Positions 1 to 64,000 of a stretch of 64,000 nt of DNA are shown piece after piece. A program made the position numbers and the translations under genes. Below the pieces are notes generated by a model. That model worked only from the letters and a program-made list of their open reading frames with translations. It made no database searches and was not told where the DNA came from. Source of the DNA: Patescibacteria group bacterium. GTDB taxonomy: Bacteria; Patescibacteriota; Patescibacteriia; Patescibacteriales; JAQTRU01. The stretch lies in NCBI GenBank assembly GCA_028711655.1, contig JAQTRU010000001.1, forward strand, positions 6,648-70,647, read 5' to 3'. How positions within the stretch are numbered: position 1 is the stretch's first letter; each line of letters starts with the position of its first letter.

Positions 1-139
1 CTAAGCTCTAAATCCTAAACAAATTCTAAATTCAAATTATCAAAATTCAAAACTTCATATTTTGATAGCTGTTTGGGATATTTGGATTTTGGTAATTTGG
101 TATTGTTTAGGATTTAGAGTTTCGGATTTCGGATTTATA

Positions 140-2131
140 CTAAGGGCATTCGCTCCCCGCTGTTGGCGCGCCGGCGCAACAGGAAGGATTGCCGGCGCAG
201 CCCGGCCCCGAGCTCGGCTTAAAACAATTCTGATTTATGTCTTTTACCCCGGAACCGACTTGCGCCCGATACCTAGTTGAATCATTAAAGGTGGAGTGCC
301 TTATTTCCACCCTTGTCCCGTCCGGGTCGCCATCATCATTATTATCTATATTATTTTTCGCTATCCAATATCCCGGCAATTCCGGATCCGGTTCAGGAGG
401 AGAGAGGGTGGATTTTGCAGAAATTAGATTAATCAACTTATGTTCAATATCGTCTCTGCCATTATTTATTATTATACTGCCCGTTCTCAAGCTGGAAGAC
501 ATCATCGCTTTGTTAAAATCTATTAAAATCGGCTTGGCCAAATGAGCGCCGGTAGCCCCCTGACTAAGGAGCCGCTCTTCTCCGAACGAATTTTCCTGGG
601 AAGTGGCGGTAATTTCCGGCGGGCTTAAATCAACTATCTCACTAATGGAAAAAAGCCATTGATAATTATCGCCGGCAAGGGGATTGGGGCTGTTTTCATT
701 ATAAAAACTGGCTGGGCCGTCAGCATCTCCGTCTCGATTGCCATCCAGGGAATTGAAAGCCATGTCAGCCACCCCGGCCAGGGGAAGCAGGGATAGGGGA
801 TAATTCTTCCCCTCCCCATCCTGACAATGGCTGTTAGCGCATGTATTGTAAGGGCTGCGGCTGGCGCAATTATCAGCTCCGCAATCAGCCAAAACCGCCG
901 CTTTTATTTCTACTTTTATCTGGCTGTCTCCGGGCAGGCAGTAAATTTTTTCTCCGCAGCCGTTAACTCCGCATTGAATATCGCTTATAAACTCTATGGT
1001 TTTGTATTGATTGGAAATATTAAATTTCCCTTTAAGGCAGGTATCGGCTCCGCAGGAAAAATACCCATCGTTAGCCGGATTGCAATCAACTCCGCCTACG
1101 CATTTTACCGCTATCTGGCCGCTTACCTCTTCCGCGTTGCCGGAAACGGTTAAGGGGTTGATGGCTTCGTTAAAATTTATCTGAATAACAGAGTTTCTCG
1201 GCTTAGTACTGCCCGGCTTGGGCAAAATTCCCCCTTTATCCGCCGCTCTTACTTGCGGTGGGGTTAAATCAAGTTTTTCGCTCACTTTAAACTGCCACTC
1301 CAAATAGTCTCGGCTGCAAGAACTAAAAACATTGCCCCCGTCCGACTTTTTTATGTCATTGCTTAAATAAACCGTATACCAAACGCTTTCCGAAGGAGAA
1401 CCAAGATAAGCTTTCGGGGAAAAAACAAAAACCTTGTTGTCCTTTGTAATAACATTAATTCCGGTAATAATGCTGTTTGGATCGCTAGTTTTGAATAATT
1501 TGACATGGTTGTCCGAAGGGACGCTTTCTTTTTTAATCTCATCGCCGGCATCGCAAAAAACTCCGTTATTATTGGTGTCATCACAAATGGTTTTGGGGTC
1601 AATTTCTTCCCTGAAACTTACTATAATGGAAGTGTTTCTTGGCACCTCCTGCTGGCTGGGTTCAGGATAAACGCTTTCTACCGAGCAGGAGCCCAAAACG
1701 CCGATGCCGCCGCCAGCGCCCCCGCTCGGGCCGCCGCCAGCGCCCCCGCTCGGGCCGCCAAAAGTCGCTCCCATCAATCTGTTTAAAACAAAACTGGCAA
1801 TGGCAAAAGAGGACAAAATAATTACCAAACCGATAATAGCGTTTTTCAAAATATTCTTGGCTTTGGCAATTTTTTCTTCGTTGCCTTCGGAAACCATCCA
1901 CATCCAGCCGGCGTACATAATCAAACAAACCGCTATAATTCCCAAGAATCCCAAAGCCGCTTGAATAACCCGGGCGATTATAATGCGCGGGTCATCTCCG
2001 CTTAACCCGATTTGCTCTCCGTATTCCATTCCTAAATCGGCCTGGGCGTAAACAAAATCAGCTATCACAAAACTAGCTATAGCTAAAAACATTACTATAA
2101 TTATTAAATTTTTTTTGGATTTAAACACCAT
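140..2131 (-). CDS. Secreted/surface protein: signal peptide, two-TM TrbC/VirB2-pilin-like N-terminal module, tandem GGPSGGAGG linker, long Cys/Asp/Gly/Asn-rich extracellular C-terminal region
   Basis: 663-aa ORF. N-terminus MVFKSKKNLIIIVMFLAIASFVIADFVYA (signal peptide) then two hydrophobic helices separated by EGNEEKIAKAKN, which is the T4SS pilin-like fold. Exact 27-bp tandem duplicate at ~1700-1760 encodes GGPSGGAGG twice. More than 30 Cys in the C-terminal half. Confidence 0.6.
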   Translation of the reverse strand: MVFKSKKNLIIIVMFLAIASFVIADFVYAQADLGMEYGEQIGLSGDDPRIIIARVIQAALGFLGIIAVCLIMYAGWMWMVSEGNEEKIAKAKNILKNAIIGLVIILSSFAIASFVLNRLMGATFGGPSGGAGGGPSGGAGGGIGVLGSCSVESVYPEPSQQEVPRNTSIIVSFREEIDPKTICDDTNNNGVFCDAGDEIKKESVPSDNHVKLFKTSDPNSIITGINVITKDNKVFVFSPKAYLGSPSESVWYTVYLSNDIKKSDGGNVFSSCSRDYLEWQFKVSEKLDLTPPQVRAADKGGILPKPGSTKPRNSVIQINFNEAINPLTVSGNAEEVSGQIAVKCVGGVDCNPANDGYFSCGADTCLKGKFNISNQYKTIEFISDIQCGVNGCGEKIYCLPGDSQIKVEIKAAVLADCGADNCASRSPYNTCANSHCQDGEGKNYPLSLLPLAGVADMAFNSLDGNRDGDADGPASFYNENSPNPLAGDNYQWLFSISEIVDLSPPEITATSQENSFGEERLLSQGATGAHLAKPILIDFNKAMMSSSLRTGSIIINNGRDDIEHKLINLISAKSTLSPPEPDPELPGYWIAKNNIDNNDDGDPDGTRVEIRHSTFNDSTRYRAQVGSGVKDINQNCFKPSSGPGCAGNPSCCAGAPTAGSECP

Positions 2132-2529
2132 TTTGTAAAATTTCTAATTTCTCCCGCCACTTTATTATATTCATGGCGGACGGGATCCTCCGCCTCTGGC
2201 GGGGTGATAATTCACCCCGGTAGTAAAAACCTTGTTTCACTGCGGGGCAGACCTAATTTCTAAAAAATGTCTAATTCCTGAATTTCTAATGTCAAAAATG
2301 TTTCTAATTTGGAAATTAGACATTTGGACATTTGAATTTTTACCTGCCCGCTAGCCTACGGCAGCTAGGTAGGCGGGTTAGAAATTAGAAATTGGGTCAA
2401 TTAGGAATTTTTTATATTATCTTGTTATTTTATTATTTTATTATTTTATTATTTCCGCCGCGTTGACTATTCCCCTCTTTTGTTATTTAATACTATTATA
2501 ACATAAATAAAAGCCAGAGGGCAAACAAA

Positions 2530-3986
2530 ATGACAATTGAACAAATAGTAAAAAAAATTAAAGAAAATAATCCCAAAGCGGATACGGACATGCTGAAACT
2601 GGCATATGATTTTGCCATGAAGGCCCATGGCGAACAAAAAAGGAAGACGGGGGAACCATATATCCAGCACTGCCTGCATACAGCCTTTGTTTTGGCGCAA
2701 ATTAAGGCGGATTTAAATACAGTCATCGCCGGCATCCTCCATGATATTCCCGAGGATACCGATTATACTCTGGAGGATATAAAAAACAATTTCGGAGAAG
2801 AAACCGCTTATTTGGTTGAGGGAATCACCAAATTAAGCAAAATAAAATATCGCGGCATTGAAAGATACCGGGAAAGTTTAAGAAAAATGTTCCTATCCAT
2901 GGCAAGCGACTTAAGGATTATTATAATTAAATTTGCTGACCGTCTCCACAACTTAAGGACCTTGGAAGGGCTGCCGCCGGAAAAACGCCTGCGTATCGCC
3001 AAGGAAACCCTGGAAATTTACGCTCCCATTGCCGGACTTCTGGGAATCTGGAGTTTGAAATGGCAGATGGAAGACATTTGTTTTAAGCATCTTTACCCGG
3101 AAGAATATAAAAAAATAGAGTATAAATACGAAGTGGAAAAGAAGGTTGAACATACCCAATATATCCAAAGGATAAAAAATATTTTAAAGAAAAATTTTGA
3201 AGAAGCCGGCATTAAATATAAAATAGAAAGCCGATTTAAACACCTTTACAGTATTTACCAAAAAATGCAGAAAAAAGACAGGCAATTTAATGAAATTTAT
3301 GATGTTTTCGCCCTCCGGGTTATTGTGCCAAACGTTAATGATTGTTATAAAGTCTTGGGAATCATCCATACTCTTTGGAAGCCAAAAGCCAACCGCTTTA
3401 AGGATTATATCGCCTCGCCAAAACCTAATGGCTACAAAAGCCTGCACACCACCGTCTTTGGTCTGGAAGAAAAAGCCATTGAATTTCAAATCAGAACCAA
3501 AGAAATGAATGACGAAGCCCTTTACGGTCTCGCCGCCCATTGGTATTACAAACAAAAAAGGGGCGGCAAAGAGGAAAACCGCTTTATTGGTTCAGAGAAA
3601 TCTTAGATATCCAGCGGGAAGCTGAGGATACGAATGACTTCGTAAAAAAAATAAAATTTGACATCTTCGGCAACAGAATTTTCGTTTTTTCTCCCAAGGG
3701 CGATGTTTTTGAACTTCCGGAAGGATCTACGCCGATTGATTACGCTTACGCTGTCCACACCGAAATCGGCAATAAGGCAACCAGGGCCCTGGTTAACGAT
3801 AAAATAGCCGATTTGGATAAAGAATTAAAAAGCGGGGATCTGGTGGAAATTATCATAGATAAAAACCGCCCGGGACCAAACCGGGCCTGGCTAAAATTTG
3901 TTAAAACCGCCAACGCCCGCAACCGGATAAAACATTATTCCAAGACACCCATGGAAAACTTTAAAAATTTTTTTCCAAAATTTTAG
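2530..3986 (+). pseudogene. rel: RelA/SpoT-family (p)ppGpp synthetase/hydrolase (HD, synthetase, TGS), interrupted by a frameshift in an A6 run (~3554-3559)
   Basis: ORF 2530..3606 has the HD motif HDIPEDT and the synthetase domain. ORF 3540..3986 in another frame continues with a TGS domain (VFSPKGDVFELPEGSTPIDYAYAVHTEIG). The overlap contains the homopolymer caaaaaag. Confidence 0.7.
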
Positions 3987-3992
3987 AATGAC

Positions 3993-4026
3993 AAAAACCC
4001 CGCCCTTCACGAAGGGCGGGGTTTTA
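3993..4026. terminator. Bidirectional rho-independent terminator between convergent rel and yqeY
   Basis: aaaaaCCCCGCCCttcacgaaGGGCGGGGtttt, perfect GC stem flanked by A and T runs. Confidence 0.7.
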
Positions 4027-4037
4027 TTTTATACGAA

Positions 4038-4517
4038 TTATTTTTTGCTTTCAGCTAAAACTTTTTTAACCGCTTCGCTCGCTTTATTGCCATCGGCTTG
4101 GCCTTTAACCCTGGCCATAACCTGCCCCATAATTTTCCCAAAATCATTTTCGCTCGCTTCCTCCAAAGAATTTATGGTTTCTTTGACAATTTTCTCCAAT
4201 TCTTCATCGCTTATCTGGGGCGGCATGTATAATTCCAATATTTCTTCTTCCTTTTTTTCCTTGTCGGCTAAGTCTTGCCGGCCGCCGGCTTTATAGGCCT
4301 CAACTGAATCTTTGCGTTTTTTTATTTCGGATTTTACAACTTCGATAATCTGTTCATCAGCCAATTTTATTTCTTCGCCCTTGCGCAGGGATATTTCTTT
4401 GTTCCGAATAGCGCTAATAAGCATACGCAAAACGGAAACGGCTATCTCGTTTTTTTCCTGCATGGCCATTTTCAGGTCTCCGTTAATTTTTTCCGATAAA
4501 TTTGGCATAAAAATCAC
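4038..4517 (-). CDS. yqeY: GatB/YqeY domain protein
   Basis: 159 aa, Glu/Lys-rich helical protein with a YqeY-like sequence pattern. Confidence 0.6.
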   Translation of the reverse strand: MIFMPNLSEKINGDLKMAMQEKNEIAVSVLRMLISAIRNKEISLRKGEEIKLADEQIIEVVKSEIKKRKDSVEAYKAGGRQDLADKEKKEEEILELYMPPQISDEELEKIVKETINSLEEASENDFGKIMGQVMARVKGQADGNKASEAVKKVLAESKK

Positions 4518-4528
4518 GCTTAGATAAA

Positions 4529-4768
4529 CTATCGCTTTCTCTTGAAATTATCCTCAACCAGTTTTCCTGTTTTTCTCAAATATTCTTTTTCTTTCCTTAA
4601 GCGCAAACTCGTCAAAGCATACTCTTTCTGTTGCCTTTTGTTCTTCTTCGGTTCCCGATGTTGCTTCTGGCGAGCCACATAAAGCCTTCCGCTCTGTTTC
4701 AGGGCCTTATTGAATCTTCTTAAAAAACCCTCAAAACTTTCACCCTTTTTCCTTTTGAATTCAGCCAC
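4529..4768 (-). CDS. rpsU: 30S ribosomal protein S21
   Basis: VAEFKRKKGESFEGFLRRFNKALKQSGRLYVARQKQHREPKKNKRQQK matches S21. GTG start at 4768 with SD GGAGGTG. The annotated ORF extends upstream spuriously. Confidence 0.8.
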   Translation of the reverse strand: MAEFKRKKGESFEGFLRRFNKALKQSGRLYVARQKQHREPKKNKRQQKEYALTSLRLRKEKEYLRKTGKLVEDNFKRKR

Positions 4769-4787
4769 CTTACACCTCCGTTCTAGC

Positions 4788-4808
4788 CCCGCCTTCAAGA
4801 AGGGCGGG
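4788..4808. terminator. Terminator hairpin after hisS; sequence-related to the 3993-4026 hairpin
   Basis: CCCGCCttcaagaaGGGCGGG. Confidence 0.5.
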
Positions 4809-4891
4809 ATTAATATATTTAATATTATTATAGCGCTTGCGCCTTCCCGCTGTTTCAATTAGCTTCTAAAAAGAAGCGCAAGCAATGATTA

Positions 4892-6259
4892 TTATTTTTC
4901 TTTATTTAAATTCAACTTTTTTTCTATTTCTTCTTTTATTTTTTTCTGGGTGATAACCTCCTGAATCCCGGAATCCATATCCCTGAATAAAATGGTCCCG
5001 TCCATAACTTCTTTCTGCCCCAAAATAAGGCTAAATTTCGCCCCTATCCGATTAGCTTCTTCTAATTGGACTTTTAGGCTGTCCTTGGTGAAAGCTTGCC
5101 GAATTTTAAATCCGGCCCGGCGCAACTCTTCAAATAAAACAAAAGCTTTGCGCTTGGCCTGCTCCCCTAACTGGGCTAAAAATATTAGATCCCCTTCCTC
5201 GCTTTTCAGGGGGATATTTTTTTCCCTTATTCTGGTTATCGTTCTTTCTATCCCCACGGCAAATCCGCAAGCCGGTGTCGGCCGACCGCCCATATATTTT
5301 ACCAGGCCGTCATACCGACCGCCGCCGCCCAAGGCTAGTTTGCTCGGCATCGCCCCGCCTTCTTCAACCGCCCAAATTTCAAATACGGTCCGGTTATAAT
5401 AATCCAACCCCCTTACCAAATAAGGGTTCAGATTGTAATTAATATCCAATTCGTCCAAATATTCCAAAACTTTAATAAAATGCTCCCGGCAACTGTCGCA
5501 TAAATAATCCACTATCTGCGGAGCTTCTTCCCTGGCTTCCAAACATTTTTCTTCTTTGCAATCAAGGAGCCGCAAGGGATTTTTTATTATTCTCTTCTTG
5601 CAATCGCCGCACAATTTAGACCGTCGCCCCCTCTCTTTGTAAAATTCAAGGAGTTTGGCCAAATATTCTTTGCGGCATTCTTCGCACCCAATGCTATTAA
5701 TCTGAATTTGGGCGTTAATCTGCAGTTCGCAGAAAAAATTATAAGCCAGTAGAATTAATAAAACATCAGCTACCGGCGCCTCTTCGCCGAATATTTCCAA
5801 ATTAAATTGAAATGACTGCCGATACCGGCCGGCTTGCGGTTTCTCATGCCTGAAAATAGGACCCAGCCAAAACATCTTAACCGGCTGGGGCAGGTTAAAC
5901 ATGCCATGCTCAATATAAGACCTCACTAAAGAAGGGGTGGCTTCCGGGCGCAAAGAAATTTTTTCTCCGTTTTTGTCAACAAAGGTATACATCTCCTTGG
6001 TGACGATGTCGCTGCTTCTGCCGCTTGATCTTTCATATAATTTTGTGTTTTCCAAAACCGGAGTTTCAATTCTTTTGAAACCATAAGCTCGCGCCAATTC
6101 CGTCGCTTTCTTTGTCACCAAATCCCAGTATCTGTATTCGTCAAACAAAACATCTTTCATTCCTTTTAAGCGGGAAAATGCGAAACCGCCGCTTTTCTCT
6201 TTTTCTTTTACTCTCCTGATTTTTGGCTTTTGATTTTTTGTGTTTTTTCTTCTCAGCAT
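4892..6259 (-). CDS. hisS: Histidyl-tRNA synthetase (class II); start may be the internal Met at ~6160
   Basis: Motifs RGLDYYNRTVFEIW and GGGGRYDGL. The N-terminal 33 aa is Lys/Arg-rich and may not be translated. Confidence 0.85.
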   Translation of the reverse strand: MLRRKNTKNQKPKIRRVKEKEKSGGFAFSRLKGMKDVLFDEYRYWDLVTKKATELARAYGFKRIETPVLENTKLYERSSGRSSDIVTKEMYTFVDKNGEKISLRPEATPSLVRSYIEHGMFNLPQPVKMFWLGPIFRHEKPQAGRYRQSFQFNLEIFGEEAPVADVLLILLAYNFFCELQINAQIQINSIGCEECRKEYLAKLLEFYKERGRRSKLCGDCKKRIIKNPLRLLDCKEEKCLEAREEAPQIVDYLCDSCREHFIKVLEYLDELDINYNLNPYLVRGLDYYNRTVFEIWAVEEGGAMPSKLALGGGGRYDGLVKYMGGRPTPACGFAVGIERTITRIREKNIPLKSEEGDLIFLAQLGEQAKRKAFVLFEELRRAGFKIRQAFTKDSLKVQLEEANRIGAKFSLILGQKEVMDGTILFRDMDSGIQEVITQKKIKEEIEKKLNLNKEK

Positions 6260-6260
6260 A

Positions 6261-6824
6261 TTAATATTGGTATTCAGGCAATTTAAACAGGCTGATCCGG
6301 CTAAAAGGCCAGCCGCGGAGCAACACCCGCCCGGTTAAAAAACTTCGGTTGACCGGACCGAAACTGCGGGAATCTTTTGAGGAATTGCGATTATCTCCTA
6401 GAACAAAATATTCTTTCTCGCCCAAACTTACTATATCCTCTGATAAGCTATAGGTTTTGGTCCCGCTGGCCAAATACGGTTCGTCCAAAATAAAACTATT
6501 TAAATCGCTATCATTGGCAATATGAACCTGCCCGTCTTTTATCTGAATTTTTTCGCCGGGCAAAGCAACAATTCTTTTTATAAAATACTCCTGCGGATTT
6601 TTCGGATAACGGAAAACTATAATATCTCCCCGGGTAGGTTCTCTGAATCTATAACTAATTTCATCAATAATTAAATATTCATGATCATAAAAATTAGGCT
6701 CCATAGAAGCGCCTTTGACATAAAACGGCTGGACTAAAAAGTACCTGATTGGAATTATAATTACCAAAGATATAACGATGATTTTGACTAATTCAAAGAC
6801 AAAACTAAAAAAACTCCTTAACAT
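6261..6824 (-). CDS. lepB: Signal peptidase I (S26)
   Basis: GASMEPNF ... GDNRNSSKDSRSFGPV. Confidence 0.85.
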   Translation of the reverse strand: MLRSFFSFVFELVKIIVISLVIIIPIRYFLVQPFYVKGASMEPNFYDHEYLIIDEISYRFREPTRGDIIVFRYPKNPQEYFIKRIVALPGEKIQIKDGQVHIANDSDLNSFILDEPYLASGTKTYSLSEDIVSLGEKEYFVLGDNRNSSKDSRSFGPVNRSFLTGRVLLRGWPFSRISLFKLPEYQY

Positions 6825-6835
6825 TTAATTTAAAA

Positions 6836-6940
6836 ATAATAAAATAATAAAATAATATAAAAATTTAAGAGAAAAATCTATTATATAGATTTCTAGGTTA
6901 TTTTATTTCTATATTATTTTATTATTTTATTTCTACAACA
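6836..6940. repeat. Inverted arrays of the word aataaaat / attttatt flanking the lepB upstream region
   Basis: aataataaaataataaaataata ... tattattttattattttatttc. Confidence 0.7.
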
Positions 6941-6965
6941 ACTATAACACTAAGCGAAAAAAAAA

Positions 6966-8090
6966 TCAAATTTCGGGCCTACGCGGACTATCATAGATAA
7001 ACATCGCGTCTCCATAGCTATAAAACCGGTATTTCCTTTTTATGGCCTCACTATAAGCTTTATCAATATTTTTCTTTCCGGCCAAAGCGCAAACCAGCAT
7101 TAAAAGGGTGGATTTGGGCAGATGAAAATTGGTAATCAGGCCATCAACAATCTTAAATTTATAGCCAGGATAAATGAAAATATCCGTCCAACCGGAATAA
7201 TCGCGTATCGCATAACGCATATCGCATAACGAATTTGAAGTTTGTAATTTATTTGCGATATGCGATTTGCGACTAGCGATATGCGAAAAAATCGTTTCCA
7301 GCGCCCTCGCGCTCGTTGTCCCTACCGCTATCACTCTTCTGCCTTCAGATTTGGCCAAAAAAATTCTAGCGATAGTTTTTTTATCTACTTCCGCCCACTC
7401 CGCATGCATTTTGTGTTTTTTTATATTATTAACCTTAACGGGCGCAAAAGTTCCCAAGCCAACATGAAGAGTCACATATTCTATATGTACGCCTTTTTTC
7501 TCCAATTTCTTTAACAAGGCCGGGGTAAAATGAAAACCGGCGGTCGGGGCGGCTACGGATCCTGTTTTTTTTTCGCTGGCGTAAACCGTCTGATAATTCA
7601 TGTCGTCAGATTTCTGTTTTTTATCTCTTTTTATATAGGGAGGCAGGGGCATCAATCCGATTTTATTTACGATTTTTACAAATTCTTTTTTATTTTTATT
7701 AAATTTTAATTCCCAGGTTCCATTTTGATTATTTTTTATAATTTTAGCTTCCATTTTTTTCTTAAATTCAATTTCTAGACCGACTCTCGCTCCCCGCCCG
7801 CCGATCAAGCATTGCCAAATCGCCGACGAATTTTTTTTCAAAAGAAAAACCTCAATTTTTCCTCCCGTATCTTTTTTCCTTCCAAATAATCTCGCCGGCA
7901 TTACCTTGGAATTATTAAGGACGAGAACATCGCCTGGCCGAAAACAATCAACAATATTATAAAAATGGTCATGTTTTATTTCTCCTGTTTTTTTTGATAA
8001 TAAAAGAAGCCGCGAGCGGTCTCGCGGTTTAACAGGCTTTTGGGCAATTAAATTTTTCGGCAGAAGGTAGTCAAAATCTTTTAACTTCAT
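6966..8090 (-). CDS. queA: S-adenosylmethionine:tRNA ribosyltransferase-isomerase
   Basis: MKLKDFDYLLPKNLIAQKP ... GWTDIFIYPGYKFKIVDGLITNFHLPKSTLLML. Contains an in-frame palindromic insertion (see 7203-7290). Confidence 0.85.
   Translation of the reverse strand: MKLKDFDYLLPKNLIAQKPVKPRDRSRLLLLSKKTGEIKHDHFYNIVDCFRPGDVLVLNNSKVMPARLFGRKKDTGGKIEVFLLKKNSSAIWQCLIGGRGARVGLEIEFKKKMEAKIIKNNQNGTWELKFNKNKKEFVKIVNKIGLMPLPPYIKRDKKQKSDDMNYQTVYASEKKTGSVAAPTAGFHFTPALLKKLEKKGVHIEYVTLHVGLGTFAPVKVNNIKKHKMHAEWAEVDKKTIARIFLAKSEGRRVIAVGTTSARALETIFSHIASRKSHIANKLQTSNSLCDMRYAIRDYSGWTDIFIYPGYKFKIVDGLITNFHLPKSTLLMLVCALAGKKNIDKAYSEAIKRKYRFYSYGDAMFIYDSPRRPEI
7203..7290. repeat. Palindromic array of the cgcata word inside the queA coding sequence (in frame)
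   Basis: cgcgtatcgcataacgcatatcgcataacg-(loop)-gcgatatgcgatttgcgactagcgatatgcg, translated as ...SHIANKLQTSNSLCDMRYAIRD. Confidence 0.7.
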
Positions 8091-8091
8091 A

Positions 8092-8634
8092 TCAAATATG
8101 ATGAGCAACTTTACACTTTTCCACTAACTTAATAATAACATCCCTTACTTGATCCGGATTCGGAACCTCATGGAAAAAAAATCTTTCTTTAGCCCCGGCT
8201 GTTTGCACATAAACATTGCCGTATTTTAAAATAGTCGGGAAAAATCCCTTGGTTTCGCTGGTAACGTCCTGAACCCGGTCTAGTCTCTGTTCAGAAATTG
8301 TCCGGGCGAAAAACCCCTGTTGTTCTATATTAATAATTCTCTCGCTGGTTATTATCCAAATATCCAGATAATAATCAATAAAAGAAAAAAAGAAAAACAC
8401 CCAAAGAAATAGATAATAAAAGCTTACTATTAAAAGAAAAATGGGATGGGAAATCTGCCCATAAAGAATGTCCGGATAAATAGAAGTAACTACCAAATAA
8501 AAAAGTACCAAGGGCAGAACTAAGAGCAAAATAAAAAATAAAATTTTTTTTATAAGAATAAAAACATCCCGCCTTAGCACTTTTATAATTTTTTCATCGG
8601 GAAGTTTTCCCGGCAAACGGTAAAGTAAAAGCAT
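8092..8634 (-). CDS. Membrane protein with bacterial PH (bPH_2/YdbS-like) domain
   Basis: Two N-terminal TM helices, then a PH-like domain (ERIINIEQQGFFARTISEQRLDRVQDV). Confidence 0.55.
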   Translation of the reverse strand: MLLLYRLPGKLPDEKIIKVLRRDVFILIKKILFFILLLVLPLVLFYLVVTSIYPDILYGQISHPIFLLIVSFYYLFLWVFFFFSFIDYYLDIWIITSERIINIEQQGFFARTISEQRLDRVQDVTSETKGFFPTILKYGNVYVQTAGAKERFFFHEVPNPDQVRDVIIKLVEKCKVAHHI

Positions 8635-8641
8635 AGGCTAC

Positions 8642-8896
8642 TTAAAAAGAAAATTCTAAATCTAGCAAGTCCCCAAAAATAGTAACATTCATTTGCCAAT
8701 CAATTTGGCTCAAATATTTATAAGAAAATAAAAGCATAAGAATGGAAATGGCGATATAAATAAAAATCGTGAAAAAAGTGGTAAAATTTAAAAAGCCGTA
8801 TTTAAACATATGGTAAATCGCGATAAAACTAAATATCAGCCAGCCCAAAAGAAAGATAAGATAAATTATTAAAAAAATGTATAAAGGGAAAGTCAT
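8642..8896 (-). CDS. Small multi-TM membrane protein, hypothetical; likely start at MTFPLYIF
   Basis: The ORF N-terminus MKISNFITFNFITFNFITFN is a translation of the upstream tandem repeat. Confidence 0.4.
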   Translation of the reverse strand: MTFPLYIFLIIYLIFLLGWLIFSFIAIYHMFKYGFLNFTTFFTIFIYIAISILMLLFSYKYLSQIDWQMNVTIFGDLLDLEFSF

Positions 8897-8995
8897 ACGG
8901 GAGTTAAAAGTTATAAAGTTAAAAGTTATAAAGTTAAAAGTTATAAAGTTACTAATTTTCAAATACTTTATAACTTTATGGACTTTATAAACTTT
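8884..8995. repeat. Palindromic array of the word aagttataaagtt; same family as 36885-36962
   Basis: gttataaagttaaaag x3, then inverted ctttataactttatggactttataaacttt. Confidence 0.75.
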
Positions 8996-9023
8996 CCAAC
9001 TAATCTGCTAATTTAATATAACT

Positions 9024-10070
9024 CTAAATTTGTAAACTTACGGGATTATTTTCATCTCTATTCCGTTTTAAGTGCTTATAGCCGATGTCAGTAACGATCC
9101 GACCGCGCGGAGAACGGTCAATAAAACCCAACTGCATTAGATACGGCTCATAAATTTCTTCAATAGTCGCCATCTCCTCGCCGGTGGCCGCGGCAATAGC
9201 GTTTAGGCCTGCCGGCCCGCCGTTAAATTTATCAACTATCGTTTCTATAATTTTCCGGTCAATCCAGTCCAGGCCCAAATCATCAACGTCCAATATTTTA
9301 AAAGCTTCTTCGCAGATTCCATTCTCAACATCCCCGTTTCCTTTGACCTGGCAATAATCGCGGACTCTCTTTAATAACCGGTTGGCAATGCGGGGAGTGC
9401 GGCGAGAACGCCCGGCAATAACCTCCACCGCTTCCGGCTCTACTTTTACCCCCAGGATGTTGGCGCTCCGGCTGATAATTCTATTAATATCTTCCAGGCC
9501 GTAAAAATCAAGACGATAAGTAAGCCCGAAACGGTCGCGCAAAGGCGCGGATAATAAACTTACTTTAGTGGTGGCGCCGATTATGGTAAAACGCGGCAAG
9601 TCAATTCGCAAAGTCCTGGCGGACGGCCCTTTACCGATAATAATATCCAGAGCGTAGTCCTCCATGGCCGGATAAAGAATTTCTTCAATGGTTTTATTTA
9701 AACGGTGAATCTCGTCAATAAATAAAATGTCGCCTTCGCCCAAATTAGTTAAAATGGCAGCCAAATCGCCGCTTTTTTCAATGGCCGGCCCGGAAGTAAT
9801 TCTGATGTTGGCGCCCAACTCATTGGAAATCACATGCGCCAACGTTGTTTTTCCCAATCCGGCCGGGCCATGCAGGAGCACATGCTCAATCGGCTCTCCC
9901 CGGCCTTGCGCCGCGGCCATGGTAATTTTCAAGCTTTCCTTTATTTTATCCTGCCCCACATATTCGCCCAATCTTTTCGGCCGCAAAGTCAAATCCAGGG
10001 CATTATCATTGCCCAGTTCTTCTGGATTTATTATTCTATCATTTAAATTTTTAGTTTGTTTATCTGCCAT
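9024..10070 (-). CDS. ruvB: Holliday junction branch migration ATPase RuvB
   Basis: Walker A LLHGPAGLGKTTLA, Walker B IDEIHRL, and the RuvB C-terminal winged helix. Confidence 0.9.
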   Translation of the reverse strand: MADKQTKNLNDRIINPEELGNDNALDLTLRPKRLGEYVGQDKIKESLKITMAAAQGRGEPIEHVLLHGPAGLGKTTLAHVISNELGANIRITSGPAIEKSGDLAAILTNLGEGDILFIDEIHRLNKTIEEILYPAMEDYALDIIIGKGPSARTLRIDLPRFTIIGATTKVSLLSAPLRDRFGLTYRLDFYGLEDINRIISRSANILGVKVEPEAVEVIAGRSRRTPRIANRLLKRVRDYCQVKGNGDVENGICEEAFKILDVDDLGLDWIDRKIIETIVDKFNGGPAGLNAIAAATGEEMATIEEIYEPYLMQLGFIDRSPRGRIVTDIGYKHLKRNRDENNPVSLQI

Positions 10071-10073
10071 ATT

Positions 10074-10610
10074 TTATTTTTTAATCCTCGGAGATTTTTT
10101 TGCTTTTTTCACTATCTCCTTAATTAACTTTTCTTTCTTCGCTGTATAAATTTTTCTTGAGTTTTGATATTTTTTAGCTAATTTTTCTTTTAATTCGGAA
10201 TACTTTTCTGCTGCCCTCCTGTCTTCGCAAAGGTAATCTCTAAATAAAATCATATCTTCGATGTAACCACTGCCAACTTTCCCTATATGGAGATAGTGTG
10301 TCCGTTTCTTTTCCGGACCTTTTGTAAAAAATAATCTTTTTTTATTTGTATCGTCTTTCTTTATATTATACCCTATCTTTTTTAAGTTTTCCTCATAGCG
10401 CCCCACTTTGGTGATTGACGGAACAAGTAGAGCAATGTCAATTATTGGTTTGGCCACCATCCCCGGGACAGAAGTACTCCCAACATGTTGAATATCAAGC
10501 GCCTTTCTACTAAAAATCTTTTTTATCTTCTTTTTCTCGCGCTCAAAGCTTTGCGACCATTTTAAATTGTGAATAACTAATCTAACTGTTCCTCGTTTTA
10601 ACCCAATCAT
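10074..10610 (-). CDS. GrpB/UPF0157 family protein (nucleotidyltransferase-like)
   Basis: HVGSTSVPGMVAKPIIDI motif. Confidence 0.6.
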   Translation of the reverse strand: MIGLKRGTVRLVIHNLKWSQSFEREKKKIKKIFSRKALDIQHVGSTSVPGMVAKPIIDIALLVPSITKVGRYEENLKKIGYNIKKDDTNKKRLFFTKGPEKKRTHYLHIGKVGSGYIEDMILFRDYLCEDRRAAEKYSELKEKLAKKYQNSRKIYTAKKEKLIKEIVKKAKKSPRIKK

Positions 10611-10731
10611 AGATTTATTATTTTTTACATCTTGCCACGCCTTTTATACTTTAATCTTACCACTTTCTTTAAAATTCACAAATCTGCGTCATTCGCTATA
10701 TTCGCATAAATTCGCATCTATTAGCGTTATC

Positions 10732-11199
10732 TTAAAAATAAAACACTAAATACATAAACAGCAAAACCGCGTAGTTAAAAAGCATAAACCATTTATTTGA
10801 CCAGTTTATGCCGGAAAAATGGAAACGGGAAAATGGCCAAAGGATCGGGGTGGGGAAAAACTCCGAGGTATGGGTAAAAATATCTAAAAATATATGGAGC
10901 CCCCAGGCATAAAAAATAACCACGGCCAGATCTAAACCTAAAATTTTTAAAATTAAAAATATTGCCAGCCAAATTACTAAACTATGGGTAATGTCATAAA
11001 GTCTAAAAACATACTTCGGAATCCCTGATGGCATTGGCGCTTCAAAATGCAAGGTTCTCCTAAAAAAATTTCTAACGGTCATATAAGAAAAACTGATTAA
11101 ATCTGGGAACAACCCGAATAAAACCGCCACGCCCCTTTGCTCCATCGGCAGTTCTTTAAAAATTAAGTTTGTCCACAAAGCGTGGGAAAGTATATCCAT
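10732..11199 (-). CDS. Membrane-bound metal-dependent hydrolase (YdjM/DUF457-like); start at MDILSHALW
   Basis: MDILSHALWTNLIF ... HIFLDIFTHT. The first 38 codons of the ORF translate the attcgga repeat. Confidence 0.5.
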   Translation of the reverse strand: MDILSHALWTNLIFKELPMEQRGVAVLFGLFPDLISFSYMTVRNFFRRTLHFEAPMPSGIPKYVFRLYDITHSLVIWLAIFLILKILGLDLAVVIFYAWGLHIFLDIFTHTSEFFPTPILWPFSRFHFSGINWSNKWFMLFNYAVLLFMYLVFYF

Positions 11200-11214
11200 A
11201 AGATAATCCAAATC

Positions 11215-11290
11215 TACGAATTTATCCGAATGCCCCGAATGCTTTGATTTAGGAATTCGGAGCATTCGGATAAAATTCGGATTAATTCGG
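11215..11290. repeat. Palindromic array of the word attcgga/gaatgc
   Basis: ccgaatgctttgatttaggaattcggagcattcggataaaattcggattaattcggattacg; same word family as at 60530-60625. Confidence 0.7.
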
Positions 11291-11291
11291 A

Positions 11292-14200
11292 TTACGACTT
11301 CCTGAATTCGCAAATATCTTTAAAATCGCAAAACTGGCAAAGCGCGGAAGGCTTTGGCGGAAATTCGCCTTTTTTTATGGCGGCAATGGTGTTTATGATC
11401 TTTTCTTTTGTTTTGTCCAGCTCATCCTGGCTGCCCAGAAATTCAACTTCAGTATTGTTGTCCAAATAATAAAAGGCCAAAGAATCTACTTTTTGCCGAA
11501 AAAGCTCCTCGGCGGCCAACTGATAAATTAAAAGCTGATATTTTTCGTCAAGGCTTAATTTGTCTTTCGGGGTTCCGGTTTTATAGTCAATAATTTTTAT
11601 TTTGCCTGCCCCGTTGCTGCGGTGGCCGTTTATCTCATCAATCCTGTCCATTACCCCGCGCACGGTATAGAGCTCGTTGCCGACCCTGACCTTGGAATTA
11701 AATCCTTTTTCCAGAAAAATCACGTTCGGCCATGCATCTTGATGCTTTTCATAAAACTTCTTTAAAATTTCCTTGCCTTTCTTTTTATATTCCTCTTTCC
11801 GCGCCTTGGTCTCATACCAATCGTCAATCCAGCTCTGCTCGTATAATTTTAAAATTTCTTCCAAACTGATTTTAACATTTTTTTTGGCTGCTTGCGTTGA
11901 ACTTGCCGAAGCACCAAATAAATCCGTCTGCTCCCGCTTCTTTCTTTCCTCGATTAAACTGAATAATTTCTGCAAAGTAATGTGCAAGGTTTTGCCAAAA
12001 GAAAAAACATGTTTTCCCCGGACCGGAATTCTTAAAATATGGGCAAAACGGTATTGGTAAGGACAATTGGAAAACGCCGCCAATTGCGTATAAGAAAAAT
12101 AAGACGGCACCACCGACTTTACAACCTCTTTTGCCGGAACAGAAATTCTTGTCTTTAAAATATCGCCATCTTGTATTTTTGCCTGCCCCTCGAAGCCCTG
12201 GCGCAGTAGGGTGTTTTTGCCTGCCCCTCGAAGCCCTGGCGTAGCGGGGTATTTTTGTGTTTTTGTGTTTTCTTGAACAAACCCGCATTCCTCTAAAAAA
12301 CGAGAAGGTTTTTTGAGTCGAGCGCCGCCATAGTCAGCCGCCCAAGAAAAATATAAATCGTTTTTTGCCCGCGTCATGGCTACGTAAAACAATCTTCTTT
12401 CCTCTTCTAAATGGATATCGCCTTCCGGTAAAATTTCCTTGACTAAAGCGTCCGGAATGGCAATCTGCTCGCTTCTCTCAATCGTGGGAAAACGCTTATC
12501 AACTAAACCGGCAATAAAAACATACTTAAATTCCAATCCCTTGGCCCCGTGAACCGTCATTACTTTTATGGTTTCCGGACCGGCCTCCCAGTCAACCGGC
12601 ATCGCCCCTTCTTCCCCGGCGTCAATTTCCATCTGCAGTTGGGCCAAAAACGCTTTAACGCTTCTATCGTCACTGCCCTTTTCAAATTCCTCAACCCGCT
12701 TCATAAACTGGTTAAGACAGGAAGCCGCCTCCCGGCTTTTTTGCTCATCTTGGCTCATCAGATATTTCAAATAACCGCTGTCATTTAAAAAAACAAAAAT
12801 AATTTCACTGGCGTTTTTATCTCTGGCGAGGCCGGCATGCTTATCAATTAAAGATAAAACCGCGACCACTTTCTTCTGCAATTCCGGCCCCAGATTTAAA
12901 GCGGAGACATTGCGCAGAACTTCATAAAGCGACCAGGCTTTTTTATTGGCCCAATAATTAAAATTAACCAACTCGTTATAGGTAAACTTAAAAATCGGCA
13001 GGTTTAAAACGCGATAAGCCGCCGCGCTTTCATGGTAATCGTCCAATAATTTTAAATAAGCGATTATGTCCATTATTACCGGCTTGGCATAAAGGCCGCG
13101 GGAAGATAAAAATTGGTAGGGCAATTCGGCCGCGGCCAAAAATGAGCAAATTTCTTTCGCGCTTTCATTGGCTCTGACCAAAATCGCAAAATCGTCCCAA
13201 GTAGAATTTTTATCCTTAATTTTTAAATCCGCGATTTTCTCAATTACCATTCTTATCTCCTCATTCAAATCTTTGCCTTCTATAACTTCTATCACCCCCT
13301 CCCCCTTATTATCAGCTACCAGCTTTTTGCTTAATTCCGTTTTTGTGTTTCTGCTCGCCCCTCGAAGCTTTAGCGTAGTGGGGTGTTTTTGTGTTTTTGT
13401 GTTCAGTTGATACTCCAGCCGATTCGGGTCATTTTGCTTGATAAATTTATAAGACAAATTCAGAATATTCTGCTTATTGCGGTAATTATTGATTAAAAAA
13501 ATCTGCCCGGCCCGCGAATAATCTTTTTGAAACTGCAAAATATTAGATACCGAAGCCCCGCGAAATTTATAAATTGACTGGTCATCATCGCCAACGACCA
13601 CTAAGTTATTTTTCGGGGCGGCCAGCATTTTTATCAGCTCATACTGCGCCCAGTTAGTATCCTGAAATTCGTCCAGCAGTATATATTTAAATTTATCCCG
13701 ATATTTTTTTAAAATCGCCGGCCGGGCGCGGAATAATTTCAAGCAGTAGTTTATTAAATCTCCGAAATCCAAAGAGCTGCTGTCTAAAAGCAGTTGCTGG
13801 TAAACATGATAAGCGTTCGCCACTTCGTTTATCCTTGCCACTTCCTGACTTGCTATTTCTTTATTAAACTCACCTCTTTCTGTCATTGCGAGTCCCGAAG
13901 TCTCGGGACGAAGCAATCTCTGGTTAGACGCGCTTGACCGGAGATTGCCGCGTCGCTCGTTGCGCTTCGCTCCACTCGCTCCTCGCAATGACATATTAGG
14001 GGCTCCGCTCAACATATTGTCTAAATTTTCCTTCAACTCATTAGCGTATTCAAGATACTGGGCCGGATTTATATCCTCGTCTTTGGTCCGGGAAAAATGC
14101 TTTATCAAGGCGCGGATAAATTTCGTCGGATTGCCCATCGGCCGATAATAATCCAGATCAAGTTTATCCAAATTATTTTTTATTAGAGCATATTGTTCAA

Positions 14201-14567
14201 ACTCATTCAGCAATTTAAAATCATTAGGTAGCCCGATATCAAGGCCGTGTTCTTTCAAAATTCTTTCCCCAAAGCCGTGAAAAGTGGAAATCCATAAATC
14301 CAAATAGCCAATCGGCAACAACCGATCGACTCGTTCCTCCATTTCCCCGGCCGCTTTTTCCGTAAAAGTTAAAGCTAAAATTTCGTCTGATTTAGCCCAC
14401 CCCTGCTCTATCATATAGGCGATTCTTTGTGTAATAACCGTGGTTTTGCCAGTGCCAGCTCCGGCCACAATCAACAAAGGGCCGTCTTTATGTTGGACAG
14501 CCTGTAATTGTTCTTTATTCAAATTTTCCATCAAATTTTCCATATTATTATCATAGCTAATAATCAA
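11292..14567 (-). CDS. UvrD/PcrA-type helicase fused to a C-terminal Cas4/AddB-like PD-(D/E)xK nuclease with a Cys cluster
   Basis: N-terminus LLIVAGAGTGKTTVIT (Walker A), UvrD motifs, C-terminus ...CPYQYRF ... CQFCDFKDICEF. Four in-frame repeat insertions (see repeat features). Confidence 0.8.
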   Translation of the reverse strand: MIISYDNNMENLMENLNKEQLQAVQHKDGPLLIVAGAGTGKTTVITQRIAYMIEQGWAKSDEILALTFTEKAAGEMEERVDRLLPIGYLDLWISTFHGFGERILKEHGLDIGLPNDFKLLNEFEQYALIKNNLDKLDLDYYRPMGNPTKFIRALIKHFSRTKDEDINPAQYLEYANELKENLDNMLSGAPNMSLRGASGAKRNERRGNLRSSASNQRLLRPETSGLAMTERGEFNKEIASQEVARINEVANAYHVYQQLLLDSSSLDFGDLINYCLKLFRARPAILKKYRDKFKYILLDEFQDTNWAQYELIKMLAAPKNNLVVVGDDDQSIYKFRGASVSNILQFQKDYSRAGQIFLINNYRNKQNILNLSYKFIKQNDPNRLEYQLNTKTQKHPTTLKLRGASRNTKTELSKKLVADNKGEGVIEVIEGKDLNEEIRMVIEKIADLKIKDKNSTWDDFAILVRANESAKEICSFLAAAELPYQFLSSRGLYAKPVIMDIIAYLKLLDDYHESAAAYRVLNLPIFKFTYNELVNFNYWANKKAWSLYEVLRNVSALNLGPELQKKVVAVLSLIDKHAGLARDKNASEIIFVFLNDSGYLKYLMSQDEQKSREAASCLNQFMKRVEEFEKGSDDRSVKAFLAQLQMEIDAGEEGAMPVDWEAGPETIKVMTVHGAKGLEFKYVFIAGLVDKRFPTIERSEQIAIPDALVKEILPEGDIHLEEERRLFYVAMTRAKNDLYFSWAADYGGARLKKPSRFLEECGFVQENTKTQKYPATPGLRGAGKNTLLRQGFEGQAKIQDGDILKTRISVPAKEVVKSVVPSYFSYTQLAAFSNCPYQYRFAHILRIPVRGKHVFSFGKTLHITLQKLFSLIEERKKREQTDLFGASASSTQAAKKNVKISLEEILKLYEQSWIDDWYETKARKEEYKKKGKEILKKFYEKHQDAWPNVIFLEKGFNSKVRVGNELYTVRGVMDRIDEINGHRSNGAGKIKIIDYKTGTPKDKLSLDEKYQLLIYQLAAEELFRQKVDSLAFYYLDNNTEVEFLGSQDELDKTKEKIINTIAAIKKGEFPPKPSALCQFCDFKDICEFRKS
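12180..12268. repeat. Tandem duplicate of a ~44-bp GC-rich element inside the helicase CDS
   Basis: ttttgcctgcccctcgaagccctggcg(c/t)ag(t/c)gggt(g/a)ttttt x2. The two copies are read in different frames (KNTLLRQGFEGQAK vs KYPATPGLRGAGKNT). Confidence 0.75.
13340..13410. repeat. Third copy of the same element inside the helicase CDS
   Basis: ctcgcccctcgaagctttagcgtagtggggtgtttttgtgtttttgtgtt, encoding NTKTQKHPTTLKLRGASRNTKTE. Confidence 0.7.
13862..13992. repeat. GC-rich inverted-repeat insertion (gtcattgcgag...ctcgcaatgac) inside the helicase CDS
   Basis: The arms gtcattgcgag / ctcgcaatgac flank ~100 nt of GC-rich sequence with internal hairpin tcccgaagtctcggga. The 5' end resembles the element at 48194. 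Confidence 0.6.
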
Positions 14568-14599
14568 TAAATCGGCAAATCAAAAACCTGACTAATCAT

Positions 14600-14930
14600 C
14601 GCTTATTTTCTATTATAAAAATAATCCCTTGCCAAAGGGAAAAGCGCGCCAAGACTGACCGAAAAACATTTTTCGGAAAAAGTTTCCTCGGCGCAGGTGG
14701 AAAAACATCAAAAAGGAGTTTTCGCCATGAAACGCTCCTTTGCCACCAACAACTCGTCCTAAATGTGCCCGATGCCAGGCGACTTAGGTCTCGCGAGGTT
14801 CTCTCTACCTGAATCGCAACCCTTCGCCTAGGGTCAAAAATTGGTGGGGTAAAAACGAGAGAGGGACAAAAGAGTTGTTGGTTAAAAGAGGTAAACGGGA
14901 TGAATCCTTGTGGTTCATCCCTATTTTTTT
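14600..14930 (+). ncRNA. Candidate small transcript or structured RNA on the plus strand, with an 11-codon ORF (MKRSFATNNSS, 14727-14762) and intrinsic terminator 14897-14930
   Basis: GC-rich island between divergently oriented ackA and helicase. Several hairpins; AAAGGAG SD before the ATG; terminator gggatgaatccttgtggttcatccc+T7 on the plus strand. Confidence 0.3.
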
Positions 14931-14941
14931 ATAACAAAATA

Positions 14942-14967
14942 AAGGCGAGACTCGCTGATCTCGCCTT
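14942..14967 (-). terminator. ackA terminator
   Basis: aaggcgagactcgctgatctcgcctt, followed on the minus strand by T-rich sequence. Confidence 0.6.
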
Positions 14968-14981
14968 CTTTGTTTTAATTC

Positions 14982-16184
14982 TTATCCCTCCTGCCCGCTA
15001 ACCACCCTGACCGTCTCTCTGGCCACGATTATTTCCTCATTGGTTTCGAGGACAACGGCTTTGATGGACGAGCAAGGATCGCTTATAATCTGCTCATCTC
15101 TCATATTCGCTACATCGTCAAGGACAAAGCCGAGGAATCCGAGCGAACCAAGAACTTCAGCCCGAAGTGTCGGCTCTTTCTGCCCTATCCCGCCGGAAAA
15201 GCAAATTGCATCCACGCCGCCCATGAGAAGAATATAGGCGCCCATATAGAACTTGATGTCGTAGATGAGCTTAGCGCGGGCAAGTCGGCAGCGTTCGGCC
15301 AACGGGCCGCCTTTTTCTATCTCGTGGAGGATGTCCCGCATATCACCGGACGTTCCAGAAAGCCCTTTCAAGCCACCGTTGGTGGCAAGTTCGCGAAATA
15401 CTTCTTCCATTGAGAGGCCGGTTTTTCCCATAATAAATGGAATGGCAAAAGCGTCAATATCGCCAACTCGTGCCCCCTGGATAAGACCGGATTGCGGAGT
15501 CAGACCCATGGAAGTGTCAATGGAACGCCCGTCCTTATATGCGCAAACTGATGAAGAGCCGCCCAAATGGCAGGCAATGATTTTGTGAAATTTCTGATCA
15601 AGCCCGAGAATCTGAATGGTTTCGCCGGTCACGAACCGCAAGGAAGCGCCATGATAGCCGTATTTGAGAAGCCCGTACTTTTCGTACCATTCATAAGGAA
15701 CGCCATAAACACTGGCATACTCCGGCTTCCCGGTGTGAAACCCCGGCTCAAAAACTCCGACCCGCGGCGTATCCGGCAAAAGCTTGGCAAACATCCGAAT
15801 CGCTTGAAGGTACGGCGGATTGTGCGCCGGCGCCAAATCACTGTACTCTTCCATGGCGCAAAGAACATCATCGGTCAAAAACACTGACCCGTTCTTTTCT
15901 CCGGCCTGGACCGTCTTGAACCCAACAGCCTCAATCTCGGAAAGACCCGAGACTGCGCCTTCTAAGAAATCAAGGCAATTTTGGACAGCCTCACATTGAG
16001 TCGGAACATATTCCGATCTCTCAATTGCCGGCACTTTTCTATCGCCCCTGTAGAATTTTATCGTGGAGTCGCGATAACCAACCCGCTCAATGCCGCCCCG
16101 GGCAAGGACTTTTTCCCCGTTACCCATGTCAAGAAGCTGAAACTTGAACGACGTAGACCCGATGTTGCAGACTAAAACTTTCAT
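14982..16184 (-). CDS. ackA: Acetate kinase
   Basis: MKVLVCNIGSTSFKFQL with SD AAGGAG. Acetate/propionate kinase motifs. Higher GC than neighbouring genes. Confidence 0.85.
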   Translation of the reverse strand: MKVLVCNIGSTSFKFQLLDMGNGEKVLARGGIERVGYRDSTIKFYRGDRKVPAIERSEYVPTQCEAVQNCLDFLEGAVSGLSEIEAVGFKTVQAGEKNGSVFLTDDVLCAMEEYSDLAPAHNPPYLQAIRMFAKLLPDTPRVGVFEPGFHTGKPEYASVYGVPYEWYEKYGLLKYGYHGASLRFVTGETIQILGLDQKFHKIIACHLGGSSSVCAYKDGRSIDTSMGLTPQSGLIQGARVGDIDAFAIPFIMGKTGLSMEEVFRELATNGGLKGLSGTSGDMRDILHEIEKGGPLAERCRLARAKLIYDIKFYMGAYILLMGGVDAICFSGGIGQKEPTLRAEVLGSLGFLGFVLDDVANMRDEQIISDPCSSIKAVVLETNEEIIVARETVRVVSGQEG

Positions 16185-16314
16185 AGCTCTCTCCTTGTAA
16201 AATGTGATGTGAAATGTGCGAAAAAACAACTTTAAAAATAATATAACTAAATAGCGTTAATATCAATCAGTTAATGTCAATCTAATTCGTTCAATTTCGT
16301 CCCGTTCGTGTATG

Positions 16315-17577
16315 TTAAAACTTCAAAATCTTCTCAAACTTTTTTTTGTCTTTAAATGGTCCGATTATTGCTAAATTCAATTTATTATTTGTAAAAATTT
16401 CACCGGCCAATTTTTTCATGTCGCCTGCTTTCACCAAATCTATTTTTCTGAAAAAATCTTCAGGAGATAAAGTTTTTCCGCCTAAAATTAAATGCTCCAT
16501 ATACCAGCTGGCCATATCATCAGACGCTTCCAGTCTTATCACCGAACGGCCGCGAATCAAATCTTTGGTTCTTTTTAATTCTTGGCCGCCCACCAAAATC
16601 TTCGTTAGCTTTTTATATTCGGATAAAATTATTTTTATGGCCTCTTCAATTTTGTCAACCGGAACGCCGGCCTGCGTAGTCAGATAACCGCTATCGGTAT
16701 AAAATTCGGATTGAGTCCTTACATAATAAGCCAAACCCTTTTTCTCTCTTAATTCCGTAAATAAGCGAGAGCTCATGGAGCCGCCGAGAATCGTAGACAT
16801 TACTTTCAAAATAAATTCTTTTTTATGGCCGAACGGTAGCGCCCTCACTCCCAGGGAAATAGTCGCCTGGTTTGTTTTTTTGTAGTGGATTTTAATCTGC
16901 GGTTTTATCTGATTTTCTATTACTTTAACTTTATCCTGAAAGTCATTTTTTCTTAATCCGGAGAAATACCGGCTAACCGCTTTTTCCGAATTATTTTTTA
17001 TATTCCCAGCCAAACAAACAATCGCGCTCTCCGTGCCGTATTGGGAATTAAAATAATTGATAAAATCTTTTCGGGAAAAATTCAAAACATTTTCTTTGCG
17101 GCCGCTTACATACCAGCCGGCCGGCGCATCTCCGTAGAGGCATTCTTCAAAAACATCTTCAATATGAATCAAGGGGTTGTCGGTTCTCATATTTATTTCT
17201 TCCACAATTACGCCTTTCTCCCTCCCTATCTCTTTTGCGTCAAATTTGGAGTTAAGAAGCATGTCGCTTACAATATCAACCGCCAATTCTATTTTTGAAC
17301 TATCTACTTTCACGAAATAACCCGTATATTCTTTGGAAGTAAAGGCGTTAAATTCCGCGCCTATGCTGTCCAGTCCTCCCGCGATCGCCAAAGCTGTCGG
17401 CCTCTTCTTTGTGCCTTTAAAAAACATATGCTCCAAAAAATGAGAAATGCCGTTATTTTTTTTATTCTCATATTTCGAGCCGGTTTTAAGCATCACTAAA
17501 ATCGTTATGGTCTTTGTCCCGGTCATCGGCACGGTAATAAGTTTCAGCCCGTTTTTTAATTTTTTTTGTTTAAACAT
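16315..17577 (-). CDS. M16-family (insulinase/pitrilysin-like) zinc peptidase
   Basis: Inverted zinc motif HFLEH; start probably MFKQKKLKNGLKLITVP. Confidence 0.8.
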   Translation of the reverse strand: MFKQKKLKNGLKLITVPMTGTKTITILVMLKTGSKYENKKNNGISHFLEHMFFKGTKKRPTALAIAGGLDSIGAEFNAFTSKEYTGYFVKVDSSKIELAVDIVSDMLLNSKFDAKEIGREKGVIVEEINMRTDNPLIHIEDVFEECLYGDAPAGWYVSGRKENVLNFSRKDFINYFNSQYGTESAIVCLAGNIKNNSEKAVSRYFSGLRKNDFQDKVKVIENQIKPQIKIHYKKTNQATISLGVRALPFGHKKEFILKVMSTILGGSMSSRLFTELREKKGLAYYVRTQSEFYTDSGYLTTQAGVPVDKIEEAIKIILSEYKKLTKILVGGQELKRTKDLIRGRSVIRLEASDDMASWYMEHLILGGKTLSPEDFFRKIDLVKAGDMKKLAGEIFTNNKLNLAIIGPFKDKKKFEKILKF

Positions 17578-17584
17578 AATATTT

Positions 17585-17680
17585 CTTACCCACAAATCTA
17601 CAAACAATTTGACAAATGTACAAATATTATCCCTCCGTATTTGTAAATTTGTATTGGATTTGGAGATTTGTGGGAGCTAT
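17585..17680. repeat. Palindromic array of the acaaat / atttgt word directly upstream of the M16 peptidase start
   Basis: caaatctacaaacaatttgacaaatgtacaaatatta ... tttgtaaatttgtattggatttggagatttgtggg. Confidence 0.7.
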
Positions 17681-17691
17681 ACAACTAGCAT

Positions 17692-19065
17692 TTAGAAATC
17701 TTCTAAACCATCTCTCACCACCATACCAACAACAAACCAAGAAAACAAGACTCCAAAATGCAAACTCCAATACCAATGGTCAACCATCATTATTATAACT
17801 AAGCTAGCGAGAATAGACAAACCAAAATATTTTTTATTTTTTATTAAATTCCATCCCAAAAATCCTAAGAGTCCCAAAAATCCCAATAATCCTACCACCC
17901 CCACTTCCGCCCAAACCAATAAAAATACATTATGGACCGGCTGATAATTCCAGCTCTCCTGACCCGGTTTCATTTCCTTTAAAGCCAAGGTGTAATTTCC
18001 CATCCCGGCGCCAAATAACCAATTATTTTTTATTAACTCTTTAGCATCAACTAAAGACTCCTTTCTTTCCGTATTAGATTTAACTTCCAGTCTCGTATCT
18101 TTAGATAACCGCGTTAAAACTAAATTATTGTAAAAATTAAATAAAATAAAAACTAAAATCCCGGCCGCCAAAATTATTTTCAACAGTTCCCTCTGCTTTA
18201 AATAATCTTTCTTTATTAAAAATATAACCAGCATCAATAAAATTCCGACTATAACTCCGGCCCAAGCTCCGCGGGAAAAAGTGAAAAACAGCGCTAATAA
18301 AAATAATAAAATAATAAAATAATAAAATAACTTAAACCTTGTTTGAAAATTTAGAAATTTAAAATTGTTTGAAAATTGAAAATTGCCAGCCAGCGGCTGG
18401 TCCGCCTCTGGCGGAAAAATTGAAAATTTATTAACTAAAAAACAAATTACTATCAATACGCCCGCAACTAAAATCCCTCCCAAAACATTCGGATGATCCA
18501 ATCCCCCATAAGCCCGAAGCCACCTTTCGCCAATCCCATCAGCGCCAATTGTTTCCACAACCGAAACCCCGAGTTCAGCCGGATTATGCATCGCCATTCC
18601 CAACCACTTAGAGGCAAAACTTGATTGGGATAAAAATTGGTAAATCCCCAAACCGGCTTGAAAAAAAATTCCCGCCAACAAGCTCCACAACAATTTCATT
18701 CTGTTATAATTCGCGCTCGTCACGAGCCAAAACAATCCCACCCCCAATAAAAACCAACCGTATTTATACAAGGCCAGCCATTTGTCAGAAGCAGAAAATA
18801 TAGAAATAAAAATAAATAAATCCAAAACCGCTATCACCCACCAAATTTTTGAAAATTTAGAAATTGAAAATTGTTTGAAAATTGAAAATTGAAAATTGAA
18901 AATTACGAATAATAATAGGAGCGCCAGCAAAATTATATCTACCCCATACAAACTATACGTCGCATATTCCGTCTCTCCGGCCCTGATAATCCACCTCGTC
19001 TGCCAAGGCAGTAAGAAAATTAATAAATACAAACCATATTTAATTATTTTTTCCAGTATTGTCAT
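17692..19065 (-). CDS. O-antigen ligase/polymerase (Wzy_C-like) polytopic membrane protein
   Basis: More than 10 TM segments and a large periplasmic loop with WLRAYGGLDHPNVLGGILVAG. Carries two in-frame word-repeat insertions. Confidence 0.55.
   Translation of the reverse strand: MTILEKIIKYGLYLLIFLLPWQTRWIIRAGETEYATYSLYGVDIILLALLLLFVIFNFQFSIFKQFSISKFSKIWWVIAVLDLFIFISIFSASDKWLALYKYGWFLLGVGLFWLVTSANYNRMKLLWSLLAGIFFQAGLGIYQFLSQSSFASKWLGMAMHNPAELGVSVVETIGADGIGERWLRAYGGLDHPNVLGGILVAGVLIVICFLVNKFSIFPPEADQPLAGNFQFSNNFKFLNFQTRFKLFYYFIILLFLLALFFTFSRGAWAGVIVGILLMLVIFLIKKDYLKQRELLKIILAAGILVFILFNFYNNLVLTRLSKDTRLEVKSNTERKESLVDAKELIKNNWLFGAGMGNYTLALKEMKPGQESWNYQPVHNVFLLVWAEVGVVGLLGFLGLLGFLGWNLIKNKKYFGLSILASLVIIMMVDHWYWSLHFGVLFSWFVVGMVVRDGLEDF
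18290..18420. repeat. Intergenic-type cassette inside the CDS: aataaaat array, gaaaatt array and GATCCGCCTCTGGCGG hairpin
   Basis: aataataaaataataaaataataaaataa ... gtttgaaaatttagaaatttaaaattgtttgaaaattgaaaatt gccagccagcggctggtccgcctctggcgg. Confidence 0.7.
18838..18905. repeat. gaaaatt tandem array inside the CDS
   Basis: ttgaaaatttagaaattgaaaattgtttgaaaattgaaaattgaaaattgaaaattacg. Confidence 0.7.
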
Positions 19066-20033
19066 AAAGCAGTTTTTAGTTTTTCACTTTTCGCTTTTAG
19101 TTTTTCTTTGTATTCCTCTCTTCTGTCATTAACATGAAGTTTTATTATTCTGCCATCAACCACTACCCGGCTGTCTATATTCATAATATCTTTTATTTGT
19201 CTCGGCATTATTTCCAGTTGGATCTCTTTAATTCTTCTTTCCAGCCCGCCCAAAAGCATATCAGCCACGTTGCGGTAAAATCGAGAAAAACTTTTGCCGG
19301 CATCCCGCCTATAATTAATTCCCCCGGCTTCCCAATTAGACAAATAATTTTTTAGCCAGCCATTGGCTTTAATAAATTTATTATAAATATTATCTCTATT
19401 ATAAACCGGCGCTAATCCGGCCAGCCAATAGATAAAATAAATATCTCGCCCGCCCCCCAGCATTAATTTTTCCAGATTCATGGCTTCTTCGCTTATAAAA
19501 AAACTTAAGCAAATTTTATCTTTCATGTTTTTCGGTTTCGGCCGCAGGCCCAATATTTTTATAATTAAAACGCAAAAAAATCTCGTTAGCCAAACCCTCC
19601 CATCTTCCGTGATAATAAATAAATCAATATCGCTTTCCTTTTTTAGATTATGCGCCCCGATTATATTTCCAACCGCGATCATTTTTATCCAAGGAATAAA
19701 TTTGAAAATTTTAGCCAGCCAAACCGCCCGCTTGAATTTCTTATCCGTATAATTATATCTTGCCATCCTTTGCCTTATAATTTCTTCTCGGCCGGCTAAA
19801 AAATAAAAACGATTCTTTTCTCCTATGCCCAAAAGGGGTTCAACCCCCAATTTGGGGGTTGAACCCCTTCGCTCTACTAAAACTTCTAAAACTTCACTCA
19901 ACTCGCACTTTACACCCGTATATTTCCAAACCTCAAATCCGGTTAGCGGGTAAGAGAACAAGTCAAAAAAAGCAATTGTCTCCACAATTGCCTCCTCGAG
20001 TTCCGCTTGTTTTTTTGCGTAATCAATTCCCAT
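19062..20033 (-). CDS. Hypothetical protein, possible nucleotidyltransferase fold
   Basis: ESDIDLFIITEDG resembles an NTase hG[GS]...DxD motif. Contains the palindrome insertion at 19835-19867. Confidence 0.35.
   Translation of the reverse strand: MGIDYAKKQAELEEAIVETIAFFDLFSYPLTGFEVWKYTGVKCELSEVLEVLVERRGSTPKLGVEPLLGIGEKNRFYFLAGREEIIRQRMARYNYTDKKFKRAVWLAKIFKFIPWIKMIAVGNIIGAHNLKKESDIDLFIITEDGRVWLTRFFCVLIIKILGLRPKPKNMKDKICLSFFISEEAMNLEKLMLGGGRDIYFIYWLAGLAPVYNRDNIYNKFIKANGWLKNYLSNWEAGGINYRRDAGKSFSRFYRNVADMLLGGLERRIKEIQLEIMPRQIKDIMNIDSRVVVDGRIIKLHVNDRREEYKEKLKAKSEKLKTAL
19835..19867. repeat. Perfect 15-bp-arm palindrome inside the CDS
   Basis: GGGGTTCAACCCCCAATTTGGGGGTTGAACCCC, translated ...PKLGVEPLLGIGE. 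Confidence 0.8.
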
Positions 20034-20037
20034 ATCC

Positions 20038-21129
20038 TTATTCCATTTTGGGTTTATCTAGCGCCATCGGCTCAATTTTTGATTCGCCCTCGGTAATTTT
20101 TATCACGTCTTTATCCATTTTTTTAAATTCTTTGTAGGCATTATTATAATGATTAACAGTGGTGGACATGCTAATGCCCAATTTTTTCATAAAGTCATCA
20201 TAGCTTAAAAGGTGACGGCCCAATTTTTCCACGTTAATTTTGATCGCCTTGGCGCTTTCTTCAATCTGCAAAGCCCGCAAGCCCTGAAGAACAGTTTGCA
20301 GATAAGCTAAAAATGAAGTTGGAGAAACAATAATCACGTGTTTGTCGCGAAAAGCGTATTCTATCAAATCTCTGGTATTTACCTGAACAGCGCCGACTTT
20401 ATTTATAAGCAGATCATAATAAATCGCTTCGCTGGGAATAAACATAAAAGCAAAATCCATAGTTTTTTCCGCCGGCTTTACATATTTAGAAGTTTCATCA
20501 ATTCTATTTTTCAAATCTTGTTTGAATTGCTTTTCCAGTTTTTCTTTTGTGCCCGCATCAGAGCAATTTAATATTTTTTCATAATTTTCCAAAGAAAATT
20601 TGGAATCAACCGGAATAATTTTGTCTTTCACAAACACGACGGCGTCAACAATGCTCCCGTCTTTGAAAGGATATTGCATCTGATAAGAATTCGGGGGTAA
20701 AACATTTCTCAAAGTTTCTTCCAAAAAATATTCACCCAAAACTCCGCGCTGTTTCGGATTTTTTAAAATATCCTGCAGATTCTGAAGCTGGGCCGAAAAA
20801 TTTACTACTTGCTTATTGGTCTCATCCAATTTGGTCAATCTCTCGGTCACATCGCTAATCAGTTTGGCCGACTGCCCGGTTATGCCCTGAATAATTTTAG
20901 TGGCTTGGCCGAATTGCTCCTGCGTCGCCCGATGGGTTTCCGACAGCTTGCCGTCCATAGCTTGGCGCAATTCTTTGTTTTGCTCCGCTAGCTGGGACAG
21001 TTTTTCCATCATCGTAATCAGTTTCTCTCCATCTCCGTTTTCTGTTTTTTTCCGCAATAAAAGAAAGATAATGGCAATTACCCCGAGAATCAAAAGAATT
21101 AATAAAAATGTCATTAACTGGTTCGGCAT
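20038..21129 (-). CDS. rmuC: DNA recombination protein RmuC
   Basis: N-terminal TM helix, long coiled coil, and the RmuC C-terminal domain (DFAFMFIPSEAIYYDLL). Confidence 0.75.
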   Translation of the reverse strand: MPNQLMTFLLILLILGVIAIIFLLLRKKTENGDGEKLITMMEKLSQLAEQNKELRQAMDGKLSETHRATQEQFGQATKIIQGITGQSAKLISDVTERLTKLDETNKQVVNFSAQLQNLQDILKNPKQRGVLGEYFLEETLRNVLPPNSYQMQYPFKDGSIVDAVVFVKDKIIPVDSKFSLENYEKILNCSDAGTKEKLEKQFKQDLKNRIDETSKYVKPAEKTMDFAFMFIPSEAIYYDLLINKVGAVQVNTRDLIEYAFRDKHVIIVSPTSFLAYLQTVLQGLRALQIEESAKAIKINVEKLGRHLLSYDDFMKKLGISMSTTVNHYNNAYKEFKKMDKDVIKITEGESKIEPMALDKPKME

Positions 21130-21379
21130 CTTAAGTAAAAAGTTTAAAGTTTTAAAATTTATAAAGCAAAATAATGTAAAATATCGACCAAAATTGCCAA
21201 ATAGTATGCGATACGCATTATACGTTCCACGTTATGCGATAGTTTCATCTTATCAATATTATCTGGCTTCGGCAAGGGTGAAAAAAGGATATCGCAAACC
21301 CCTGCCCCCTTCGCCGAAGTGGCTACGGAGACCAAGCATGGATTTACGATATCCTAAAAAATTCGGCAATAAAAAAAGA

Positions 21380-21412
21380 CCCCGGATATTCTTTCTCAAG
21401 AATTATCCGGGG
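21380..21412 (-). terminator. Terminator of the 21434-22063 gene
   Basis: ccccggatattctttctcaagaattatccgggg with an adjacent A/T run. Confidence 0.55.
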
Positions 21413-21433
21413 TTATTGTATGTGTTTATTTTT

Positions 21434-22063
21434 TCAAATGTTCGGGACGATCTGGAGTATTTTCTCGAGATCGCGGACCGGGCGCATGACATTGTCGGTA
21501 AAAACCATTGAATATTTCAGGGAGTCTCCTGAAAGATCAACTTCGCAGGGAGTATTGTTAATCCGAAAATGAACTGTTTCTCCCTGTCTTTTGTCCGGAA
21601 AATTCACACGATAGTTGCGGCGTTCTGCTTTCCCCACTACTTCTTTTCGAATTTCGTTGAACATCTTGTTCAACTCGGCATCGCGGCGCGCTTTTTCCGG
21701 GCCCTGGCAAGCATGGGAAAGAGCTAATTCCAGAAGACCGTAATGGTACTCTTCCGAAAGCTGCGGATATTGCCTGGTATCCAGAGTGGCAGTAAACTTG
21801 CCGTCCGTCGTTTCGATGCCCACCGTAATACGATCAAACTCCTTTTCCTTCCCGTTCCAGTCAGCTATGAAAACTTCCTTGTTTATGGATATAGGCGTGG
21901 TGAGCGGGAGATGATGTCTCGTGAGCGCCGACTTGACGAGATAATTTTCGACCCTATTAAGGCCGTCAATCTTGACATTCAGGGTTTCCTCTTCAGCCTG
22001 GACGCTGGCGACGAGAACGGTGAGAATAGCGATGACGACGAACAGAGCTTTGAATGCTTTCAT
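21434..22063 (-). CDS. Secreted hypothetical protein (signal peptide); start at MKAFKALF
   Basis: MKAFKALFVVIAILTVLVASVQA signal peptide. Noticeably higher GC and GC3-rich codons than neighbouring genes. Confidence 0.5.
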   Translation of the reverse strand: MKAFKALFVVIAILTVLVASVQAEEETLNVKIDGLNRVENYLVKSALTRHHLPLTTPISINKEVFIADWNGKEKEFDRITVGIETTDGKFTATLDTRQYPQLSEEYHYGLLELALSHACQGPEKARRDAELNKMFNEIRKEVVGKAERRNYRVNFPDKRQGETVHFRINNTPCEVDLSGDSLKYSMVFTDNVMRPVRDLEKILQIVPNI

Positions 22064-22273
22064 AGCATCCTCCTTAAAAATGTGAGAAACGAAAACGACG
22101 AAAACGATAAATAACTTTATATATAATGTAAAGATCAATTAATATTATTAATAACCATTATCAAATAATTATAGCATACTTTAAAATATTTGTCAAGGAT
22201 TTTAACTGATTATTCACTTTTTTATTTAATATTAGATAAAAAAGGACTGCTTTATAACAGTCCTTTTGAAAAA

Positions 22274-22810
22274 TCAATTTCCGCTTGCGAAAATCTTAAA
22301 AGAATCTTTGGTAATTTTTCGGCCATAATTTTTTATTTCATCTATGGCGTAGTCCCCGAAAGGCGCCAAACCTTCGTGATATAACATTCCCTTCTCATCT
22401 TTTAGATTCATATTTTGCCGCTCAAATTCAACCGGCCAGACATAATAAATTTCTGAATTTAAACCGTATTCTTCGCCCACGCCCCACAAAATATTTCTGG
22501 TGACAAAATATAAATTGCCAAAAGCTGGTTTTATTTCTTTTCTGCGGGGAGCGAGAACAACGTAAATTGAATCAGATTCAACTAGAACCCTTAAAGCCTT
22601 TTCGCTATAAAAAGCAAAATAAAAATCGCCGTATTCTTCCCAGACCGCTTTTCCGTCCTTGAATTCGATTTCTTTAGAAGGTTTCCAGCCTTCGGAAATC
22701 TTAATTTTTGAAAGATCGGCTCTGACAACGATATTTATATCACCAAAAGCAAGGCAAACTCCCAAGGCCATAAAAATGGCCACAGACAATGCAACTGTTA
22801 CCGTTTTCAT
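22274..22810 (-). CDS. Secreted hypothetical protein
   Basis: MKTVTVALSVAIFMALGVCLAFG signal peptide. Confidence 0.5.
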   Translation of the reverse strand: MKTVTVALSVAIFMALGVCLAFGDINIVVRADLSKIKISEGWKPSKEIEFKDGKAVWEEYGDFYFAFYSEKALRVLVESDSIYVVLAPRRKEIKPAFGNLYFVTRNILWGVGEEYGLNSEIYYVWPVEFERQNMNLKDEKGMLYHEGLAPFGDYAIDEIKNYGRKITKDSFKIFASGN

Positions 22811-22819
22811 TCCAATCCT

Positions 22820-22880
22820 CCTTGTTTGTTATCTTAATTGTCCTAAAAATCTTAAAAATCCCAAGAGCCCCAAGAATCTC
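22820..22880. repeat. Copy of the dispersed cccaaaaatcccaagaatc element
   Basis: ctaaaaatcttaaaaatcccaagagccccaagaatc; related copies at 17848-17895 (inside a CDS) and 28766-28800. Confidence 0.6.
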
Positions 22881-22886
22881 ACCGTT

Positions 22887-25670
22887 CTACACCCAGGTCA
22901 CGCAGGCGACTTTATCGCTCGCTTCTTTAAAGCGCATCAATCTTACGCCCTGCGTATCCCGGCCCAATTGGTTAACTGACTTGAAAGGCAGTCTTATCAC
23001 CTGGCCCTTTTCTGAAATCACGATTAAATCTTTTTCCGCCATTGCCTCTATATTAACAATAAAGGCATTCACCAGTTTTCCGGTTTTACTTGTTACTTTA
23101 GCAGTTTTGATTCCGGATCCGCCCCGGCCCTGCAACTTATAAAAACCCAGAGCGGTCCGCTTGCCAAAGCCCTGCTCCATAATAATCATAACCTGATATT
23201 TTTTCATTTTTTCTTTATCGCCTTTGATAACTCCCATGCCAATCATAATATCGTCTTTTTTCAGCCGAATTCCCCGCACCCCGGCAGCATTGCGTCCCAT
23301 ATCGCGGACATCAGATTCCTTGAAGCGCACAGATTGGCCTCCGGCCGTAATCAACTGAATATGGTCATTGCCGCCGGTCGGCTTGGCCCAAATTAATTTA
23401 TCTTCGCCTTTTATTTTAATGGCAATAAGGCCTGACCGGCGGACATTGGCAAAGGCTTCCAGCTTGACTTTTTTCACCAACCCCTTTTCTGTCGCAAAAA
23501 ATAAAAACTTGCTGTTGGAAATTTTGTCTAAAGGCAAAACCGAAGTTATTTTCTCCCCGCCCAAAAGCTGCAAGAAATTAACAATCGGCGTGCCTTTGGC
23601 GGTCCGAGAGGCCTGCGGCACCTCGTAAGCTTTTAATTGAAATACCCGGCCGCGGGTAGTAAAAAATAAAATATCAGTATGGGTAAAAGTAGTAAACATA
23701 AATTCAACCGTATCTTCTTCCTTGGTGGACAGACCGATTACGCCCTTGCCGCCGCGCGCTTGTACTTTAAAAGTATCCGGGGCTAAACGCTTAATATAAC
23801 CGTCCCGCGTCATTACAATCATGGTTTCTTCGTTCGGCACCAAATCTTCAACGCTGAAATCTTTTACGCCGTGGGCGATAACCTCTGTCCTGCGCTTATC
23901 GCCGAATTTATCCGCCAAATCTTTAATTTCGTTTTTTATGATTCCCCTTATCTTTGCTTGGGATTTTAAAATTTCTTCCAAATCTTTTATAATCTTCTTT
24001 TTCTCCTTTAATTCCTCTTCTATTTTTAACCTCTCTAAATTAGCCAAATTCTGTAATCTCATTTCCAAAATAGCCGTTGCCTGCAAATCGCTAAGCTTGA
24101 ATTTTTTCATCAAATTCACCTTAGCCACTTCCTTGTCCCGCGACGCTTTAATCGTCTTGATGACTGCGTCAATGTTCTTCAAAGCAATCATCAAACCCTC
24201 TAAAATATGGGCTCGCGCCTTGGCTTTGTCCAAATCAAATTGGGTCCGGCGCCTTACTACTTCCTCGCGGTGCTTGATATATTCCTCCAAAATCATTTTC
24301 AAGGTAAGAACTTTCGGCTGAATCCCGTCCACTAAAGCCAGCATATTAATATGAAAAGTTTCCTGCAATTGGGTATGCTTATACAGGCTGTTCAAAATTT
24401 TCTTCGGATAGGTTTCTTTTTTTAATTCCACTACTATGCGCACCCCTTCTTTATCCGATTCGTCCCGCAAATCTTTTATGCCTTCTATTTTTTTGTCTTT
24501 CACCAAGTCGGCAATTTTTTCTACCAAAGTGGCCTTGTTAACCTGATAAGGGATCTCGGTAATAATAATATGAAAATTTCCCCCCTTGGTTTCTTCAATG
24601 TTGGCCCGACCGCGCATAACGACCCCACCCTTGCCGGTAGCATAAGCCTGAAGGATATCTTTATTATTATAAATAAATCCGCCAGTTGGGAAATCCGGGC
24701 CTTTGACGAATTCCATTAAATCTTCAACGGTTGCGGCCGGCTTGTCTATTAAATAAATTATGGCGCTGGTTAATTCCGATAAATTGTGGGGAGGAATATT
24801 GGTCGCCATGCCTACGGCGATGCCCATTGTGCCGTTAAGAAGAAGGTTGGGGAGTTTGGCCGGAACCACTCTCGGTTCTTTCTGCGAACCGTCAAAATTC
24901 GGAGTAAAGTCCACGGTATTTTTGTCAATATCAAAAAGCAATTCCTCGGTGATGGACGCCAACTTGGCTTCCGTATAACGCATAGCGGCCGCGTTGTCTC
25001 CGTCCATGGACCCGAAATTTCCCTGTCCGCGCACCAAAGGATAACGCATGGAAAAATCCTGGGCCATGCGGACCATTGAATCATAAACGGCCGAATCGCC
25101 ATGGGGATGATATTTGCCAAGAACTTCACCGACAACGGTTGCCGACTTTCTAAATTTAGCCCCGGCCCGAAGGCCGATGCTCCACATGGCGTATAAAATT
25201 CTCCTGTGCACCGGCTTTAAGCCGTCCCGGACATCAGGCAGAGCCCGGCTTACAATTACGCTCATGGCGTAATCCAGGTAAGAAACGCTCATCTCTTCCA
25301 CAATTGCCTGTGGCTCCACCAAACCATACTCTGTTCTTCTGCGGCTGTCTACCACTTGCGATTTTATGGTTTTATCGCCTTCTTTCCCCGCCGCCTCAAC
25401 AACTTCTTTGCCCGGCTGTTCTTTGTCTGTTTCACCTTCTTTCTCCGGCAATTTGGAAACAGATTTCTTAGTTTCTTCTTCCCCGGCTTTCTTCACAATT
25501 TTTTCCTTATCAACTTTTTTCGCCGCCTTAACCAACCTTTCGGATTTTACCTTCTCTTTCCGCTTAGGCAATTTGCTTTTTTGCTTGCCCCGCAAAGCTC
25601 CGCCTGCCGGCGAGGCAAGCTTGGCGTCGTGGGGTTTTTTTGCTTTTGCGCTTTTGTGCTTAACCGCCAT
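22887..25670 (-). CDS. gyrA: DNA gyrase subunit A with ~110-aa lysine-rich N-terminal extension
   Basis: [33 protein letters not shown], then the full GyrA and C-terminal beta-pinwheel. ATG at 25670; upstream [11 protein letters not shown]...[10 protein letters not shown] tail. Confidence 0.9.
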
Positions 25671-25680
25671 ATTCAAATCA

Positions 25681-26250
25681 TTATTTATTATTTTCTATCT
25701 CCTCCTCTAATTCTTTTAACCTGTTTTTTAATTCCTCAAGATTTTCCTCTTTTATTTCCGCCTCGGGCGAAGAAAAATCGGCATTTTTATTCGGCAATAA
25801 ATTGCTCTCATCTAAATTATTTTCAGTAGAAGTGGAAATATTATCTATAACGCTTACTTGTTTTAATTCTTCAAGCCCCTTTTTTATCTGCTCTATCGTC
25901 TGGCCAAAGTCGCCGGTAAGCTTATCCCATTCAAATTGCCGGTAATTGTTTCTCGCTTCCTTCGCCCCCCTAAAAACGCTTCTCATATTCAGAACCCAAC
26001 CGGCAAAAATTAAAACCATAAAAAAACTTACTCCCGCCCACATCATTAATTTTTTATCCCGTTCAATCTTTTCATCTTGGAAAAGACGGGGTTTTCCGAT
26101 TTCCCTTTTTACCGGCTTTTCCGATTTTTCTCTTGACTCAATTTTTTCTTGAGCGCGGCCGATTTCCCTTTCGGCTTTGGCTTTGGGAGTTTTTTGAACC
26201 TTTACTTTTAACTTAATTTTTTTTACCCTATCCGCCATATAACAAAACAA
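25681..26250 (-). CDS. Lys/Glu-rich single-TM coiled-coil protein, hypothetical; stop 10 nt before gyrA
   Basis: Basic N-terminus, one TM ([19 protein letters not shown]), acidic coiled-coil C-terminus. Confidence 0.45.
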
Positions 26251-26470
26251 TAAAAACCACTCGACTGCAGAGTGAAATTATGCTTCTATTGTAGCAAGAA
26301 TAATAAAAAAAGTAAACCCCGCAGAAATGAACATTAATGCGAAATTAACTCAAAAATATAATTATAACTTAATAAAATAAGGGGCGGTTTTCTTGGCGGG
26401 GCAAACCTCTTGGCAAGTTTACACTAAAAATTAAAATTTACTAAATAAAAATAAAAAAACTCAAGGTTTT

Positions 26471-26499
26471 TTGCTAAATAAAAAAGCTGTTGATATTAT
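26471..26499 (+). promoter_or_regulatory. Candidate rRNA promoter P1
   Basis: TTGCTA-17 nt-TATTAT. Confidence 0.45.
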
Positions 26500-26513
26500 G
26501 TTTATAAAGGCCC

Positions 26514-26542
26514 TTGACATTAAATAAATAATAGTTTACTAT
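26514..26542 (+). promoter_or_regulatory. Candidate rRNA promoter P2
   Basis: TTGACA-17 nt-TACTAT. Confidence 0.5.
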
Positions 26543-26706
26543 TAAAGATACGAAAAATACAAAAGAATAGCAGGCAGGAGGCAAGGAAACAGTAATATTA
26601 ATTTAAATTTAATATTCCTGTTTTTTTGCTGCTTGCCCGGTAATAATTCCGGGGAGAAGGAATGCCCTTTAACAATTTATTAAATTTTGGTGAACAAAAA
26701 AATTTT

Positions 26707-26722
26707 TGGCGCTAGCAGGCGC
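26707..26722 (+). promoter_or_regulatory. 16S leader half of the long-range processing stem (pairs with trailer 28678-28690)
   Basis: Leader GCTAGCAGGCGCC is exactly complementary to trailer GGCGCCTGCTAGC; RNase III-type stem enclosing the 16S. Confidence 0.6.
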
Positions 26723-26989
26723 CGATTTAATCCTGTCGTCCTCGGACGACGGGGCAAGGATAACGAAATTTACCCGGGGCAACCCGGGTCTCAAATAGAA
26801 GTTAAAAGCTTCAACAGGGAAGAAAACCTGTTTAAAAACTTTCTCTTGGATAGTAAACCAAGTAAAAAACTTTAAGAGAGTTTTCAGCCAGAGGCTGATC
26901 CGCCTTTGGCGGAGATCCTGGCCTGCCCGCAAGGGCAGGTTAAAACTGGAGTACTGAAAACTTTCCTTGGATAGTAAACCAAGTAAAAA

Positions 26990-28603
<1,614 letters not shown>

Positions 28604-28718
28604 TCTAGGGAGATATTCGGTGAAAAAAACGAATGTGTCGACCTACTTAAATTTTTATAAAATCTAGGTGGGAAATTGGCGCCTGCTAGCTTTGAAATTT
28701 TGATCATCAAATAAAAAA

Positions 28719-28746
28719 ATACGCGAGTTGATCGCGTATTTTTTGT
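28719..28746 (+). terminator. Terminator downstream of 16S
   Basis: atacgcgagttgatcgcgtattttttg. Confidence 0.65.
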
Positions 28747-28808
28747 TGTAAAAATTTTAAAATAAATTCCCAAAAATCCCAAGAATCATTATGATCCCAG
28801 GGATCCCG

Positions 28809-29804
28809 CTAATTAATCCCCATTCTCTCTTTTACTCTTCTTAAAGTTTCATCCGCAATCGGCTTAACTTTCTTTGCCCCGTCTTCCATGATTTTTTTCG
28901 CTTCTTTATCACTAATTATTTTATACCTTTCCTGGAAATCTGCCAAGAACTTCTTTACCACTTCGGCCAAATCTTTTTTAAAGTCGCCGTATCCCTTGCC
29001 CCGGTATTTAGCTTCCAGTTTTTTTATTGGCTCATCAGAGAGTAAAGAATAAATAGTCAACAGATTAGAAATTGCCGGCTTGCTTTTTGGGTCATATTTA
29101 ATTTCCGAACCGGAATCAGTTACGGCCTTCATAATTTTTTTAGCCGCCGCTTCCGGATTATCCGTTAAGCCAATAAAATTATATTCGCTTTCTGCGCTCT
29201 TGCTCATTTTCTTGCTCGGGTCGTCCAGGCCCATAATCCGCGCTCCTTCTTTTCTAATAACCACTTCCGGAATTTTAAACGTTTCACCGAATTGCGAATT
29301 AAACCTACGCCCTAAAGTCCGACAAAGTTCAACATGCTGGGCCTGGTCTTCTCCAACCGGCACGGCATCGGTATTATAAAGTAAAATATCCGAAGCCATT
29401 AAAACCGGGTAATCAAAAAGGCCGATCCCAACATTTTCCTGTCCTTCTCCGGCCTTATCTTTAAACTGGGTCATTTTATTTAAATCGGAAATCCGGGCTA
29501 CGCAATTTAAGATCCAAGTTAATTCCGTGTGCGCGCTAATATCAGACTGCTGGAAAATAATTGATTTTTTCGGGTCAATGCCGGACGCTAAATAAATTTT
29601 AGCCACTTCTATAATTTTTTTCTTTAGCGCTTCTGGGTCCTGCTTAACCGTAATGGCGTGATAATCAACCACGCAAAAAATGCATTGATTTTTCTCCTGC
29701 ATTACCACCCACTGGGCAATCGCGCCCAGATAATTGCCAAGATGCAGATTGCCGCTGGGTTGGACCCCGGAAAAGACTATAGGTTTATTAAGCATAATTA
29801 TCAA
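28809..29804 (-). CDS. trpS: Tryptophanyl-tRNA synthetase
   Basis: GNLHLGNYLGA (HIGH region) and KMSKS. Confidence 0.9.
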   Translation of the reverse strand: MIIMLNKPIVFSGVQPSGNLHLGNYLGAIAQWVVMQEKNQCIFCVVDYHAITVKQDPEALKKKIIEVAKIYLASGIDPKKSIIFQQSDISAHTELTWILNCVARISDLNKMTQFKDKAGEGQENVGIGLFDYPVLMASDILLYNTDAVPVGEDQAQHVELCRTLGRRFNSQFGETFKIPEVVIRKEGARIMGLDDPSKKMSKSAESEYNFIGLTDNPEAAAKKIMKAVTDSGSEIKYDPKSKPAISNLLTIYSLLSDEPIKKLEAKYRGKGYGDFKKDLAEVVKKFLADFQERYKIISDKEAKKIMEDGAKKVKPIADETLRRVKERMGIN

Positions 29805-29807
29805 ATT

Positions 29808-29852
29808 ATATAGTATTCGTATATTCGTAAATAATTCGTAATTCGTAGGAAT
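29808..29852. repeat. attcgta element copy upstream of trpS, ~36-nt near-identical to 37806-37843
   Basis: tattcgtatattcgtaaataattcgtaattcgtagg. Confidence 0.75.
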
Positions 29853-29894
29853 ATACTATTATTGTAATTTAATTATTGGTTTTAAGCAAGAAAA

Positions 29895-29930
29895 AGGTGG
29901 AGACAAGACGGCATCTCGTCTCCACCTAAA
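29895..29930 (-). terminator. Terminator of the small zinc-ribbon gene pair
   Basis: GGTGGAGACaagacggcatctcGTCTCCACC followed by T5 on the minus strand. Confidence 0.6.
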
Positions 29931-29934
29931 ACCA

Positions 29935-30072
29935 TTACTGCCTGCCGTTCCGTTTTTGGAACTGGCTCTTTCTAGCGCTTTTGTCGCATTTCGGACAACG
30001 CTTTACGGTTTTGCCGCCGGGCAAATAGAACGTTTGAATTCTTTCACCATGAACACTGCATTTCTTAGCCAT
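29935..30072 (-). CDS. Small zinc-ribbon protein (45 aa), not in the ORF track
   Basis: MAKKCSVHGERIQTFYLPGGKTVKRCPKCDKSARKSQFQKRNGRQ with SD GGAGAAGG. Coordinates +/-1. Confidence 0.5.
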   Translation of the reverse strand: MAKKCSVHGERIQTFYLPGGKTVKRCPKCDKSARKSQFQKRNGRQ

Positions 30073-30087
30073 AAATCCTTCTCCTAA

Positions 30088-30291
30088 TTACCCATTACAA
30101 AAACCACCTGATGGTGAAGAACCAGACTCCCCGCTTGTACCACCTACAGGAGTGGTAAATCCGAAACCAACGGAATTACGCGGTTTATCTCTTCCTGTAC
30201 TTGTCTCTTTCTTTTGCCCGCATACCAAACAAACGCCGTCAATGACTCTACCGCCGCAACCAGGTTTAGAACAAATTAATTCTTCAGCCAT
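30088..30291 (-). CDS. Small zinc-ribbon protein with Gly/Ser-rich tail (start at MAEEL)
   Basis: MAEELICSKPGCGGRVIDGVCLVCGQKK... with SD GGAGG. Confidence 0.5.
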   Translation of the reverse strand: MAEELICSKPGCGGRVIDGVCLVCGQKKETSTGRDKPRNSVGFGFTTPVGGTSGESGSSPSGGFCNG

Positions 30292-30369
30292 GATAGGCCT
30301 CCATGTTAAGAATGAACAATTAAATATACAATGAATGAACAATTCCTTTCCGCATTAGTCCGCATCAGT

Positions 30370-30690
30370 CTGTATTAGTCCGTGAAAAGAAAAAAGCTTC
30401 CCATCTCTTAAGCATAACTAAATCATGCTCAAGGGACGAAAAGCTTTTGCTTTACGCGGTACCACCCCTTTTCCCGCCAAACTTTTGCGAACAAAACTTA
30501 GGCGGGCACTTTTACTGACTCTGACCCCTCTCGACAAGCTCAGGGCGACATCAGTTAGCCCATGATTACGGAGGCAACCGGGTCTTCACTCTCGCAAAAA
30601 CCACCCTTCCGCCAATTGACGGATAATTCAGGCCCAACCCCCTGCAAAAAAGCAGAGGACCTGAATAGGTTTTATTGTTTTTAAACTACT
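30370..30690 (-). ncRNA. Candidate structured RNA or long structured 5' leader upstream of the zinc-ribbon genes; identity unresolved
   Basis: ~300-nt GC-rich island with no ORF and multiple stems (CCTCTGC-T6-GCAGGGG; GGCGGGAAAAGGGGTGGTACCGCG...). A P4-like GAAGACCCGGTTGCC / GGCAACCGGGTCTTC segment is ambiguous for RNase P. Confidence 0.3.
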
Positions 30691-30743
30691 AAATACAGAA
30701 TAACATAATAAAAAATTCTATCAAATAACTGGGTTTATTTATC

Positions 30744-31331
30744 CTATTTTGCCTCCTCTAATTGATACCACTTAACATGATAATGAATTTTCTCTTCCTG
30801 GCCGTCCGGAATTTTATTTATATTAGGAATTCTAGAATCCGGACTATTTTCTCGATACACTACCTTAAGACTATTACCGATAGTTCCTTCAACTACCAAC
30901 AACATAGATTTCTCTATCCATCTACTAAATTTTTTTTCGTCTTCTTCTAAATCCTGTCTTGCTTTCTTCAGTCCATCTTCACCTAATCCCCCTCCATATT
31001 TTTTCTCAACATCAATTAAAGTTGGCCTTTGCTTTTTTTCTCTATCTTCTCGCGGAAACACTACTAATTTGTCAAGTTCTCCCATGTCTTTAAAAAAACC
31101 AAAAAACCGAACTTCTGTCTCGGGGTCTATTTTTTCAGACGCTGAAGGAATTACCTTTAAACCTCCTTCGGGATCAATCTTAGCCCTATCTACTTTACCG
31201 TCAGATATAATAAACGCGCCCTCCCTCCCGGGTATTTCAAATAAAGCCTCGGAATAATTAGGAATATCCTTTATTTTATATTTTTTGCCAACTTCCAATG
31301 GCGCGGGCATTTGGTTTGGTTGTTCTTTCAT
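30744..31331 (-). CDS. Hypothetical cytoplasmic protein, Lys/Glu-rich
   Basis: 195-aa ORF with no recognisable motif. Confidence 0.4.
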   Translation of the reverse strand: MKEQPNQMPAPLEVGKKYKIKDIPNYSEALFEIPGREGAFIISDGKVDRAKIDPEGGLKVIPSASEKIDPETEVRFFGFFKDMGELDKLVVFPREDREKKQRPTLIDVEKKYGGGLGEDGLKKARQDLEEDEKKFSRWIEKSMLLVVEGTIGNSLKVVYRENSPDSRIPNINKIPDGQEEKIHYHVKWYQLEEAK

Positions 31332-31515
31332 AATTTTTAACTTTCAAGTACACAATAGCATAATAAAAAAAATTTTGTCAATCACGGCTCGCTCACAATC
31401 CCCTTTAGCAGAGCCGTAGTCCCCCAACCCCGCCGCTGGCGGGGTTAACGGGAGACCATGATTGAACCAATCCTTTTAGAGAAGGCCCTGCCAGAGCGAA
31501 AAGAATAAAAATTTA

Positions 31516-32583
31516 TCACCCGCGCACACAACGAACATAGAGGTTGTAGATTTTGCCGGTGTAGTCCACGAGGCCGTAGCCGAAACTCACGCCCCAGGCG
31601 CTGGTGGTATTGTGAACAACGGTAGTAGAAGACCAATAATAAGTGTTGCTGCCGGGGTTGGTATTAGGGAAATAAGTGGTATTGATGGCTGGCAGAGAAT
31701 TCTGATAATTCACGATGCTCATTAGCTCTTTTACATTTGGCAATCTCCAATTATTATAACCACCAAAAATCAAATTTTGGCATTGGCTTAGAGCATTTTC
31801 CCAGTTAACATTATTGACGTATCCGGCGCAGTTGGTTGTTGAAGTATCCGGCTCCGTGCATTTCTTCCACATCAAACCCGTGCAGTTATCAGTTATAGTA
31901 CCGTTGCCATTGTCTGTGAAAGAAGGATTGCAGGTGGAAGGACTGTTGGCAGAGGTATAATCATTATCTTCGCCATAAGTTGCGGTATAGCTTGAAGTCT
32001 GACCGGTATCAGGAAGAGTTTTAATCCCTGTATAAATCCCTGCCAGGCCAAATATGGTAACTCCGCTTTTAATATTGCCGGCGGCTAAGTCAGTATCTAA
32101 GGCGCTCTTGCTAGTTTGGTTAATAAAGCATTTTCCGCCATTGTTATCAGTACAATCGGTCAGGGTATTACTAGCCAAATCAACTAGATTATTCCAGTTA
32201 GCTTCGGTTAAGGTATCACTAGAAGCTGTAGCTCCGGTAGCCTCGGTATCGCAGTTGCTGCCGCATTTATTGTGAATTTCATTAACAAAAGTATTCCAAT
32301 TACTTTGGCTAAGCTGGCCTGAATCATTAGTTTTAGCGTCATTCCAGGCTGCGTAGACATAAGTAGCGCCAATGGCTAGGAATATTCCGAAAATTAGATA
32401 AATCAGCCGGGAAGAAATAAATCCCGCACCTTTCAGCAGAGCATCAAACCTCGCCGAAAGAATTTTGCCTAAATCCTTCATCCCCGCAACAAAGCTACGA
32501 AATATTAAGGAAAGGTGCGGGATAAATTTTAATGTTTTTTTAAAAATGTTTTTCATATTTTTATTGAGATCGTAGTACCCCAA
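31516..32583 (-). CDS. Secreted/anchored Cys-rich protein with C-terminal DUF1566 (Lcl/C-type-lectin-like) domain
   Basis: N-terminal TM anchor, then WRLPNVKELMSI...YWSSTT...AWGVSFGYG...VRCVRG. The last ~45 aa are N/T/Y/S-rich. Confidence 0.6.
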   Translation of the reverse strand: MGYYDLNKNMKNIFKKTLKFIPHLSLIFRSFVAGMKDLGKILSARFDALLKGAGFISSRLIYLIFGIFLAIGATYVYAAWNDAKTNDSGQLSQSNWNTFVNEIHNKCGSNCDTEATGATASSDTLTEANWNNLVDLASNTLTDCTDNNGGKCFINQTSKSALDTDLAAGNIKSGVTIFGLAGIYTGIKTLPDTGQTSSYTATYGEDNDYTSANSPSTCNPSFTDNGNGTITDNCTGLMWKKCTEPDTSTTNCAGYVNNVNWENALSQCQNLIFGGYNNWRLPNVKELMSIVNYQNSLPAINTTYFPNTNPGSNTYYWSSTTVVHNTTSAWGVSFGYGLVDYTGKIYNLYVRCVRG

Positions 32584-32609
32584 TGGGAGACTGCGACTGA
32601 GTTAAATTT

Positions 32610-33458
32610 TTAATAAATATAACACACGCATGTTGCCCATGATTCATAATTATTTCTGTAACAACCAACACGATTATCTCCGCCACCAGTATATACTGTG
32701 AAATCGTTTCCACCAGTATTACATGTGTTGCTACAAACAGTCCCAACAGTGCATGAATAATCTGAAGTACAATCACTGGGATAGCATTTAACTCCTGTAG
32801 ATGCTAAAGTACCAGCAACCCCAAAAATAGTTACTCCACTTTTTATATTTCCAACAGCCAAATCACTATCCATAGCGGAAAAAGTGGAAGTGTTCATATA
32901 GCAATAACCATTATTGCTAGCGGCCGAACAGGCATTGGCATTAACGTATTTAGCCGTATCATCAACATAACAATTAGTTTTGGTGGTCGTAGTTGAATCA
33001 GCGCATTCCGAGCCAAAAGCATAATAGCTGTTGTCAGTCGGAACAAAACATTGGTTTTCTTTAGCTTCATTACATAAATCAGTCGTCAGATAGCGGGCAG
33101 TAGTATCAACATAGCAGTTTGTTTGGGTGGTGGTAGTTGATTCTCCGCATTCCGTAGAATACCACTCTCCGGCCGTAGTCATCCGATTGGTAATATATTC
33201 CAGCCGTTCTACGATAGAGCCATCTTTATTGGTTGCCACCAAGGACGAGTCAAAATCATTATTCGCGTTGTTGGCGCCCAAAATATTCTGGGTAAAATCC
33301 TGGTCCGAATCCGTTGGCCCGGCGCTTGGTTCAACAAAAGCGGCGTAAACATAAACGGTAACAACCGCGGTTAAGGTTAAAATAACCGTAGTAATTATGC
33401 GCCAGCCAATTCTTCCTAGATAGTCATTCAGTTTGGTTTTTAAGATTTGGTTATCCAT
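32610..33458 (-). CDS. Paralogous secreted Cys-rich protein (shares the TM/SAGPTDSDQDF N-module and the DLAxGNIKSGVTIFG motif)
   Basis: MDSDLAVGNIKSGVTIFGVAG vs LDTDLAAGNIKSGVTIFGLAG in the neighbour; more than 25 Cys. Confidence 0.55.
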   Translation of the reverse strand: MDNQILKTKLNDYLGRIGWRIITTVILTLTAVVTVYVYAAFVEPSAGPTDSDQDFTQNILGANNANNDFDSSLVATNKDGSIVERLEYITNRMTTAGEWYSTECGESTTTTQTNCYVDTTARYLTTDLCNEAKENQCFVPTDNSYYAFGSECADSTTTTKTNCYVDDTAKYVNANACSAASNNGYCYMNTSTFSAMDSDLAVGNIKSGVTIFGVAGTLASTGVKCYPSDCTSDYSCTVGTVCSNTCNTGGNDFTVYTGGGDNRVGCYRNNYESWATCVCYIY

Positions 33459-33464
33459 CCAAGT

Positions 33465-33600
33465 TTTAAATTATCAATTATCAATTTTCTAATTTTCAAT
33501 CAATTACCAATTAACAAATTTTCAATTGATAATTTAATTATTGAAAATTCATTAATAATTGAGACTTGAAAATTGAAAATTTTATCTCGTCCTTATCCAT
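33465..33600. repeat. Palindromic array of the tcaatt / gaaaatt words between the paralogs
   Basis: ttatcaattatcaattttctaattttcaatcaattaccaatt ... ttgaaaattcattaataattgagacttgaaaattgaaaatttta. Confidence 0.7.
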
Positions 33601-33617
33601 TTTCGCTTTTTGCTTCT

Positions 33618-33908
33618 TCAACGGCTGTCCAAATAATCAATAACATATTCTAACCTCTCAATAATGCTACCGTCATTATTGACCACCACCAAAGACGAGT
33701 CAAAATCATTATTCGCGTTGTTGGCGCCCAAGATATTTTGGGTAAAATCCTGGTCAGAATCAGCCGGCCCGGCCGAGGGTTCGATAAAAGCGACGTAAAC
33801 ATAAACGGTAACAACCGCGGTTAAGGTTAGAATAATAACCACAATGGCCTTTTTGCCTAATTCTTTTAGATTTAAGAAATTTATTATTTTTTTAACAAAA
33901 TTTTTCAT
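33618..33908 (-). CDS. Truncated duplicate (N-terminal 96 aa) of the 32610-33458 paralog
   Basis: ~190-bp near-identical DNA (33655-33840 vs 33225-33400). Confidence 0.45.
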   Translation of the reverse strand: MKNFVKKIINFLNLKELGKKAIVVIILTLTAVVTVYVYVAFIEPSAGPADSDQDFTQNILGANNANNDFDSSLVVVNNDGSIIERLEYVIDYLDSR

Positions 33909-34018
33909 ATTTAGATTGCCTATAGCAAAAAATAATCAGAAAAACTACTTTGGTTATCTGAACTTATTTTATCATTATTTTAAAATAATCTCAATATTAA
34001 AAACGCGCTCCGCAAACA

Positions 34019-34047
34019 TTGACAATTAGATTAATCTCCCCTATAAT
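34019..34047 (+). promoter_or_regulatory. clpP promoter (sigma-70 consensus)
   Basis: TTGACA-17 nt-TATAAT. Confidence 0.7.
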
Positions 34048-34098
34048 CTAAACATAAAAAATAAATAATTTTTTATTTTTGATTTCTAATTTTTAATT

Positions 34099-34686
34099 TT
34101 GAAAGATATGCCTTTAATTCCAACAGTTATAGAAAAAGACGGACATGTGGAACGGGCTTATGATATCTATTCCCGGCTTTTAAAAGACCGGATTATATTT
34201 TTAGGCGAGCCTATCACCGACCATGTCGCCAATATCATTATCGCCCAATTTCTGTTTTTGGACGCCGAGAATAAGGACCGGGACATAAAATTTTATATCA
34301 ACTCTCCGGGCGGATCAGTCACGGCCGGTATGGCGATCTATGACACCATGCAATATGTCAAATCCGATGTCTCCACAATTTGTGTCGGCATGGCCGCTTC
34401 TATGGGCGCCACCTTGCTCGCTGCCGGAGCCAAAGGAAAAAGGTTCGCTTTGCCCAATTCGGAAATTATGATCCACCAGATTATGGGCGGAGCCGAAGGC
34501 CAAGCTGTTGACATAAAAATCAGGGCCGAACATATCCTGAAGATAAAAGACAAAATGAATAAAATCCTGGCTTTCCATACCGGGCAAAAAATCTCCGCAA
34601 TTGAAAAAGACACTGACCGCGACCGCTTTATGGATGTGGAAGAAGCGAAAAAGTACGGCATCATTGATAAAATAATTACGAGGTAA
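34099..34686 (+). CDS. clpP: ATP-dependent Clp protease proteolytic subunit
   Basis: [20 protein letters not shown] (Ser) ... MIHQ (His). Confidence 0.9.
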
Positions 34687-34703
34687 TTTTCATTTTCTTG
34701 TTG

Positions 34704-34742
34704 GGAGCTCAACTCCGGGGCCTCGGAGTTGAGCTCTTTTTA
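34704..34742 (+). terminator. clpP terminator
   Basis: ggagctcaactccggggcctcggagttgagctcttttt. Confidence 0.7.
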
Positions 34743-34837
34743 GTTTATTGCCAGATGCCGTTTTCTTGTTTCACCGCTTCAAGCATGATATAATATGATT
34801 ATCGGCCAATAATGGCTGAAAAAACAAGGAGGTTAAT

Positions 34838-34930
34838 GTGAGACCCAAAATCGGCGTAGTCTTTCTTCCTGAAGCGCAAGGCAAAGCCAACGAGAGTCTG
34901 TCGCAGAATTTCCCGAATCCGTTCAACTGA
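34838..34930 (+). CDS. Candidate 30-codon small ORF with strong SD, own -10 element and terminator
   Basis: -10 TATAAT at ~34781; SD AAGGAGG; GTG start; VRPKIGVVFLPEAQGKANESLSQNFPNPFN; terminator 34947-34987 (gggtagacttgctaaacgcgagtctaccc+T7). Confidence 0.3.
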   Translation: MRPKIGVVFLPEAQGKANESLSQNFPNPFN

Positions 34931-35005
34931 TGGCTGTTCCGGTGCAACAAGGGGTAGACTTGCTAAACGCGAGTCTACCCTCTTTTTTTATTTTATTGAA
35001 TAAGT

Positions 35006-35040
35006 TTAGGGACTTAGTCGCCACAGAGGCGACTAAGTCC
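35006..35040. repeat. REP-like palindrome R2, second copy at 55389-55423
   Basis: AGGGACTTAGTCGCCacagaGGCGACTAAGTCCCT. Confidence 0.8.
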
Positions 35041-35365
35041 CTATATTTCAGAATGTGATGATTCTTTTTCCCCATTCAATCTTGATTTTCCAAGCTCTTT
35101 ACAAACCTTAAATCTTATGCTAAGATAATTTTACAAACTTAAATTAAATTAATAACGAATAGTGTTGTTAGGAAAAGGAATAATTTTTTAAAGATTTTTC
35201 CAATATCATCGGACAAACCCAATAAATTTGTGAAAATAACTAATTACTCTAGAATATTCTCTGGAACAAAAATCAAAAAATCGTTTGTCGGCCTTAATAA
35301 TTTAGGGCTTATTGTATTGCGAAAAAACAATTAAATTCAACCTCCTGACAACAGAAATAAATTCT

Positions 35366-36880
35366 ATGGAATATGCGATCTACCTTATTCTGGCTGTGGG
35401 CGGTTTTTTTATTGGCTACTGGTTAAGAAAAAGAAAAGCTTTAAGCGAAATTAACAGCGCCGAGGCTCGCGCCGAAAAAATTCTAAACGACACCAAGGTT
35501 AAACAAAAAGAGTTGCTGCTCGTTGCCCAGGATAAAGCTTTGAAAATCATTGAGGAAGCAAAAAAAGAGGAGGGACAAAGGCGAAAAGAAATAAATAACC
35601 TGCAAACCAGACTGGAAAAAAGGGAAACCGCTTTTTCCCAAAAATTATTGGAATTGCAGGAAAAGCAACAGCAGCTTTTTGACAAAGTCAACAGAGTGGA
35701 GGAAGTAAAGGAAAAAATAAAACAAATCAAAGAGGAGCAGATGGTAAAACTGGAAAAAATCGCCAAGATGACAAAAGACGAGGCCAAAGAAGTTTTGTTA
35801 AAAAATGTCGAAGAAAAAGTAAAAGAGGATCTGCTTGTCCGCATTAATAAGTTGGAAAAAGAAGCTACGGAGACTATAGATGAAAAAGCCAAAGACCTGA
35901 TGACCGGGGCTATGCAACGCCTGGTTTCTTCCTACACTCCGGAAATAACAACGACCACGGTTGATTTGCCAAACGATGAAATGAAGGGCCGGATTATCGG
36001 CCGGGAAGGCCGCAACATTAAAGCGATTGAACAAATAACCGGCGTGGAAATTATCGTGGATGACACGCCGAACGCCATTACCATCTCCGGCTTCTCACCC
36101 ATAAGGCGACACATTGCCAAAAGGGCTTTGGATTATTTAATTAAAGACGGACGGATCCATCCGACCAAAATTGAAGAAGCGATTGAAGAAGCGAAAAAAG
36201 AACTGGCTTTGGATATTAAAAAAGCCGGGGAAGAAGCCATGTATGAAATCGGTGTGGCCGGCCTTGACCCGAAATTAGTCCAGATTATCGGCCGCTTGAA
36301 ATACCGCTCCAGCTACGGGCAAAACGCCCTTGGCCATTCCATAGAAGTGGCCCATCTTTCCGCTCTTTTAGCCGAGGAATTAAAAGCCGATGTGACCTTA
36401 GCTAAAAAAGCCGGTTTGCTTCATGATATTGGAAAAGCCGTTGACCATGAAGTGCAAGGGACTCATCCGGAAATCGGCCGCGATATCGCCAAAAAATTCA
36501 ATTTGCCCCAAGAAGTTATTGATCCGATTGAAACTCATCACGACGACCATCCGCGCGGCCTGACTGCCGTAATCGTTAAAGTGGCAGACGCGATTTCCGC
36601 GGCCCGTCCAGGAGCCCGTTATGACACTTATGAACGTTATATCCAGCGCCTGGAAGAACTGGAAAAAATCGCCACTTCTTTCCCGGGAGTGGAAAAATCT
36701 TACGCGATTCAGGCCGGACGCGAAGTAAGGGTTTTTGTCATGCCAGAAGAAATTGACGATTTGAAATCTCATGATTTGGCCCGCGACATAGCGAAAAAAA
36801 TAGAAGAAGAGTTGAAATATCCGGGAGAAATAAAAGTTAATGTTATCAGGGAAATGCGGGTAACGGAATATGCGCGCTAA
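35366..36880 (+). CDS. rny: Ribonuclease Y (TM anchor, KH, HD)
   Basis: MEYAIYLILAVGGFFIGYWL, KH GRIIGREGRNI, HD LLHDIGKA. The ORF track starts 18 codons earlier. Confidence 0.9.
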   Translation: MEYAIYLILAVGGFFIGYWLRKRKALSEINSAEARAEKILNDTKVKQKELLLVAQDKALKIIEEAKKEEGQRRKEINNLQTRLEKRETAFSQKLLELQEKQQQLFDKVNRVEEVKEKIKQIKEEQMVKLEKIAKMTKDEAKEVLLKNVEEKVKEDLLVRINKLEKEATETIDEKAKDLMTGAMQRLVSSYTPEITTTTVDLPNDEMKGRIIGREGRNIKAIEQITGVEIIVDDTPNAITISGFSPIRRHIAKRALDYLIKDGRIHPTKIEEAIEEAKKELALDIKKAGEEAMYEIGVAGLDPKLVQIIGRLKYRSSYGQNALGHSIEVAHLSALLAEELKADVTLAKKAGLLHDIGKAVDHEVQGTHPEIGRDIAKKFNLPQEVIDPIETHHDDHPRGLTAVIVKVADAISAARPGARYDTYERYIQRLEELEKIATSFPGVEKSYAIQAGREVRVFVMPEEIDDLKSHDLARDIAKKIEEELKYPGEIKVNVIREMRVTEYAR

Positions 36881-36884
36881 CGCG

Positions 36885-36962
36885 CTAGTAGAAAGTTATA
36901 AAGTTGAAAGTTATAAAGTCTTACTTTCAACTTTATAAACTTTATAACTTTATGAACTTATT
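36885..36962. repeat. aagttataaagtt palindromic element between rny and ymdB
   Basis: gaaagttataaagttgaaagttataaagtcttactttcaactttataaactttataactttatg overlapping the ymdB start. Confidence 0.75.
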
Positions 36963-37743
36963 ATTTCTCGGCGACATTAACGGCAAAATCGGCCGGCAAG
37001 CCGTGGCTAAAATTTTACCCAAACTAAAAAAGTCTAAAAAAATAGACCTCGTTTTTGCCAATGCGGAAAATATCGCCCACGGCACCGGCGTAACCGAAGA
37101 TACCTTGAAAGAATTAAAAGAGGCCGGCGTGGATTATTTTACCGCCGGCGACCACGCTTTTGATAAAATAAAACAGATTGATTGCTATGAAAAATTTCCG
37201 ATTATCCGGCCGGCCAATTTTCCGAACGGAGCGCCGGGGCAGGGTTATGCGGTTTTGGAAAAAGGAAAATATAAAATATTGCTAATTAATCTTATTGGCC
37301 GGGTATTTATGGCCCAAGATTACGACTGCCCTTTTAGGGAAGTGGATAAAATTCTGGCTAAGTTTGCAAAAAAAAGCGTATCTGCTATAATTATTGATAT
37401 ACATGCCGAAGCGACTTCGGAAAAAATTGCCTTAAAACATTATTTGAACGGACGAGCCAGCGCCATTGTCGGAACTCATACGCATGTTATGACTGCGGAC
37501 GCGGAAGTTTCCAAGGAAGGAACAGCTTATATAACGGACATCGGCATGGTTGGTTTTGCTGACGGCTGCATCGGGGTCGATAAAGAAGGTATTATAAAAA
37601 CTTTCTTAACCCAGATGAAACAACCGCACTTCATACCGGAAAACGGACGGACAATCTTTAATGCCGTTTTAGCCGAAATTAATCCTAAAAATGGAAAAAC
37701 CAAAAGCATAAAACCGATAATTAAAACTACTAATATAGAATAA
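36952..37743 (+). CDS. ymdB: YmdB-like 2',3'-cyclic-nucleotide phosphodiesterase (calcineurin-like metallophosphoesterase)
   Basis: MNLLFLGDINGKIGR; conserved rny-ymdB synteny. Confidence 0.75.
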   Translation: MNLLFLGDINGKIGRQAVAKILPKLKKSKKIDLVFANAENIAHGTGVTEDTLKELKEAGVDYFTAGDHAFDKIKQIDCYEKFPIIRPANFPNGAPGQGYAVLEKGKYKILLINLIGRVFMAQDYDCPFREVDKILAKFAKKSVSAIIIDIHAEATSEKIALKHYLNGRASAIVGTHTHVMTADAEVSKEGTAYITDIGMVGFADGCIGVDKEGIIKTFLTQMKQPHFIPENGRTIFNAVLAEINPKNGKTKSIKPIIKTTNIE

Positions 37744-37845
37744 CCCTACGAATTACGAATATATACGAATGTACGAATTCCCCAATAAACGCCTTAATTT
37801 AATATTCGTATATTCGTAACGAATTCGTAATTCGTAGAATAAAAA
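37744..37845. repeat. attcgta palindromic element upstream of hup
   Basis: cctacgaattacgaatatatacgaatgtacgaattcc ... tattcgtatattcgtaacgaattcgtaattcgtag. Confidence 0.75.
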
Positions 37846-37846
37846 T

Positions 37847-38131
37847 ATGAATAAGGCAGGATTAATTGAAAAAATAGCCGAAGCCGCGGCCGTAACGAAA
37901 AAACAGGCTGAGGACATGATTGAAACTTTGGTAAAAACCATTGTCTCCGAATTAAAATCCGGGGGCGAGGTGACCATTGCCGGTTTTGGCACGTTTCTGG
38001 CCAGAACCCGCCACGCCCGGGGCGGTGTTAATCCGCAGAAACCGACGGAAAGAATTAAAATCCCTGAAGTAAAAGTGGCAAAATTCAAAACCGGAAAAAA
38101 TTTAAAGGACGCTTTAAAAGGCAAAATATAA
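37847..38131 (+). CDS. hup: HU-family DNA-binding protein
   Basis: MNKAGLIEKIAE ... GFGTFLARTRHARGGVNPQ. Confidence 0.9.
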   Translation: MNKAGLIEKIAEAAAVTKKQAEDMIETLVKTIVSELKSGGEVTIAGFGTFLARTRHARGGVNPQKPTERIKIPEVKVAKFKTGKNLKDALKGKI

Positions 38132-38154
38132 TTTTTTACAGGTTAAAATAAAAA

Positions 38155-38188
38155 AACAACCCGTTTGTTTTAAGGGGTTGTTTTTTAT
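38155..38188 (+). terminator. hup terminator
   Basis: aacaacccgtttgttttaaggggttgtttttt. Confidence 0.7.
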
Positions 38189-38245
38189 TGAAAAAAATAG
38201 GGTTATGCCGCTCTAGACATAACCCTCGAAGATAAATCAAAACTA

Positions 38246-39190
38246 TTAAAGATACAGCTGACGAAAATCTCTTATGATTTGTCTGGCGGTTTCCGAATTC
38301 TTTGGATCAAAAGGAATTTCCAGACAAATTATTTCCATTGTCCGGAGAGCTTCCTTAACCGCCGGAGAAAAATTGGCAAGGTGATCATGGGTGTCAATCA
38401 ATATTCCCTCGGGGGGTATGCCGGAGAAATGGCAAACCGGACTATGCGGCAAGGCAAGATAATCAGCAACGGCCTGATTAATATCTTTCCATTTCTCGGG
38501 GATTGCCATAAAACCCTTTTTTGCTTGGTTAACCATTACAGCCAAATGGGTAAAGTCAATCAGGCATTTCCAGCCCAACCCCAAAGATCCAAATAAATGT
38601 TCCATATCTTCCGGAGTGCCGCCAAACCCCCAGTAGCTGCTCCGGCTCCATGGGCTTGTGTCCTCATCTGGTGGATAAAAAGATTTACCAACGATCGGAG
38701 GAACGTTTTCCAGTAAAATATTATTCCCGGAAAACGCGGCCAGAGAGGAAACAACCCTTGAAAAAGATATATAATCCGCCTTGCTTTCCCCATAGCCAGG
38801 ATGAACTACTATCCCTCTTGCATTATATCCGAGTTCTTGAGTTTCTTTAGCTATCCTTAGCGACCAGCGCAAGGTCTCAAAATTCCAGTTCTCCCAAGTA
38901 TAAAAAGAAGAATGACGACCAAATACGCCGAGCTCATCAAAATTTTCACCGAAGTCAACGCCAATATTTTCCGCCCCGCAATGGATAACCACTTCTTTGC
39001 CCGGCAACCTTGATAAAATTTTCCTTAACCAAGATTTATCATCCGCCAGGCCGGGCGTAAAACAAGGGTGCGCCACTCGCAACTGGATACCCTGGATAAA
39101 ACCGGCTCTAAAAAGCCCTTGCTGGAGAGTAAAATATTCGTCTCCGGAAACAAGATTTTCCCAAAAAAGACCGCCAAAAATTTGAGGCAT
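38246..39190 (-). CDS. Hypothetical protein (possible TIM-barrel/sugar-phosphate isomerase-like), higher GC than neighbours
   Basis: 314-aa ORF with HCGAEN, VHPGYGE and THDHL motifs. Confidence 0.4.
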   Translation of the reverse strand: MPQIFGGLFWENLVSGDEYFTLQQGLFRAGFIQGIQLRVAHPCFTPGLADDKSWLRKILSRLPGKEVVIHCGAENIGVDFGENFDELGVFGRHSSFYTWENWNFETLRWSLRIAKETQELGYNARGIVVHPGYGESKADYISFSRVVSSLAAFSGNNILLENVPPIVGKSFYPPDEDTSPWSRSSYWGFGGTPEDMEHLFGSLGLGWKCLIDFTHLAVMVNQAKKGFMAIPEKWKDINQAVADYLALPHSPVCHFSGIPPEGILIDTHDHLANFSPAVKEALRTMEIICLEIPFDPKNSETARQIIRDFRQLYL

Positions 39191-39420
39191 GCCAGACCCA
39201 CCTTTCTGATTTTGTCTTTATTTGTTGATATTTTTAAAGGACCATTAAAATTATATCACTCTATCATATTTTCACTATTCAGTCAATCTAAAAATAATTC
39301 CAAAGGATAGGGGGGTTGTTTTTTATTGAAAAATATGCTAATATAATCTTGAACTCCCCTGGGAGTTCTTTAAATTAGCGCTCGTAGCTTCCGCCTTCGT
39401 CCTTCGATAAACTCAGGACT

Positions 39421-39450
39421 GCGGCGGGTAAGCGACTGGATAGAGCGCGT
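39421..39450 (+). other. tRNA-like 5' fragment (acceptor/D-arm-like), pseudo-tRNA
   Basis: gcggcgggtaagcgactggatagagcgcgtg shares ggatagagcgc with the tRNA-Arg D-arm. Confidence 0.3.
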
Positions 39451-39465
39451 GTTTTCCCTGCCTGC

Positions 39466-39487
39466 CGGCAGGCAGGGGACCAATTAT
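39466..39487. repeat. REP-like palindrome R1 copy
   Basis: cCCTGCCTGCCGGCAGGCAGGg. Confidence 0.85.
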
Positions 39488-39554
39488 TTTTTTGCCGTTT
39501 TGCTCCTGTGGTGAAATGGATATCACGCTTGGCGGAGTTTATCCCGCTTAAAGC

Positions 39555-39627
39555 GTACCCGTAGCTCAATGGATAGAGCGCTTGGCTTCGGACCAAGAGG
39601 TTGTGGGTTCGACTCCTGCCGGGTACG
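39555..39627 (+). tRNA. tRNA-Arg (anticodon TCG)
   Basis: Acceptor GTACCCG/CGGGTAC, D-stem GCTC/GAGC, anticodon loop CTTCGGA, T-loop TTCGACT. T-stem has two G-U pairs. Confidence 0.7.
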
Positions 39628-39654
39628 CTTTGTGCGGGAGACCAAGAATTTCGG

Positions 39655-39712
39655 GCCTGCCCCGCACCGCAAAGGGTGCGGGGTTCGAATCCTGACGGGA
39701 GCACACCTGGTA
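39655..39712 (+). other. tRNA-like 3' fragment (T-arm GGTTCGAATCC), pseudo-tRNA
   Basis: gcaccgcaaagggtgcggggttcgaatcctgacgggagca; no complete cloverleaf could be folded. Confidence 0.3.
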
Positions 39713-39745
39713 AAACAAAAATTCTAAGAATTACTTTTTCGACTC

Positions 39746-39765
39746 CCTGCCTACCGGCAGGCAGG
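39746..39765. repeat. REP-like palindrome R1 copy (variant)
   Basis: CCTGCCTACCGGCAGGCAGG, followed by ctgccgggcgcgctttgcgcgggagact, a near-repeat of the tRNA-Arg 3' end plus flank. Confidence 0.8.
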
Positions 39766-39818
39766 CTGCCGGGCGCGCTTTGCGCGGGAGACTGGGAACC
39801 AAAAATAAATCAATAGCT

Positions 39819-40085
39819 ATGGATTATCATCTTATTATTTATTTTTTAGCTGGCGTTCTGCAAGACTTCTTACTAACCCTTAATTGGCGATTTATAGCTA
39901 AAGAGAAAGCTATTTCTGCGGCCGTTCTTTCTTTCGCCGTAACTATAGTAACAATGCTTGTGCTTTATAATATTTTAACCCAACTTGATAAGCAACGGAG
40001 TCTAATCGCAATTATAGTTTATGCTTTAGGCATAAGCGCGGGCACAATTTTGGGAATAAAAACAAAAATTACTTCTAAAAATTAA
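39819..40085 (+). CDS. Small 2-3-TM membrane protein, hypothetical
   Basis: MDYHLIIYFLAGVLQDFLLTLNW... Confidence 0.4.
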   Translation: MDYHLIIYFLAGVLQDFLLTLNWRFIAKEKAISAAVLSFAVTIVTMLVLYNILTQLDKQRSLIAIIVYALGISAGTILGIKTKITSKN

Positions 40086-40147
40086 AAATTGTCGCAATAG
40101 CGACACCTAAATTTTACATTTTAAATTTTACATTTTAATTTATTTAT

Positions 40148-40221
40148 GGCTGGGTAGCTCAGTTGGTTAGAGCGTAGCACTCATAACGCTAAGGTCGAGG
40201 GTCCGATCCCCTCCCCAGCCA
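40148..40221 (+). tRNA. tRNA-Met (anticodon CAT; could be initiator, elongator or Ile2)
   Basis: GGCTGGG/CCCAGCC acceptor, anticodon loop CTCATAA, T-arm GAGGG-TCCGATC-CCCTC (C55 unusual). Confidence 0.65.
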
Positions 40222-40278
40222 CAAAGAATTTCAGATTTATGATTTTAGATTTTAGATTTAAATCTGAAATCGGCAATC

Positions 40279-40298
40279 CCTGCCTGCCGGCAGGCAGG
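40279..40298. repeat. REP-like palindrome R1 copy
   Basis: CCTGCCTGCCGGCAGGCAGG. Confidence 0.85.
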
Positions 40299-40317
40299 TT
40301 AAATCAAAAATCAAGGG

Positions 40318-40390
40318 GCACCGTTAGCTCAATTGGTAGAGCAGATCCCTCTTAAGGATAAGGTTGCAGGTTCGATTCCTGCACGGTGCA
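40318..40390 (+). tRNA. tRNA-Lys (anticodon CTT)
   Basis: GCACCGT/ACGGTGC acceptor, anticodon loop CTCTTAA, T-arm GCAGG-TTCGATT-CCTGC. Confidence 0.8.
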
Positions 40391-40397
40391 CAAAAAA

Positions 40398-40437
40398 ATC
40401 GTAGAGGTGAAAAGTTTTTTACCTCTACGATTTTTTT
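40398..40437 (+). terminator. Terminator after the tRNA cluster
   Basis: atcgtagaggtgaaaagttttttacctctacgattttttt. Confidence 0.75.
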
Positions 40438-40452
40438 GTACTATAATCCTAT

Positions 40453-41793
40453 TTAAAGATTCTTTTCCAAAAATTCTCTTACCTCTTTTTCTTTTTCCTC
40501 GGCGATTTCTTTCGTTTCCCCCTCAATCGTAATCCTAAGCAATGGCTCGGTATTGGACGGCCGAATATTAATCCACCAATCTTTATATTCAACGGTTAAG
40601 CCGTCCAATTCATCCTGCGCCCCGTCTTTAAATCTTTCCCGAGCGGCCGCTATTATTTCTTCGGTTTTTTCAGTTTTCATATTGATTTCGTCCAAACGGT
40701 AATAAGGATTAAGCCCGCTTACAATTTCTGATAATTTTTTTTCCTCTTTGGAAATCAGGGCCAGGAGGATAACAAAAGCAATAAAGCCGGAGTCGGCGTA
40801 ATAATTGTCCCGAAAACAGTAATGCGCCGAAACTTCTCCCCCCATAATTCCGCCATTGTCTTTCATGGCTTTGGCCACATTGACAAACCCGACGGCGGCG
40901 CGCAAAGGCCGGCCGCCCCAGTCTTTTACTTTTTCCCGAACCGCCCGGCTGCAAATCGCGTTATAGGCGATACCGGCGCCCGGTTCTTTTTTTAAAAAAT
41001 ATTTTGCTAAAATCAACAGGGTGGTGTCAGCTTGAATAAATTCTCCTTTTTCATCAGTAAAAAACAAACGATCGGTATCCCCATCCATTATTATGCCAAA
41101 ATTCGCATTTTCTTCCCTTACTTTTTCCGAAATCTGTACCTTTGATTCGGGCAGCAAAGGATTGGAAGGGTGGGCGGGGAAATTTCCATCAAGCTCAAAA
41201 TTCAAAGGAATTAGCCGGCAGGGCAATTTGGCAAAAAGCAAGGGCATAACTTTTCCGGCCATGCCATTGCCGGCATCAACCACAATTTTAAAAGGTTTGA
41301 TTTCCCCCATATCGGCGAAAGATAAAACATGCTTTAAATAATCGAAAATTACATCTCTCTCTTTAATTTCACCCCTTGGCTCTTTGGAAGCAAAATTTTT
41401 GCCGCGCAAAAATTCATATAATTGGTTTCCCCGTATCATCTCTATGCCGTTATCTCTCACCACCATCTTAAAGCCGTTATATTCTTTCGGGTTATGCGAA
41501 GCCGTCACCATTATTCCGCCGTCATATTTATAATGGCCGACAGAAAAATAAACCGCATCAATCGGCACCTGGCCCAAATCGTCAACATTAACCCCCTGGT
41601 CAGCCAAACCGGCGGCAAATCTTTCCCCGAGACTGTCAGAGCCGATTCTCATATCCCGGCCGATTGCCACCTTTTTCACGCCGGTTAAGTTGGCATAGGC
41701 CTGACCGGCTAAAAAAGCGGTGGCTTCATTCAGCTCATCCGGATAAATTCCCCGGATATCGTAAGATTTGAATATTTTTGGATTTAGAGTCAT
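40453..41793 (-). CDS. glmM: Phosphohexomutase (phosphoglucosamine mutase / phosphomannomutase family)
   Basis: Active-site TASHNPKEYNGFK; metal-binding DGDTDR. Confidence 0.8.
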   Translation of the reverse strand: MTLNPKIFKSYDIRGIYPDELNEATAFLAGQAYANLTGVKKVAIGRDMRIGSDSLGERFAAGLADQGVNVDDLGQVPIDAVYFSVGHYKYDGGIMVTASHNPKEYNGFKMVVRDNGIEMIRGNQLYEFLRGKNFASKEPRGEIKERDVIFDYLKHVLSFADMGEIKPFKIVVDAGNGMAGKVMPLLFAKLPCRLIPLNFELDGNFPAHPSNPLLPESKVQISEKVREENANFGIIMDGDTDRLFFTDEKGEFIQADTTLLILAKYFLKKEPGAGIAYNAICSRAVREKVKDWGGRPLRAAVGFVNVAKAMKDNGGIMGGEVSAHYCFRDNYYADSGFIAFVILLALISKEEKKLSEIVSGLNPYYRLDEINMKTEKTEEIIAAARERFKDGAQDELDGLTVEYKDWWINIRPSNTEPLLRITIEGETKEIAEEKEKEVREFLEKNL

Positions 41794-41797
41794 AAAT

Positions 41798-42522
41798 TTA
41801 TTTTTTAGCAATTTTCCAAAAAGTCCGGAAATATTGCAGATAACCTAAAGCCACTTCTTTATTAATTATTTCAATTAAAATAAGCGGAGTCGTATATATC
41901 TGGATAAAAACCCTGTCTTTAAAAATTTCCGTATTGGCTGGGACTAAATACTTTTCCGGCAGATACTTAGTCGTCCGGGCAAAACTGCTTTGATGCTCTT
42001 CTATCTCTTTTCTCTGCCAGGAAAAAGCGATCATACTTAAAACAATTTTTTTTTCTTTCAAAAAATTCTCATAGCTTAAAAATAAATTTCCCATGGCTTC
42101 TACCCATTTATCGCCCCCGGCGCCGATTGTATAAACTTTATCTCCCCTTTTTAAATCTTTCATAACTCGGCGGTACGCCGTCTGCCAGCCTTCTTTTCCT
42201 TCATAAATATTAACCTGCGGGGCTTTAAAACGGCTTTTAGTCCTTATTTCGCAAGCGACCTTTACCGCCAGATCAAATTGGTCCCTAGCCTGATTACTTA
42301 AAACTTCGGGGTTGCCTACTTTAAAATATTTCTTTCCTTTTTTTATCGTTTCCTTAACCAAATCTCTTTTTTTAAGATTATCAAGGCTCTCATAAACAAT
42401 ATTCCGGTGTTTGCCAGTTTTTTTATTATTTCTCCCGAAGGCGTTTCCCCGCTTTCAAGCAAAGCGCAAAAAACCAAAGATTCATTCGGGGATAAACCTA
42501 ATTTTATCAGTTCTTCCCGCAT
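41798..42522 (-). pseudogene. TrmB-family winged-helix transcriptional regulator, frameshifted at an A7 (T7 on plus) run 42418-42424
   Basis: The frame from ATG ~42522 gives MREELIKLGLSPNESLVFCALLESGETPSGEIIKK. The wHTH continues (TGKHRNIVYESLDNLKKRDLVKE...) only in the frame of ORF 41798..42361; one extra A would restore it. Confidence 0.6.
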
Positions 42523-42585
42523 ATGGATAATTTTACCCTATTTTTAGTAAAAAAACAAGTTTAAATAACTATCATCATAAAAGTA

Positions 42586-42614
42586 TTGACATATTATATA
42601 AACTATGCTATATT
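42586..42614 (+). promoter_or_regulatory. Promoter of the 42661 gene
   Basis: TTGACA-17 nt-TATATT. Confidence 0.55.
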
Positions 42615-42660
42615 AATATATTAAAAATGTTCCTTTTATTTCAACCCTTTATCAGGAGGT

Positions 42661-43260
42661 ATGGCCATGAAAAAGCTGCTGATCACCCTCGTTCTGTCTG
42701 CCCTGCTTTTCGCCAGCTCGGCTTCAGGCCAACATCTGTTTGATACCCGCTTTTTGCTCGGAAATTCAGCTTCGCTGAAATTTGATCATTTTCACGACTG
42801 GCAGAATTGGACCAGCTTTGTGGAAATTTCGCCGACCGGACAATACGCTCTGCTTGAGTTCGGGCCGAAATTCAACCTGCCGATCGGCGCCTTAAAACTG
42901 CGAGCCGGCTTCAACATAACTTCAACTTCAGCCGGGGCTGAATATATCGACCAGCAGGCTCTAGTATTTCTCGGCCACTGGGGTAACCTGACCCTGCTCT
43001 CCGTTAATGAAATAGAAGATATAACCAGAGGCGATCCTTTCCATTGGTCAGCTGACCAATATTATTATGAGCATGATCTAAAATACGGCTGGCTGGGGAT
43101 TCATGCTGAAGCGGTCTGGTGGGAGAAAAATTACAAACCCTTTACCGGACCGACTTTTTCCTTCCCGGTCGGCCAAGGCCATTTGGTTGTCTGGCCGGGC
43201 TGGCAAATAGGCGAAGGAAAAAGAACTCTGGCGGTTGAATACAATCTTTTCTTTAAATGA
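42661..43260 (+). CDS. Secreted beta-rich protein (outer-membrane beta-barrel-like), GC-rich codon usage
   Basis: MKKLLITLVLSALLFASSASGQ signal peptide, alternating hydrophobic strands, aromatic C-terminus; CTG/CTC/GCC-rich unlike flanking genes. Confidence 0.5.
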   Translation: MAMKKLLITLVLSALLFASSASGQHLFDTRFLLGNSASLKFDHFHDWQNWTSFVEISPTGQYALLEFGPKFNLPIGALKLRAGFNITSTSAGAEYIDQQALVFLGHWGNLTLLSVNEIEDITRGDPFHWSADQYYYEHDLKYGWLGIHAEAVWWEKNYKPFTGPTFSFPVGQGHLVVWPGWQIGEGKRTLAVEYNLFFK

Positions 43261-43324
43261 TTTATAAGGAAAATACAAAGCGGACTTCTTAAGACAAGAA
43301 ATCCGCTTTTTTATATCAAGCCCT

Positions 43325-44494
43325 CTAAGCTTTTCGGAAAGCCAGCCAAATTCCTCCAAGCCCCCACCAAAGCGCGACTAAAGCTAAAATCCAGCCGACA
43401 AAAGGGATGGAAAAAATAAACCAGCAGATGACAATGCCGACAATCATGGCCCAAATTAAAGAATCTTTTTTATTTTTCCAAAATTTCTCCAAAAGATTTC
43501 GCCCAATCATAATACCGGTTAAAATTTTGGCCGCAAAAAGAGCAATTGCCCAAACGCCGAGCAAAAGCAAGGCCAACGGAATACCAATAAAGGTAAATAA
43601 CAATAGAATTGAAATAATTGGAGTTAAAAACATGATTACCGCGCCCCAACCAATAGAAGCCCCAACCTTCTCAAGCATTCTGTCGGTCAGTTCCACAATC
43701 TGTTTGCGCCATAGGCTGATTAAAACCAAACCAATTACCAGGGCGGCAAAAATTGAATATAATCTTCCCCAAAACCAACCGACAAACCTGAATTCCCCTC
43801 CCTTTTCCGCTTTTGGCAAATTATGTTTAATCTCGCCAACCACAAAAGATTTTTCAGAAATATCCGCCTCGTTACTTCCGGTATAAGTTAAATTCCTCCC
43901 GATTTTAGCATTATCGGCAATAATCAAAAGTTCATTTTTGTCGTGATAGCTAATTCCTTTATTTTCCGCGCGTATTTTATCTCTAAGCTTTATTCTTACA
44001 TCCCTGCCTATTTCTCCGGCAATGGTAACTTTAGGACTGGCGCCATATAAATCCTGGCCGACTTTCCCTCTCGCTTCCATTGTGGCTCCGGCAAAAAGCA
44101 TGCTCCAGCCCACCTCCGCATTTTTGTCCAAAATAATAGAAGCGCCAAAAGCATTAACGTTGCGGGCAATCTTACCGCCCAAATTAATAGAATTTCCCGC
44201 CACTCTTAAATTCCCGCCTATTTCGCCCGAGATATTGATTGACTGACCGGCGCAGATAACATCGCCCTCTACTTTCCCGTTGATATTGATTGACTGACCG
44301 GCGCAGATAACATCGCCCTTAATAGTACCGTCAATTGTAATATTGGTCGCAACCGAATATAAACTTCCTTCTATGGTTTCATCTTCCGCAATATAAACTG
44401 AATCGCCGGTTTTAATTGAAAAAGCTTTTACGGCCAAAGGCGAAACCAAAAAGAAAATAAGAGAAAAAATAATAATTAATCTTGTTTTTGTCAT
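43325..44494 (-). CDS. Signal peptide, beta-helix repeat (bactofilin/DUF4097-like) domain and C-terminal polytopic membrane domain
   Basis: Repeats GDVICAGQSININGKVE x2, GEIGGNLRVAGNSINLGGKI... then ~6 TM helices. Confidence 0.5.
   Translation of the reverse strand: MTKTRLIIIFSLIFFLVSPLAVKAFSIKTGDSVYIAEDETIEGSLYSVATNITIDGTIKGDVICAGQSININGKVEGDVICAGQSINISGEIGGNLRVAGNSINLGGKIARNVNAFGASIILDKNAEVGWSMLFAGATMEARGKVGQDLYGASPKVTIAGEIGRDVRIKLRDKIRAENKGISYHDKNELLIIADNAKIGRNLTYTGSNEADISEKSFVVGEIKHNLPKAEKGGEFRFVGWFWGRLYSIFAALVIGLVLISLWRKQIVELTDRMLEKVGASIGWGAVIMFLTPIISILLLFTFIGIPLALLLLGVWAIALFAAKILTGIMIGRNLLEKFWKNKKDSLIWAMIVGIVICWFIFSIPFVGWILALVALWWGLGGIWLAFRKA
44230..44318. repeat. Recent 51-bp tandem duplication inside the beta-helix CDS
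   Basis: gatattgattgactgaccggcgcagataacatcgccct occurs twice, 51 nt apart. Confidence 0.8.
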
Positions 44495-44551
44495 AATTTT
44501 ATGGTTAAGTGTATAAGTGCTAATATTATATCAAATTTATTATACCAAATT

Positions 44552-46150
44552 CACATGCCAGAAGCAATAAAAGAATTACTAAAATCAAATATAAAATCAA
44601 GGGACGAATTAACCGCGGCCAAGAGAAAGGCGGCGAAGCAGTTTAAGATTGGCATTTTTCTTAATTCTGATATTTTAAAGGGATATAAAAGATTAATTAA
44701 GCAGGGAAAAATTAAACCAAAACCGGCCTTGGAAAAAATCCTGCGGAAGAGAACTGTCAGAACTTTATCCGGAATCGCCCCGGTCGCGGTTTTGATAAAG
44801 CCCTACCCTTGCCCGGGCAAATGCGTTTATTGCCCTTCGGAAAAAGGCGTGCCCCAAAGCTATTTATCTAATGAACCGGCCGTCATGCGGGCTATCCGTT
44901 GCAATTACGATCCATACAAACAAGTCCAGTTTCGCTTGCGCGCTTTGGAGGCCAACGGACATGAGCCGAATAAAATTGAATTAATCGTTATTGGCGCCAC
45001 TTGGTCAGTTGTGCCGGAAAAATATAAATACTGGTTTATAGGGGAATGCTTTCGGGCAGCAAATGAATATAATAAAAATAAAAAATTAAAAATAAAAAAT
45101 AAAAAACTGATATCTAATATTAAAATTCTAAAAAAAGAATTAGCTAAAGAACAAAGTAAAAATGAAAAAACTGAATACAGAATTATTGGCATCACTCTAG
45201 AAACCCGGCCGGATTATATTAGCCAAAAAGAACTGTGGCAGATGCGGGAATTGGGTTGTACGCGAGTGGAATTGGGCGCGCAGGCGCTTGATGATAAAAT
45301 TCTAAAATTAAATAAACGGGGCCATGGCGTAGCCGAAACTGTCCAAGCCACAAAGCTTTTAAAAAATTTTGGCTTTAAGGTCACTTACCATATTATGCCC
45401 GGACTGCCTGGCTCCACTCCGAGCAAAGATTTTTTAATGTTTAAGCAACTTTTTTCTGATAAGCGCTTTCAGCCGGACCAGATTAAATTTTATCCTACGG
45501 TCGTCACCCGCGGCAGTCTATTATATAAATGGTGGAAAACGAAAAAATATAAACCTTATACTGATAAACAGCTGCAAAATCTAATTATAAAATGCAAAAA
45601 AATTATTCCGCCTTATGTCCGCATCATCAGGCTAATCCGCGATATTCCGCAGGAATCAATTATCGCCGGCAATCTGATTACCAACTTGCGCCAAATCATG
45701 AAGGACCGGGGCGTGAAATGCGGGTGCATCCGCTGCCGGGAAGCGGGGAATAAGCAATTCAAAATCAAAAATGCAAAATTAACAATTAAAAAATATAAGG
45801 CCTCCGGAGGACAAGAATATTTTATTAGTTACGAAAGTAAAAACAAAAAAACCTTATACGGCTTTTGCAGACTAAGGTTGCCAAATACCGTAAAGACGCA
45901 AGATTTTGCGTCTTTACAAAATTCCGCCCTTATCCGCGAACTGCACGTTTACGGCGAATTGGTTCCGGTTGGAAAAGATAAAATTATCCAGCATGCCGGC
46001 TTGGGCAAAAAATTAATGAAAGAGGCGGAAAAAATCGCCAAGGGTTGCGGATTTAAAAAAATTATTGTAATATCGGGAATAGGAGTTCGGGAATATTACA
46101 AAAAACTTGGCTACAAGTTGGAAAATACCTACATGGTAAAAACTCTTTAA
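44552..46150 (+). CDS. elp3: Elp3-family radical-SAM/GNAT tRNA-modification enzyme (ELP3/KAT9-like)
   Basis: Radical SAM CPGKCVYCPS, Elp3 core, C-terminal GNAT (HVYGELVPVG...LGKKLMKEAEKIA); Lys-rich insertion NKNKKLKIKNKKL. Confidence 0.75.
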   Translation, partial: HMPEAIKELLKSNIKSRDELTAAKRKAAKQFKIGIFLNSDILKGYKRLIKQGKIKPKPALEKILRKRTVRTLSGIAPVAVLIKPYPCPGKCVYCPSEKGVPQSYLSNEPAVMRAIRCNYDPYKQVQFRLRALEANGHEPNKIELIVIGATWSVVPEKYKYWFIGECFRAANEYNKNKKLKIKNKKLISNIKILKKELAKEQSKNEKTEYRIIGITLETRPDYISQKELWQMRELGCTRVELGAQALDDKILKLNKRGHGVAETVQATKLLKNFGFKVTYHIMPGLPGSTPSKDFLMFKQLFSDKRFQPDQIKFYPTVVTRGSLLYKWWKTKKYKPYTDKQLQNLIIKCKKIIPPYVRIIRLIRDIPQESIIAGNLITNLRQIMKDRGVKCGCIRCREAGNKQFKIKNAKLTIKKYKASGGQEYFISYESKNKKTLYGFCRLRLPNTVKTQDFASLQNSALIRELHVYGELVPVGKDKIIQHAGLGKKLMKEAEKIAKGCGFKKIIVISGIGVREYYKKLGYKLENTYMVKTL

Positions 46151-46324
46151 GGGGAGTGAAAACAATGAAAAAAATTCTCGAAATCATTGGTAAATGCCTG
46201 TACGCAGTTGTTCTTTTCTTCGTTTTAACCTTCAAGGTCTTTATTTGCCCTGAAATTTAATTTCCGGGCAAAAAATTCCAGGCGTCCTGTCCGCAGATCG
46301 GACGCCTTTTTCGTTAAAAATAAT

Positions 46325-46353
46325 TTGACATAAAAAAGCCTAAGTGATAATTT
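46325..46353 (+). promoter_or_regulatory. Promoter of the 46420 gene
   Basis: TTGACA-17 nt-TAATTT. Confidence 0.5.
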
Positions 46354-46419
46354 AATATATCAACCTGAAATTATTTCGTCCTTTAAAATAAACTATTCTT
46401 TTAATGAGGGAAAACCACG

Positions 46420-47484
46420 ATGGTTATTCAGAACAGTTTCGTAGTGCTGGGCGGGACCGGCAACCATGATTTAGATAAAGGCATTCTTGCCGTAGTCAAC
46501 GACCTGGCAAGAACGCGCCTATCCTTTCTCCACCTGAACATGGATGATTTTTCCGACGGTGAAGACGATTTCCGAATAACCCATCCGGAAAAAATCGCCG
46601 GTAAGCACGTAATCCTGTTCCAAAGCCTGCATAGCGATTCCCGGCAAAACCTGGAAAGGCAATTTCTTACCCTGGCCTGGGCGGCGAAATTCCAATACGG
46701 GGCAAAGTCCATTGTCGCTGTTGTGCCCTTTATGAGCTATCGGCGCCAGGACCATCCGGAAAAAACGGATGAAATCCACCGCAATCTCTGGCTCTTACAT
46801 AACATGAAAGCTAACGGCGTTGACAAGTTGATTCTCTGTGATATTCATTCCTGTGTCACCCTGGAGAACTGTAAAAAGGTCGGCATTGAAGCCTGGAATG
46901 TTGACCCTTCTGCGGCTTTTGCCGAAATTTTAAAACCGAGGGTTGACCTTTCCCGATCCAGAAGCCAGCCGTTTTTCGTTTATTCTCCCGATAAGGGGTC
47001 AATAAGAAGGGCGGTTTCCCTGGCTAGAGAGTTCGGGGTGCCGGTAATAGTCAGCTTGAAAAATCGCCTTCATGATTGCTCCGTGGCTGCGGAAGAAAAC
47101 CCGGAGAAATTGACGACGATAGAAGTTGAATTGGCTGAACTGCAAGAAAAATTCGGCGTGCCGATCTCTCTGGCCGAAGAAAGCTTGAATGGTGCCAGTA
47201 TTTGTATCCGAGAAGACGAATTGTCCACCGGGGCTACGGCCGTATTGACCGGAAAATCCCTTAAGCAGGCCGGAGCCAAAGAAATTTTCTTCTGCGCCAC
47301 CCATCCGGTTTGCACCAAGGGCTGGAAAAGAAAAATCATTGATAACAACCCTTTTGACGCCATTATTTTGGGCGACACTGTTCCCCGCCCCTACCGCAAA
47401 GAAACCGGCGGCGAAGTAATTACGGTTTCAATGGCGCGAGTTATCGCCAACCAGCTGTTCGTAATAATTATGGACAGCATCTGA
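46420..47484 (+). CDS. Divergent ribose-phosphate pyrophosphokinase (PRPP synthetase)-like protein, GC-rich
   Basis: FMSYRRQDHPEK resembles the Prs YARQDRK loop; PRTase-type C-terminal half; GC visibly above the local average. Confidence 0.45.
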   Translation: MVIQNSFVVLGGTGNHDLDKGILAVVNDLARTRLSFLHLNMDDFSDGEDDFRITHPEKIAGKHVILFQSLHSDSRQNLERQFLTLAWAAKFQYGAKSIVAVVPFMSYRRQDHPEKTDEIHRNLWLLHNMKANGVDKLILCDIHSCVTLENCKKVGIEAWNVDPSAAFAEILKPRVDLSRSRSQPFFVYSPDKGSIRRAVSLAREFGVPVIVSLKNRLHDCSVAAEENPEKLTTIEVELAELQEKFGVPISLAEESLNGASICIREDELSTGATAVLTGKSLKQAGAKEIFFCATHPVCTKGWKRKIIDNNPFDAIILGDTVPRPYRKETGGEVITVSMARVIANQLFVIIMDSI

Positions 47485-47526
47485 TCTTTTTAAAAAAGGC
47501 ATCTCTACCCGGGTGCCTTTTTTCTT

Positions 47527-47555
47527 TTGACAAATTGGGTAGAAATGATAAAGTA
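47527..47555 (+). promoter_or_regulatory. Possible promoter (TTGACA with extended -10 TGaTAAAGT)
   Basis: TTGACAaattgggtagaaaTGaTAAAGT. Confidence 0.35.
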
Positions 47556-47578
47556 AAGACAGGAATTAACTTAAAAAT

Positions 47579-48172
47579 ATGCCTATCAAAAATATCGTTA
47601 ATTTTATCTTTGAATTAAACCAATTAAAACGCCAAAGGCGAAGCGGCTTTCAGTTGGCAGGAATAAAAAATCCGGATACGGTAGCCGAACACGTGATGCG
47701 GGCCGCGCAAATCGGCTACATTTTAGCGGTGATGGAAGGAGACGCTAATCCGGAAAAAGTGGCCGCCATGATTTTGGTTCATGACAATGGCGAAGCTCGA
47801 ATTGGCGACCAAAATAAAGTAAGCGCCCGGTATTTTGACAATAGCCAAGCCGAGCAAGATGCTTTTTGCGATCAGGTAAAAAATCTGGGCGGACAGATTG
47901 AAAAAAAGTGGAAAAAATATTTTTCCGAATTTGAAAACAGAAACACGAAAGAAGGCATTGTCGCCAAAGATGCTGATTGGCTAGAGGTTGCTTTCCAGGC
48001 TAAGGAATACCTTGATTTGGGTTGCCCGTCAGTAGATAACTGGATTAGTAATGTGGAAAAAGCCTTAGAAACAAAATCGGCCAAGGCTTTAATAAAAGAA
48101 ATGAAAAAAACAAAATTCACTGACTGGTGGAAGGGCTTAAAAAAAATGACTTACAAGAAACTTTATAAATAA
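47579..48172 (+). CDS. HD-domain phosphohydrolase (YfbR-like)
   Basis: HVMRAAQIGYILAVMEG ... ILVHDNGEARIGD. Confidence 0.7.
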   Translation: MPIKNIVNFIFELNQLKRQRRSGFQLAGIKNPDTVAEHVMRAAQIGYILAVMEGDANPEKVAAMILVHDNGEARIGDQNKVSARYFDNSQAEQDAFCDQVKNLGGQIEKKWKKYFSEFENRNTKEGIVAKDADWLEVAFQAKEYLDLGCPSVDNWISNVEKALETKSAKALIKEMKKTKFTDWWKGLKKMTYKKLYK

Positions 48173-48189
48173 AAAATAAAACTGTCATT

Positions 48190-48470
48190 GCAAACAACAA
48201 ATTTGTTTCTGTCATTCCCGCGAAAGCGGGAATCCAGCCTGCCTGCCGGTAGGCAGGAATTAGTCCGCAGGAAGTTCGGTTTGTTAAAATTGTGATAAAA
48301 TAAATGTCCTTACCTCTTAACCCTAGATCCTCTGGTCACCGGCCAGCTCCCCCGCCAAGCTTCGCATAGCGGGGCGTGGCGCTAGCGGGGCAGGCAAGCC
48401 CGAAGATGACAAGAGATGAACGGAAGGGAAAAAGCCACAATGACAAATAAGGGGTCTTTCGGCCTTCTTT
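48190..48470 (+). ncRNA. GC-rich non-coding island (candidate sRNA or structured element) containing an R1 REP copy and ending in a T-run
   Basis: gtcattcccgcgaaagcgggaatc hairpin; R1 at 48238-48257; repeated tagcggggc; ends aaggggtctttcggccttcttttttt immediately before the glyA promoter. Confidence 0.3.
48238..48257. repeat. REP-like palindrome R1 copy (variant)
   Basis: CCTGCCTGCCGGTAGGCAGG. Confidence 0.8.
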
Positions 48471-48472
48471 TT

Positions 48473-48501
48473 TTGACAAAATAAGCTATTGGGCTTATCA
48501 T
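48473..48501 (+). promoter_or_regulatory. glyA promoter
   Basis: TTGACA-17 nt-TATCAT. Confidence 0.55.
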
Positions 48502-48531
48502 AAAATTACTAACTATTATACTTTAACCTGC

Positions 48532-48560
48532 GTAAGAACAGGGTATTACCCTGTTCTTAC
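48532..48560 (+). promoter_or_regulatory. Perfect 12-bp hairpin in the glyA 5' UTR, 13 nt before the ATG
   Basis: GTAAGAACAGGGtattaCCCTGTTCTTAC. Confidence 0.6.
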
Positions 48561-48573
48561 CTAATATAAACCT

Positions 48574-49821
48574 ATGCTATCTTATAAAAATTTATCAAAA
48601 AATGATCCGGAAATATTTTCCGCGGTGAAAAAGGAAATGAAAAGGCAAAGCGAGGAAATGGAATTAATCGCCTCGGAAAATTATGTTTCCAAAGCGGTCC
48701 TGGAAACCATGGGCACGGTCCTAACCAATAAATACAGCGAAGGCTACCCGGGCCACCGCTATTATGGCGGCAACCAGATTATTGACGAGGTAGAAACCCT
48801 TGCTATTGAGCGGGCGAAAAAATTATTTTCCGCCGAGCATGCCAATGTCCAGCCCCTTTCCGGCTCCCCGGCTAACGCCGCCGTTTATTTCGCTTTTATA
48901 AAACCCGGAGATAAAGTTTTGGGCTTAAGGCTTGACCACGGAGGTCATCTTTCTCACGGCCACCCCATAAATTTTTCCGGCATGCTCTATAATTTCGTCC
49001 AATACGAGGTGGACGCCGAAACCGGACGCCTGGATATGGAAAAAGTCAGGGAAGTGGCTTTACGGGAAAAACCAAAAATGATTGTGGCTGGCTACAGCGC
49101 TTACTCGCGAGAAATCGACTGGCAAAAATTTAAGGAAATCGCTGACGAAGTCGGGGCTTTTACTTTTGCCGATATTGCCCATACCGCCGGTTTAATCGCG
49201 GCCGGTTTGATGAACAATCCGGTGCCGATTTTTGATGTTGTCACCACCACCATCCACAAAACTTTGCGCGGCCCCAGGGGCGCCATGATAATGTGCAAGG
49301 AAAAATACGCCAAGCAGGTTAACCGGGCGGTTTTCCCCGGCATGCAGGGCGGTCCCCATGACCATATTCAGGCCGCCAAGGCGGTCGCCTTTGGCGAGGC
49401 CTTAAAGCCGGAATTTAAAGAATACGCTATGCAGGTTATGATGAACGCGAGGATCCTGGCCCGGGAATTCCTAAACATGGGGTATGAAATAGTTTCTGGA
49501 GGCACGGATAACCACCTGATGGTCGTAGACATGACCTCAAAAGGCTTAAATGGAAAAGAAGCCGAAGATATTTTAAATGAAGTCGGAATTTCTGTAAGCC
49601 GCTCTACAATTCCCAATGATCCCAACCCGCCCATGAAGCCGTCCGGCGTCAGATTCGGCACCCCGGCCATTACCACTCGCGGCATGAAAGAAAAAGAAGT
49701 GAAACAAATTGCCGCCTGGGTTAATGAAACATTAGACAATAGAAATGACGAAAAAATTTTGGATAAAATAAAAAAGGAAGTGAGAAAAATGTGCTTAAAT
49801 TTTCCCATCCCAAGCATCTAA
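48574..49821 (+). CDS. glyA: Serine hydroxymethyltransferase
   Basis: HLSHGHPINFSG ... VTTTIHKTLRGPRGA (PLP-Lys). Confidence 0.9.
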   Translation: MLSYKNLSKNDPEIFSAVKKEMKRQSEEMELIASENYVSKAVLETMGTVLTNKYSEGYPGHRYYGGNQIIDEVETLAIERAKKLFSAEHANVQPLSGSPANAAVYFAFIKPGDKVLGLRLDHGGHLSHGHPINFSGMLYNFVQYEVDAETGRLDMEKVREVALREKPKMIVAGYSAYSREIDWQKFKEIADEVGAFTFADIAHTAGLIAAGLMNNPVPIFDVVTTTIHKTLRGPRGAMIMCKEKYAKQVNRAVFPGMQGGPHDHIQAAKAVAFGEALKPEFKEYAMQVMMNARILAREFLNMGYEIVSGGTDNHLMVVDMTSKGLNGKEAEDILNEVGISVSRSTIPNDPNPPMKPSGVRFGTPAITTRGMKEKEVKQIAAWVNETLDNRNDEKILDKIKKEVRKMCLNFPIPSI

Positions 49822-49825
49822 ATAT

Positions 49826-49930
49826 ATTTATTACAAATACACAAATATTATCACAAATAACACAAATAAAAAAAGATGCTGTATAAAATTTGTGAATTTG
49901 CGTTTTGATTTGTGAATTTGTAATTATATT
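49826..49930. repeat. acaaata / tttgtga palindromic array ending 3 nt before the folD ATG
   Basis: ttacaaatacacaaatattatcacaaataacacaaataaa ... tttgtgaatttgcgttttgatttgtgaatttgtaatt. Confidence 0.75.
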
Positions 49931-49932
49931 TT

Positions 49933-50802
49933 ATGCCCGCAAAAATAATTGACGGCCAGATCCTGGCGAAAAAAATTAAAGACCAGCTCGTAAAAGAAAT
50001 CCTTAAACTTAATGATAACAAGCCGGATTGCCAAAAACGTCCCAATCTGGCAATTATTTTAGTTGGGGACCGGGAGGATTCAAAACTTTATGTTGGCCTG
50101 AAAGAAAGAGAAGCAAAAAAAGTTGGAATTGATACTCATATTTACAGATGCCCGGATAACACAGAAGAAAAAAAAATTTTAGAAACCATAGAATGCTTAA
50201 ATAAAGATAAATTAATTGACGGAATTTTAGTCCAGCTCCCCCTGCCTGTTGGTTTTGACACTAATAAAATCATAAAAACGATAAATCCGGAAAAGGATGT
50301 GGATTGCTTCCATCCGGAAAATTTAAAGATAATTTTAGGAAGCTGCCGCCATAATCATATTTTATCACCTGTTTTTTCGGCCGTTCTGGAAATGTTAAAA
50401 AACATTAATTGCCAGTTAAAAGGCAAGCAAGTTTGTATTATAGCCAACTCGGATATCTTTGGTAAAAGTTTAGCTAAAATTCTTGAGTGCCAAGGAGCAA
50501 AAGTGAAAATCGCCAAGGCCAACGACCAGAACCTGGCCAGCAAGACAAGCCAAGCCGATGTTTTAATTACGGCGATCGGCAAGCCAAGGTTTATAAAAAA
50601 AAATATGGTAAAAAAAGAAGTGGTGGTGATTGATATAGGCATAACAAAAGAAGGTGAAAAAGTTTGCGGCGATGTTGACTTTGCCGAAGTTAAAAATAAA
50701 GCTGGTTATATTACGCCTGTGCCGGGCGGTGTTGGGCCCTTGACTATAGCCATGCTATTTAGAAATACTCTAGAGTTATACAAGAATAAAATAACAAAAT
50801 AG
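49933..50802 (+). CDS. folD: Methylene-THF dehydrogenase / methenyl-THF cyclohydrolase
   Basis: VQLPLP ... PVPGGVGPLTIAML. Confidence 0.85.
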   Translation: MPAKIIDGQILAKKIKDQLVKEILKLNDNKPDCQKRPNLAIILVGDREDSKLYVGLKEREAKKVGIDTHIYRCPDNTEEKKILETIECLNKDKLIDGILVQLPLPVGFDTNKIIKTINPEKDVDCFHPENLKIILGSCRHNHILSPVFSAVLEMLKNINCQLKGKQVCIIANSDIFGKSLAKILECQGAKVKIAKANDQNLASKTSQADVLITAIGKPRFIKKNMVKKEVVVIDIGITKEGEKVCGDVDFAEVKNKAGYITPVPGGVGPLTIAMLFRNTLELYKNKITK

Positions 50803-50903
50803 CTTAAATAATAAAATATTAAAATAATATGAAAATAAAATAAAAAGATAAGAAGTGCTATTTTTAAATTATTTTATTATTTTTTTATTTTATTTTTAAA
50901 ACC

Positions 50904-52181
50904 ATGAACCAATACGAACAATGCTTGGAACAGCTTGATAGAATCTGCGCCATTATAAAAAAAATGGAAAATGCCAGCGAAGCGGCGGAACTTACTTCCC
51001 GAGAAGCGGAAATTTTAAAGCATCCCAACCGAGTAACCGAAGTTTCCATTCCGGTTAAAATGGATAACGGGGATTTAAAAATTTTTACCGGCTACCGCGT
51101 CCAACATTCAAACGCCCGCGGTCCTTATAAGGGCGGAATCCGTTTTCATCCCCAGGTTGACTTGAATGAAGTTAAATCTCTGGCTTTCTGGATGACGATA
51201 AAATGCGCCGCTGCGGATATCCCCTACGGCGGAGCTAAGGGCGGCATAACCGTCGACTCAAAAAATTTAAGTGCAGGAGAACTGGAAAGATTAACCAGGG
51301 GATATGTCCGGGCCATTGCCAATATTGTCGGACCGGATATTGATATCCCGGCTCCGGACGTTTACACTAATCCGCAGATTATGGCTTGGTTTATGGATGA
51401 ATACAGCCGAATCCAAGGCAGAAACATGCCGGCCGTGGTTACGGGCAAACCGGTTGAAGTCGGCGGCTCCTTAGGCCGGGACAACGCCACGGGTCAGGGC
51501 GGATTTTATGTTTTAGAAGAGGTCTTAAAAAAAATCCAAAATTTTTCCGGCGGGGGAAATAAAAAAGATATCACCATTGCTGTCCAAGGTTTTGGCAATG
51601 TCGGTTTGAATTTTGCCAAAATAGCCCATGACGCCGGTTACCGGGTCGTAGCTGTTTCCGATTCAAAAGGCGGAATCTATAATGAAGAAGGCCTTGATAT
51701 TGAAAAAGTCATAGAGCATAAAAACGCCAACGGCTCGGTTCTTGACTTCCCCGGCGCCAAAAATATTTCCAACGAAGAAATTCTAACTTTGCCCGTGACA
51801 ATTTTAGCCCCAGCCGCTTTTGAAAATGTTATTACTATGGAAATGGTTAATGATATAAAAGCCAAAATCATCCTAGAACTAGCCAACGGCCCGATGAAAA
51901 TAGAAGTAAGCGAAGCTTTGGCGGAAAAAGATATTTTAATTATCCCGGATGTTTTAGCCAATGCCGGCGGCGTAATTGTTTCTTATTTTGAATGGGTGCA
52001 GAATCTCCGGCAGTATTACTGGGAATTGGAAAAAGTGCAAAGCCGGTTAAAAGAAAAAATAACCCAAGCCACCAGTTTAATTTGGGAAACTAAAGAAAGA
52101 TATGGGGTGGATATGCGCACCGCCGCCTATATCGTAGCGGTGGAAAGATTGCGGAAAGCCATAAAGATGAGAGGCATCTAG
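50904..52181 (+). CDS. gdhA: Glutamate dehydrogenase
   Basis: GYRVQHSNARGPYKGGIRFHP ... GFGNVG. Confidence 0.85.
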   Translation: MNQYEQCLEQLDRICAIIKKMENASEAAELTSREAEILKHPNRVTEVSIPVKMDNGDLKIFTGYRVQHSNARGPYKGGIRFHPQVDLNEVKSLAFWMTIKCAAADIPYGGAKGGITVDSKNLSAGELERLTRGYVRAIANIVGPDIDIPAPDVYTNPQIMAWFMDEYSRIQGRNMPAVVTGKPVEVGGSLGRDNATGQGGFYVLEEVLKKIQNFSGGGNKKDITIAVQGFGNVGLNFAKIAHDAGYRVVAVSDSKGGIYNEEGLDIEKVIEHKNANGSVLDFPGAKNISNEEILTLPVTILAPAAFENVITMEMVNDIKAKIILELANGPMKIEVSEALAEKDILIIPDVLANAGGVIVSYFEWVQNLRQYYWELEKVQSRLKEKITQATSLIWETKERYGVDMRTAAYIVAVERLRKAIKMRGI

Positions 52182-52240
52182 CCACGGACTTATGCGGACT
52201 GACGCGGACTCAAGCGGAAATTAAAATAAAAAAGCCCGGC

Positions 52241-53146
52241 CTAAACGGCTGGGCTTTGCGTTTTTAAAAAACTCCTTACAATTTTTTGCGGACGAAGGGG
52301 ATAACAGAAAAAAACACTCACGAAGACGGTTGCGTCTGCTCCGGCATCAAAAAATTCTTGGCAATCATCCGCGGTATAAATTCCGCCTCCTCCGAATATC
52401 GGAATGCAGATTTGCGGCCGGACTTTTCTAATAACCTCCAAAGCGATTGGCTTGATAGCGCGTCCGGAAAGCCCGCATTCGCCGAAACCGAGTACAAATT
52501 GAGGAACGGTATTTATCAGGCTGACGGCGTTAAACCCGCACTTTTCCGCAATTATCACTCTTTCAATAATATCTCCGGTCGGACCGAATTTGGCGATAAG
52601 CGGATGTTGGCTGAATTTCCTGGCTTCTCTCATAAAATCTTCTATTATCCGCAAATCATCTCGGGATAATATTTTGACATGCGGACAAGAGAAATTAATT
52701 TCAATCGCCAAGATATTAAGAGGGTTCAGCATTTCCAACATCCACAACAAGCTTTTGATATCTTTTAAATCAAAAACACCGATTGAAACTACTAGGTTTT
52801 TCAGCCCGATTCCGGGATAAAGAGAAATGAATTTATCAAGGCCGAAATTATTCCAGCCGAACCGGTTTAGCCATCCATTCTCCGCCGGACGCAAAACTTC
52901 CCACGGTTTCCACCAGCGATAATTCCCCTTCCATGGAGGCAAGGTGAGGGTTTTCGTAATTACTGCTCCGAAAATTTCCCAATTCATCAAATGAAAAAAA
53001 CATAATAAAAAACTTAACGGATTTTCATACAGCTCGTATCCCAAGCCATACTTAGCCGGTCCGGAACCGACAATAAAACGATTCTTCATTTTTATGCCGT
53101 TCAAATCTATCATGTCGCCCTCTCTTTTTTTTGTAAAAAGAACCAA
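52241..53146 (-). CDS. pyrD: Dihydroorotate dehydrogenase-like flavoprotein (PyrD family, class 1-like)
   Basis: NRFIVGSGP ... EINFSCPH ... IFGGGGI..GADAT. Confidence 0.6.
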   Translation of the reverse strand: MVLFTKKREGDMIDLNGIKMKNRFIVGSGPAKYGLGYELYENPLSFLLCFFHLMNWEIFGAVITKTLTLPPWKGNYRWWKPWEVLRPAENGWLNRFGWNNFGLDKFISLYPGIGLKNLVVSIGVFDLKDIKSLLWMLEMLNPLNILAIEINFSCPHVKILSRDDLRIIEDFMREARKFSQHPLIAKFGPTGDIIERVIIAEKCGFNAVSLINTVPQFVLGFGECGLSGRAIKPIALEVIRKVRPQICIPIFGGGGIYTADDCQEFFDAGADATVFVSVFFCYPLRPQKIVRSFLKTQSPAV

Positions 53147-53200
53147 AATTGCCTCCTCTTTCCTAATCTGCTAATATTAAGTTAGTTTAATAGAAAAATT

Positions 53201-53229
53201 TTGTCAACAGGAGAATGGCTAAGTATAAT
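53201..53229 (+). promoter_or_regulatory. recQ promoter
   Basis: TTGTCA-17 nt-TATAAT. Confidence 0.6.
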
Positions 53230-53259
53230 TTGTAAATTTGTAAAAGATTTGTAATTTGT

Positions 53260-55374
53260 ATGAATATAAAAAAACAACAACTTCTGGAACTCCTTGAAAT
53301 CCATTATGGTTTTAAAAATTTCTGGCCGGGCCAGGAAAAAGCCATTGATAATATTTTAGCCGGTTTAAGTTCGGTCGTTATTATGCCGACCGGCGGGGGC
53401 AAATCTTTAATTTACCAACTCCCGGCTCTAATCTTGGACGGAGTCACGATTGTTATTTCTCCTTTAATCGCTTTAATGAAAGACCAGGTGGACAATTTGA
53501 AAAAAGTCGGCATCCCGGCCAATTTTGTCAATTCTTCAATTTCTCCCGATGAGACTTATGAACGGCTGGAAGAGGTGAAAAAAAATCAGTATAAGCTTCT
53601 TTTTATTGCCCCGGAAAGATTTTATAATCAGGAATTCGTAAAAACCCTAACGGACATCAAAGTAAGTTTATTTGCCATAGACGAAGCTCATTGCATCAGC
53701 CAATGGGGACATGATTTCCGTCCCAGTTATTTAAAGTTAAAGAACGCCCTTGACCTAATTGGCAATCCGCCGGTGGTGGCTTTAACCGCGACCGCCACGC
53801 CGGAAGTCCGGGAAGATATTGTAAAGCAGCTTAATTTAAAAAACCCGGAACTGATAATAACCGGCTTTGCCCGGCCAAACCTCCAATTCGGAGTTATTCA
53901 AGCCAGTGACGCGCAAAAACCCAGTCTGGTTTTGGATGCTTTAAAATCTACCGAAGGATCCGGAATTGTTTATGTGGGCACCCGAGCCAAAGCCGATGAC
54001 TTGGCCCGGACTTTGCTGGAAGAAGATATTCCGGCCGTGGTCTATCATGCCGGCATGGATCCTTCTGACAGAACCTGGGTGCAGGAAAATTTTATGGCGG
54101 GAAAAGTAAAGGTAATTGTGGCCACTAACGCTTTTGGCTTGGGAATTGATAAAAAAGATATCCGCTTTGTCATCCATTATGACATGCCCGGAACGATCGA
54201 AGCTTATTATCAGGAAGCGGGCCGGGCGGGGCGGGACGGCAAACCCAGCTTTTGCCTCCTTCTTTACTCTCCCCGCGACCGTTATTTGCGCGAATTCTTT
54301 ATCAAAGGCGATAACCCTCCGCCTAATATCATCTTGGAAATCTACAAAATTTTAACTGACTACGAGTCAGATACGGTTTTAATCACTTATGCCGACTTGG
54401 CCGAAATGCTTTCAGACAACGTCCCGGAAATGGCTATCGGCACCTCTTTAAAAATCCTGGAACGGGAAGGATATATCAGCCGGCCCAACGAAAAAACCGC
54501 TAATGCTTTTTTAAAGCTAAGCAAGGATTTTGCCTCTGTTCTAGACTCCTTTGGCAGCCGGGCTAAAACCAAAATTGATATATTCCACAAGCTCTATGAC
54601 CGCTTCGGGCAAGATTTAGAAGCTGGCTGGAATTTTTCTTTTGAAGAAGCCGCCGGCATGATTAAAGTAAAAAAGGAGTCTTTTGTCCGTTTAGCGCGCC
54701 ATCTGGCGGAAAATAATTTAGCCGAATATCAACCGCCGTTTCGGGGAACAGAAATTAACATTTTAAAAAGGGTTGATCCGGGCGAACTAAAAATTGATTT
54801 CACCGCCTTAAAAGAAAAATTAAAAAGAGCTTATGCCAAGTTGGACAAAATGGAAGACTATATTTATTATTTTGGCTGTCGGCAGGAATATATTTTGAAA
54901 TATTTCGGGGACGCCAATGCCAAAACCTGCGGAAAATGCGATAACTGCTTAACTGCCGGCGGCTACGAAAGGAAGCGCCAACAGCCGCGGGGAAAAAATC
55001 GTGAGGAAAAAATTTCTAAAAATAATTTGGATGACATGGTGGAAAAACCGAGTTCCAAACCGGCCTTGAGCACGAAATTAACCCAGCTGGAAACTTTTGA
55101 CTTATACAATAAAGGCCTGGCGATTGAGGCTATTGCCGAGGAGCGGAAATTAACCGTTGGCACAATTGTCGGGCATCTTATTTTTTTAATGGAAAAGAAA
55201 CTAATTAGATTTGAAGAGATTAATAAATTAGTTGACAATAATAAGCAAAAAAAAATAAAAGCCGCTATAGCCAAAGTCGGCGCGGAAAAATTAAACCCAA
55301 TAAAGGAAATCGTCGGGGAAGAAATCAGCTACGAAGAAATAAAATTAGTTTTAGCAAAAAAGAAAAATTCTTAA
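53260..55374 (+). CDS. recQ: ATP-dependent DNA helicase RecQ
   Basis: [14 protein letters not shown], Zn-binding Cys cluster [12 protein letters not shown]...CGKCDNC, and HRDC-like C-terminus. Confidence 0.9.
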
Positions 55375-55388
55375 TTTTTTAGAAATTT

Positions 55389-55423
55389 AGGGACTTAGTC
55401 GCCACAAAGGCGACTAAGTCCCT
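55389..55423. repeat. REP-like palindrome R2 copy
   Basis: AGGGACTTAGTCGCCacaaaGGCGACTAAGTCCCT. Confidence 0.8.
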
Positions 55424-55436
55424 TATAAATTCAAAC

Positions 55437-55465
55437 TTGACTTTCTGCCAAAATTAACCTAAAAT
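55437..55465 (+). promoter_or_regulatory. purM promoter
   Basis: TTGACT-17 nt-TAAAAT. Confidence 0.5.
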
Positions 55466-55544
55466 ACTATCAGATAACCAAGGGGGATTTATTAATCGCT
55501 CTTTTTATTTTTGCTTAAATCTAAAAACAGAAAAGAGGTGAGCC

Positions 55545-56762
55545 ATGCCAAGGGATGCTTACAAGAATGAAGTGATTGACCCGGGTGACCAGGCTTCGCA
55601 ATTGGCGAAAGAAGTATGCTTTGAGAGCCATAAAAATTGTCCGGCCGTTAGAATTATTGCCCATCAGCCAGGAAATTTCAGGGGGCCGGTTGGTTTTAAC
55701 TGGCAGCCGCATATCCTAAGAGCGATGGCCGAAGGAACGGAAATTTCCTGGAAACTGCTTGAGGAAATAGAAACTGACGGCGCTGGCGGCAAACCGCAAT
55801 TTTTCGCTCTTATCGGCACCCCTGAAGTCTTCCACGGTCTGGGGTGGGAAATTATTTGCATGACCGCCGATGATTTCACCCGGTCCGGAAGATTCCCGAC
55901 TATCATGAATAACACCATTGACACCAAGAGGGTAGTAGAAAAAAATTTCCATCTAGTAAAGGCCTTGTTCGAAGGCTTTGGGGAAGCTTTGCGAATAGCC
56001 GGTTTAGTTAATATTACCGGTGAATTCGCTATTATGAAACACAGTGTGACCGCTTTTTGCGACACCGACGAAGATGGCCAGTTAATCCTTAACTGGAGCG
56101 CGTCTTGCTTGGGCCTCTGCCATCATGACAGACTTATAGACGGCTCTAAAATCAAACCGGGTATGCCGATTATCGGGTTTGAAGAAAATGGCTATCGGTG
56201 CAACGGCGGTACTTTTTTCACTAATCTTATCCTCGCCCATTGGGGCCCGGATATAAAAAAAATTTTGGGAAACCAAACCGCCATTGAGTTTACCCGGAAA
56301 CTGACTGTTCCTTCGGTCTATTACGGGAAAACCTTAATAAGGGTGAATGGTTGGAATCCCGACGGCAGTATCGCAGATCCGATCGTAAACATGGCTGGTA
56401 TTGCCCACATCACCGGCGGAGGAATTTGGGGCAAATTCCGGGAACTTTTGCCGGAAGGTGTTGGGGCGAATCTGAACACAATGCCAAAACCTCCGGAAAT
56501 TTTGCGGGAAGCGCAAGAGCTGTCGTTGAGTCATAAGGGATTAGAGTTATCCGATCTTCAGGCCCATGGCACTTTTCACGGCGGTTGCGGAATGATCGTG
56601 GTTTGCGCCTCGGAAAAGGACGCTGACACTCTCATCGAAGAGGCCGCCAAAGACGGAATTCGAGCCAACAGAATTGGCGAAACTACTGAGTCGCCAATGC
56701 GAGAAGTTATAATCAACTCACAATTCAAAGAAGGCCGAATTCTTTCATCAAACGAACTGTAA
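55545..56762 (+). CDS. purM: AIR-synthetase-family protein (PurM-like), unusually long
   Basis: GEALRIAGLVNITGEFAIM ... AHITGGGIWGKFRELLPEG. Confidence 0.6.
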   Translation: MPRDAYKNEVIDPGDQASQLAKEVCFESHKNCPAVRIIAHQPGNFRGPVGFNWQPHILRAMAEGTEISWKLLEEIETDGAGGKPQFFALIGTPEVFHGLGWEIICMTADDFTRSGRFPTIMNNTIDTKRVVEKNFHLVKALFEGFGEALRIAGLVNITGEFAIMKHSVTAFCDTDEDGQLILNWSASCLGLCHHDRLIDGSKIKPGMPIIGFEENGYRCNGGTFFTNLILAHWGPDIKKILGNQTAIEFTRKLTVPSVYYGKTLIRVNGWNPDGSIADPIVNMAGIAHITGGGIWGKFRELLPEGVGANLNTMPKPPEILREAQELSLSHKGLELSDLQAHGTFHGGCGMIVVCASEKDADTLIEEAAKDGIRANRIGETTESPMREVIINSQFKEGRILSSNEL

Positions 56763-56777
56763 TTTACGGAACAAAAA

Positions 56778-56810
56778 AGAGGGCGGACTTGTTTTTCCGC
56801 CCTTTTCTTT
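56778..56810 (+). terminator. Terminator after purM
   Basis: agagggcggacttgtttttccgcccttttcttttt. Confidence 0.7.
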
Positions 56811-56916
56811 TTACCTGAAAAATGATAGTTTTAAATCAGACAACTTTTATTAATCTCCCGATTTACGCGTTCTTTCGCGCTGGTCCGTATAAGTCCGCGA
56901 AAATTCGCATAAGTCA

Positions 56917-57633
56917 ATGTCCGATATGGATAAGCAAACCCAAAAAAATCTGCTAAATCTGGTCAAAGCTAACTACGAGGAAATTTCTGGCCAATTTAAC
57001 CAAACCCGAAAAAAATATTTATGGCCGGAACTAATTAAGTTAACGGAAAAAATTAAAACCGGGGATAAAATTTTAGATGTGGGTTGCGGCAACGGCCGCT
57101 TGCTGGAAGCGTTTAAAAATAAAAGGATTGACTACTTGGGGATTGACTCTAGTGAAAATCTTATAGAACACGCCAAAAAACTTCATCCTAAAAATAAATT
57201 TATTGTCGGTGATATTTTGGATTTAGGCAAAATCCCGGAAATAAACTTTGATTATGTTTTCTCCATTGCCCTTTTTCATCATCTCCCCGGTGATGATTTA
57301 CGGATCGCCGCCTTAAGGCAGTTGAAAAATAAAGTGGGCGAAGAGGGAAAAATAATCATTGCGGTCTGGAATCTATGGAGCCAGGCGAAATTCAGAAAAT
57401 TAATTTTTAAATTCACTTTGCTCAAAATAATTAAAAAAAATCTGCCCGCGGGCAGAATGGATTTTGGCGATATTTTGTTTGACTGGAAAAGTCCGGATGG
57501 CAAGGCCCAAAGCCGACGCTACTACCATGCTTTCACAAAAATGGAATTAAGAAAAATCATAAAAAAAGCTGGTTTAAAAATTGAAAAACTATACAAAGAT
57601 AAATATAATTATTACGCGATTTTAAAAAAATAA
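56917..57633 (+). CDS. Class I SAM-dependent methyltransferase
   Basis: Motif I ILDVGCGNGRL. Confidence 0.7.
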   Translation: MSDMDKQTQKNLLNLVKANYEEISGQFNQTRKKYLWPELIKLTEKIKTGDKILDVGCGNGRLLEAFKNKRIDYLGIDSSENLIEHAKKLHPKNKFIVGDILDLGKIPEINFDYVFSIALFHHLPGDDLRIAALRQLKNKVGEEGKIIIAVWNLWSQAKFRKLIFKFTLLKIIKKNLPAGRMDFGDILFDWKSPDGKAQSRRYYHAFTKMELRKIIKKAGLKIEKLYKDKYNYYAILKK

Positions 57634-57671
57634 TTTAATTTAATGGCTCTTTCAACAACGGGAGGTATAAT

Positions 57672-58970
57672 ATGAAAGTTTTGGTCATCGGTTTAGGCGG
57701 GAGAGAAAGCTCTTTGGCACGGGAAATTCGTAAATCAAGTTTGGTGGACAGAATTTTCTGCGCTCCGGGGAATGCTGGCACCGGCCAAATAGCCAGAAAT
57801 GTTGCTATTGGAGCAAACGAAATCCAAAAACTGGCAGAATTCGCCCAAGCAGAGGCAATTGATTTAACAATTGTCGGCCCGGAAGTGCCTTTAGTCAACG
57901 GCATTGTGGACAAATTTACGGCCGCGGGTTTACTGATTTTTGGACCATCAAAAAAAGCGGCCCGGCTGGAAAGCTCAAAAGTTTTTACTAAACAGCTCCT
58001 TAGAGAGATTGGGGTGCCGACAGCGGAATTTGAGGTATTTACCGATGCTAGCATGGCCGCTAGCAGGATTGGCCGTTGTTTAAGAAACTTCGGATTGCCA
58101 ATAGTAATAAAAGTTGATGGTTTAGCCGCCGGCAAAGGGGCGATGGTATGTCATACTGCAGAAGAAGTCTCTGCGGTTTTGGTTAGGATCAAGGGAGGAG
58201 AATTTGGCCCAGCTGGAAAAAAATTCCTGATAGAAAAATTTCTCCCCGGCGAAGAGATTTCCTACATTGTCTTGGTTGACAAAAATGGGCATATTCTCCC
58301 GCTCGCCACATCGCAAGACCACAAAACTATTTTTGATCATGATAGCGGAATATTCCCAAATCCCAATACCGGGGGCATGGGAGCTATTTCACCATCTCCG
58401 ATTGTAACTCCGGAACTGGAAAAACTAATTCTCGCCGAAATTATCAGACCCACCATTGAAGCCATGGCGAAAAAAGGCATCCCTTTTACCGGCGTGCTTT
58501 ATGCCGGTCTGATGATTGATGAGGCGGGCAATCCGAGTGTTTTGGAGTTTAATTGCCGTTTTGGCGACCCGGAAACCCAGCCAATTTTGGCCCGGATGAG
58601 ATCTGATCTAATTGACGTTATCTTAAAAGCTCTAGAAGGTAATTTGGATAAAGTCAAAATAGATTGGGACCCCAGACCGGCAGTTTGCGTAGTAATGGCT
58701 TCCGACGGTTACCCCGGTACCTACGAAAAGGGTTACCTAATTTCCGGCCTTAAAGAAGCGGCAAAAACCGGATCTATAATTGACCACGCCGGAACAGCTT
58801 TAGACCGCCACGGCAGAATCATAACTGCCGGCGGAAGAGTCCTTGGAGTAACAGCCCTGGGAGACGATTTTCAGCAAGCGCGAACAAACGCTTACCAGGC
58901 GGTAAAAAAAATATCTTGGCCCGGATGTCACTTCCGGCAAGATATCGGCTGGCAAGGGTTTGAAAAATAA
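57672..58970 (+). CDS. purD: Phosphoribosylamine--glycine ligase
   Basis: MKVLVIGLGGRESSLA, ATP-grasp, C-terminus RVLGVTALG. Confidence 0.9.
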   Translation: MKVLVIGLGGRESSLAREIRKSSLVDRIFCAPGNAGTGQIARNVAIGANEIQKLAEFAQAEAIDLTIVGPEVPLVNGIVDKFTAAGLLIFGPSKKAARLESSKVFTKQLLREIGVPTAEFEVFTDASMAASRIGRCLRNFGLPIVIKVDGLAAGKGAMVCHTAEEVSAVLVRIKGGEFGPAGKKFLIEKFLPGEEISYIVLVDKNGHILPLATSQDHKTIFDHDSGIFPNPNTGGMGAISPSPIVTPELEKLILAEIIRPTIEAMAKKGIPFTGVLYAGLMIDEAGNPSVLEFNCRFGDPETQPILARMRSDLIDVILKALEGNLDKVKIDWDPRPAVCVVMASDGYPGTYEKGYLISGLKEAAKTGSIIDHAGTALDRHGRIITAGGRVLGVTALGDDFQQARTNAYQAVKKISWPGCHFRQDIGWQGFEK

Positions 58971-59032
58971 TAAGTTTTTTCAGAAAACAAAAAGCAGCCC
59001 TTAATAGCCATAGGCTGCTTTTTTTAATTTTT

Positions 59033-59329
59033 TTAGTTTCTCAACTCCCCTAAAACTTCCTTTATATCTTTTAAATCCCCTTCTGTTAAGCCCAGTTTTA
59101 ACCGATTCTGATAAAGCCGGTATGATTCATTCCTTAAATTAACGGAAGAAATGCCAATTCCCTTCCTTAAGTAAGACTTATATTTTTTCACTAAATCCAA
59201 AATAATTTTTCTATTGGCGCTTCCTAAATTTCTGTAACGATAATTATTTCTTACCAGCTCATTCAATTTCCTTTCAAATTCATAATCTTTTAAATTTTTG
59301 GCGTTAGCCATTAAATCTTTTATATCCAT
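59033..59329 (-). CDS. Hypothetical 98-aa protein
   Basis: ORF with a 35-bp perfect palindrome abutting its start codon. Confidence 0.4.
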   Translation of the reverse strand: MDIKDLMANAKNLKDYEFERKLNELVRNNYRYRNLGSANRKIILDLVKKYKSYLRKGIGISSVNLRNESYRLYQNRLKLGLTEGDLKDIKEVLGELRN

Positions 59330-59331
59330 AA

Positions 59332-59391
59332 TGCGACAATTGACAATTAACTATTAACAATTAATAGTTAATTGTCAAGTGTCAATTGTCG
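59332..59391. promoter_or_regulatory. Operator-like perfect palindrome touching the start codon of 59033..59329
   Basis: GACAATTAACTATTAAcaaTTAATAGTTAATTGTC flanked by gacaattgacaatt / gtcaagtgtcaattgtc. Confidence 0.55.
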
Positions 59392-59519
59392 TTATGAGCG
59401 GGTAATCCCGCAAAGTTCGCTATCGCTCACTACGGGACGGGCGGGAATTGAAAAGAATTCTTCAAAAAATTCTGAAATCTAAAATCTGAAATCTAAAATC
59501 TGAAATTAACAGGGAGCGG

Positions 59520-59592
59520 GTAGGGGGAATCGAACCCCCATCTTCAGCTTGGAAGGCTAACATAATAAACCATTATACGATACCCGCAGAAA
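59520..59592 (-). tRNA. tRNA-Gly (anticodon TCC)
   Basis: rc: GCGGGTA...TTAGC-CTTCCAA-GCTGA...GGGGG-TTCGATT-CCCCC-TACCCGC-T. Confidence 0.75.
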
Positions 59593-59633
59593 TCAATTTT
59601 CAATTTTAAATTTTCAATTTTAAATTACCTAAA

Positions 59634-60458
59634 CTATCCAATCTTTTTATCTTTTTTAATCTTATAGACTAAAAGAACAAAAGTCAATAAGATGATAATC
59701 AAGCTGGCAATCTGGGGAAATCTTAAATTCCAGATAACCGGGGTTTCGTCTATCCTGATAAATTCTAAACTGAAACGCAAAACAGAATACGTTATTAGAT
59801 AAAAAATAAAAAATAAAAAATAAAAAAAAATTTTAAACTGCCCTTTTTTTATAACCCAAACATGGAAAGAAATTAAAATTAGAAAAATTAAAAAATTGCC
59901 GATTGATTCATACAAAAATGTCGGGTGAAAAAAATCCGAGGAAATATATTCAAGCGGCCGCCCCATAATATCAATCGGAATGCCCCAGTCTAAATTAGTC
60001 GGCTTGCCAAAAAGCTCCCTATTAAAATAATTACCCCACCGGCCAATGGCCTGCGCCAAAGCCAGCCCCGGCGCTATCACGGCGGCCAAAAGCCAAAAAT
60101 TTAAATTGCGCTTTCGGGCGAAAAACCAGATTACAAATAAACCGGCAATAATCGCCCCGTGGATTGCCAGCCCACCCTGCCAGACCTTAAAAATATCCAA
60201 AGGATATTGCCAGTAATAAGGCAACTCCAAAAAAATATGATAAATTCGGGCGCCGATTATCCCCCCGAGAATCAGCCAAAAAGCCAAATCAACAATAGTT
60301 TCTTTTTTTAGGCCGTAATAGGAAGAAATCTTTAAGGCCGTAGCTATAGCGGCCAAAGACCCCAAAACAATAAAAAAACCATACCAATAAATATGGATAG
60401 GGCCGAAAGAAACTAAAATCGGATCAGGATTGAAGGTATGAAAAAAATTCATGTTCAA
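59634..60458 (-). CDS. lgt: Prolipoprotein diacylglyceryl transferase
   Basis: GGIIGARIYHIF ... RWGNYFNRELFGKPT. Confidence 0.85.
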   Translation of the reverse strand: MNMNFFHTFNPDPILVSFGPIHIYWYGFFIVLGSLAAIATALKISSYYGLKKETIVDLAFWLILGGIIGARIYHIFLELPYYWQYPLDIFKVWQGGLAIHGAIIAGLFVIWFFARKRNLNFWLLAAVIAPGLALAQAIGRWGNYFNRELFGKPTNLDWGIPIDIMGRPLEYISSDFFHPTFLYESIGNFLIFLILISFHVWVIKKGQFKIFFYFLFFIFYLITYSVLRFSLEFIRIDETPVIWNLRFPQIASLIIILLTFVLLVYKIKKDKKIG

Positions 60459-60529
60459 GACGTCAATTTATTTTTAAACCTTTAGATGAACCATTGATCC
60501 GAATTCTACTGTGCTTATCTTCACGAACT

Positions 60530-60625
60530 TTGAATTAATCCGAATGCCACGAATTAGTATTCGGAGCATTCGGATTATGGCAGGAAGATTTAAGTCCATA
60601 GGCAGAATTCGGATTAAAGGATTAT
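60530..60625. repeat. attcgga/gaatgc word palindromic array (same family as 11215-11290)
   Basis: tccgaatgccacgaattagtattcggagcattcggattatgg ... ggcagaattcggattaaagg. Confidence 0.7.
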
Positions 60626-60726
60626 CTAGGGGTTTAGAGCCGAAAAAATTTCTTCTACTTAGTATTATATAATAAAAAACCCAAATGAAAAAGCCGGAGA
60701 GTATTTTTTCCCCGGCTTTTTTGTGT

Positions 60727-60963
60727 TTATTGAAAAAATTTTTCTTCTTTGCTCCGATCGAAATCAGTAAATGCCGCCCAGTAAAAAACCAGGGCGCCCA
60801 CACACATCAGAGCTAAATACTGGACGTTAGCCCATTGCTGCTGCGGGTAAGGAAAGACCGGGGCATTAACCACTTTCAAAAAACAAAAAATAGTTATCGC
60901 AAGACCGAAAATGGAAACAGATATTCTTGCGACCATTCTCTTTGTGAGTGTTTTCTCCGCCAT
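60727..60963 (-). CDS. Small 2-TM membrane protein (start at MAEKTLTKR)
   Basis: Hydrophobic helices; downstream terminator aaaaagccggagagtattttttccccggcttttttg. Confidence 0.4.
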   Translation of the reverse strand: MAEKTLTKRMVARISVSIFGLAITIFCFLKVVNAPVFPYPQQQWANVQYLALMCVGALVFYWAAFTDFDRSKEEKFFQ

Positions 60964-61108
60964 TGCATCCTCCTTTGGCTTTTGGAAAAAACTACTCACC
61001 CCCATGAGATATTTATATCATATCATATTTATCAAAATATGTCAATATAAGAAAAAAAGCCCGAATATTAAATAAAATTCAGGCTTTTTAATTTTTTCTT
61101 TTGACTTG

Positions 61109-61198
61109 TTAGCCACGGCTGCAAATTAACAAAAAAGCTACAACGGTCGCCAAAATAAGCGCCGCTTCCGGCCAATGTCTCTTAAAAAATTCTTTCAT
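61109..61198 (-). CDS. Candidate 29-aa single-TM peptide, not in the ORF track
   Basis: SD GAGGAG 6 nt upstream; MKEFFKRHWPEAALILATVVAFLLICSRG. Confidence 0.3.
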   Translation of the reverse strand: MKEFFKRHWPEAALILATVVAFLLICSRG

Positions 61199-61283
61199 CG
61201 CGCACTCCTCTTTTTTAAGGTTACATTGCCAAGATACCATTCTTAATTCTTAAATCTTAATTCCCCTACGGTGGGGATAGAGA

Positions 61284-61305
61284 CCTGCCTGCCGCGGCAG
61301 GCAGG
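61284..61305. repeat. REP-like palindrome R1 copy (extended variant)
   Basis: CCTGCCTGCCGCGGCAGGCAGG. Confidence 0.8.
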
Positions 61306-61326
61306 GACTCGTCCCGCACGGGTTGC

Positions 61327-61354
61327 CCCACATGCTCCTAAGGCATGCGTGCCC
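61327..61354. other. Duplicated fragment of tRNA-Leu (D-stem 3' side + anticodon arm) ~100 nt from the gene
   Basis: cacatgctcctaaggcatgcgtg is identical to 61432-61454 inside the tRNA gene. Confidence 0.6.
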
Positions 61355-61393
61355 CGCCTCATTTTAAAAAAATTTAACTATGAATACCACTGC

Positions 61394-61478
61394 TGGTGGG
61401 CAAGAAAGGACTCGAACCTTCACGCCTTTCGGCACATGCTCCTAAGGCATGCGTGTATACCAATTTCACCACTTGCCC
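61394..61478 (-). tRNA. tRNA-Leu (anticodon TAG), long variable arm, CCA encoded
   Basis: rc: GGGCAAG-TG-GTG-AAATTGGTATA-CAC-G-CATGC-CTTAGGA-GCATG-TGCCGAAAGGCGT-GAAGG-TTCGAGT-CCTTT-CTTGCCC-A-CCA. Confidence 0.8.
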
Positions 61479-61724
61479 ATATTTTATACTAAAAATGAGG
61501 CGGGGTAAATATACCAAACTGTCCCGTCCCTTTTAAAGGCGCGGGGTTTCACTATATCCCCCTTGCTCCTTTATTCTTAAACCAATTTGTATTTTATGTC
61601 AATGTTTTTATTATAGCAAAAATTGTGTTATGATAATAATATCCATAAATAATTAATTATCGCGTTCTTCCGCGTGAGTCCGCGTTAGTCAGTATAAGTC
61701 CGCGTGAGTCCGCAACAAAAAAAT

Positions 61725-62054
61725 ATGGCTAAACAAGAAAGTAAAAAAAATTCTGCCAATCCTGACGTAAAAACCAACAAAAACATTGCCGCCCTGTCTT
61801 ATGTCTGGATTCTCTGTTTAGTGCCGCTTTTAGGGAAAAAGGATTCTGAATTCGCCCAATTTCACGCCAAGCAAGGTTTGGTTTTGTTTGTCATAGAATT
61901 GGTGGCCGGATTATTTATCTGGTTCCCATTTTTCGGGCAACTTCTGATGCTGGCCCTGATTGTTGTTTCGGTGATGGGAATTGTCAAAACTTATAACGGA
62001 GAATGGTGGGAAATTCCCTTTATTTACGAATGGAGCAAAAAAATTAATTTATAA
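61725..62054 (+). CDS. DUF4870-like small membrane protein (start at MAKQESKK)
   Basis: IAALSYVWILCLVPLLGKKDSEFAQFHAKQGLVL; the GTG-initiated N-terminus of the ORF translates the agtccgc repeat. Confidence 0.5.
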   Translation: MAKQESKKNSANPDVKTNKNIAALSYVWILCLVPLLGKKDSEFAQFHAKQGLVLFVIELVAGLFIWFPFFGQLLMLALIVVSVMGIVKTYNGEWWEIPFIYEWSKKINL

Positions 62055-62160
62055 AAGTTACGAATTACAAATCTTATACAAATATTACAAATAATTAAAA
62101 AACGATTATTTTGGTATTTGTAAAATTTGTAATGAATTTGTAATTTGTAACTAAGACAAC
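62055..62160. repeat. acaaata / atttgtaa palindromic array ending 13 nt before the ppsA ATG
   Basis: gttacgaattacaaatcttatacaaatattacaaataatt ... ggtatttgtaaaatttgtaatgaatttgtaatttgtaac. Confidence 0.75.
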
Positions 62161-64000
62161 ATGCCCAAATCTAATAAATTCATAAAATTTTTCAACCAAT
62201 TAACAATAAAAGATGTGCCGTCGGTCGGGGGTAAAAACGCCTCTCTGGGAGAAATGTACCGAAAACTTTCGGGAAGGGGCGTTAATGTTCCCAACGGCTT
62301 TGCCACGACCGCTTCCGCTTATAATTATTTTTTGGAAAAAACCGGAGAAAAAAAAGAAATAAAAAAAATTCTTAAAGGCCTTAATACCCATAATGTAATG
62401 GACCTGATGCGCCGCGGAGCCGCTGTACGCAAATTAATAACCAATACGCCTCTCCCGGAAGATTTTGAGAAAGAAATCATTGGCGCTTACAAAAAACTTT
62501 CGGCTGAATACGGGGTTAAAAACCTATCCGTAGCCGTCCGCTCTTCGGCCACAGCCGAAGATTTGCCGGACGCTTCTTTCGCCGGACAGCAGGACACTTA
62601 TTTAAATATCAGCGGAGAAAAAGAATTGCTTCTGGCCGTAAGAAAATGCATTGCTTCCTTGTTTACTAACCGGGCGATTTCCTATCGCGTTGACAAAAAA
62701 TTTGTCCATTTCAAAATCGCCCTTTCCGTCGGCGTGCAAAAAATGATCCGAGCCGATTTGGCCGCTTCCGGCGTAATATTTACGATTGACACCGAATCCG
62801 GATTTCCCAACGCTGTCCTGATTAACTCCATTTACGGGCTGGGAGAAAATATTGTTCAGGGCAAAGTTAACCCGGACGAATTTTATTTCTTCAAGCCTAC
62901 CGGCGCCATAATTTCCCGTTCTATCGGATGCAAAAAGTTAAAAATGGTTTACAACAATGACCCGAAACAACCGACTAAAAATGTAAGGCTTAAGCCAAAA
63001 GAGCAGGTTAAACAATCAATTACCGACGAACAGATAAAAAAATTGGGCCAGTGGGCCATGATTATTGAAAAGCATTATGGTCGGCCCATGGACATTGAAT
63101 GGGCCTTGGACGGACAGGACAAAAAACTATACATAATTCAGGCCCGGCCGGAAACCGTGCAAAGCCTTAGAAATTACAACATATTGGAGGAATATAAATT
63201 AGAAAAAAGAGGGAAAATTATAACTCGCGGCCAAAGCGTCGGCAACAAAATCGGCATGGGAGTGGCTAACCGAATTATGGAAGTGGGCGGCATTAAAAAC
63301 TTTAAACCCGGGCAAGTCTTGGTGACAGACATGACCGATCCAGACTGGGAACCGATTATGAAAATCGCTTCGGCGATTGTTACTGACAAGGGGGGCCGCA
63401 CCTGCCACGCCGCCATTGTCTCCCGCGAGCTTGGCATTCCTTGTATTGTCGGCACCAATAATGTCTCTTATCGGGTTAAAACCGGAAAAAAGGTGACTAT
63501 AAGCTGCGCCGAAGGAGAAGAGGGCTACGTTTATGAAGGCATCCTGCCTTTTAAGGTCAAAAAAACCAATGTTAAAAAATTAAAAAGGCCGAAAACCAAA
63601 ATTATGATGAATATCGGCGAACCGGACATGGCTTTTTCCACCTCCTTTATTCCCAATGACGGCGTGGGGCTGGCCAGATTAGAATTCATAATAAACAATT
63701 ACATCAAAATTCACCCCCTGGCTTTAATTAATTACGATAAGATAAAAGACAAAAATGTTAAAAAGAAAATAGATAATTTGACTGTGGGTTACGAAAACAA
63801 AAAGCAGTTCTTTGTTGATAAGTTAGCCGAAGGAGTGGCCATGATTGCCGCGGCTTTTTATCCCAAAGACGTGATTATCCGGCTTTCCGATTTTAAAACC
63901 AATGAGTATGCTAACCTGGTTGGCGGGGCCAAATATGAGCCGATTGAATCCAATCCGATGATCGGCTGGCGCGGCGCTTCCCGCTATTACTCGCCTAAAT
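62161..64000 (+). CDS. ppsA: Phosphoenolpyruvate synthase / pyruvate,water dikinase (5' portion; runs off the window)
   Basis: MPKSNKFIKFFNQL..VPSVGGKNASLGEM (ATP-grasp), phosphohistidine domain GGRTCHAAIVSRELGIPCIVG. Confidence 0.85.
   Translation, partial: MPKSNKFIKFFNQLTIKDVPSVGGKNASLGEMYRKLSGRGVNVPNGFATTASAYNYFLEKTGEKKEIKKILKGLNTHNVMDLMRRGAAVRKLITNTPLPEDFEKEIIGAYKKLSAEYGVKNLSVAVRSSATAEDLPDASFAGQQDTYLNISGEKELLLAVRKCIASLFTNRAISYRVDKKFVHFKIALSVGVQKMIRADLAASGVIFTIDTESGFPNAVLINSIYGLGENIVQGKVNPDEFYFFKPTGAIISRSIGCKKLKMVYNNDPKQPTKNVRLKPKEQVKQSITDEQIKKLGQWAMIIEKHYGRPMDIEWALDGQDKKLYIIQARPETVQSLRNYNILEEYKLEKRGKIITRGQSVGNKIGMGVANRIMEVGGIKNFKPGQVLVTDMTDPDWEPIMKIASAIVTDKGGRTCHAAIVSRELGIPCIVGTNNVSYRVKTGKKVTISCAEGEEGYVYEGILPFKVKKTNVKKLKRPKTKIMMNIGEPDMAFSTSFIPNDGVGLARLEFIINNYIKIHPLALINYDKIKDKNVKKKIDNLTVGYENKKQFFVDKLAEGVAMIAAAFYPKDVIIRLSDFKTNEYANLVGGAKYEPIESNPMIGWRGASRYYSPK

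Follow-up and report, generated by a model that had tools for sequence, protein, structure and literature searches.

Hairpin repeats of 60–190 bases, built from tandem words of 7–10 bases, occur throughout a stretch of a small Patescibacteria (CPR) genome, and are best read as a population of palindromic elements that are small, dispersed and non-autonomous. On balance we think it probable, with some reserve, that these arrays are insertional, slippage-prone repeats occupying the few unconstrained sites of the genome, chiefly 5′ leaders. The analysis covered the whole 64 kb stretch (hereafter the window) and ~300 kb from relatives.

Tandem-word arrays are enriched in non-coding DNA

Arrays of period 5–16 detected by TRF cover 1173 of the 9257 non-coding nucleotides in the window (12.7%), against 123 ± 50 (1.3%) in per-segment dinucleotide shuffles (z ∼21), while coding sequence carries 1390 array nucleotides in 54 743, against 315 ± 77 when shuffled. 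Among intergenic gaps of at least 40 nt, delimited with curated gene starts and scored as positive when holding at least 15 nt of array, 30 of 48 bear arrays, compared with 5.4 ± 2.0 in shuffles (maximum 9). The ten repeat examples quoted in the initial annotation were all found in place, and its observation withstood the dinucleotide-shuffle control that it had proposed. Its statement that nearly every intergenic region carries one was right about strong enrichment but too broad, as the share is ~63% by TRF and ~70% by eye. In close relatives, 10–16% of non-ORF bases lie in arrays. The 78 control loci from other phyla (mostly Firmicutes, 25–59% GC) have a median of 0.9% and a mean of 2.3%; the ∼10-fold higher density points to lineage specificity.

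Architecture and location of the elements

Word length has its mode at 7–8 nt, with composite units of 14–16. The palindromic arrangement first described applies to ∼19 two-armed loci; another ∼12 are single-armed arrays (for example 29814–29852, 30349–30385, 52185–52218, 53221–53259, 56875–56916 and 61669–61713). The arms are usually rich in A on the 5′ side and in T on the 3′ side, the stems are AT-rich, 20–45 bp long and without a trailing T-run, and the periods of 7–9 nt are out of phase with the DNA helix. Tandem units are 100% identical at 8902–8951, 27089–27155, 40108–40138 and 59595–59626. For the 19 curated hairpins, folding z-scores relative to shuffles span −1.8 to −11.4, the sense strand being more stable in 9 and the antisense strand in 10, so there is no general sense preference; the exceptions are the 16S hairpin and the tRNA-Gly stem, both strongly sense-biased. 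No two-armed hairpin was seen in the seven convergent 3′/3′ gaps of the window. The elements and adjoining features are as follows.

H1, 3–128, no strand assigned: taaatcc/ggattta-type hairpin downstream of a pilin gene, at the window edge (ΔG −31.5/−44.0 kcal/mol, z −7.3/−9.4)
H2, 2250–2412, no strand assigned: nested tctaattt/aaattaga hairpin with GC-rich core, pilin/relA divergent region (z −5.0/−5.8)
H3, 6826–6936, minus: aataaaat/attttatt hairpin, the entire lepB leader (z −6.2)
lepB promoter, 6941–6969: TTGATT-17-TATAGT, adjoining H3
H4, 7190–7292, minus: atcgca/tgcgat hairpin, in frame within queA
H5, 8897–9002, minus: aagttataa/ttataactt hairpin, the whole spacer separating ruvB from a small membrane-protein ORF; 3′ arm a perfect 15-nt × 3.3 array
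grpB array, 10691–10717, minus: single-arm attcgcataa × 2.8, ∼80–107 nt before grpB, on the far side of its putative promoter
H6, 11205–11291, minus: tccgaat/attcgga hairpin filling the addA stop to ydjM ATG (11199) spacer (z −8.0); 17-nt core in common with H19
H7, 17585–17680, minus: acaaat/atttgt hairpin upstream of the gene for an M16 peptidase, whose true ATG lies near 17577 (z −5.3)
rmuC array, 21139–21166, minus: aaagtttt × 3.5, adjoining the rmuC ATG
rmuC promoter, 21173–21200: TTGGCA-16-TACATT
gyrA spacer words, 22820–22875, minus: gattcttgggg/tttttaaga between gyrA and the next gene, then a canonical AAGGAGG Shine–Dalgarno
H8, 27060–27175, plus: the 16S helix 6 (V1) tip, expanded by ∼115 nt, with gcggactaat × 2.5 pairing with tccgtataag × 3.4 (ΔG −70.5 sense, −51.8 antisense)
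trpS 3′ array, 28764–28800, minus: single-arm aaaatccca words ahead of a canonical terminator
trpS leader array, 29814–29852, minus: single-arm tacgaat × 4
trpS promoter, 29861–29889: TTGCTT-17-TACAAT
Zn-ribbon array, 30349–30385, minus: single-arm gcggacta-type, between a T-box terminator and the Shine–Dalgarno of a small Zn-ribbon ORF
H9, 33460–33590, minus: gaaaatt/aattttc/caattga hairpin upstream of the gene at 32610–33458 (z −4.1)
clpP promoter, 34019–34047: perfect TTGACA-17-TATAAT
H10, 34036–34098, plus: weak AT-only hairpin/array, taatttt × 5, clpP leader (z −1.8, the weakest case)
H11, 36881–36966, plus: aaagttata/tataacttt hairpin between rny and ymdB, 3′ arm overlapping the ymdB ATG (36952)
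H12, 37742–37848, plus: tacgaat/attcgta hairpin ending 9 nt before the hup ATG (z −9.2)
hup, 37847–38131: HU gene downstream of H12
H13a, 40100–40147, plus: attttac × 4.6 array, 5′ flank of tRNA-Met
H13b, 40223–40317, plus: agatttt/aaatctg words and GC palindrome, 3′ flank of tRNA-Met
H14, 49824–49932, plus: acaaat/atttgt hairpin, the whole glyA–folD spacer
H15, 50800–50903, plus: aataaaat/attttatt hairpin, the whole folD–gdh spacer; AT-only, weak
gdh array, 52185–52218, plus: single-arm cggactnnng × 3.4, directly 3′ of the gdh stop in a convergent gap
recQ promoter, 53201–53229: TTGTCA-17-TATAAT
recQ array, 53221–53259, plus: atttgta words from −10 box to recQ ATG
Methyltransferase array, 56875–56916, plus: gtccgtataagtccgcg... 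array stopping 1 nt short of the methyltransferase ATG
H16, 59330–59395, minus: near-perfect gacaatt/aattgtc palindrome, 4 nt ahead of the ATG at 59329 (z −8.6)
H17, 59460–59632, minus: word arrays on both sides of tRNA-Gly (59513–59587), with a leader–trailer stem on the sense strand only (ΔG −50.7 versus −34.2, 10 G-U pairs)
H19, 60470–60640, minus: 170-nt hairpin element with tccgaat/attcgga core, between lgt promoter and ATG; 3′ module at 60450–60497
lgt promoter, 60664–60691
DUF4870 leader array, 61669–61713, plus: tccgcgtgag × 4.5, downstream of a conserved promoter (61609–61637)
H18, 62055–62156, plus: acaaat/atttgt hairpin, the whole spacer upstream of ppdK (ATG 62161) (z −8.1)

Word elements are further found as in-frame inserts in queA and addA. 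Four unrelated elements occupy the queA site in different lineages, and H4 adds ∼30 residues to QueA (SHIASRKSHIANK...CDMRYAIRDY); homologue lengths range from 337 to 419 aa for QueA and from 325 to 388 aa for TrpRS. At the tip of 16S helix 6, the ∼115 nt of the window compare with 14 nt in relatives L112 and L113, and the insert has a 17-nt identity with the methyltransferase leader array.

Leaders, promoters and start codons

Once over-extended TTG ORF starts were corrected and the missed hup gene was added, arrays were found to end at the start codon in ∼17 loci, as had been described. Others lie upstream of promoters (grpB and ackA, where the array at 16256–16300 precedes the −35 box and is conserved in L002), in 3′ UTRs (trpS, gdh), around tRNAs, and inside the 16S gene and ORFs. 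At lepB, clpP, recQ, trpS, rmuC and lgt, a credible sigma-70-type promoter directly precedes the hairpin or array; measured from the end of the −10 box, the hairpin begins at −8 to +25 nt. These promoter blocks are conserved in relatives. Only 11 of the 49 window genes have a clear Shine–Dalgarno (SD); anti-SD duplex energy has a median of 0.2 kcal/mol at array-adjacent starts and −2.9 at others (Mann–Whitney P = 0.006), which bears out the earlier remark that such starts have no visible SD. Many hairpins (H5, H6, H11, H12, H14, H15 and H18) begin no more than a few nucleotides from the upstream stop codon. Canonical terminators with a GC stem and T-run are separate from the hairpins (for example 40390–40439, 43261–43324, 47485–47520, 56770–56815 and 58971–59032).

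Turnover at orthologous sites and copies elsewhere

In syntenic relatives the promoter is conserved, and the leader from −10 box to ATG carries other words or none. With promoter and gene unchanged, the words at orthologous leaders are lost or replaced wholesale (tccgaat, tacgaat, gcgaat, gggattctt, or nothing). At one locus the word drifts gradually, from tccgaat through tgcgaat and tacgaat to tactaat. The lgt leader is empty in L114 and L115 (promoter...tatATG) and holds an insert of ∼190 nt in the window and L116. The Zn-ribbon leader array is present in the window and L110/L111 and absent from L113, and the DUF4870 array is absent from L115. The methyltransferase site in L114 and L115 has ctaacac words instead, the ppdK leader of L115 has tcaaat words, and the spacers orthologous to H6 (addA–ydjM) have other words. 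The tRNA-Gly leader arm is missing in L114–L116, its stem is not conserved, and the H2 region is not the same in L002 and L005. Leader hairpins nevertheless persist through this turnover at ydjM (∼10 of 12), lepB (7 of 7 genomes, promoter included), ppdK, trpS and the methyltransferase gene (3 of 3 each), while ydjM in L104 and L105 and the small ORF in L002 and L104 are hairpin-free.

Near-identical elements occur at non-orthologous loci. H14, which precedes folD, and the hairpin that precedes ppdK in L116 share 90.5% identity over 95 nt; H1 has a copy inside addA of L002 (93% over 45 nt), and the tRNA-Met flank H13b one inside queA of L089 (91% over 47 nt). Within the window, H5 is paralogous to H11 (84% over 69 nt), the trpS promoter and array recur together as a duplicated cassette before hup (83% over 71 nt), and the methyltransferase and DUF4870 leader arrays match each other. 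Words such as ATTCGTA recur at seven loci in five genomes, and the H19 3′ module is also found before ydjM in L005, L088 and L090, abutting the ATG of two different genes. The initial view that each locus uses a different word therefore fails, and its exclusion of CRISPR and of a single transposon family is supported.

Alternative explanations

The strongest competitor, which we regard as possible but rather unlikely, is a selected RNA leader module: a long stem-loop from the mRNA 5′ end to the AUG, kept for its usefulness, with tandem words as the route by which stems evolve. It might shield transcripts from 5′-end-dependent RNases (an RNase Y gene lies at 35366–36880), control SD-independent initiation, or provide a site for RNase III processing, which would free a near-leaderless mRNA or separate cistrons and tRNAs. 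The ompA and aprE mRNAs are stabilized by 5′-terminal stem-loops, and the intercistronic hairpins of T7 early mRNA are cut by RNase III. Promoters immediately upstream, missing SDs, avoidance of convergent gaps, sense-specific stems around tRNA-Gly and in 16S, and variable yet persistent hairpins (z down to −8) behind conserved promoters at lepB, ydjM, ppdK and trpS all favor such a module; the 5′-UTR hairpin originally proposed does describe many elements downstream of sigma-70-type promoters. Yet sense and antisense strands fold equally stably overall, many arrays are single-armed, identical elements sit in coding sequences and 3′ UTRs, several relatives have no hairpin at lgt, ydjM or the small ORF, and the tRNA-Gly stem is unconserved.

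We hold it unlikely that the arrays arose independently in situ, without movement, by slippage and quasi-palindrome template switching at each unconstrained site of a repair-poor lineage. Perfect tandem units, unequal arms, gradual word drift at one locus, and the lack of any transposase or target-site duplication found here would fit. This reading does not account for near-identical copies of 70–95 nt that include non-repetitive loop and flank at non-orthologous loci in different genomes, for the 17-nt identity linking the 16S insert and two leaders, or for the 3′ module common to two genes.

DNA-level regulation, whether by locus-specific operators, as first suggested, or by UP-element/promoter arrays of repeated words, appears very improbable. 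Arrays upstream of the −35 box (ackA, grpB) and TTGACA- or TATAAT-like hexamers in some words (H16, atttgta) could suggest it, but words are swapped behind conserved orthologous promoters, their diversity exceeds a plausible regulator set for a reduced genome, the periods are not helix-phased, and the same elements occur in queA, addA, 16S helix 6 and tRNA flanks. Slightly less credible still are unusual intrinsic terminators or insulators of the upstream gene; proximity to stop codons and the A-rich and T-rich arms agree with these, whereas the AT-rich stems have no T-run, separate canonical terminators exist, and the hairpin lies downstream of the promoter at lepB, clpP, recQ, trpS and lgt. 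Operators, terminators and CRISPR/TIGR were rejected as readings. Chance low-complexity sequence or assembly artefact, for which only the AT-richness of non-coding DNA and the weak AT-only H10 and H15 speak, has virtually no standing, being refuted by shuffles 10-fold below the real sequence, by absence from AT-rich Firmicutes controls, and by homologous elements in independent assemblies (NCBI, JGI, ENA).

A proposed model of dispersed palindromic repeats

Under the preferred reading of dispersed repeats, new copies would reach a site by insertion or by copying out of another locus, an event whose outcome is seen. Replication slippage lengthens and shortens the arrays, as is shown by unequal arms, by tandem copies that are perfect and by copy numbers that differ between relatives. 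Words change while the arms remain complementary, perhaps because the stem is selected, because of intrastrand templating, or for both reasons. Copies would survive only in the unconstrained sequence of a compact genome: the leader from −10 box or transcription start to ATG, intercistronic spacers, tRNA flanks, the 16S helix 6 tip and, in frame, permissive surface loops of proteins.

Against this reading, the scanned ORFs of the window yielded no transposase, RAYT or other mobilizing gene, and comparison of filled with empty sites revealed neither a clear target-site duplication nor conserved termini. The lack of two-armed hairpins in convergent gaps and the sense bias of the 16S and tRNA-Gly stems also count against it, and persistent leader hairpins with sequence turnover also fit selection for structure.

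The hairpins described as STRR in cyanobacteria and the palindromic elements of Rickettsia and organelles are close analogues. The earlier impression of an undescribed feature holds for Patescibacteria, as far as literature searches reach. The elements probably abut start codons because most genes of this lineage have no SD and, in element-free relatives, the promoter is nearly adjacent to the ATG, which leaves the leader as free space; elements there would thus be transcribed as 5′-leader hairpins. Any influence on mRNA stability, processing or translation is putative and would be secondary. Since most of them are located between promoter and start codon while others lie within the 16S rRNA gene and proteins, the elements appear to behave like dispersed selfish DNA of a little-known kind, not like gene-specific switches.

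Enrichment of tandem-word arrays in the window and in related genomes

The 64-kb window has a G+C content of ~41% and encodes housekeeping proteins (hisS, queA, ruvB, addA, ackA, gyrA, trpS, clpP, rny, ymdB, glyA, folD, gdh, recQ, purD, lgt and ppdK), a T4SS-pilin/Big_5 surface protein, five tRNAs and a 16S rRNA without an adjoining 23S gene. Its nearest relatives by protein are other Patescibacteria, Parcubacteria and Falkowbacteria MAGs. Contigs of related genomes (L-numbers below) were gathered as those encoding the matches of a homologous-protein search, with an additional metagenome scan using YdjM, and the data examined comprise the window and ~300 kb of these contigs. Gene starts and hairpin boundaries were set by hand. 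The elements referred to by name are as follows.

Curated elements of the window
3-128, H1
7190-7292, in-frame insert in queA
8897-9002, H5, upstream of a small membrane-protein ORF
11205-11291, H6, upstream of ydjM
27060-27175, insert in 16S rRNA helix 6
30349-30385, array in the leader of a small Zn-ribbon ORF next to trpS
33460-33590, H9
36881-36966, H11, upstream of ymdB
37742-37848, H12, upstream of hup
49824-49932, H14, upstream of folD
50800-50903, H15, upstream of gdh
62055-62156, H18, upstream of ppdK

The initial annotation described short words, repeated in tandem and arranged as imperfect palindromes, in nearly every intergenic region, and all of the words it quoted are present where it placed them. 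Arrays are indeed common, but their share is ~63%: with curated gene starts, 30 of the 48 gaps of at least 40 nt contain array sequence amounting to at least 15 nt, compared with 5.4 ± 2.0 in shuffled sequence. Likewise, many arrays are two-armed, while about a dozen have a single arm. Arrays with a period of 5-16 nt cover 1173 of 9257 non-coding bases versus 123 ± 50 after per-segment dinucleotide shuffles, and those in coding sequence are in excess as well (1390 versus 315 ± 77 bases). The periods reported by TRF are mainly 7-10 nt, with a mode of 7-8. Close relatives have the arrays as well: they make up 10-16% of non-ORF bases in syntenic genomes, in comparison with a median of 0.9% in 78 control loci from other phyla (mostly Firmicutes, G+C 25-59%), which were taken among the listed matches of a queA scan.

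The folding z-scores of 19 curated hairpins range from -1.8 to -11.4 against shuffles of each hairpin's own strand; plus-strand shuffles applied to both strands are biased by strand composition. Homologues of the elements are present in NCBI, JGI and ENA assemblies that are independent of one another, which rules out an assembly artefact, and chance or artefact in general is excluded by the shuffles, the control genomes and this recurrence. An Rfam scan assigned no family to any hairpin, and a sub-threshold match of H12 to a miRNA precursor reflects the hairpin shape only.

Position relative to promoters, start codons and Shine-Dalgarno sequences

The hairpins contain no stop codons, and the longest ORFs therefore over-extend through them by way of TTG codons. 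This affected the starts of smallTM, ydjM, M16 and ymdB and produced a spurious ORF at 60474-60803, while hup (HU, 94 aa; 37847-38131, + strand) was masked by a spurious antisense longest ORF (37753-38124, - strand). Starts were re-set using conserved N-termini and Pfam boundaries, and with these starts ~17 elements end 0-22 nt before a start codon. At seven of the start-abutting elements a good predicted promoter of the sigma-70 type lies directly upstream, the hairpin beginning between -8 and +25 nt relative to the end of the predicted -10 box (7 genes). Hairpins that stabilize mRNAs from the 5' end are stem-loops a few nt away from that end, and the elements at these genes may belong to this class. 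Elements H5, H6, H11, H12, H14, H15 and H18 occupy the whole spacer from the preceding stop codon to the ATG.

Genes with start-abutting elements, and predicted promoters
Genes: lepB, small membrane-protein ORF, ydjM, M16, rmuC, trpS, gene at 33458, clpP, ymdB, hup, folD, gdh, recQ, methyltransferase gene, gene at 59329, lgt, DUF4870, ppdK
lepB: TTGATT-17-TATAGT
clpP: TTGACA-17-TATAAT
recQ: TTGTCA-17-TATAAT
trpS: TTGCTT-17-TACAAT

The absence of a visible Shine-Dalgarno (SD) sequence beside the arrays, also proposed from the initial reading, is supported by duplex energies (median 0.2 versus -2.9 kcal/mol, p = 0.006), the rank test on energies being the only significant one, as a Fisher test with the automatic TRF class gave p = 0.14. 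SD use is low overall (11 of 49 genes), and the 16S rRNA has a normal anti-SD 3' end, CACCUCCUUUCU.

Some arrays have other positions: upstream of the promoters of ackA and grpB, in the 3' UTRs of trpS and gdh, and on either side of tRNA-Met and tRNA-Gly. As a conserved processing structure the tRNA-flanking stems were rejected, since they are not kept in L114-L116. The word hairpins do not serve as this genome's terminators, since canonical ones with a GC stem and T-run exist separately in the window; the stems of the word hairpins are AT-rich, 20-45 bp long, lack a T-run and often lie downstream of promoters.

Turnover at orthologous sites

The syntenic relatives keep the gene order of the stretch bounded by the M16 peptidase and pilin genes, and promoter blocks are conserved between them, yet the leaders behind these blocks differ. 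Seven genomes share the block gATTTGATTTTTTTT..TGTTATAGT upstream of lepB, and in each it is followed by an aataaaat-type hairpin, whose apex sometimes holds GC-rich insertions. The addA-ydjM gap contains a hairpin in 10 of 12 genomes and none in two, with words that differ among genomes (tccgaat; tgcaaat/tacgaat; atacgaat/tactaat; gcgaat/gctaat; gggattctt/aagaatccc; aaattta around a GC palindrome). The 3' arm there is mostly the reverse complement of the 5'-arm word; the two arms co-vary, and some force presumably keeps them complementary. The trpS promoter is conserved too, but what follows it differs: a tacgaat array in the window, a taatctg/cagatta hairpin in L110 and a GC-richer hairpin in L113. 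The methyltransferase, ppdK and DUF4870 leaders likewise change behind a conserved promoter. This turnover overturns the suggestion that the words are locus-specific operators: the promoters stay and the words do not, the same elements occur in ORFs and rRNA, and their 7-9-nt periods are out of phase with the DNA helix.

Elements are present or absent at orthologous sites in the lgt, Zn-ribbon ORF and DUF4870 leaders, in 16S helix 6 and in a queA loop. A hairpin element of ~190 nt separates the -10 box of lgt from its ATG in the window and in L116, and the promoter runs nearly into the ATG in L114 (~655-680) and L115 (~4980-5006), where the start lies only ~8 nt past the -10 box (gttaatatcagagtatATG). 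This arrangement suggests near-leaderless mRNAs in the lineage. With relatives that are 65-90% identical at the protein level, the insertion events are undatable.

Several other non-coding features were noted. A T-box leader (30429-30628, - strand) with the motif gggtggtaccgcg at 30455-30467 and a terminator lies upstream of the small Zn-ribbon ORF and trpS; it scores 41.7 bits (E = 8e-6), under the Rfam gathering threshold, and is kept in L110 and L113. The ~300 nt 5' of rny (RNase Y; 35066-35365, + strand) are 86-88% identical to L110 and L112, far above other spacers, and from this conservation may be a leader or non-coding RNA. A 176-nt piece (14710-14880, - strand) of the 438-nt addA-ackA gap, 80% identical to L005 and without an Rfam match, may be a non-coding RNA. 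Just past tRNA-Arg, the sequence at 39629-39705 (+ strand), called by neither ARAGORN nor Rfam, contains a T-arm like that of a tRNA, ggggttcgaatcc, and may represent a tRNA that is degenerate or interrupted.

Copies at unrelated loci

The initial annotation took each word to be private to its locus. This is not so: elements, and not just words, recur at unrelated loci, with non-orthologous copies sharing 83-94% identity over 45-95 nt. The hairpin upstream of folD (H14) and the one upstream of ppdK in L116 share 90.5% identity over 95 nt, H1 matches a segment within addA of L002, and a match to the 3' flank of tRNA-Met is found in the queA insert of L089. The lgt element has a 3' module (tcaatggttca..gtttaaaaataaatt.acgtcttgaacATG) that also precedes ydjM in L005, L088 and L090. 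Within the window, H5 and H11 match each other, trpS and hup share a promoter-plus-tacgaat cassette of ~70 nt, and a cgcgttcttYcgcg plus agtccgc element is common to the methyltransferase and DUF4870 leaders. The word families agtccgc, acaaat, attcgta, attcgga, aagttata and aataaaat have 2-5 loci each, and ATTCGTA is found at seven loci in five genomes.

The element itself is one long imperfect inverted repeat, and perfect tandem units together with unequal arms show recent slippage. The few site pairs compared at lgt and the Zn-ribbon ORF gave no convincing target-site duplication, and the window ORFs scanned with Pfam included no cognate transposase.

Other palindromes recur as well. A perfect 20-22-nt GC palindrome, CCTGCCTGCCGGCAGGCAGG, has five copies (39457, 39746, 40279, 48238 and 61284) and in relatives occurs at the apex of word hairpins and within queA (L005, L089, L100). 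Exact copies in 35 IMG/VR contig stretches, mostly high in GC, are uninformative for the word hairpins; in one (L117) the palindrome lies between ctaacct/ggtgaga words. The 38-nt palindrome tttagggacttagtcgccacaRaggcgactaagtccct at 35005-35042 and 55386-55423 (97% identity), each just 3' of a gene, may be a terminator-like dispersed repeat. A GC-rich family, cccgccac..gtggcggg plus gatccgcctctggcgg, is found 5' of the pilin gene (2150-2215) and of 16S (26890-26935); it also occurs in leaders of relatives (L090, L091, L094/L095, L096) and at the lepB hairpin apex in L094 and L095.

Elements within 16S rRNA and protein-coding genes

Elements also occupy an rRNA and, in frame, protein-coding genes. 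The 16S gene reaches 1614 nt through the replacement of the helix 6 (V1) tip by ~115 nt (27060-27175); this tip is 14 nt in L112 and L113. The insert pairs gcggactaat (2.5 copies) with tccgtataag (3.4 copies), forming the extended stem-loop at the tip of a variable helix that characterizes rRNA intervening sequences, and its words are common to mRNA leaders, including 17-nt identities. Pairing between the leaders and the insert, both of which contain agtccgc, was considered and rejected, as the leaders show identity with either arm and no consistent complementarity to one of them, and as the agtccgc family is present in MAG GCA_041645555.1 (L089, 1616-1668), whose 16S (L112) has no insert. Matches to group II intron domains (D1-D4) occur a few hundred nt from 16S in the closest relatives (L110 6307-6390, L111 4002-4085).

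In queA, an atcgca/tgcgat hairpin at 7190-7292 encodes an in-frame insert of ~30 residues. An alignment of 18 QueA homologues (337-419 aa) confines their length differences to two variable sites, and at the DNA level the occupants differ among relatives.

The queA site in related genomes
L096: same words as the window
L002: half of that element
L093: GC-rich perfect hairpin
L005, L089: gaaatcc words around a GC palindrome
L056: gtcattctgagc-type hairpin

By eye, the L113 trpS leader is a hairpin with the same gtcattctga...tcagaatgac ends as the gtcattctgagc-type queA hairpin of L056. In addA, too, there are in-frame inserts of both kinds; two GC-rich hairpins (12171-12269 and 13343-13403) are paralogous (86% over 59 nt) with flanking gtgttttt words, the former itself being a 38-nt tandem repeat of 2.2 copies. 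A Wzy-like ORF for an O-antigen-ligase-like membrane protein has in-frame arrays at 17853-17892, 18295-18385 and 18849-18904 (atcccaaaa, taataaaa and 6-8 copies of ttgaaaa); those of ttgaaaa resemble H9 and the flank of tRNA-Gly in sequence.

Two further coding irregularities were observed. The relA/spoT gene (2530-3986, + strand) is frameshifted into 2530-3606 and 3540-3986, where relatives have one TGS-domain protein of 485-489 aa; the gene has either decayed to a pseudogene or been affected by a sequencing error. Two neighbouring hypothetical genes are 90% identical over 150 nt (33236-33385 versus 33686-33835), which indicates a recent tandem gene duplication.

Comparison with known repeat systems

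A limited literature search found no description of tandem-word hairpins in Patescibacteria. The nearest bacterial analogue is the STRR heptamers of filamentous cyanobacteria, tandem ~7-bp words of several families in many intergenic regions that can form hairpins (e.g. at hupS-hupL), with unknown function and proposed roles in transcript stability or translational coupling (PMC2670836). The ~7-nt tandem unit and several dispersed word families are shared, but the source here is a Patescibacteria genome and not a heterocystous cyanobacterium, which makes the elements an analogue and not a member. Unlike STRRs, they are mostly long two-armed palindromes abutting the start codon, also occupy protein-coding genes (in frame), 16S rRNA and tRNA flanks, and are common to several loci as whole 70-190-nt elements.

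Rickettsia palindromic elements (RPEs), Neisseria Correia/NEMIS and enterobacterial ERIC are palindromic dispersed repeats of 100-150 nt found where genomes are reduced or compact. RPEs enter protein-coding genes in frame and also RNA genes. Correia and ERIC, although selfish repeats, change how mRNAs are processed as well; they are co-transcribed in UTRs as long hairpins, some of them RNase III substrates or promoter carriers. Similar copies at unrelated loci and presence/absence at orthologous sites link our elements to RPEs and MITEs, and in-frame insertion (queA, addA) and an occupied RNA gene (16S) are RPE hallmarks. In contrast to the conserved consensus of RPE, Correia and ERIC, these elements consist of short tandem words whose consensus turns over fast. 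MITEs also have terminal inverted repeats and target-site duplications; the few site pairs compared here showed no convincing duplication, and the scanned window ORFs no partner transposase.

In fungal, algal and sponge mitochondria, palindromic microsatellite, double-hairpin or repetitive hairpin elements with symmetric repeat units are optional between close relatives, lie in intergenic and tRNA-adjacent positions and are read as mobile (PMC7218506). Their symmetric build and optional presence resemble our elements, but they are organellar and have no report as systematic 5' leaders or in the rRNA helices of bacteria that are free-living. The helix 6 insert fits the uncharacterized ORF-less insertions of < 200 bp in CPR 16S and 23S, often at stem-loop tips and interpreted as intervening sequences that RNase III excises (PMC11270868). 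That work did not tie them to a genome-wide family of tandem-word hairpins, a link that the 16S insert provides.

Other repeat classes can be set aside. CRISPR repeats are ~24-48 nt, interspaced with spacers and beside cas genes; as the initial annotation held, these are not CRISPR, with units of 7-10 nt, no spacers, one short array per gap and no Cas domain among the window ORFs scanned. In TIGR arrays the units measure 36 nt and adjoin the gene of a Nop-domain Tas protein (PMC12045711). The 7-10-nt units without spacers do not fit, and no Nop domain was found in the scanned window ORFs. REP/BIME are imperfect palindromes of 20-40 nt with a conserved GTAG or CGTC head and RAYT association. 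The word hairpins are AT-rich, 60-190 nt and headless, and the window ORFs gave no Y1 transposase domain; the 20-nt palindrome CCTGCCTGCCGGCAGGCAGG is the more REP-like of the two.

Origin of the elements

Most likely, the elements are dispersed palindromic repeats of insertional origin whose arrays grow through slippage. They would last only in unconstrained sequence, which in a compact, SD-poor genome would mean mainly the leader. The mechanism that copies them is inferred, no transposase having been seen among the window ORFs scanned and no target-site duplication at the site pairs compared.

The main rival, itself compatible with dispersed repeats, is a selected RNA function, to which the persistence of hairpins at particular leaders points; elements so placed may affect expression. 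Selection on RNA predicts that the transcribed strand folds better through G-U pairs, as seen for the 16S insert (-70.5 versus -51.8 kcal/mol) and the tRNA-Gly stem (-50.7 versus -34.2 kcal/mol). However, the sense strand is the more stable in 9 and the antisense strand in 10 of 19 hairpins, and the tRNA-Gly stem is missing from relatives. This strand test compared sense and antisense minimum free energies; a hairpin finder that excludes G-U pairs yielded too few 1x1 mismatches to compare G-U with A-C and also caught many ordinary coding-region stems.

A more far-reaching form, which we consider unlikely, is a selected clade-wide leader system in place of SD sequences. In such a system, SD-less genes would each have a fast-evolving stem-loop from the transcription start to the AUG, either cut by a dsRNA-specific RNase to leave a near-leaderless mRNA or docked on the 30S platform instead of the SD/anti-SD helix. 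Its spread as portable promoter-leader cassettes is suggested by the cassette common to trpS and hup.

Implications

CPR/Patescibacteria are seen as streamlined, a view that is altered by ~12% of scarce non-coding DNA lying in fast-evolving hairpin repeats, which also occupy loops of housekeeping proteins and a 16S helix. For annotation, the stop-free hairpins lead to over-extended ORF starts and overlooked small genes, as with hup here; they account for part of the protein length variation and of the short uncharacterized rRNA insertions in CPR, and can disturb 16S-based surveys and assembly. The elements also bear on which repair deficiencies allow long palindromes to persist. Since they lie between the promoter and the start of SD-less genes, they offer an entry point to translation start and mRNA processing in an uncultivated phylum.

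Follow-up and report, generated by a model that had tools for sequence, protein, structure and literature searches.

A VirB2-like helical hairpin joined to a cysteine-rich Ig-like ectodomain in a conserved gene pair of Patescibacteria

The gene that we call g1, which lies close to the left edge of the window (the whole 64,000-nucleotide stretch of DNA that was analysed), encodes a protein in which a signal peptide is followed by a helical hairpin of the VirB2-like pilin family, a Gly-rich linker and an all-beta ectodomain of about 520 residues (aa 145-663). The ectodomain consists of three Big_5-type Ig-like domains and a Cys-rich tail. In related genomes g1 is paired with g2, a much larger paralog that carries the same hairpin, and the two genes form a widely conserved, unstudied pair that probably builds an attachment or surface structure. 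The domain architecture of g1 is already present in the databases; in the literature that we searched, papers on the CPR T4SS included, we found no mention of pilin-ectodomain fusions of this kind.

Domain anatomy of the g1 product

The features of g1 are listed below in window coordinates.

140..2131, minus strand: gene g1, complete, 663 aa, with an ATG start and a TAG stop at 140-142 (ORF list)
2042..2131, minus strand: signal peptide MVFKSKKNLIIIVMFLAIASFVIADFVYAQA, aa 1-30 (hydropathy, predicted helix 6-23, invariant A29)
1766..1990, minus strand: VirB2-like helical hairpin, aa 48-122 (PF18895, AlphaFold2, conservation)
1787-1981, minus strand: Pfam PF18895 match, aa 51-115 (33.2 bits)
1700..1771, minus strand: Gly-rich disordered linker, aa 121-144 (pLDDT below 50)
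1706..1759, minus strand: exact tandem duplication, aa 125-142 (TRF: period 24 bp, 2.2 copies, 100% matches, score 108)
1271..1699, minus strand: D1, Big_5 Ig-like domain, aa 145-287 (Big_5 33.8 bits when scanned alone, cut-off 23.6; beta strands with pLDDT above 90)
635..1270, minus strand: D2, Ig-like domain, aa 288-499 (partial Big_5 match of 16.2 bits; pLDDT above 90)
227..634, minus strand: D3, Ig-like domain, aa 500-635 (Big_5 26.0 bits when scanned alone, cut-off 23.6; beta strands)
143..226, minus strand: Cys-rich C-terminal tail NCFKPSSGPGCAGNPSCCAGAPTAGSECP, aa 636-663 (conserved Cys; 63% mean identity to homologs)

NCBI already holds a protein 100% identical to the g1 product (P0001, annotated as 'Ig-like domain-containing protein'), which starts at the internal Met14 of the g1 ORF. 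We favoured the longer start because the homologs share the consensus MxKxxK... and because this start supplies the n-region of the signal peptide. With this start, a K-rich n-region leads into a hydrophobic signal peptide with VYA-QA at its end, and a site of the signal-peptidase-I type (A-x-A, cut between A and Q) is likely at Ala29. This Ala-Gln type of processing site presumably resembles that of VirB2. The protein is rich in Gly, Asn and Asp (67, 48 and 43 residues) and ends in ...CFKPSSGPGCAGNPSCCAGAPTAGSECP, in line with the preliminary description, which had also reported more than 30 Cys in the C-terminal domain; we counted 21 in the protein, 20 of them in the ectodomain.

The two transmembrane helices with a charged loop that had been read after the signal peptide were recovered in both the hydropathy profile and the AlphaFold2 helices (H6-23, H48-80 and H85-122, with pLDDT 85-90 in the hairpin). 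The hydrophobic segments span approximately aa 51-79 (TM helix 1) and 97-119 (TM helix 2), with the charged SEGNEEKIAKAKNILKN between them, and aa 80-96 form the predicted cytoplasmic turn and the amphipathic beginning of helix 2. Lys predominates in the turn, whereas the segment before the hairpin is acidic, in keeping with the orientation proposed below. HMM searches confirmed the proposed pilin-like character of the N-terminus: the Pfam T4SS_pilin model (PF18895) scored 33.2 bits against the whole protein, above its curated gathering cut-off of 26.6, and 37.4 bits against the N-terminal 126 residues alone. All 23 of the g1 and g2 modules tested matched this model (best E 6e-13). The TrbC/VirB2 model PF04956 gave 13.2-17.9 bits, below its cut-off of 27.9, in an alignment that spans model positions 5-97 of 98, and reached E < 0.01 in only 2 of the 23 modules. 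The NCBIfam model NF045849 (Mbov_0395 pilin-like conjugal transfer protein) scored 37.1 bits, under its cut-off of 40, so that judged by sequence it is a related family of which g1 is not a member. In a Foldseek search with the isolated hairpin model the matches listed were generic hairpins (E > 0.29) and did not include a T4SS pilin; sequence profile searches of the PDB gave nothing relevant, whether run with the hairpin or with the entire family. The hairpin profile, searched exhaustively, matched 65,689 protein clusters.

The linker between the hairpin and the ectodomain contains an exact tandem duplication that codes for GPSGGAGG GPSGGAGG GG. A chance match cannot account for this exact 54-bp repeat, and there is no second exact repeat of the kind in g1. 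The duplication had been described earlier as 27 bp long and as GGPSGGAGG twice; its exactness stands, but its period is 24 bp by TRF, and the longer unit is obtained only if the copies overlap by one Gly. We rejected the suggestion that the linker is a hot spot for length variation: among 67 homologs its sequence turns over while its length holds at 19-25 aa (24 aa in g1).

In the AlphaFold2 model of g1 (pLDDT 85, pTM 0.77), the hairpin and the disordered linker are followed by all-beta structure. Big_5 (PF13205) scored 59.7 bits over the whole protein, in four stretches, and Foldseek against the PDB returned Ig-like strings only. LdtMt2, through its Ig-like domains, ranked first (E 9e-8) and SbsC, an S-layer protein, second (1.3e-7); cadherins and CopC were also among the top matches. 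The C-terminal part had been described as a Cys-rich domain of about 480 aa; it is indeed Cys-rich, but it is about 520 aa long and its fold is Ig-like. The four Cys of D1 are residues 149, 183, 193 and 272. D2 opens with the Big_5-type motif DLTPPQV and has Cys-rich insertions with four C-x4-C motifs; 7 of its 12 Cys are invariant (387, 392, 398, 417, 422, 431 and 436), as are the LDG..R..GP columns, and it contains the conserved acidic loop LDGNRDGDADGP. In 53 of 68 aligned sequences an extra domain of about 230 aa is inserted near aa 296-312; the g1 studied here is without it. D3 opens with VDLSPPEI and has the acidic loop NNDDGDPDG. In the tail, C636, C651 and C662 are invariant, and conservation is 90% or more at C645 and C652. 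The preliminary description had named two results that would count against it, an N-terminus foreign to pilin-like models and a C-terminal part with an enzyme fold; neither was obtained, because PF18895 matches the N-terminus and no enzyme fold was matched in the C-terminal part by Pfam or Foldseek.

Conserved neighbourhood and the g1-g2 pair

More than 861 homologs share the PF18895 plus PF13205 architecture. Relatives of g1 occur in at least 398 species genomes, and all carriers that could be placed belong to class ABY1 (Falkowbacteria and relatives). The neighbourhood is fixed, with LepB, HisRS, S21, YqeY, a divergent RelA/SpoT, g1, g2, TSP3 proteins, YbeY, DAGK and FtsA, and the g1 family is a vertically inherited core gene in housekeeping surroundings. 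In 63 of 80 non-duplicate loci the ORF immediately after g1 carries this N-terminal module as well (E 1e-30 to 1e-49); several of the other loci end right after g1. This g2 is a paralog of 1,550-3,540 aa with the same hairpin, a Cys-rich TIG/Big_5/fn3 protein with about 100-134 Cys. By synteny, we infer that the g2 partner of our g1 lies just beyond the left edge of the window. For this left flank, exact look-up of P0001 and of the window HisRS gave no record, and metagenome contigs contained no exact match to a 50-nt piece of the DNA.

The hairpins of g1 and g2 resemble each other more closely within a genome (68.5% identity) than between genomes (57-61%). In 22 of 63 genomes the best match of g1 was the g2 of its own genome, where about one would be expected by chance. 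Identical residues used the same codon at a frequency of 0.50 within genomes versus 0.41-0.43 in the between-genome controls. This small difference led us to reject recent gene conversion as the whole cause of the similarity; old gene conversion could partly account for it.

Three non-coding features flank g1.

3..122, minus strand (mRNA strand): long nested stem-loop directly after the g1 stop, in the synteny-predicted g1-g2 intercistronic spacer
2132..2529, no strand assigned: divergent intergenic region between g1 and RelA/SpoT (consensus scan, repeats)
2524-2495, minus strand: promoter-like site for g1, TTGCCC-18-TATAAT with TG (consensus scan)

The stem-loop is formed by the inverted repeats 3-22/103-122 (95% complementary) and 33-51/81-99 (89%). 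Its predicted RNA fold has an energy of -31.5 kcal/mol (z = -6.7), and none of 200 shuffled sequences was as stable. Unrelated hairpins, likewise strong, occupy the equivalent place in four other loci (L008, L001, L006 and L014). The region upstream of g1 contains many AT-rich inverted repeats. It is not a conserved element, because the spacing from RelA/SpoT to g1 is much shorter in relatives (75-252 bp), and a conserved leader RNA at this place was rejected for the same reason and for want of an Rfam match there.

The preliminary description had also stated that no T4SS ATPase genes are nearby, and this was borne out. The 30 window ORFs that were scanned, a set that includes all of 405 aa or more, contained neither a T4SS ATPase nor any other T4SS gene, and the neighbour families that recur within +/-10 kb across 80 relatives do not include T4SS genes either.

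A proposed membrane-anchored Ig-like stalk and its alternatives

We consider it moderately probable that the g1 product is a hairpin-anchored Ig-like stalk that serves, together with g2, as an adhesin or surface fibril. The bacterium is a monoderm of the CPR and probably a member of class ABY1; Sec would export the protein to the cell surface, and signal peptidase I would cut off the signal peptide. The VirB2-like hairpin would then hold the protein in the cytoplasmic membrane with its N-terminus outside, the Lys-rich turn inside and helix 2 exiting outward; the extracellular location of the ectodomain follows from this predicted topology. The Gly-rich tether, about 22 residues long and constrained in length, would join the hairpin to a rigid rod of the three Big_5 domains, probably stabilised by disulfides and Ca2+, with the conserved Cys-rich tail at the rod end. 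The g1 product would work with, and may physically bind, the g2 product; the small TSP3-repeat membrane proteins encoded downstream may join them. Through the resulting complex, a fibril or an adhesin on the cell surface, the bacterium would make contact with host cells or surfaces. The adhesive role is one that we infer generically from the presence of Ig-like domains. In Paceibacteria on methanogens, PF18895-domain proteins and proteins with Ig-like folds, encoded by separate genes, are among the highly expressed proteins of unknown function and were read as host-adhesion proteins (PMC10936435).

Ig-like rods on a single-membrane bacterium with an MPF_FATA-type T4SS are also seen in PrgB (pCF10) and the LPXTG Ig-like adhesins. 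Unlike these, g1 is anchored by its N-terminal hairpin, and its C-terminus ...PSCCAGAPTAGSECP (ending ...GSECP) has no LPXTG motif, sortase signal or C-terminal hydrophobic segment.

The hairpin is the best-conserved region of g1, with 67% mean identity to homologs versus 52-59% in the Ig-like domains. Such conservation of a specific pilin-type hairpin is more than a plain membrane anchor needs, and it hints at an assembly role that the anchored-adhesin reading leaves unexplained. An alternative, which we regard as unlikely but worth setting out, is that a T4SS encoded elsewhere in the genome (VirB4/VirB6) extracts the hairpin and polymerises it into a filament like a conjugative pilus, in which the hairpin of g2, small VirB2-like pilins or both would be its partners. 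In VirB2/TraA-type pilins the C-terminus is on the outside of the filament, so such a pilus would be decorated or capped by the Ig-like rods, which would serve as its built-in adhesins. The membership of the hairpin in PF18895, its conservation and the covariation of the g1 and g2 hairpins within genomes would all suit this arrangement, as would the strong stem-loop after g1, which would be in keeping with higher expression of g1 than of g2, as in operons of major and minor subunits. Essential arrays of VirB2-like pilins lie at CPR T4SS loci, and a pilus has been proposed for these monoderm bacteria (PMC10633639; PMC12857230). Surveys found no PrgB homolog in CPR, which would leave a niche open for pilin-fused adhesins. 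Of the 7 ABY1 assemblies with g1 that Table S1 of PMC12102498 lists, 6 are scored as VirB4-positive, but because most CPR genomes have VirB4 in any case, this co-occurrence does not discriminate. The lack of T4SS genes among the scanned window ORFs and the recurrent neighbour families argues against a pilus subunit; the scores under the cut-off with TrbC/VirB2 proper, although the alignment spans nearly the whole model, and the generic Foldseek matches of the hairpin may count against it too. In addition, an ectodomain of 520-3,400 aa on each subunit would be hard to fit into a helical filament.

The VirB2-like pilins of Patescibacteria, such as the array at the T4SS of Ca. Southlakia epibionticum (PMC10633639; PMC12102498), belong to PF18895 and share with g1 the signal peptide, the two-helix hairpin and the bacterial radiation. 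They are small and arrayed beside virB4, whereas g1 has 663 aa, lies away from T4SS genes and is paired with a giant paralog bearing the same hairpin. VirB2/TrbC/TraA (PF04956) likewise have a signal peptide, two hydrophobic helices and a short basic turn; g1 differs from them in its large C-terminal fusion, in its sub-threshold PF04956 score and in having no sequence match in the PDB. In the VirB2/TrbC/TraA sense, a functional T4SS pilin would be a small protein of about 70-130 aa that lacks extra domains and is encoded together with T4SS genes such as virB4, virB6 and virB3; g1 departs from this in both size and gene setting.

The modular type IV pilins PilB and PilC of Streptococcus sanguinis have an adhesive module grafted onto a pilin. 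If g1 were built into a filament, it would follow the same design principle, a filament-subunit module with a covalently attached adhesive domain. However, PilB and PilC are not related to the VirB2-like pilins: their class is that of the type IV pilus, with a prepilin peptidase and an N-terminal alpha-1 helix, and they use another assembly machine.

We think it improbable, more so than a pilus subunit, that g1 and g2 form a structural coat, i.e. an S-layer-like or wall-spanning layer that is not an adhesin, in which the Gly tether crosses the peptidoglycan and the Ig-like rods make up the outer layer. A preprint has reported S-layer proteins from Patescibacteria (bioRxiv 10.1101/2024.05.28.596244). 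Big_5 is typical of Geobacillus S-layer proteins, SbsC was the second-best Foldseek match, the vertically inherited gene sits amid housekeeping and cell-division genes, and the fixed linker length would fit a spacer of defined thickness. Strings of Big_5-type beta-sandwiches are indeed common to g1, SbsC/SbsA and the Ig-like domains of LdtMt2, but g1 is Cys-rich and membrane-anchored and is without a wall-binding or catalytic domain. Bacterial S-layer proteins are normally Cys-poor and lack transmembrane anchors, which is at odds with the Cys content of both ectodomains. The global TM-score to SbsC was only 0.13-0.14, and the domain search of g1 detected neither an SLH nor any other wall-binding domain. 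A cell-wall enzyme, for example one like an L,D-transpeptidase, is very improbable and was rejected: although LdtMt2 chains gave the best Foldseek matches (E 9e-8 to 5e-6), the Ig-like domains A and B alone account for the significant match (E 6e-7 with 4hu2, which comprises just these two), Pfam and NCBIfam detected neither YkuD nor any other catalytic family, and the entire ectodomain is predicted as beta-sandwiches.

Implications for surface display in Patescibacteria

CPR/Patescibacteria live attached to other cells, and the one CPR species tested cannot grow without its T4SS and VirB2-like pilins. In g1, the same pilin hairpin is fused to large Ig-like ectodomains, and hundreds of ABY1 species have g1 and g2 as a conserved, co-varying pair that lies apart from the T4SS locus. 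Pilin censuses count such proteins as 'VirB2-like pilins' and overlook that many of them are surface proteins of 600-3,500 aa. If g1 and g2 were 'modular T4SS pilins', their matched hairpins pulled out by a chromosomal T4SS and co-polymerised into an adhesin-bearing pilus, which we regard as doubtful, they would be the first T4SS pilins with a covalently fused adhesin, and would put a name to the missing adhesin of the T4SS on which epibiotic growth of that bacterium depends. The pair suggests a testable mode of adhesin or surface-fibril display, by anchoring through the hairpin or by incorporation into a pilus.

Architecture and fold of the g1 protein

The features of g1, the gene under study, and of its 3' flank are as follows.

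Features of g1 and its 3' flank (window positions)
140..2131, minus strand: g1, a single long ORF with an ATG start and a TAG stop, 663 aa
1706-1759, in g1: exact tandem repeat (Tandem Repeats Finder: period 24 bp, 2.2 copies, 100% matches, score 108)
3-122, minus strand (mRNA strand): stem-loop after the g1 stop codon; the 139 nt 3' of the stop form a long and nested fold, -31.5 kcal/mol, z = -6.7

The first residues of the protein, MVFKSKKNLIIIVMFLAIASFVIADFVYAQA, form a classical signal peptide. By Kyte-Doolittle hydropathy, two hydrophobic segments follow at aa ~51-79 and ~97-119, with SEGNEEKIAKAKNILKN lying between them. In Pfam, PF18895 (T4SS_pilin) matched aa 51-115 with 33.2 bits against a cut-off of 26.6. 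The core idea of the preliminary description, an extracellular domain joined to a pilin-like module at the N-terminus, holds. PF04956 (TrbC/VirB2) scored only 13.2 bits, and the NCBIfam Mbov_0395 pilin-like family reached 37.1 bits, slightly below its cut-off of 40. The hairpin modelled in isolation was again a two-helix hairpin. Foldseek with this model returned generic hairpins (best E 0.29) and no T4SS pilin among the matches listed, and profile searches of PDB sequences with the g1 family or the hairpin gave no relevant match. It is thus the Pfam model, and not structure, that places the hairpin in a pilin family.

The ectodomain matched PF13205 (Big_5) with 59.7 bits in four stretches, and the g1 protein is thus a member of both PF18895 and Big_5. 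When the ectodomain segments were scanned singly, D1 (aa 145-287) and D3 (aa 500-635) were both above the Big_5 threshold, and the match in D2 (aa 288-499) was confined to its start, a pattern consistent with a Big_5-like sandwich into which Cys-rich segments are inserted. The AlphaFold2 model, based on 68 family members, was confident (mean pLDDT 85, pTM 0.77) and consists of a signal helix, a long hairpin (helices 48-80 and 85-122), a disordered linker (aa 121-140) and beta structure, mostly with pLDDT >90, to the C-terminus. Foldseek against the PDB returned exclusively strings of Ig-like domains, namely the LdtMt2 Ig-like domains (E = 9e-8), the S-layer protein SbsC (E = 1.3e-7), cadherins, titin and CopC. 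At twelve positions the family has an invariant or nearly invariant Cys (387, 392, 398, 417, 422, 431, 436, 636, 645, 651, 652 and 662), and the acidic loop LDGNRDGDADGP is at least 90% conserved at most of its residues; from this conservation we infer putative disulfides and a putative Ca2+ site.

The finding is real, although its Cys count, its repeat period and its variable linker need correction. More than 30 Cys had been reported; g1 has 21, of which the ectodomain contains 20 and helix 1 the remaining one. In overall composition (G 67, N 48, D 43) and in C-terminal sequence the protein agrees with what had been described. Read directly, the repeat is ggcggcccgagcgggggcgctggc twice followed by ggcggc, with the product GPSGGAGG twice plus GG. 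The period is 24 bp rather than 27 bp, and the proposed GGPSGGAGG in two copies needs one Gly common to both.

Relatives, neighbourhood and the giant partner gene

A word-indexed search recovered more than 861 homologs of g1, nearly all with the PF18895 and PF13205 architecture and derived from Patescibacteria MAGs. One NCBI protein is 100% identical and is named "Ig-like domain-containing protein"; other homologs are named "pilin". When each species was represented by a single genome, a scan found relatives in 398 genomes, whose titles name Falkowbacteria, Uhrbacteria, Komeilibacteria and the Parcubacteria group, and all seven carrier assemblies listed in Table S1 of PMC12102498 belong to GTDB class ABY1. 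The title "uncultured Gammaproteobacteria bacterium" is borne by many MAG records with the gene pair in CPR-type synteny (L013, L015, L017, L024 and L032, among many others); these are binchicken and SRP co-assemblies, and the titles are evidently wrong.

The neighbourhood of g1 in relatives is strikingly fixed. Before g1 the order is a UvrD/AddA-like helicase, RuvB, QueA, signal peptidase I, HisRS, S21, YqeY and a divergent RelA/SpoT, and the upstream genes in the window are the same; beyond it come a giant gene, TSP3-repeat membrane proteins, YbeY, DAGK and FtsA. When all neighbour ORFs of 80 loci were clustered, the recurrent families were HisRS (50 loci), RelA/SpoT (49), LepB (47), TSP3-like (35), YqeY (27), YbeY (25) and DAGK (21), and no VirB4-sized family was among them. 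The absence of a nearby T4SS ATPase noted previously was borne out, since none was found among 30 scanned window ORFs, including all of at least 405 aa.

The giant gene, g2, is a large piece of context that the preliminary description overlooked. With a hairpin HMM built from the N-terminal 122 residues, g1 was the sole match in the window, and a second hairpin ORF lay directly downstream of g1 on the same strand in 63 of 80 non-duplicate loci; several of the others end right after g1. Where complete, g2 encodes 1,550-3,540 aa (hairpin HMM E 1e-30 to 1e-49) with PF18895, TIG, Big_5 and three fn3 domains and about 100-134 Cys. Because g1 ends at window position 140, g2 would here fall just past the left edge. 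Hairpins of unrelated sequence, comparable in strength to the window stem-loop, occupy the spacer after g1 in several relatives (L008:11951-12070, L001:12083-12230, L014:12112-12200), and in other relatives g1 and g2 lie only 7-17 bp apart. None of these stem-loops, including that of the window, has a U-tract, and they may therefore serve in transcript processing or stabilisation and not in termination. It is possible that the predicted stem-loop helps to set the g1:g2 expression ratio.

Several other observations concern the surrounding DNA. In relatives, g2 is followed by a Big_9/He_PIG protein of 856-886 aa, by one to three small membrane proteins that span the membrane once and carry bacterial thrombospondin type-3 (Ca2+-binding) repeats, or by both kinds (L002:17772-21919, L004:19201-21002 and L006:18328-20209); these proteins may belong to the same surface module as g1 and g2. 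The RelA/SpoT-type gene (HD, RelA_SpoT and TGS; 2530-3986, plus strand), one ORF of 485-488 aa in relatives, is split in the window into overlapping ORFs of 358 and 148 aa; tblastn placed the break near 3550-3606, from frame 1 to frame 3 beside an A6G4 run, which reflects either a fault in the assembly or a genuine frameshift. The AT-rich motif TTAGAAATTAGAAATT, counted together with its variants, is enriched (20 matches with at most 3 mismatches, 5.4 expected) at 2139-2393, 21-36, 18344-18872 and 33484-34103; the matches cluster in the intergenic DNA that precedes g1 and form many inverted repeats there. A complete bacterial 16S rRNA gene (26991-28604, plus strand) spans 1,614 nt where the model has 1,533 positions and therefore probably carries an insertion. 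No 23S rRNA matched anywhere within the 64-kb window, and the 16S gene is followed on the opposite strand by a gene for a class I (Trp/Tyr-type) tRNA synthetase; the rRNA genes are therefore apparently unlinked.

Constraint on the hairpin and linker

Mean identity to the window protein was 67% for the hairpin, 63% for the C-terminal tail, 59% for D2, 54% for D1, 52% for D3 and 33% for the signal peptide. If the hairpin were an inert membrane anchor, it would not be the best-conserved part of g1. Within the same genome the g1 and g2 hairpins are 68.5% identical, and across genomes identity was 60.7% for g1-g1, 57.8% for g2-g2 and 57.1% for g1-g2. In 22 of 63 genomes the closest match to the g1 hairpin was the genome's own g2, versus about one expected by chance. 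Recent gene conversion was considered and rejected as the main cause of this similarity, because same-codon use at identical residues rose only modestly, to 0.50 for own-genome pairs versus 0.41-0.43. The sequences suggest instead that the two hairpins co-evolve, through mutual contact or a common partner.

The linker had been proposed as a hot spot of length variation. Across 67 homologs, however, it is 19-25 aa long (24 aa in the window) and only its sequence turns over, with separate lineages carrying their own small repeats; it behaves like a fixed-length spacer and not like a variable segment. An extra segment of ~230 aa lies between D1 and D2 in 53 of 68 aligned sequences, and the window g1 is the short form.

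The hairpin profile, searched exhaustively with HMMER against 1.84 billion cluster representatives, matched 65,689 clusters at E <= 1e-3, of which 20,188 reached E <= 1e-10 and 856 reached E <= 1e-30. The best matches include g1-sized and g2-sized (1,500-2,600 aa) proteins and short ones, some of the latter truncated. Some chains carry 2-17 tandem hairpins (P0121, 552 aa; P0125, 1775 aa; P0170, 966 aa; P0128, 245 aa), and these look like "poly-pilin" membrane proteins, not arrays of separate genes. P0121 contains six near-identical hairpin repeats.

Proposed role of the g1-g2 pair

An MPF_FATA-type T4SS occurs across CPR, VirB2-like pilins (PF04956/PF18895) are present in 1,948 assemblies, often arrayed near virB4, and a PrgB-type adhesin was not found in CPR (Quinonero-Coronel et al., PMC12102498). 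A T4SS and a pilin array are essential to epibiotic growth of Ca. Southlakia (Wang et al., PMC10633639), and a 2025 review states that CPR monoderms may elaborate a conjugative pilus (PMC12857230). Among highly expressed unknown genes of Paceibacteria are PF18895-domain and Ig-like-fold proteins, encoded separately (Kuroda et al., PMC10936435). The g1 architecture is already in databases; in the literature searched, including the CPR T4SS papers, we found no description of the pilin-hairpin/Ig-like fusion or of the g1-g2 pair.

The main rival to a surface adhesin or fibril, that the hairpins are true assembly modules placing Ig-like rods on a T4SS-type pilus, seems to us unlikely. Of the seven assemblies in Table S1 of PMC12102498 that carry g1, six are VirB4-positive and the seventh is a 619-kb partial MAG, so a T4SS usually exists elsewhere in these genomes, although most CPR have one anyway. 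In two testable respects g1 departs from a functional T4SS pilin: its product is not small, and it is not linked to T4SS genes. An S-layer-like coat, to which the SbsC match is relevant, is less likely. An enzymatic role is very unlikely, as no enzyme fold appeared in the Foldseek search of the PDB with the g1 model. On balance, we slightly favor the reading of g1 as a hairpin-anchored Ig-like stalk that would act jointly with g2 in a surface adhesin or fibril.

Follow-up and report, generated by a model that had tools for sequence, protein, structure and literature searches.

Why does a short GC-rich palindrome recur beside tRNA genes in this patescibacterial contig, and how did it come to be there? 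The window, by which we mean the whole stretch of 64,000 nucleotides that was analysed, contains the 20-base palindrome CCTGCCTGCCGGCAGGCAGG, here named PAL, five times: twice exactly, twice with a single mismatch and once in a 22-nt form. The first-pass annotation had listed at least six copies of a perfect palindrome, one of them a longer variant; it was right that a palindrome is repeated. Chance matches to PAL numbered 0 in 100 dinucleotide-preserving shuffles of the window, and PAL is real and non-random. Copy A (39457 to 39476) is exact and interrupts a dead 5' tRNA-Arg copy within its anticodon loop (TTC|GGA), about 10 nt from the interval first given for it, 39466 to 39487. The other four copies stand where they had been placed. 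Copy B (39746 to 39765) carries the change G8A and interrupts a dead 3' tRNA-Arg copy at its T-loop/T-stem 3' junction, with CGACTC on one side and CTGCCGGG on the other. Copy C (40279 to 40298), which is exact, occupies the spacer between tRNA-Met and tRNA-Lys, 19 nt 5' of tRNA-Lys and adjoined by heptamer repeats. Copy D (48238 to 48257) is intergenic, upstream of glyA, and abuts a second hairpin, tcccgcgaaagcggga; its single change, C13T, is the variant of copy B on the opposite strand. Copy E (61284 to 61305) is the 22-nt form CCTGCCTGCCGCGGCAGGCAGG; flanked by GAGTC and TCTCTATCCCCACC, it splits a dead 3' tRNA-Leu copy on the minus strand at the T-loop/T-stem 3' junction. As DNA, the PAL hairpin has a folding energy of -8 to -10 kcal/mol.

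The segment at 2343 to 2377, taken earlier for a longer variant of PAL, is a different and longer hairpin, cctgcccgctagcctacggcagctaggtaggcggg, of the 'CCTGCCCGC...GCGGG' kind. It is flanked by heptamer repeats, it folds as DNA no better than shuffled sequences (z = -0.6), and similar hairpins are present in tRNA stubs of relatives. A nearer sixth relative of PAL is the 18-mer CCTGCCCGCAAGGGCAGG at 26922 to 26939, within a duplicated, interrupted copy of the 16S leader and 16S 5' end. The window is also rich in insertions of other hairpins and of heptamer or decamer repeats, which occur in the stubs, the 16S V1 helix, a T-box leader and queA. The genome, described earlier as AT-rich, has about 41% G+C.

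The reported concentration around tRNA genes was borne out: four of the five copies are no more than about 110 nt away from tRNA-Arg, tRNA-Met/Lys or tRNA-Leu, and the association is meaningful. At the tRNA-Arg locus, where the tRNA genes and fragments are on the plus strand, an intact tRNA-Arg(TCG) (39555 to 39628) is nested in two dead copies and bracketed by atcccgc...gcgggag. The outer copy is the ancestral tRNA-Arg(TCG). Its dead 5' part, recognised by alignment with L156 and L160, covers tRNA positions 1 to about 43 (39378 to 39483) and carries a 43-nt D-loop hairpin (39390 to 39432) in addition to PAL A; its dead 3' end, together with the conserved 3' flank, spans 39737 to 39795 and contains PAL B. 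The other is an L040-type tRNA-Arg that is split at the anticodon loop, as read by eye against positions 3829 to 3901 of L040. Its 5' half lies at 39502 to 39532 and its 3' half at 39642 to 39703, the latter interrupted at the T-stem/T-loop junction by a 28-nt hairpin (39656 to 39683) that starts CCTGCC. PAL A corresponds to a single 20-nt gap in alignment with the intact orthologous tRNA-Arg of L156 and L160. PAL B likewise aligns as one gap of 20 nt when the intact tRNA-Arg 3' end (39606 to 39655) is the reference, and the flank 3' of it is orthologous to L156. The tRNA-Met/tRNA-Lys spacer measures 95 nt with PAL C in the window, whereas in L040 it measures 26 nt and has no PAL.

The tRNA-Leu locus, on the minus strand, has a comparable arrangement. 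An intact tRNA-Leu(TAG) (61394 to 61478), with an acceptor stem unlike that of its relatives, is bracketed by the perfect 14-bp inverted repeat CCCCGCCTCATTTT (61352 to 61365 and 61492 to 61505). The dead 3' part of the ancestral tRNA-Leu, from the anticodon arm to the CCA-proximal end (61270 to 61351), contains PAL E, which aligns with the intact tRNA-Leu of L163 as a single gap of 22 nt. The dead 5' part (61509 to 61561) has a 29-nt hairpin inserted in its D-loop. PAL A, B and E are exact insertions of 20 or 22 nt without target duplication when compared with intact paralogues or orthologues, and intact replacement tRNAs adjoin the dead fragments that hold them. Relatives that are 80 to 90% identical have plain tRNA genes without PAL at these three sites. 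We found no PAL in the fetched stretches of L156 to L160 (window region 37001 to 44000) or of L161 and L162 (window region 57001 to 64000), while L163 and L164 have PAL only at sites other than those of the window. Comparison of L164 with L162 revealed a clean gain of a 20-nt PAL, with nothing else added, in non-tRNA DNA. The insertion of PAL into the dead tRNA-gene fragments of the window is recent.

The identical 20-mer is present in more than 120 genome contigs, cultured isolates among them, from many phyla (Patescibacteria, Bacteroidota, Omnitrophota, Planctomycetota, Proteobacteria, Chloroflexi and others). It is also present in 35 viral contigs, for which two composition-matched control palindromes gave 0 and 0. 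Among the solo PALs of other genomes, about 12% are within 300 nt of a tRNA, and most are near neither a tRNA nor a GIY-YIG gene. Stems and direct repeats are enriched in the sequence that flanks PAL, and PAL is found inside PAL, inside the loops of other hairpins and in frame within long ORFs, gatB and rpsF among them. Variants of PAL retain the hairpin; at pair 5-12 there are two different compensatory changes on the ORF-sense strand, among only 10 distinct sequences.

REP and REPIN elements are reportedly accompanied by RAYT transposases. We considered the reading put forward by the first-pass annotation, that PAL is a classical REP/BIME family mobilised by a RAYT (a Y1 HUH transposase) encoded elsewhere in the genome. 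Part of it stands, since PAL is short, GC-rich, repeated, mobile-looking and extragenic in the window, forms a stable hairpin and has a dedicated partner gene. However, the units are unpaired, with no inverted or REPIN doublets and no BIME-like pairs in the window, and the window ORFs include neither a RAYT, an IS200/IS605-type Y1 transposase, nor a transposase of another kind. Moreover, REPs are species-specific while the PAL 20-mer spans many phyla and viral contigs, and the gene repeatedly found beside PAL encodes a GIY-YIG protein rather than a RAYT. We consider this reading very improbable.

A small GIY-YIG ORF was present in 11 of 155 PAL-selected loci. The order of stub with PAL, ORF and tRNA was read directly in five of the 11 (L037, L106, L118, L152 and L163), and in three more (L010, L039 and L060) PAL is within about 150 nt of a GIY-YIG stretch. 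For the reverse test, 80 metagenome loci (79 distinct; G+C 29 to 67%) were picked solely by GIY-YIG protein patterns. PAL was found to end 11 to 79 nt upstream of the GIY-YIG ORF in 52 of 76 loci (at most two mismatches; 38 exact), at 24 times the density seen elsewhere in these loci, and a PAL-like hairpin was missing in about 11 of the 76. A tRNA began 0 to 38 nt 3' of the ORF in 49 of 72 loci. This regularity bears on an enzyme-free origin, in which GC palindromes arise and spread by replication template switching at hairpin-forming DNA such as tRNA genes, the GIY-YIG association being incidental because the stubs are neutral DNA. The many other hairpin, heptamer and decamer insertions of the window would suit such a by-product, as would the stems and direct repeats enriched at PAL flanks. 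However, template switching explains neither the recurrence of one exact 20-mer in unrelated genomes, where control palindromes are absent, nor an occupancy of about 68% at a set distance from one ORF, and we hold it to be highly unlikely.

The upstream PAL sits in a 5' stub of the tRNA found 3' of the ORF. This stub begins with tRNA position 1 and is interrupted by PAL after position 14-15 or 22-24. The common layout is a tRNA promoter, the 5' tRNA stub containing PAL, the ORF and an intact tRNA, with TAnnTTTG-like motifs upstream of the stubs. In a mirrored layout, the intact tRNA and the ORF are followed by a 3' tRNA copy with PAL, as in the stub GTTCGAGTC|PAL|TCTCC, where PAL occupies the T-loop junction that it also occupies in window copies B and E. 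The stub-PAL-ORF unit was found in tandem arrays as well. The cassette itself varies among the relatives of the window: L163 has it at tRNA-Gly, and L161, L162, L164 and the window lack it. In every layout PAL is in the redundant tRNA copy, at or adjoining a stem-loop junction. The intact tRNA beside the ORF has a D-arm sequence identical to that of the stub; thus, immunity is not accounted for by a simple model of homing-site destruction by PAL. The protein, of about 78 to 90 aa, is a bare GIY-YIG domain (PF01541), and the 78-aa form has no separate DNA-binding domain. Its nearest solved structures are the UPF0213 proteins 1zg2 and 1ywl, followed by the structure-specific nuclease SLX1. The gene for this small protein has lodged in tRNA genes of many bacterial phyla and of some viral contigs.

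These layouts also bear on whether PAL is simply a host hairpin, whether an intrinsic terminator, an RNA-processing or stabilising hairpin of tRNA operons, or a palindromic operator of a host regulator. The first-pass annotation had kept plain terminators or processing hairpins as its fallback. The window copies are in transcribed tRNA regions, cassette PALs belong to the 5' leader of the ORF, with the native tRNA promoter upstream of them, and the compensatory changes and strand asymmetry would suit an RNA hairpin. However, only copy A of the five has a downstream T-run (10 nt 3', T-rich to about 39493), and copies lie within dead gene fragments. PAL is absent from the orthologous sites of close relatives and is therefore unneeded for tRNA expression. 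Nucleotide identity across phyla of 29 to 67% G+C exceeds what a structural hairpin needs, and no Rfam family matches PAL. A host hairpin is therefore improbable.

The window contains no GIY-YIG ORF or remnant, and so the link between PAL and the nuclease rests on other genomes. It could be that each solo PAL is what remains of a full stub-PAL-ORF-tRNA cassette whose ORF was deleted, PAL never having moved alone. Copies A, B and E do have the layout of a cassette that lacks its ORF: at copy A, 70 nt separate a 5' stub with PAL from the intact tRNA-Arg that comes next, and at B and E an intact tRNA is followed, after 42 to 110 nt, by a 3' copy with PAL. ORFs in decay are known as well (frameshifted in L106, fragments in L039 and L010). 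Yet the 20-nt gain in L164 is clean and outside tRNA DNA, PAL lies in frame in long ORFs and within PAL and other hairpins' loops, and the gap of B and E against intact sequence is exactly the palindrome. Relics as the whole explanation are possible but unlikely.

Several known systems share features with PAL and its cassette. Integrative elements that target tRNA genes are said to insert by integrase (Campbell-type) and to carry a partial tRNA copy. As in the cassette, they leave one intact tRNA and a leftover part, with junctions in anticodon and T-loop regions; unlike them, the cassette is about 0.3 kb and has no integrase, its duplicated part is often 5', from tRNA position 1, and the leftover copy holds a palindrome. 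Mobile GC clusters of yeast mitochondria and Rickettsia palindromic elements have spread in AT-richer genomes. Like PAL they are GC-rich and tolerated in RNA genes and, in frame, in proteins, but they measure 30 to 150 nt, belong to one lineage or organelle and are not known to have an associated nuclease gene. The SDR elements of Nostocaceae are reportedly very small mobile repeats among heptamer STRR repeats. Like PAL, they are palindromic, measure about 20 to 27 nt, insert precisely without target duplication, nest within one another and lie among tandem heptamer repeats, and no transposase is known for them. SDRs are reported only in Nostocaceae (PMC5861425). PAL differs from them in sequence, in its occurrence in many phyla and viral contigs and in having a candidate partner gene.

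SegB in the tRNA gene cluster of phage T4 (PMC2330249) is, like the cassette gene, a small free-standing GIY-YIG ORF beside tRNAs. Like free-standing GIY-YIG homing genes, the cassette is present or absent between close relatives, and as with SegB nearby tRNA sequence is apparently replaced, given the foreign acceptor stems of the window's intact tRNA-Arg and tRNA-Leu. In contrast, Seg proteins carry a DNA-binding domain and leave behind neither a duplicated target nor a conserved palindrome, whereas the cassette protein is a catalytic domain only, of the SLX1/UPF0213 lineage (PMC1564403), and the target tRNA is partly duplicated, with a conserved 20-bp palindrome marking the redundant copy. 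REP/REPIN and RAYT (Bertels and Rainey 2011, PMC3116915) likewise combine a dispersed short GC-rich palindrome with a dedicated nuclease-type gene flanked by it, and mobilisation in trans is plausible in both. However, the RAYT partner is a HUH Y1 transposase, REPINs are doublets and REPs species-specific, while PAL occurs as single units identical across phyla, with a GIY-YIG gene inside tRNA-gene duplications, and also in coding sequence.

We favour, with a probability of roughly 0.6, the explanation that a widespread family of tRNA-targeting, selfish GIY-YIG cassettes has PAL as its conserved cis element and that the window holds ORF-less copies of PAL. The combination of PAL, GIY-YIG gene and tRNA is apparently undescribed. 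The cassettes would be small selfish elements built on a minimal UPF0213/SLX1-like GIY-YIG gene and resident in tRNA genes, and the five PALs of the window would be solo copies. Because A, B and E lie in redundant, cassette-type fragments of tRNA-Arg and tRNA-Leu, beside a replacement tRNA that is intact and partly foreign, these loci would be relics or products of the same process, which would account for the clustering of PAL at the tRNA genes of the window. We infer that sequence-specific recognition of PAL, probably in hairpin or cruciform form, is due to the GIY-YIG protein, because this is the sole protein that travels with PAL, and it may also be the protein that moves PAL. Cutting by the nuclease at stem-loop junctions would drive the invasion or duplication of tRNA genes, and the same cutting would spread solo PAL copies in trans. 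PAL and its GIY-YIG gene would then follow a logic resembling that of REP and RAYT, with a different enzyme.

The palindrome that we term PAL (20 nt) is present in five copies in the 64 kb of the window, every one outside intact genes, and it folds as DNA into a stable hairpin. Copies A (39457-39476) and C (40279-40298) are exact CCTGCCTGCCGGCAGGCAGG, copies B (39746-39765) and D (48238-48257) each have one mismatch, and copy E (61284-61305) is a 22-nt form with CG added centrally. The repeat described in the first-pass annotation is real, although the first position that it gave (39466-39487) is off by about 10 nt; its supposed longer variant at 2343-2377 is actually a different hairpin, and a closer relative of PAL, CCTGCCCGCAAGGGCAGG, is found at 26922-26939. 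The window, a Patescibacteria MAG contig of about 41% G+C, has one 16S rRNA gene and five tRNA genes, and the clustering that had been noticed around tRNA genes was confirmed, with a tRNA gene within about 110 nt of four of the five copies. The closest neighboring copies are 289 and 533 nt apart, each copy single and the intervening sequence unrelated. Heptamer repeats flank copies C and E, as they do many loci elsewhere. The spacer between tRNA-Met and tRNA-Lys that holds copy C is 95 nt long; in L040, a more distant relative, it measures 26 nt and has no PAL.

No chance match to PAL arose in 100 shuffles of the window. An assembly or adapter artifact was rejected because there are mutated copies, the flanks are continuous, and PAL is present in isolate genomes and in one complete chromosome. 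As a fallback, the annotation had offered a plain terminator or processing hairpin. A T-run does follow copy A, but it follows no other copy, and the copies are not conserved in relatives; this explanation was rejected. A search of the window against Rfam returned only tRNAs, the 16S rRNA gene, and a weak T-box, and no family covers PAL.

In a collection with one genome per species, more than 120 contigs have the identical 20-mer; all counts from this collection are lower bounds, and taxonomic labels are those of the records. Hosts among the matches listed are many Patescibacteria lineages, Omnitrophota, Planctomycetota, Gamma- and Deltaproteobacteria, Bdellovibrionales, Thermodesulfovibrionales, Chloroflexi, and Bacteroidota, the last including, among the matches listed, cultured Winogradskyella, Flagellimonas, Longitalea, and Flavivirga. 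Winogradskyella echinorum KCTC 22026, Longitalea luteola SYSU D00799, and Flagellimonas yonaguniensis 334s03 are cultured strains with PAL but no ORF beside it (solo PAL). PAL also occurs in 35 viral contigs, some with 3 to 6 copies each. Two control palindromes of the same half-composition as PAL, one of them retaining the tetranucleotide repeat, gave 0 viral matches, and on these controls chance or low complexity was rejected.

This distribution bears on the earlier suggestion of a REP/BIME-type repeat with a RAYT as its partner gene. PAL does resemble a REP in being a short, multicopy, extragenic palindrome with a stable hairpin. However, REPs and REPINs form inverted doublets or mosaics, whereas PAL occurs as single units, and the BIME-like tandem or inverted pairs that we looked for in the window were absent. 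REPs are also specific to a species or a narrow clade, whereas PAL spans more than 120 contigs of many phyla plus the 35 viral contigs. No RAYT (Y1 HUH transposase, PF01797), other transposase, or integrase was found among the approximately 50 window ORFs scanned, and the gene flanked by PAL in other genomes encodes a GIY-YIG protein. With PAL in single units and in many phyla, a REP/BIME system with a RAYT was rejected. What survives of the REP/RAYT logic here is a palindrome with a dedicated nuclease gene.

The flanks of PAL are unrelated between genomes. tRNA-like sequence often surrounds it, and with self-matches removed the enrichment was modest (about 11 to 14 sites versus 2 to 10 random sites). 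PAL sat at hairpin tips, on stems of at least 6 bp, in 16 of 165 sites, versus 3.4 in permuted controls, and between direct repeats in 21 of 165 sites, versus 3.5 in controls. Nesting of PAL inside PAL was seen in four loci (L018, L021, L028, and L042). In low-GC loci, 12 of 104 occurrences are in frame within long ORFs, with LPAGRQ as the usual translation; for a putative in-frame insertion in GatB, comparison with solved structures places the site in a variable loop. In the viral contig L145 (2239-2330), a phage tRNA-Met has PAL in its variable loop and is still called by ARAGORN, PAL serving as a long variable arm. A related viral contig, L122 (approximately 8570-8650), has the same insertion with the T-arm partly deleted.

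Close relatives of the window were fetched via neighboring genes, L156 to L160 by the phosphomannomutase gene and L161 to L164 by lgt. They share about 76 to 96% DNA identity with the window over aligned stretches, and insertion gaps were placed with a long-gap pairwise aligner. PAL was not found in the fetched stretches of L156 to L160, L161, or L162, and in L163 and L164 it is present but at other sites than in the window. tRNA-Arg(TCG) is one intact gene in L156 and L160, and tRNA-Leu(TAG) is one intact gene in L162 and L163; L164 has a different replacement tRNA-Leu, preceded by a 24-nt stub of the old gene. The tRNA-Arg locus of the window is nested, with the ancestral gene in two pieces: a 5' part (39378-39483), whose D-loop holds a 43-nt hairpin and whose anticodon loop holds PAL, and a 3' end (39737-39778), which has PAL between CGACTC and CTGCCGGG. 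Between these pieces are the two halves (39502-39532 and 39642-39703) of a second tRNA-Arg, whose type L040 has in intact form; a 28-nt hairpin sits in the 3' half, at the T-loop junction. These halves, in turn, enclose the sole intact tRNA-Arg of the locus (39555-39628). The tRNA-Leu locus has the same build, with an intact gene between ancestral 5' and 3' remnants. The acceptor stem of this intact tRNA-Leu is foreign (GGGCAAG versus GGGGATA in relatives), a perfect 14-bp inverted repeat brackets the gene, and the 3' remnant has a 22-nt PAL between GAGTC and TCTCTATCCCCACC. The 3' junction of T-loop and T-stem is the PAL position common to this remnant and the tRNA-Arg 3' end. Comparison with empty sites revealed no target duplication at precise PAL insertions. 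L164 shows a clean 20-nt gain of PAL relative to L162, and a PAL site upstream of the RNase Y gene in L040 is polymorphic among relatives. Judged from the sequence, the window copies in dead tRNA pieces are precise, recent insertions.

Relative to the flanking phosphomannomutase and HU genes, the tRNA-Arg to tRNA-Lys segment of the window (39310-40440) is inverted compared with L156 to L160. Nested tRNA-Met genes are present in L156 (5872-6176), L160 (5551-5782), and the distant Patescibacteria locus L015 (approximately 4015-4225), where an outer tRNA-Met(CAT) is split at the anticodon by about 120 to 160 nt holding another complete tRNA(CAT). An inverted repeat, which in L156 and L160 is CCCCGTCACAAAT, brackets the inner tRNA. 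The junction motifs ACT/TTCACCC and GGGCAAG/TAAC are common to L156/L160 and L015; the outer acceptor stems are different between the two lineages, yet complementary. The outer-type tRNA-Met is intact in the window (40148-40222) and in L040. In the window gene, the T-loop is TCCGATC, with C in place of the near-universal U55, and likewise in L156 and L160, versus the canonical TTCGAGC in L040.

A gene that accompanies PAL is present in one of these relatives. The tRNA-Gly locus of L163 has gained a block, whereas L161, L162, L164, and the window have a plain tRNA-Gly there. This block consists of a tRNA-Gly 5' stub (positions 1 to about 43, with two PAL-type palindromes), a 78-aa GIY-YIG ORF, and a complete tRNA-Gly. 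A profile search with the L163 protein over all 155 loci selected for PAL detected small GIY-YIG ORFs in 11. The layout of stub with PAL, ORF, and tRNA, which we call the cassette, was read directly in five of them (L037, L106, L118, L152, and L163, with tRNA-Lys, -Gly, or -Leu). At the tRNA-Val of L039, the hairpin in the stub is not PAL, which is found instead in a 3' copy downstream of the tRNA, and in L010 and L060 PAL lies beside a GIY-YIG stretch with no tRNA. In L060 (approximately 3861-4150), PAL is 13 codons upstream of the GIY-YIG domain, both in frame in a 714-codon ORF whose upstream part resembles, by eye, a restriction-modification specificity (HsdS-type) subunit; the cassette appears to have been inserted in a protein gene. 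In the viral contig L152, a group I intron (1182-1416, 86 bits) lies approximately 365 nt downstream of the cassette, the ORF of which ends near 816, and ARAGORN called no tRNA on L152.

For the reverse test, 80 metagenome loci were collected by back-translated GIY-YIG peptide patterns and tblastn only. These are 79 distinct sequences at 90% identity, with G+C contents of 29 to 67%. We found PAL (at most 2 mismatches) ending 11 to 79 nt before the ORF in 52 of the 76 loci with at least 100 nt of upstream sequence, 38 of them exact, and about 8 more of the 76 have a shortened or lengthened PAL-like hairpin upstream of the ORF. PAL density was 24 times higher in the 160 nt upstream of the ORF than elsewhere in the loci. 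A tRNA starts 0 to 38 nt after the ORF in 49 of 72 loci, and Rfam adds a few; the downstream tRNAs are mostly tRNA-Leu, with all five isoacceptors, and also tRNA-Arg, -Asn, -Asp, -Met, and -Gly. The stub begins at tRNA position 1 and ends near position 27-29 or 37-42, and PAL within it follows position 14-15 or 22-24, which are the two edges of the D-loop. In an ungapped comparison, about a third of loci had several mismatches between the stub and the neighboring tRNA. Rfam gave no match over the stub-PAL regions of 20 cassette loci. Upstream of several stubs, we read by eye motifs like TAnnTTTG, the consensus of the Bacteroidota promoter. If these are promoters, the ORF sits downstream of the tRNA promoter and ahead of the tRNA itself. 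Two further layouts were seen: repeated stub-PAL-ORF units in tandem and a mirrored form in which an intact tRNA and the ORF are followed by a 3' tRNA copy with PAL at the anticodon or T-loop junction. One mirrored example, with PAL between GTTCGAGTC and TCTCC, carries it at the very site that it occupies in copies B and E of the window. In every layout, PAL was confined to the redundant tRNA copy and was never in the functional one.

The protein is a bare catalytic domain of 78 to 90 aa (PF01541, E = 1e-14) in which a separate DNA-binding domain is absent. Its ORF lies between genes both in the relatives and in the 80 metagenome loci; none was found among the approximately 50 window ORFs scanned. 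The nearest solved structures by sequence are those of the uncharacterized bacterial UPF0213 proteins 1zg2 and 1ywl, then SLX1, and then the I-TevI catalytic domain; SLX1, among the closest, is a structure-specific nuclease. We know of no role for the bacterial GIY-YIG members of the SLX1/UPF0213 lineage. A 2006 survey of the GIY-YIG superfamily described these bacterial proteins as an SLX1 lineage of minimal, mostly vertically inherited domains and asked whether other GIY-YIG members act as molecular parasites, with no mention of tRNA genes or a palindrome (PMC1564403).

We observed precise insertions, polymorphism among relatives, an association of PAL with a GIY-YIG ORF and a partial tRNA, and PAL at stem-loop junctions of the redundant copy. 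Because one intact gene stands with a 5' or 3' partial copy, and tandem arrays occur, we infer that a small unit of partial tRNA copy plus ORF integrated by a single, Campbell-type crossover with a tRNA gene. The mismatches between stub and tRNA and the foreign acceptor stems of the window's intact tRNAs would fit a unit carrying donor tRNA sequence. On the simplest reading, the GIY-YIG protein would recognize PAL, since PAL is nucleotide-identical across hosts of very different composition and this is the sole protein that travels with it. PAL may be recognized while folded into a hairpin or cruciform, which is suggested by the SLX1-like ancestry of the protein, by the location of PAL at junctions, and by compensatory changes at pair 5-12. 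At this pair, two different compensatory changes were found on the ORF-sense strand, from few variants, and covariation support is weaker for the full palindrome than for the ORF-sense strand. Solo PALs, which have no ORF and include the window copies, would be either remnants of cassettes from which the ORF was lost or trans-placed copies. Trans placement would be required at least sometimes to account for the clean 20-nt gains seen outside tRNA DNA, within ORFs, and in PAL itself.

Candidate roles for PAL in the cassette are a cleavage or recognition site, an anti-recombination barrier, and a 5' RNA hairpin. As a barrier, PAL would split the repeat and stop recombinational loss of the ORF. 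A model with PAL as the mark of the cleavage site and the source of immunity was considered but not adopted, because the adjoining intact tRNA keeps the same sequence. PAL halves acting as transposon ends around the ORF were also rejected, as the whole palindrome is on one side of the ORF. A bolder reading, which we hold tentatively and at a probability of about 0.4, is that PAL and the minimal GIY-YIG gene form a so far unrecognized two-part mobile system. In this system, a structure-specific nuclease of about 80 aa would recognize PAL in hairpin or cruciform shape and would use it to enter tRNA genes of any phylum, with an intact tRNA and a PAL-tagged stub as the outcome. The nuclease would also scatter the bare 20-bp PAL in trans, its targets being hairpin junctions, RNA genes, and even coding sequence.

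Two other known systems come close. Like a Seg-like free-standing GIY-YIG homing cassette, the cassette has an intergenic GIY-YIG ORF and is present or absent at the same locus (L163). However, Seg-like homing endonucleases have a separate DNA-binding domain and a long specific target, whereas the cassette protein has the catalytic domain only. The small SDR-type palindromes of cyanobacteria share with PAL precise insertion, a size of 20 to 27 nt, no target duplication, nested copies, and embedding in heptamer tandem repeats. SDRs belong to Nostocaceae, whereas PAL has different hosts, and it is by host range that we set the two apart here.

Repeats of other kinds are found in the same DNA. 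Spacers near tRNA genes and PAL are filled with short tandem repeats whose period is 7 and also 8 and 10 (for example, 40111-40141, 40228-40261, 59467-59506, 59593-59626, and 61239-61263). Similar heptamers lie beside PAL in unrelated genomes and phage contigs (e.g., L121, 10600-10670), and the period-7 repeats around PAL resemble cyanobacterial STRR heptamers. A second cross-phylum hairpin family, gtcattc-stem-loop-stem-gaatcc, is represented at 48217-48237 (gtcattcccgcgaaagcgggaatcc), adjoining PAL copy D, and in L010, L091, and L116; its stems vary between genomes with complementarity kept, and L091 has PAL in the loop. About 50 nt of the 16S leader and the first 16S bases are duplicated (26834-26883 and 26956-27005), with two GC hairpins (26887-26910 and 26922-26939) breaking up the upstream copy, a pattern of partial copy plus hairpins as at the tRNA genes. 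The 16S gene itself (26991-28604) is 1614 nt long versus a 1533-nt model. Its V1 helix (27080-27155) is lengthened into a long hairpin by the decamer tandem repeats GCGGACTAAT (2.5 units) and TCCGTATAAG (3.4 units), a family also found at 30349-30382, 52185-52218, and 61669-61713. A T-box leader on the minus strand (30429-30628; 41.7 bits, under Rfam's gathering score), upstream of a class I Trp/Tyr-tRNA synthetase gene (28809..29804), contains, within an insertion of about 44 nt, a ctcgacaagctcagggcgac hairpin, to which the hairpin inserted at 39390-39432 (43 nt) is related. Within the reading frame of queA (6966..8108, minus strand), a heptamer inverted repeat, ATAACGC/TGCGATA with about 5 units each, lies at 7197-7286, and the 322 positions of the Pfam model span 363 residues, suggesting that repeats were inserted in frame into this protein gene.

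Our literature search did not find the 20-mer or any bacterial report joining GIY-YIG, tRNA genes, and a palindrome. The literature on GIY-YIG, tRNA genes, palindromes, homing, and UPF0213/YhbQ yielded organelle and phage work only, with T4 SegB the nearest. Thus, within the literature searched, the cassette and the palindrome are undescribed. Two known kinds are joined here, selfish nuclease cassettes and palindromic repeats with a partner gene. An 80-aa nuclease that recognizes a 20-bp site would be of value as a tool, too. If the two-part reading is true, PAL would be among the smallest non-autonomous mobile elements known, and the GIY-YIG protein would be the first candidate enzyme for the phenomenon of very small mobile palindromes. 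To our knowledge, the mechanism of such tiny palindromes has been open since their description in cyanobacteria and organelles. PAL and its cassette also account for several annotation problems. Among them are the pseudo-tRNA fragments and nested tRNA genes seen in Patescibacteria, Bacteroidota, and other phyla, the LPAGRQ peptides that are spurious, and the insertions of 7 aa found in real proteins. A clade of SLX1/UPF0213 proteins here shows the hallmarks of a selfish element: its habitat (tRNA genes) and its cis sequence are fixed, it is polymorphic for presence or absence, it is amplified in tandem, and it has spread across phyla.
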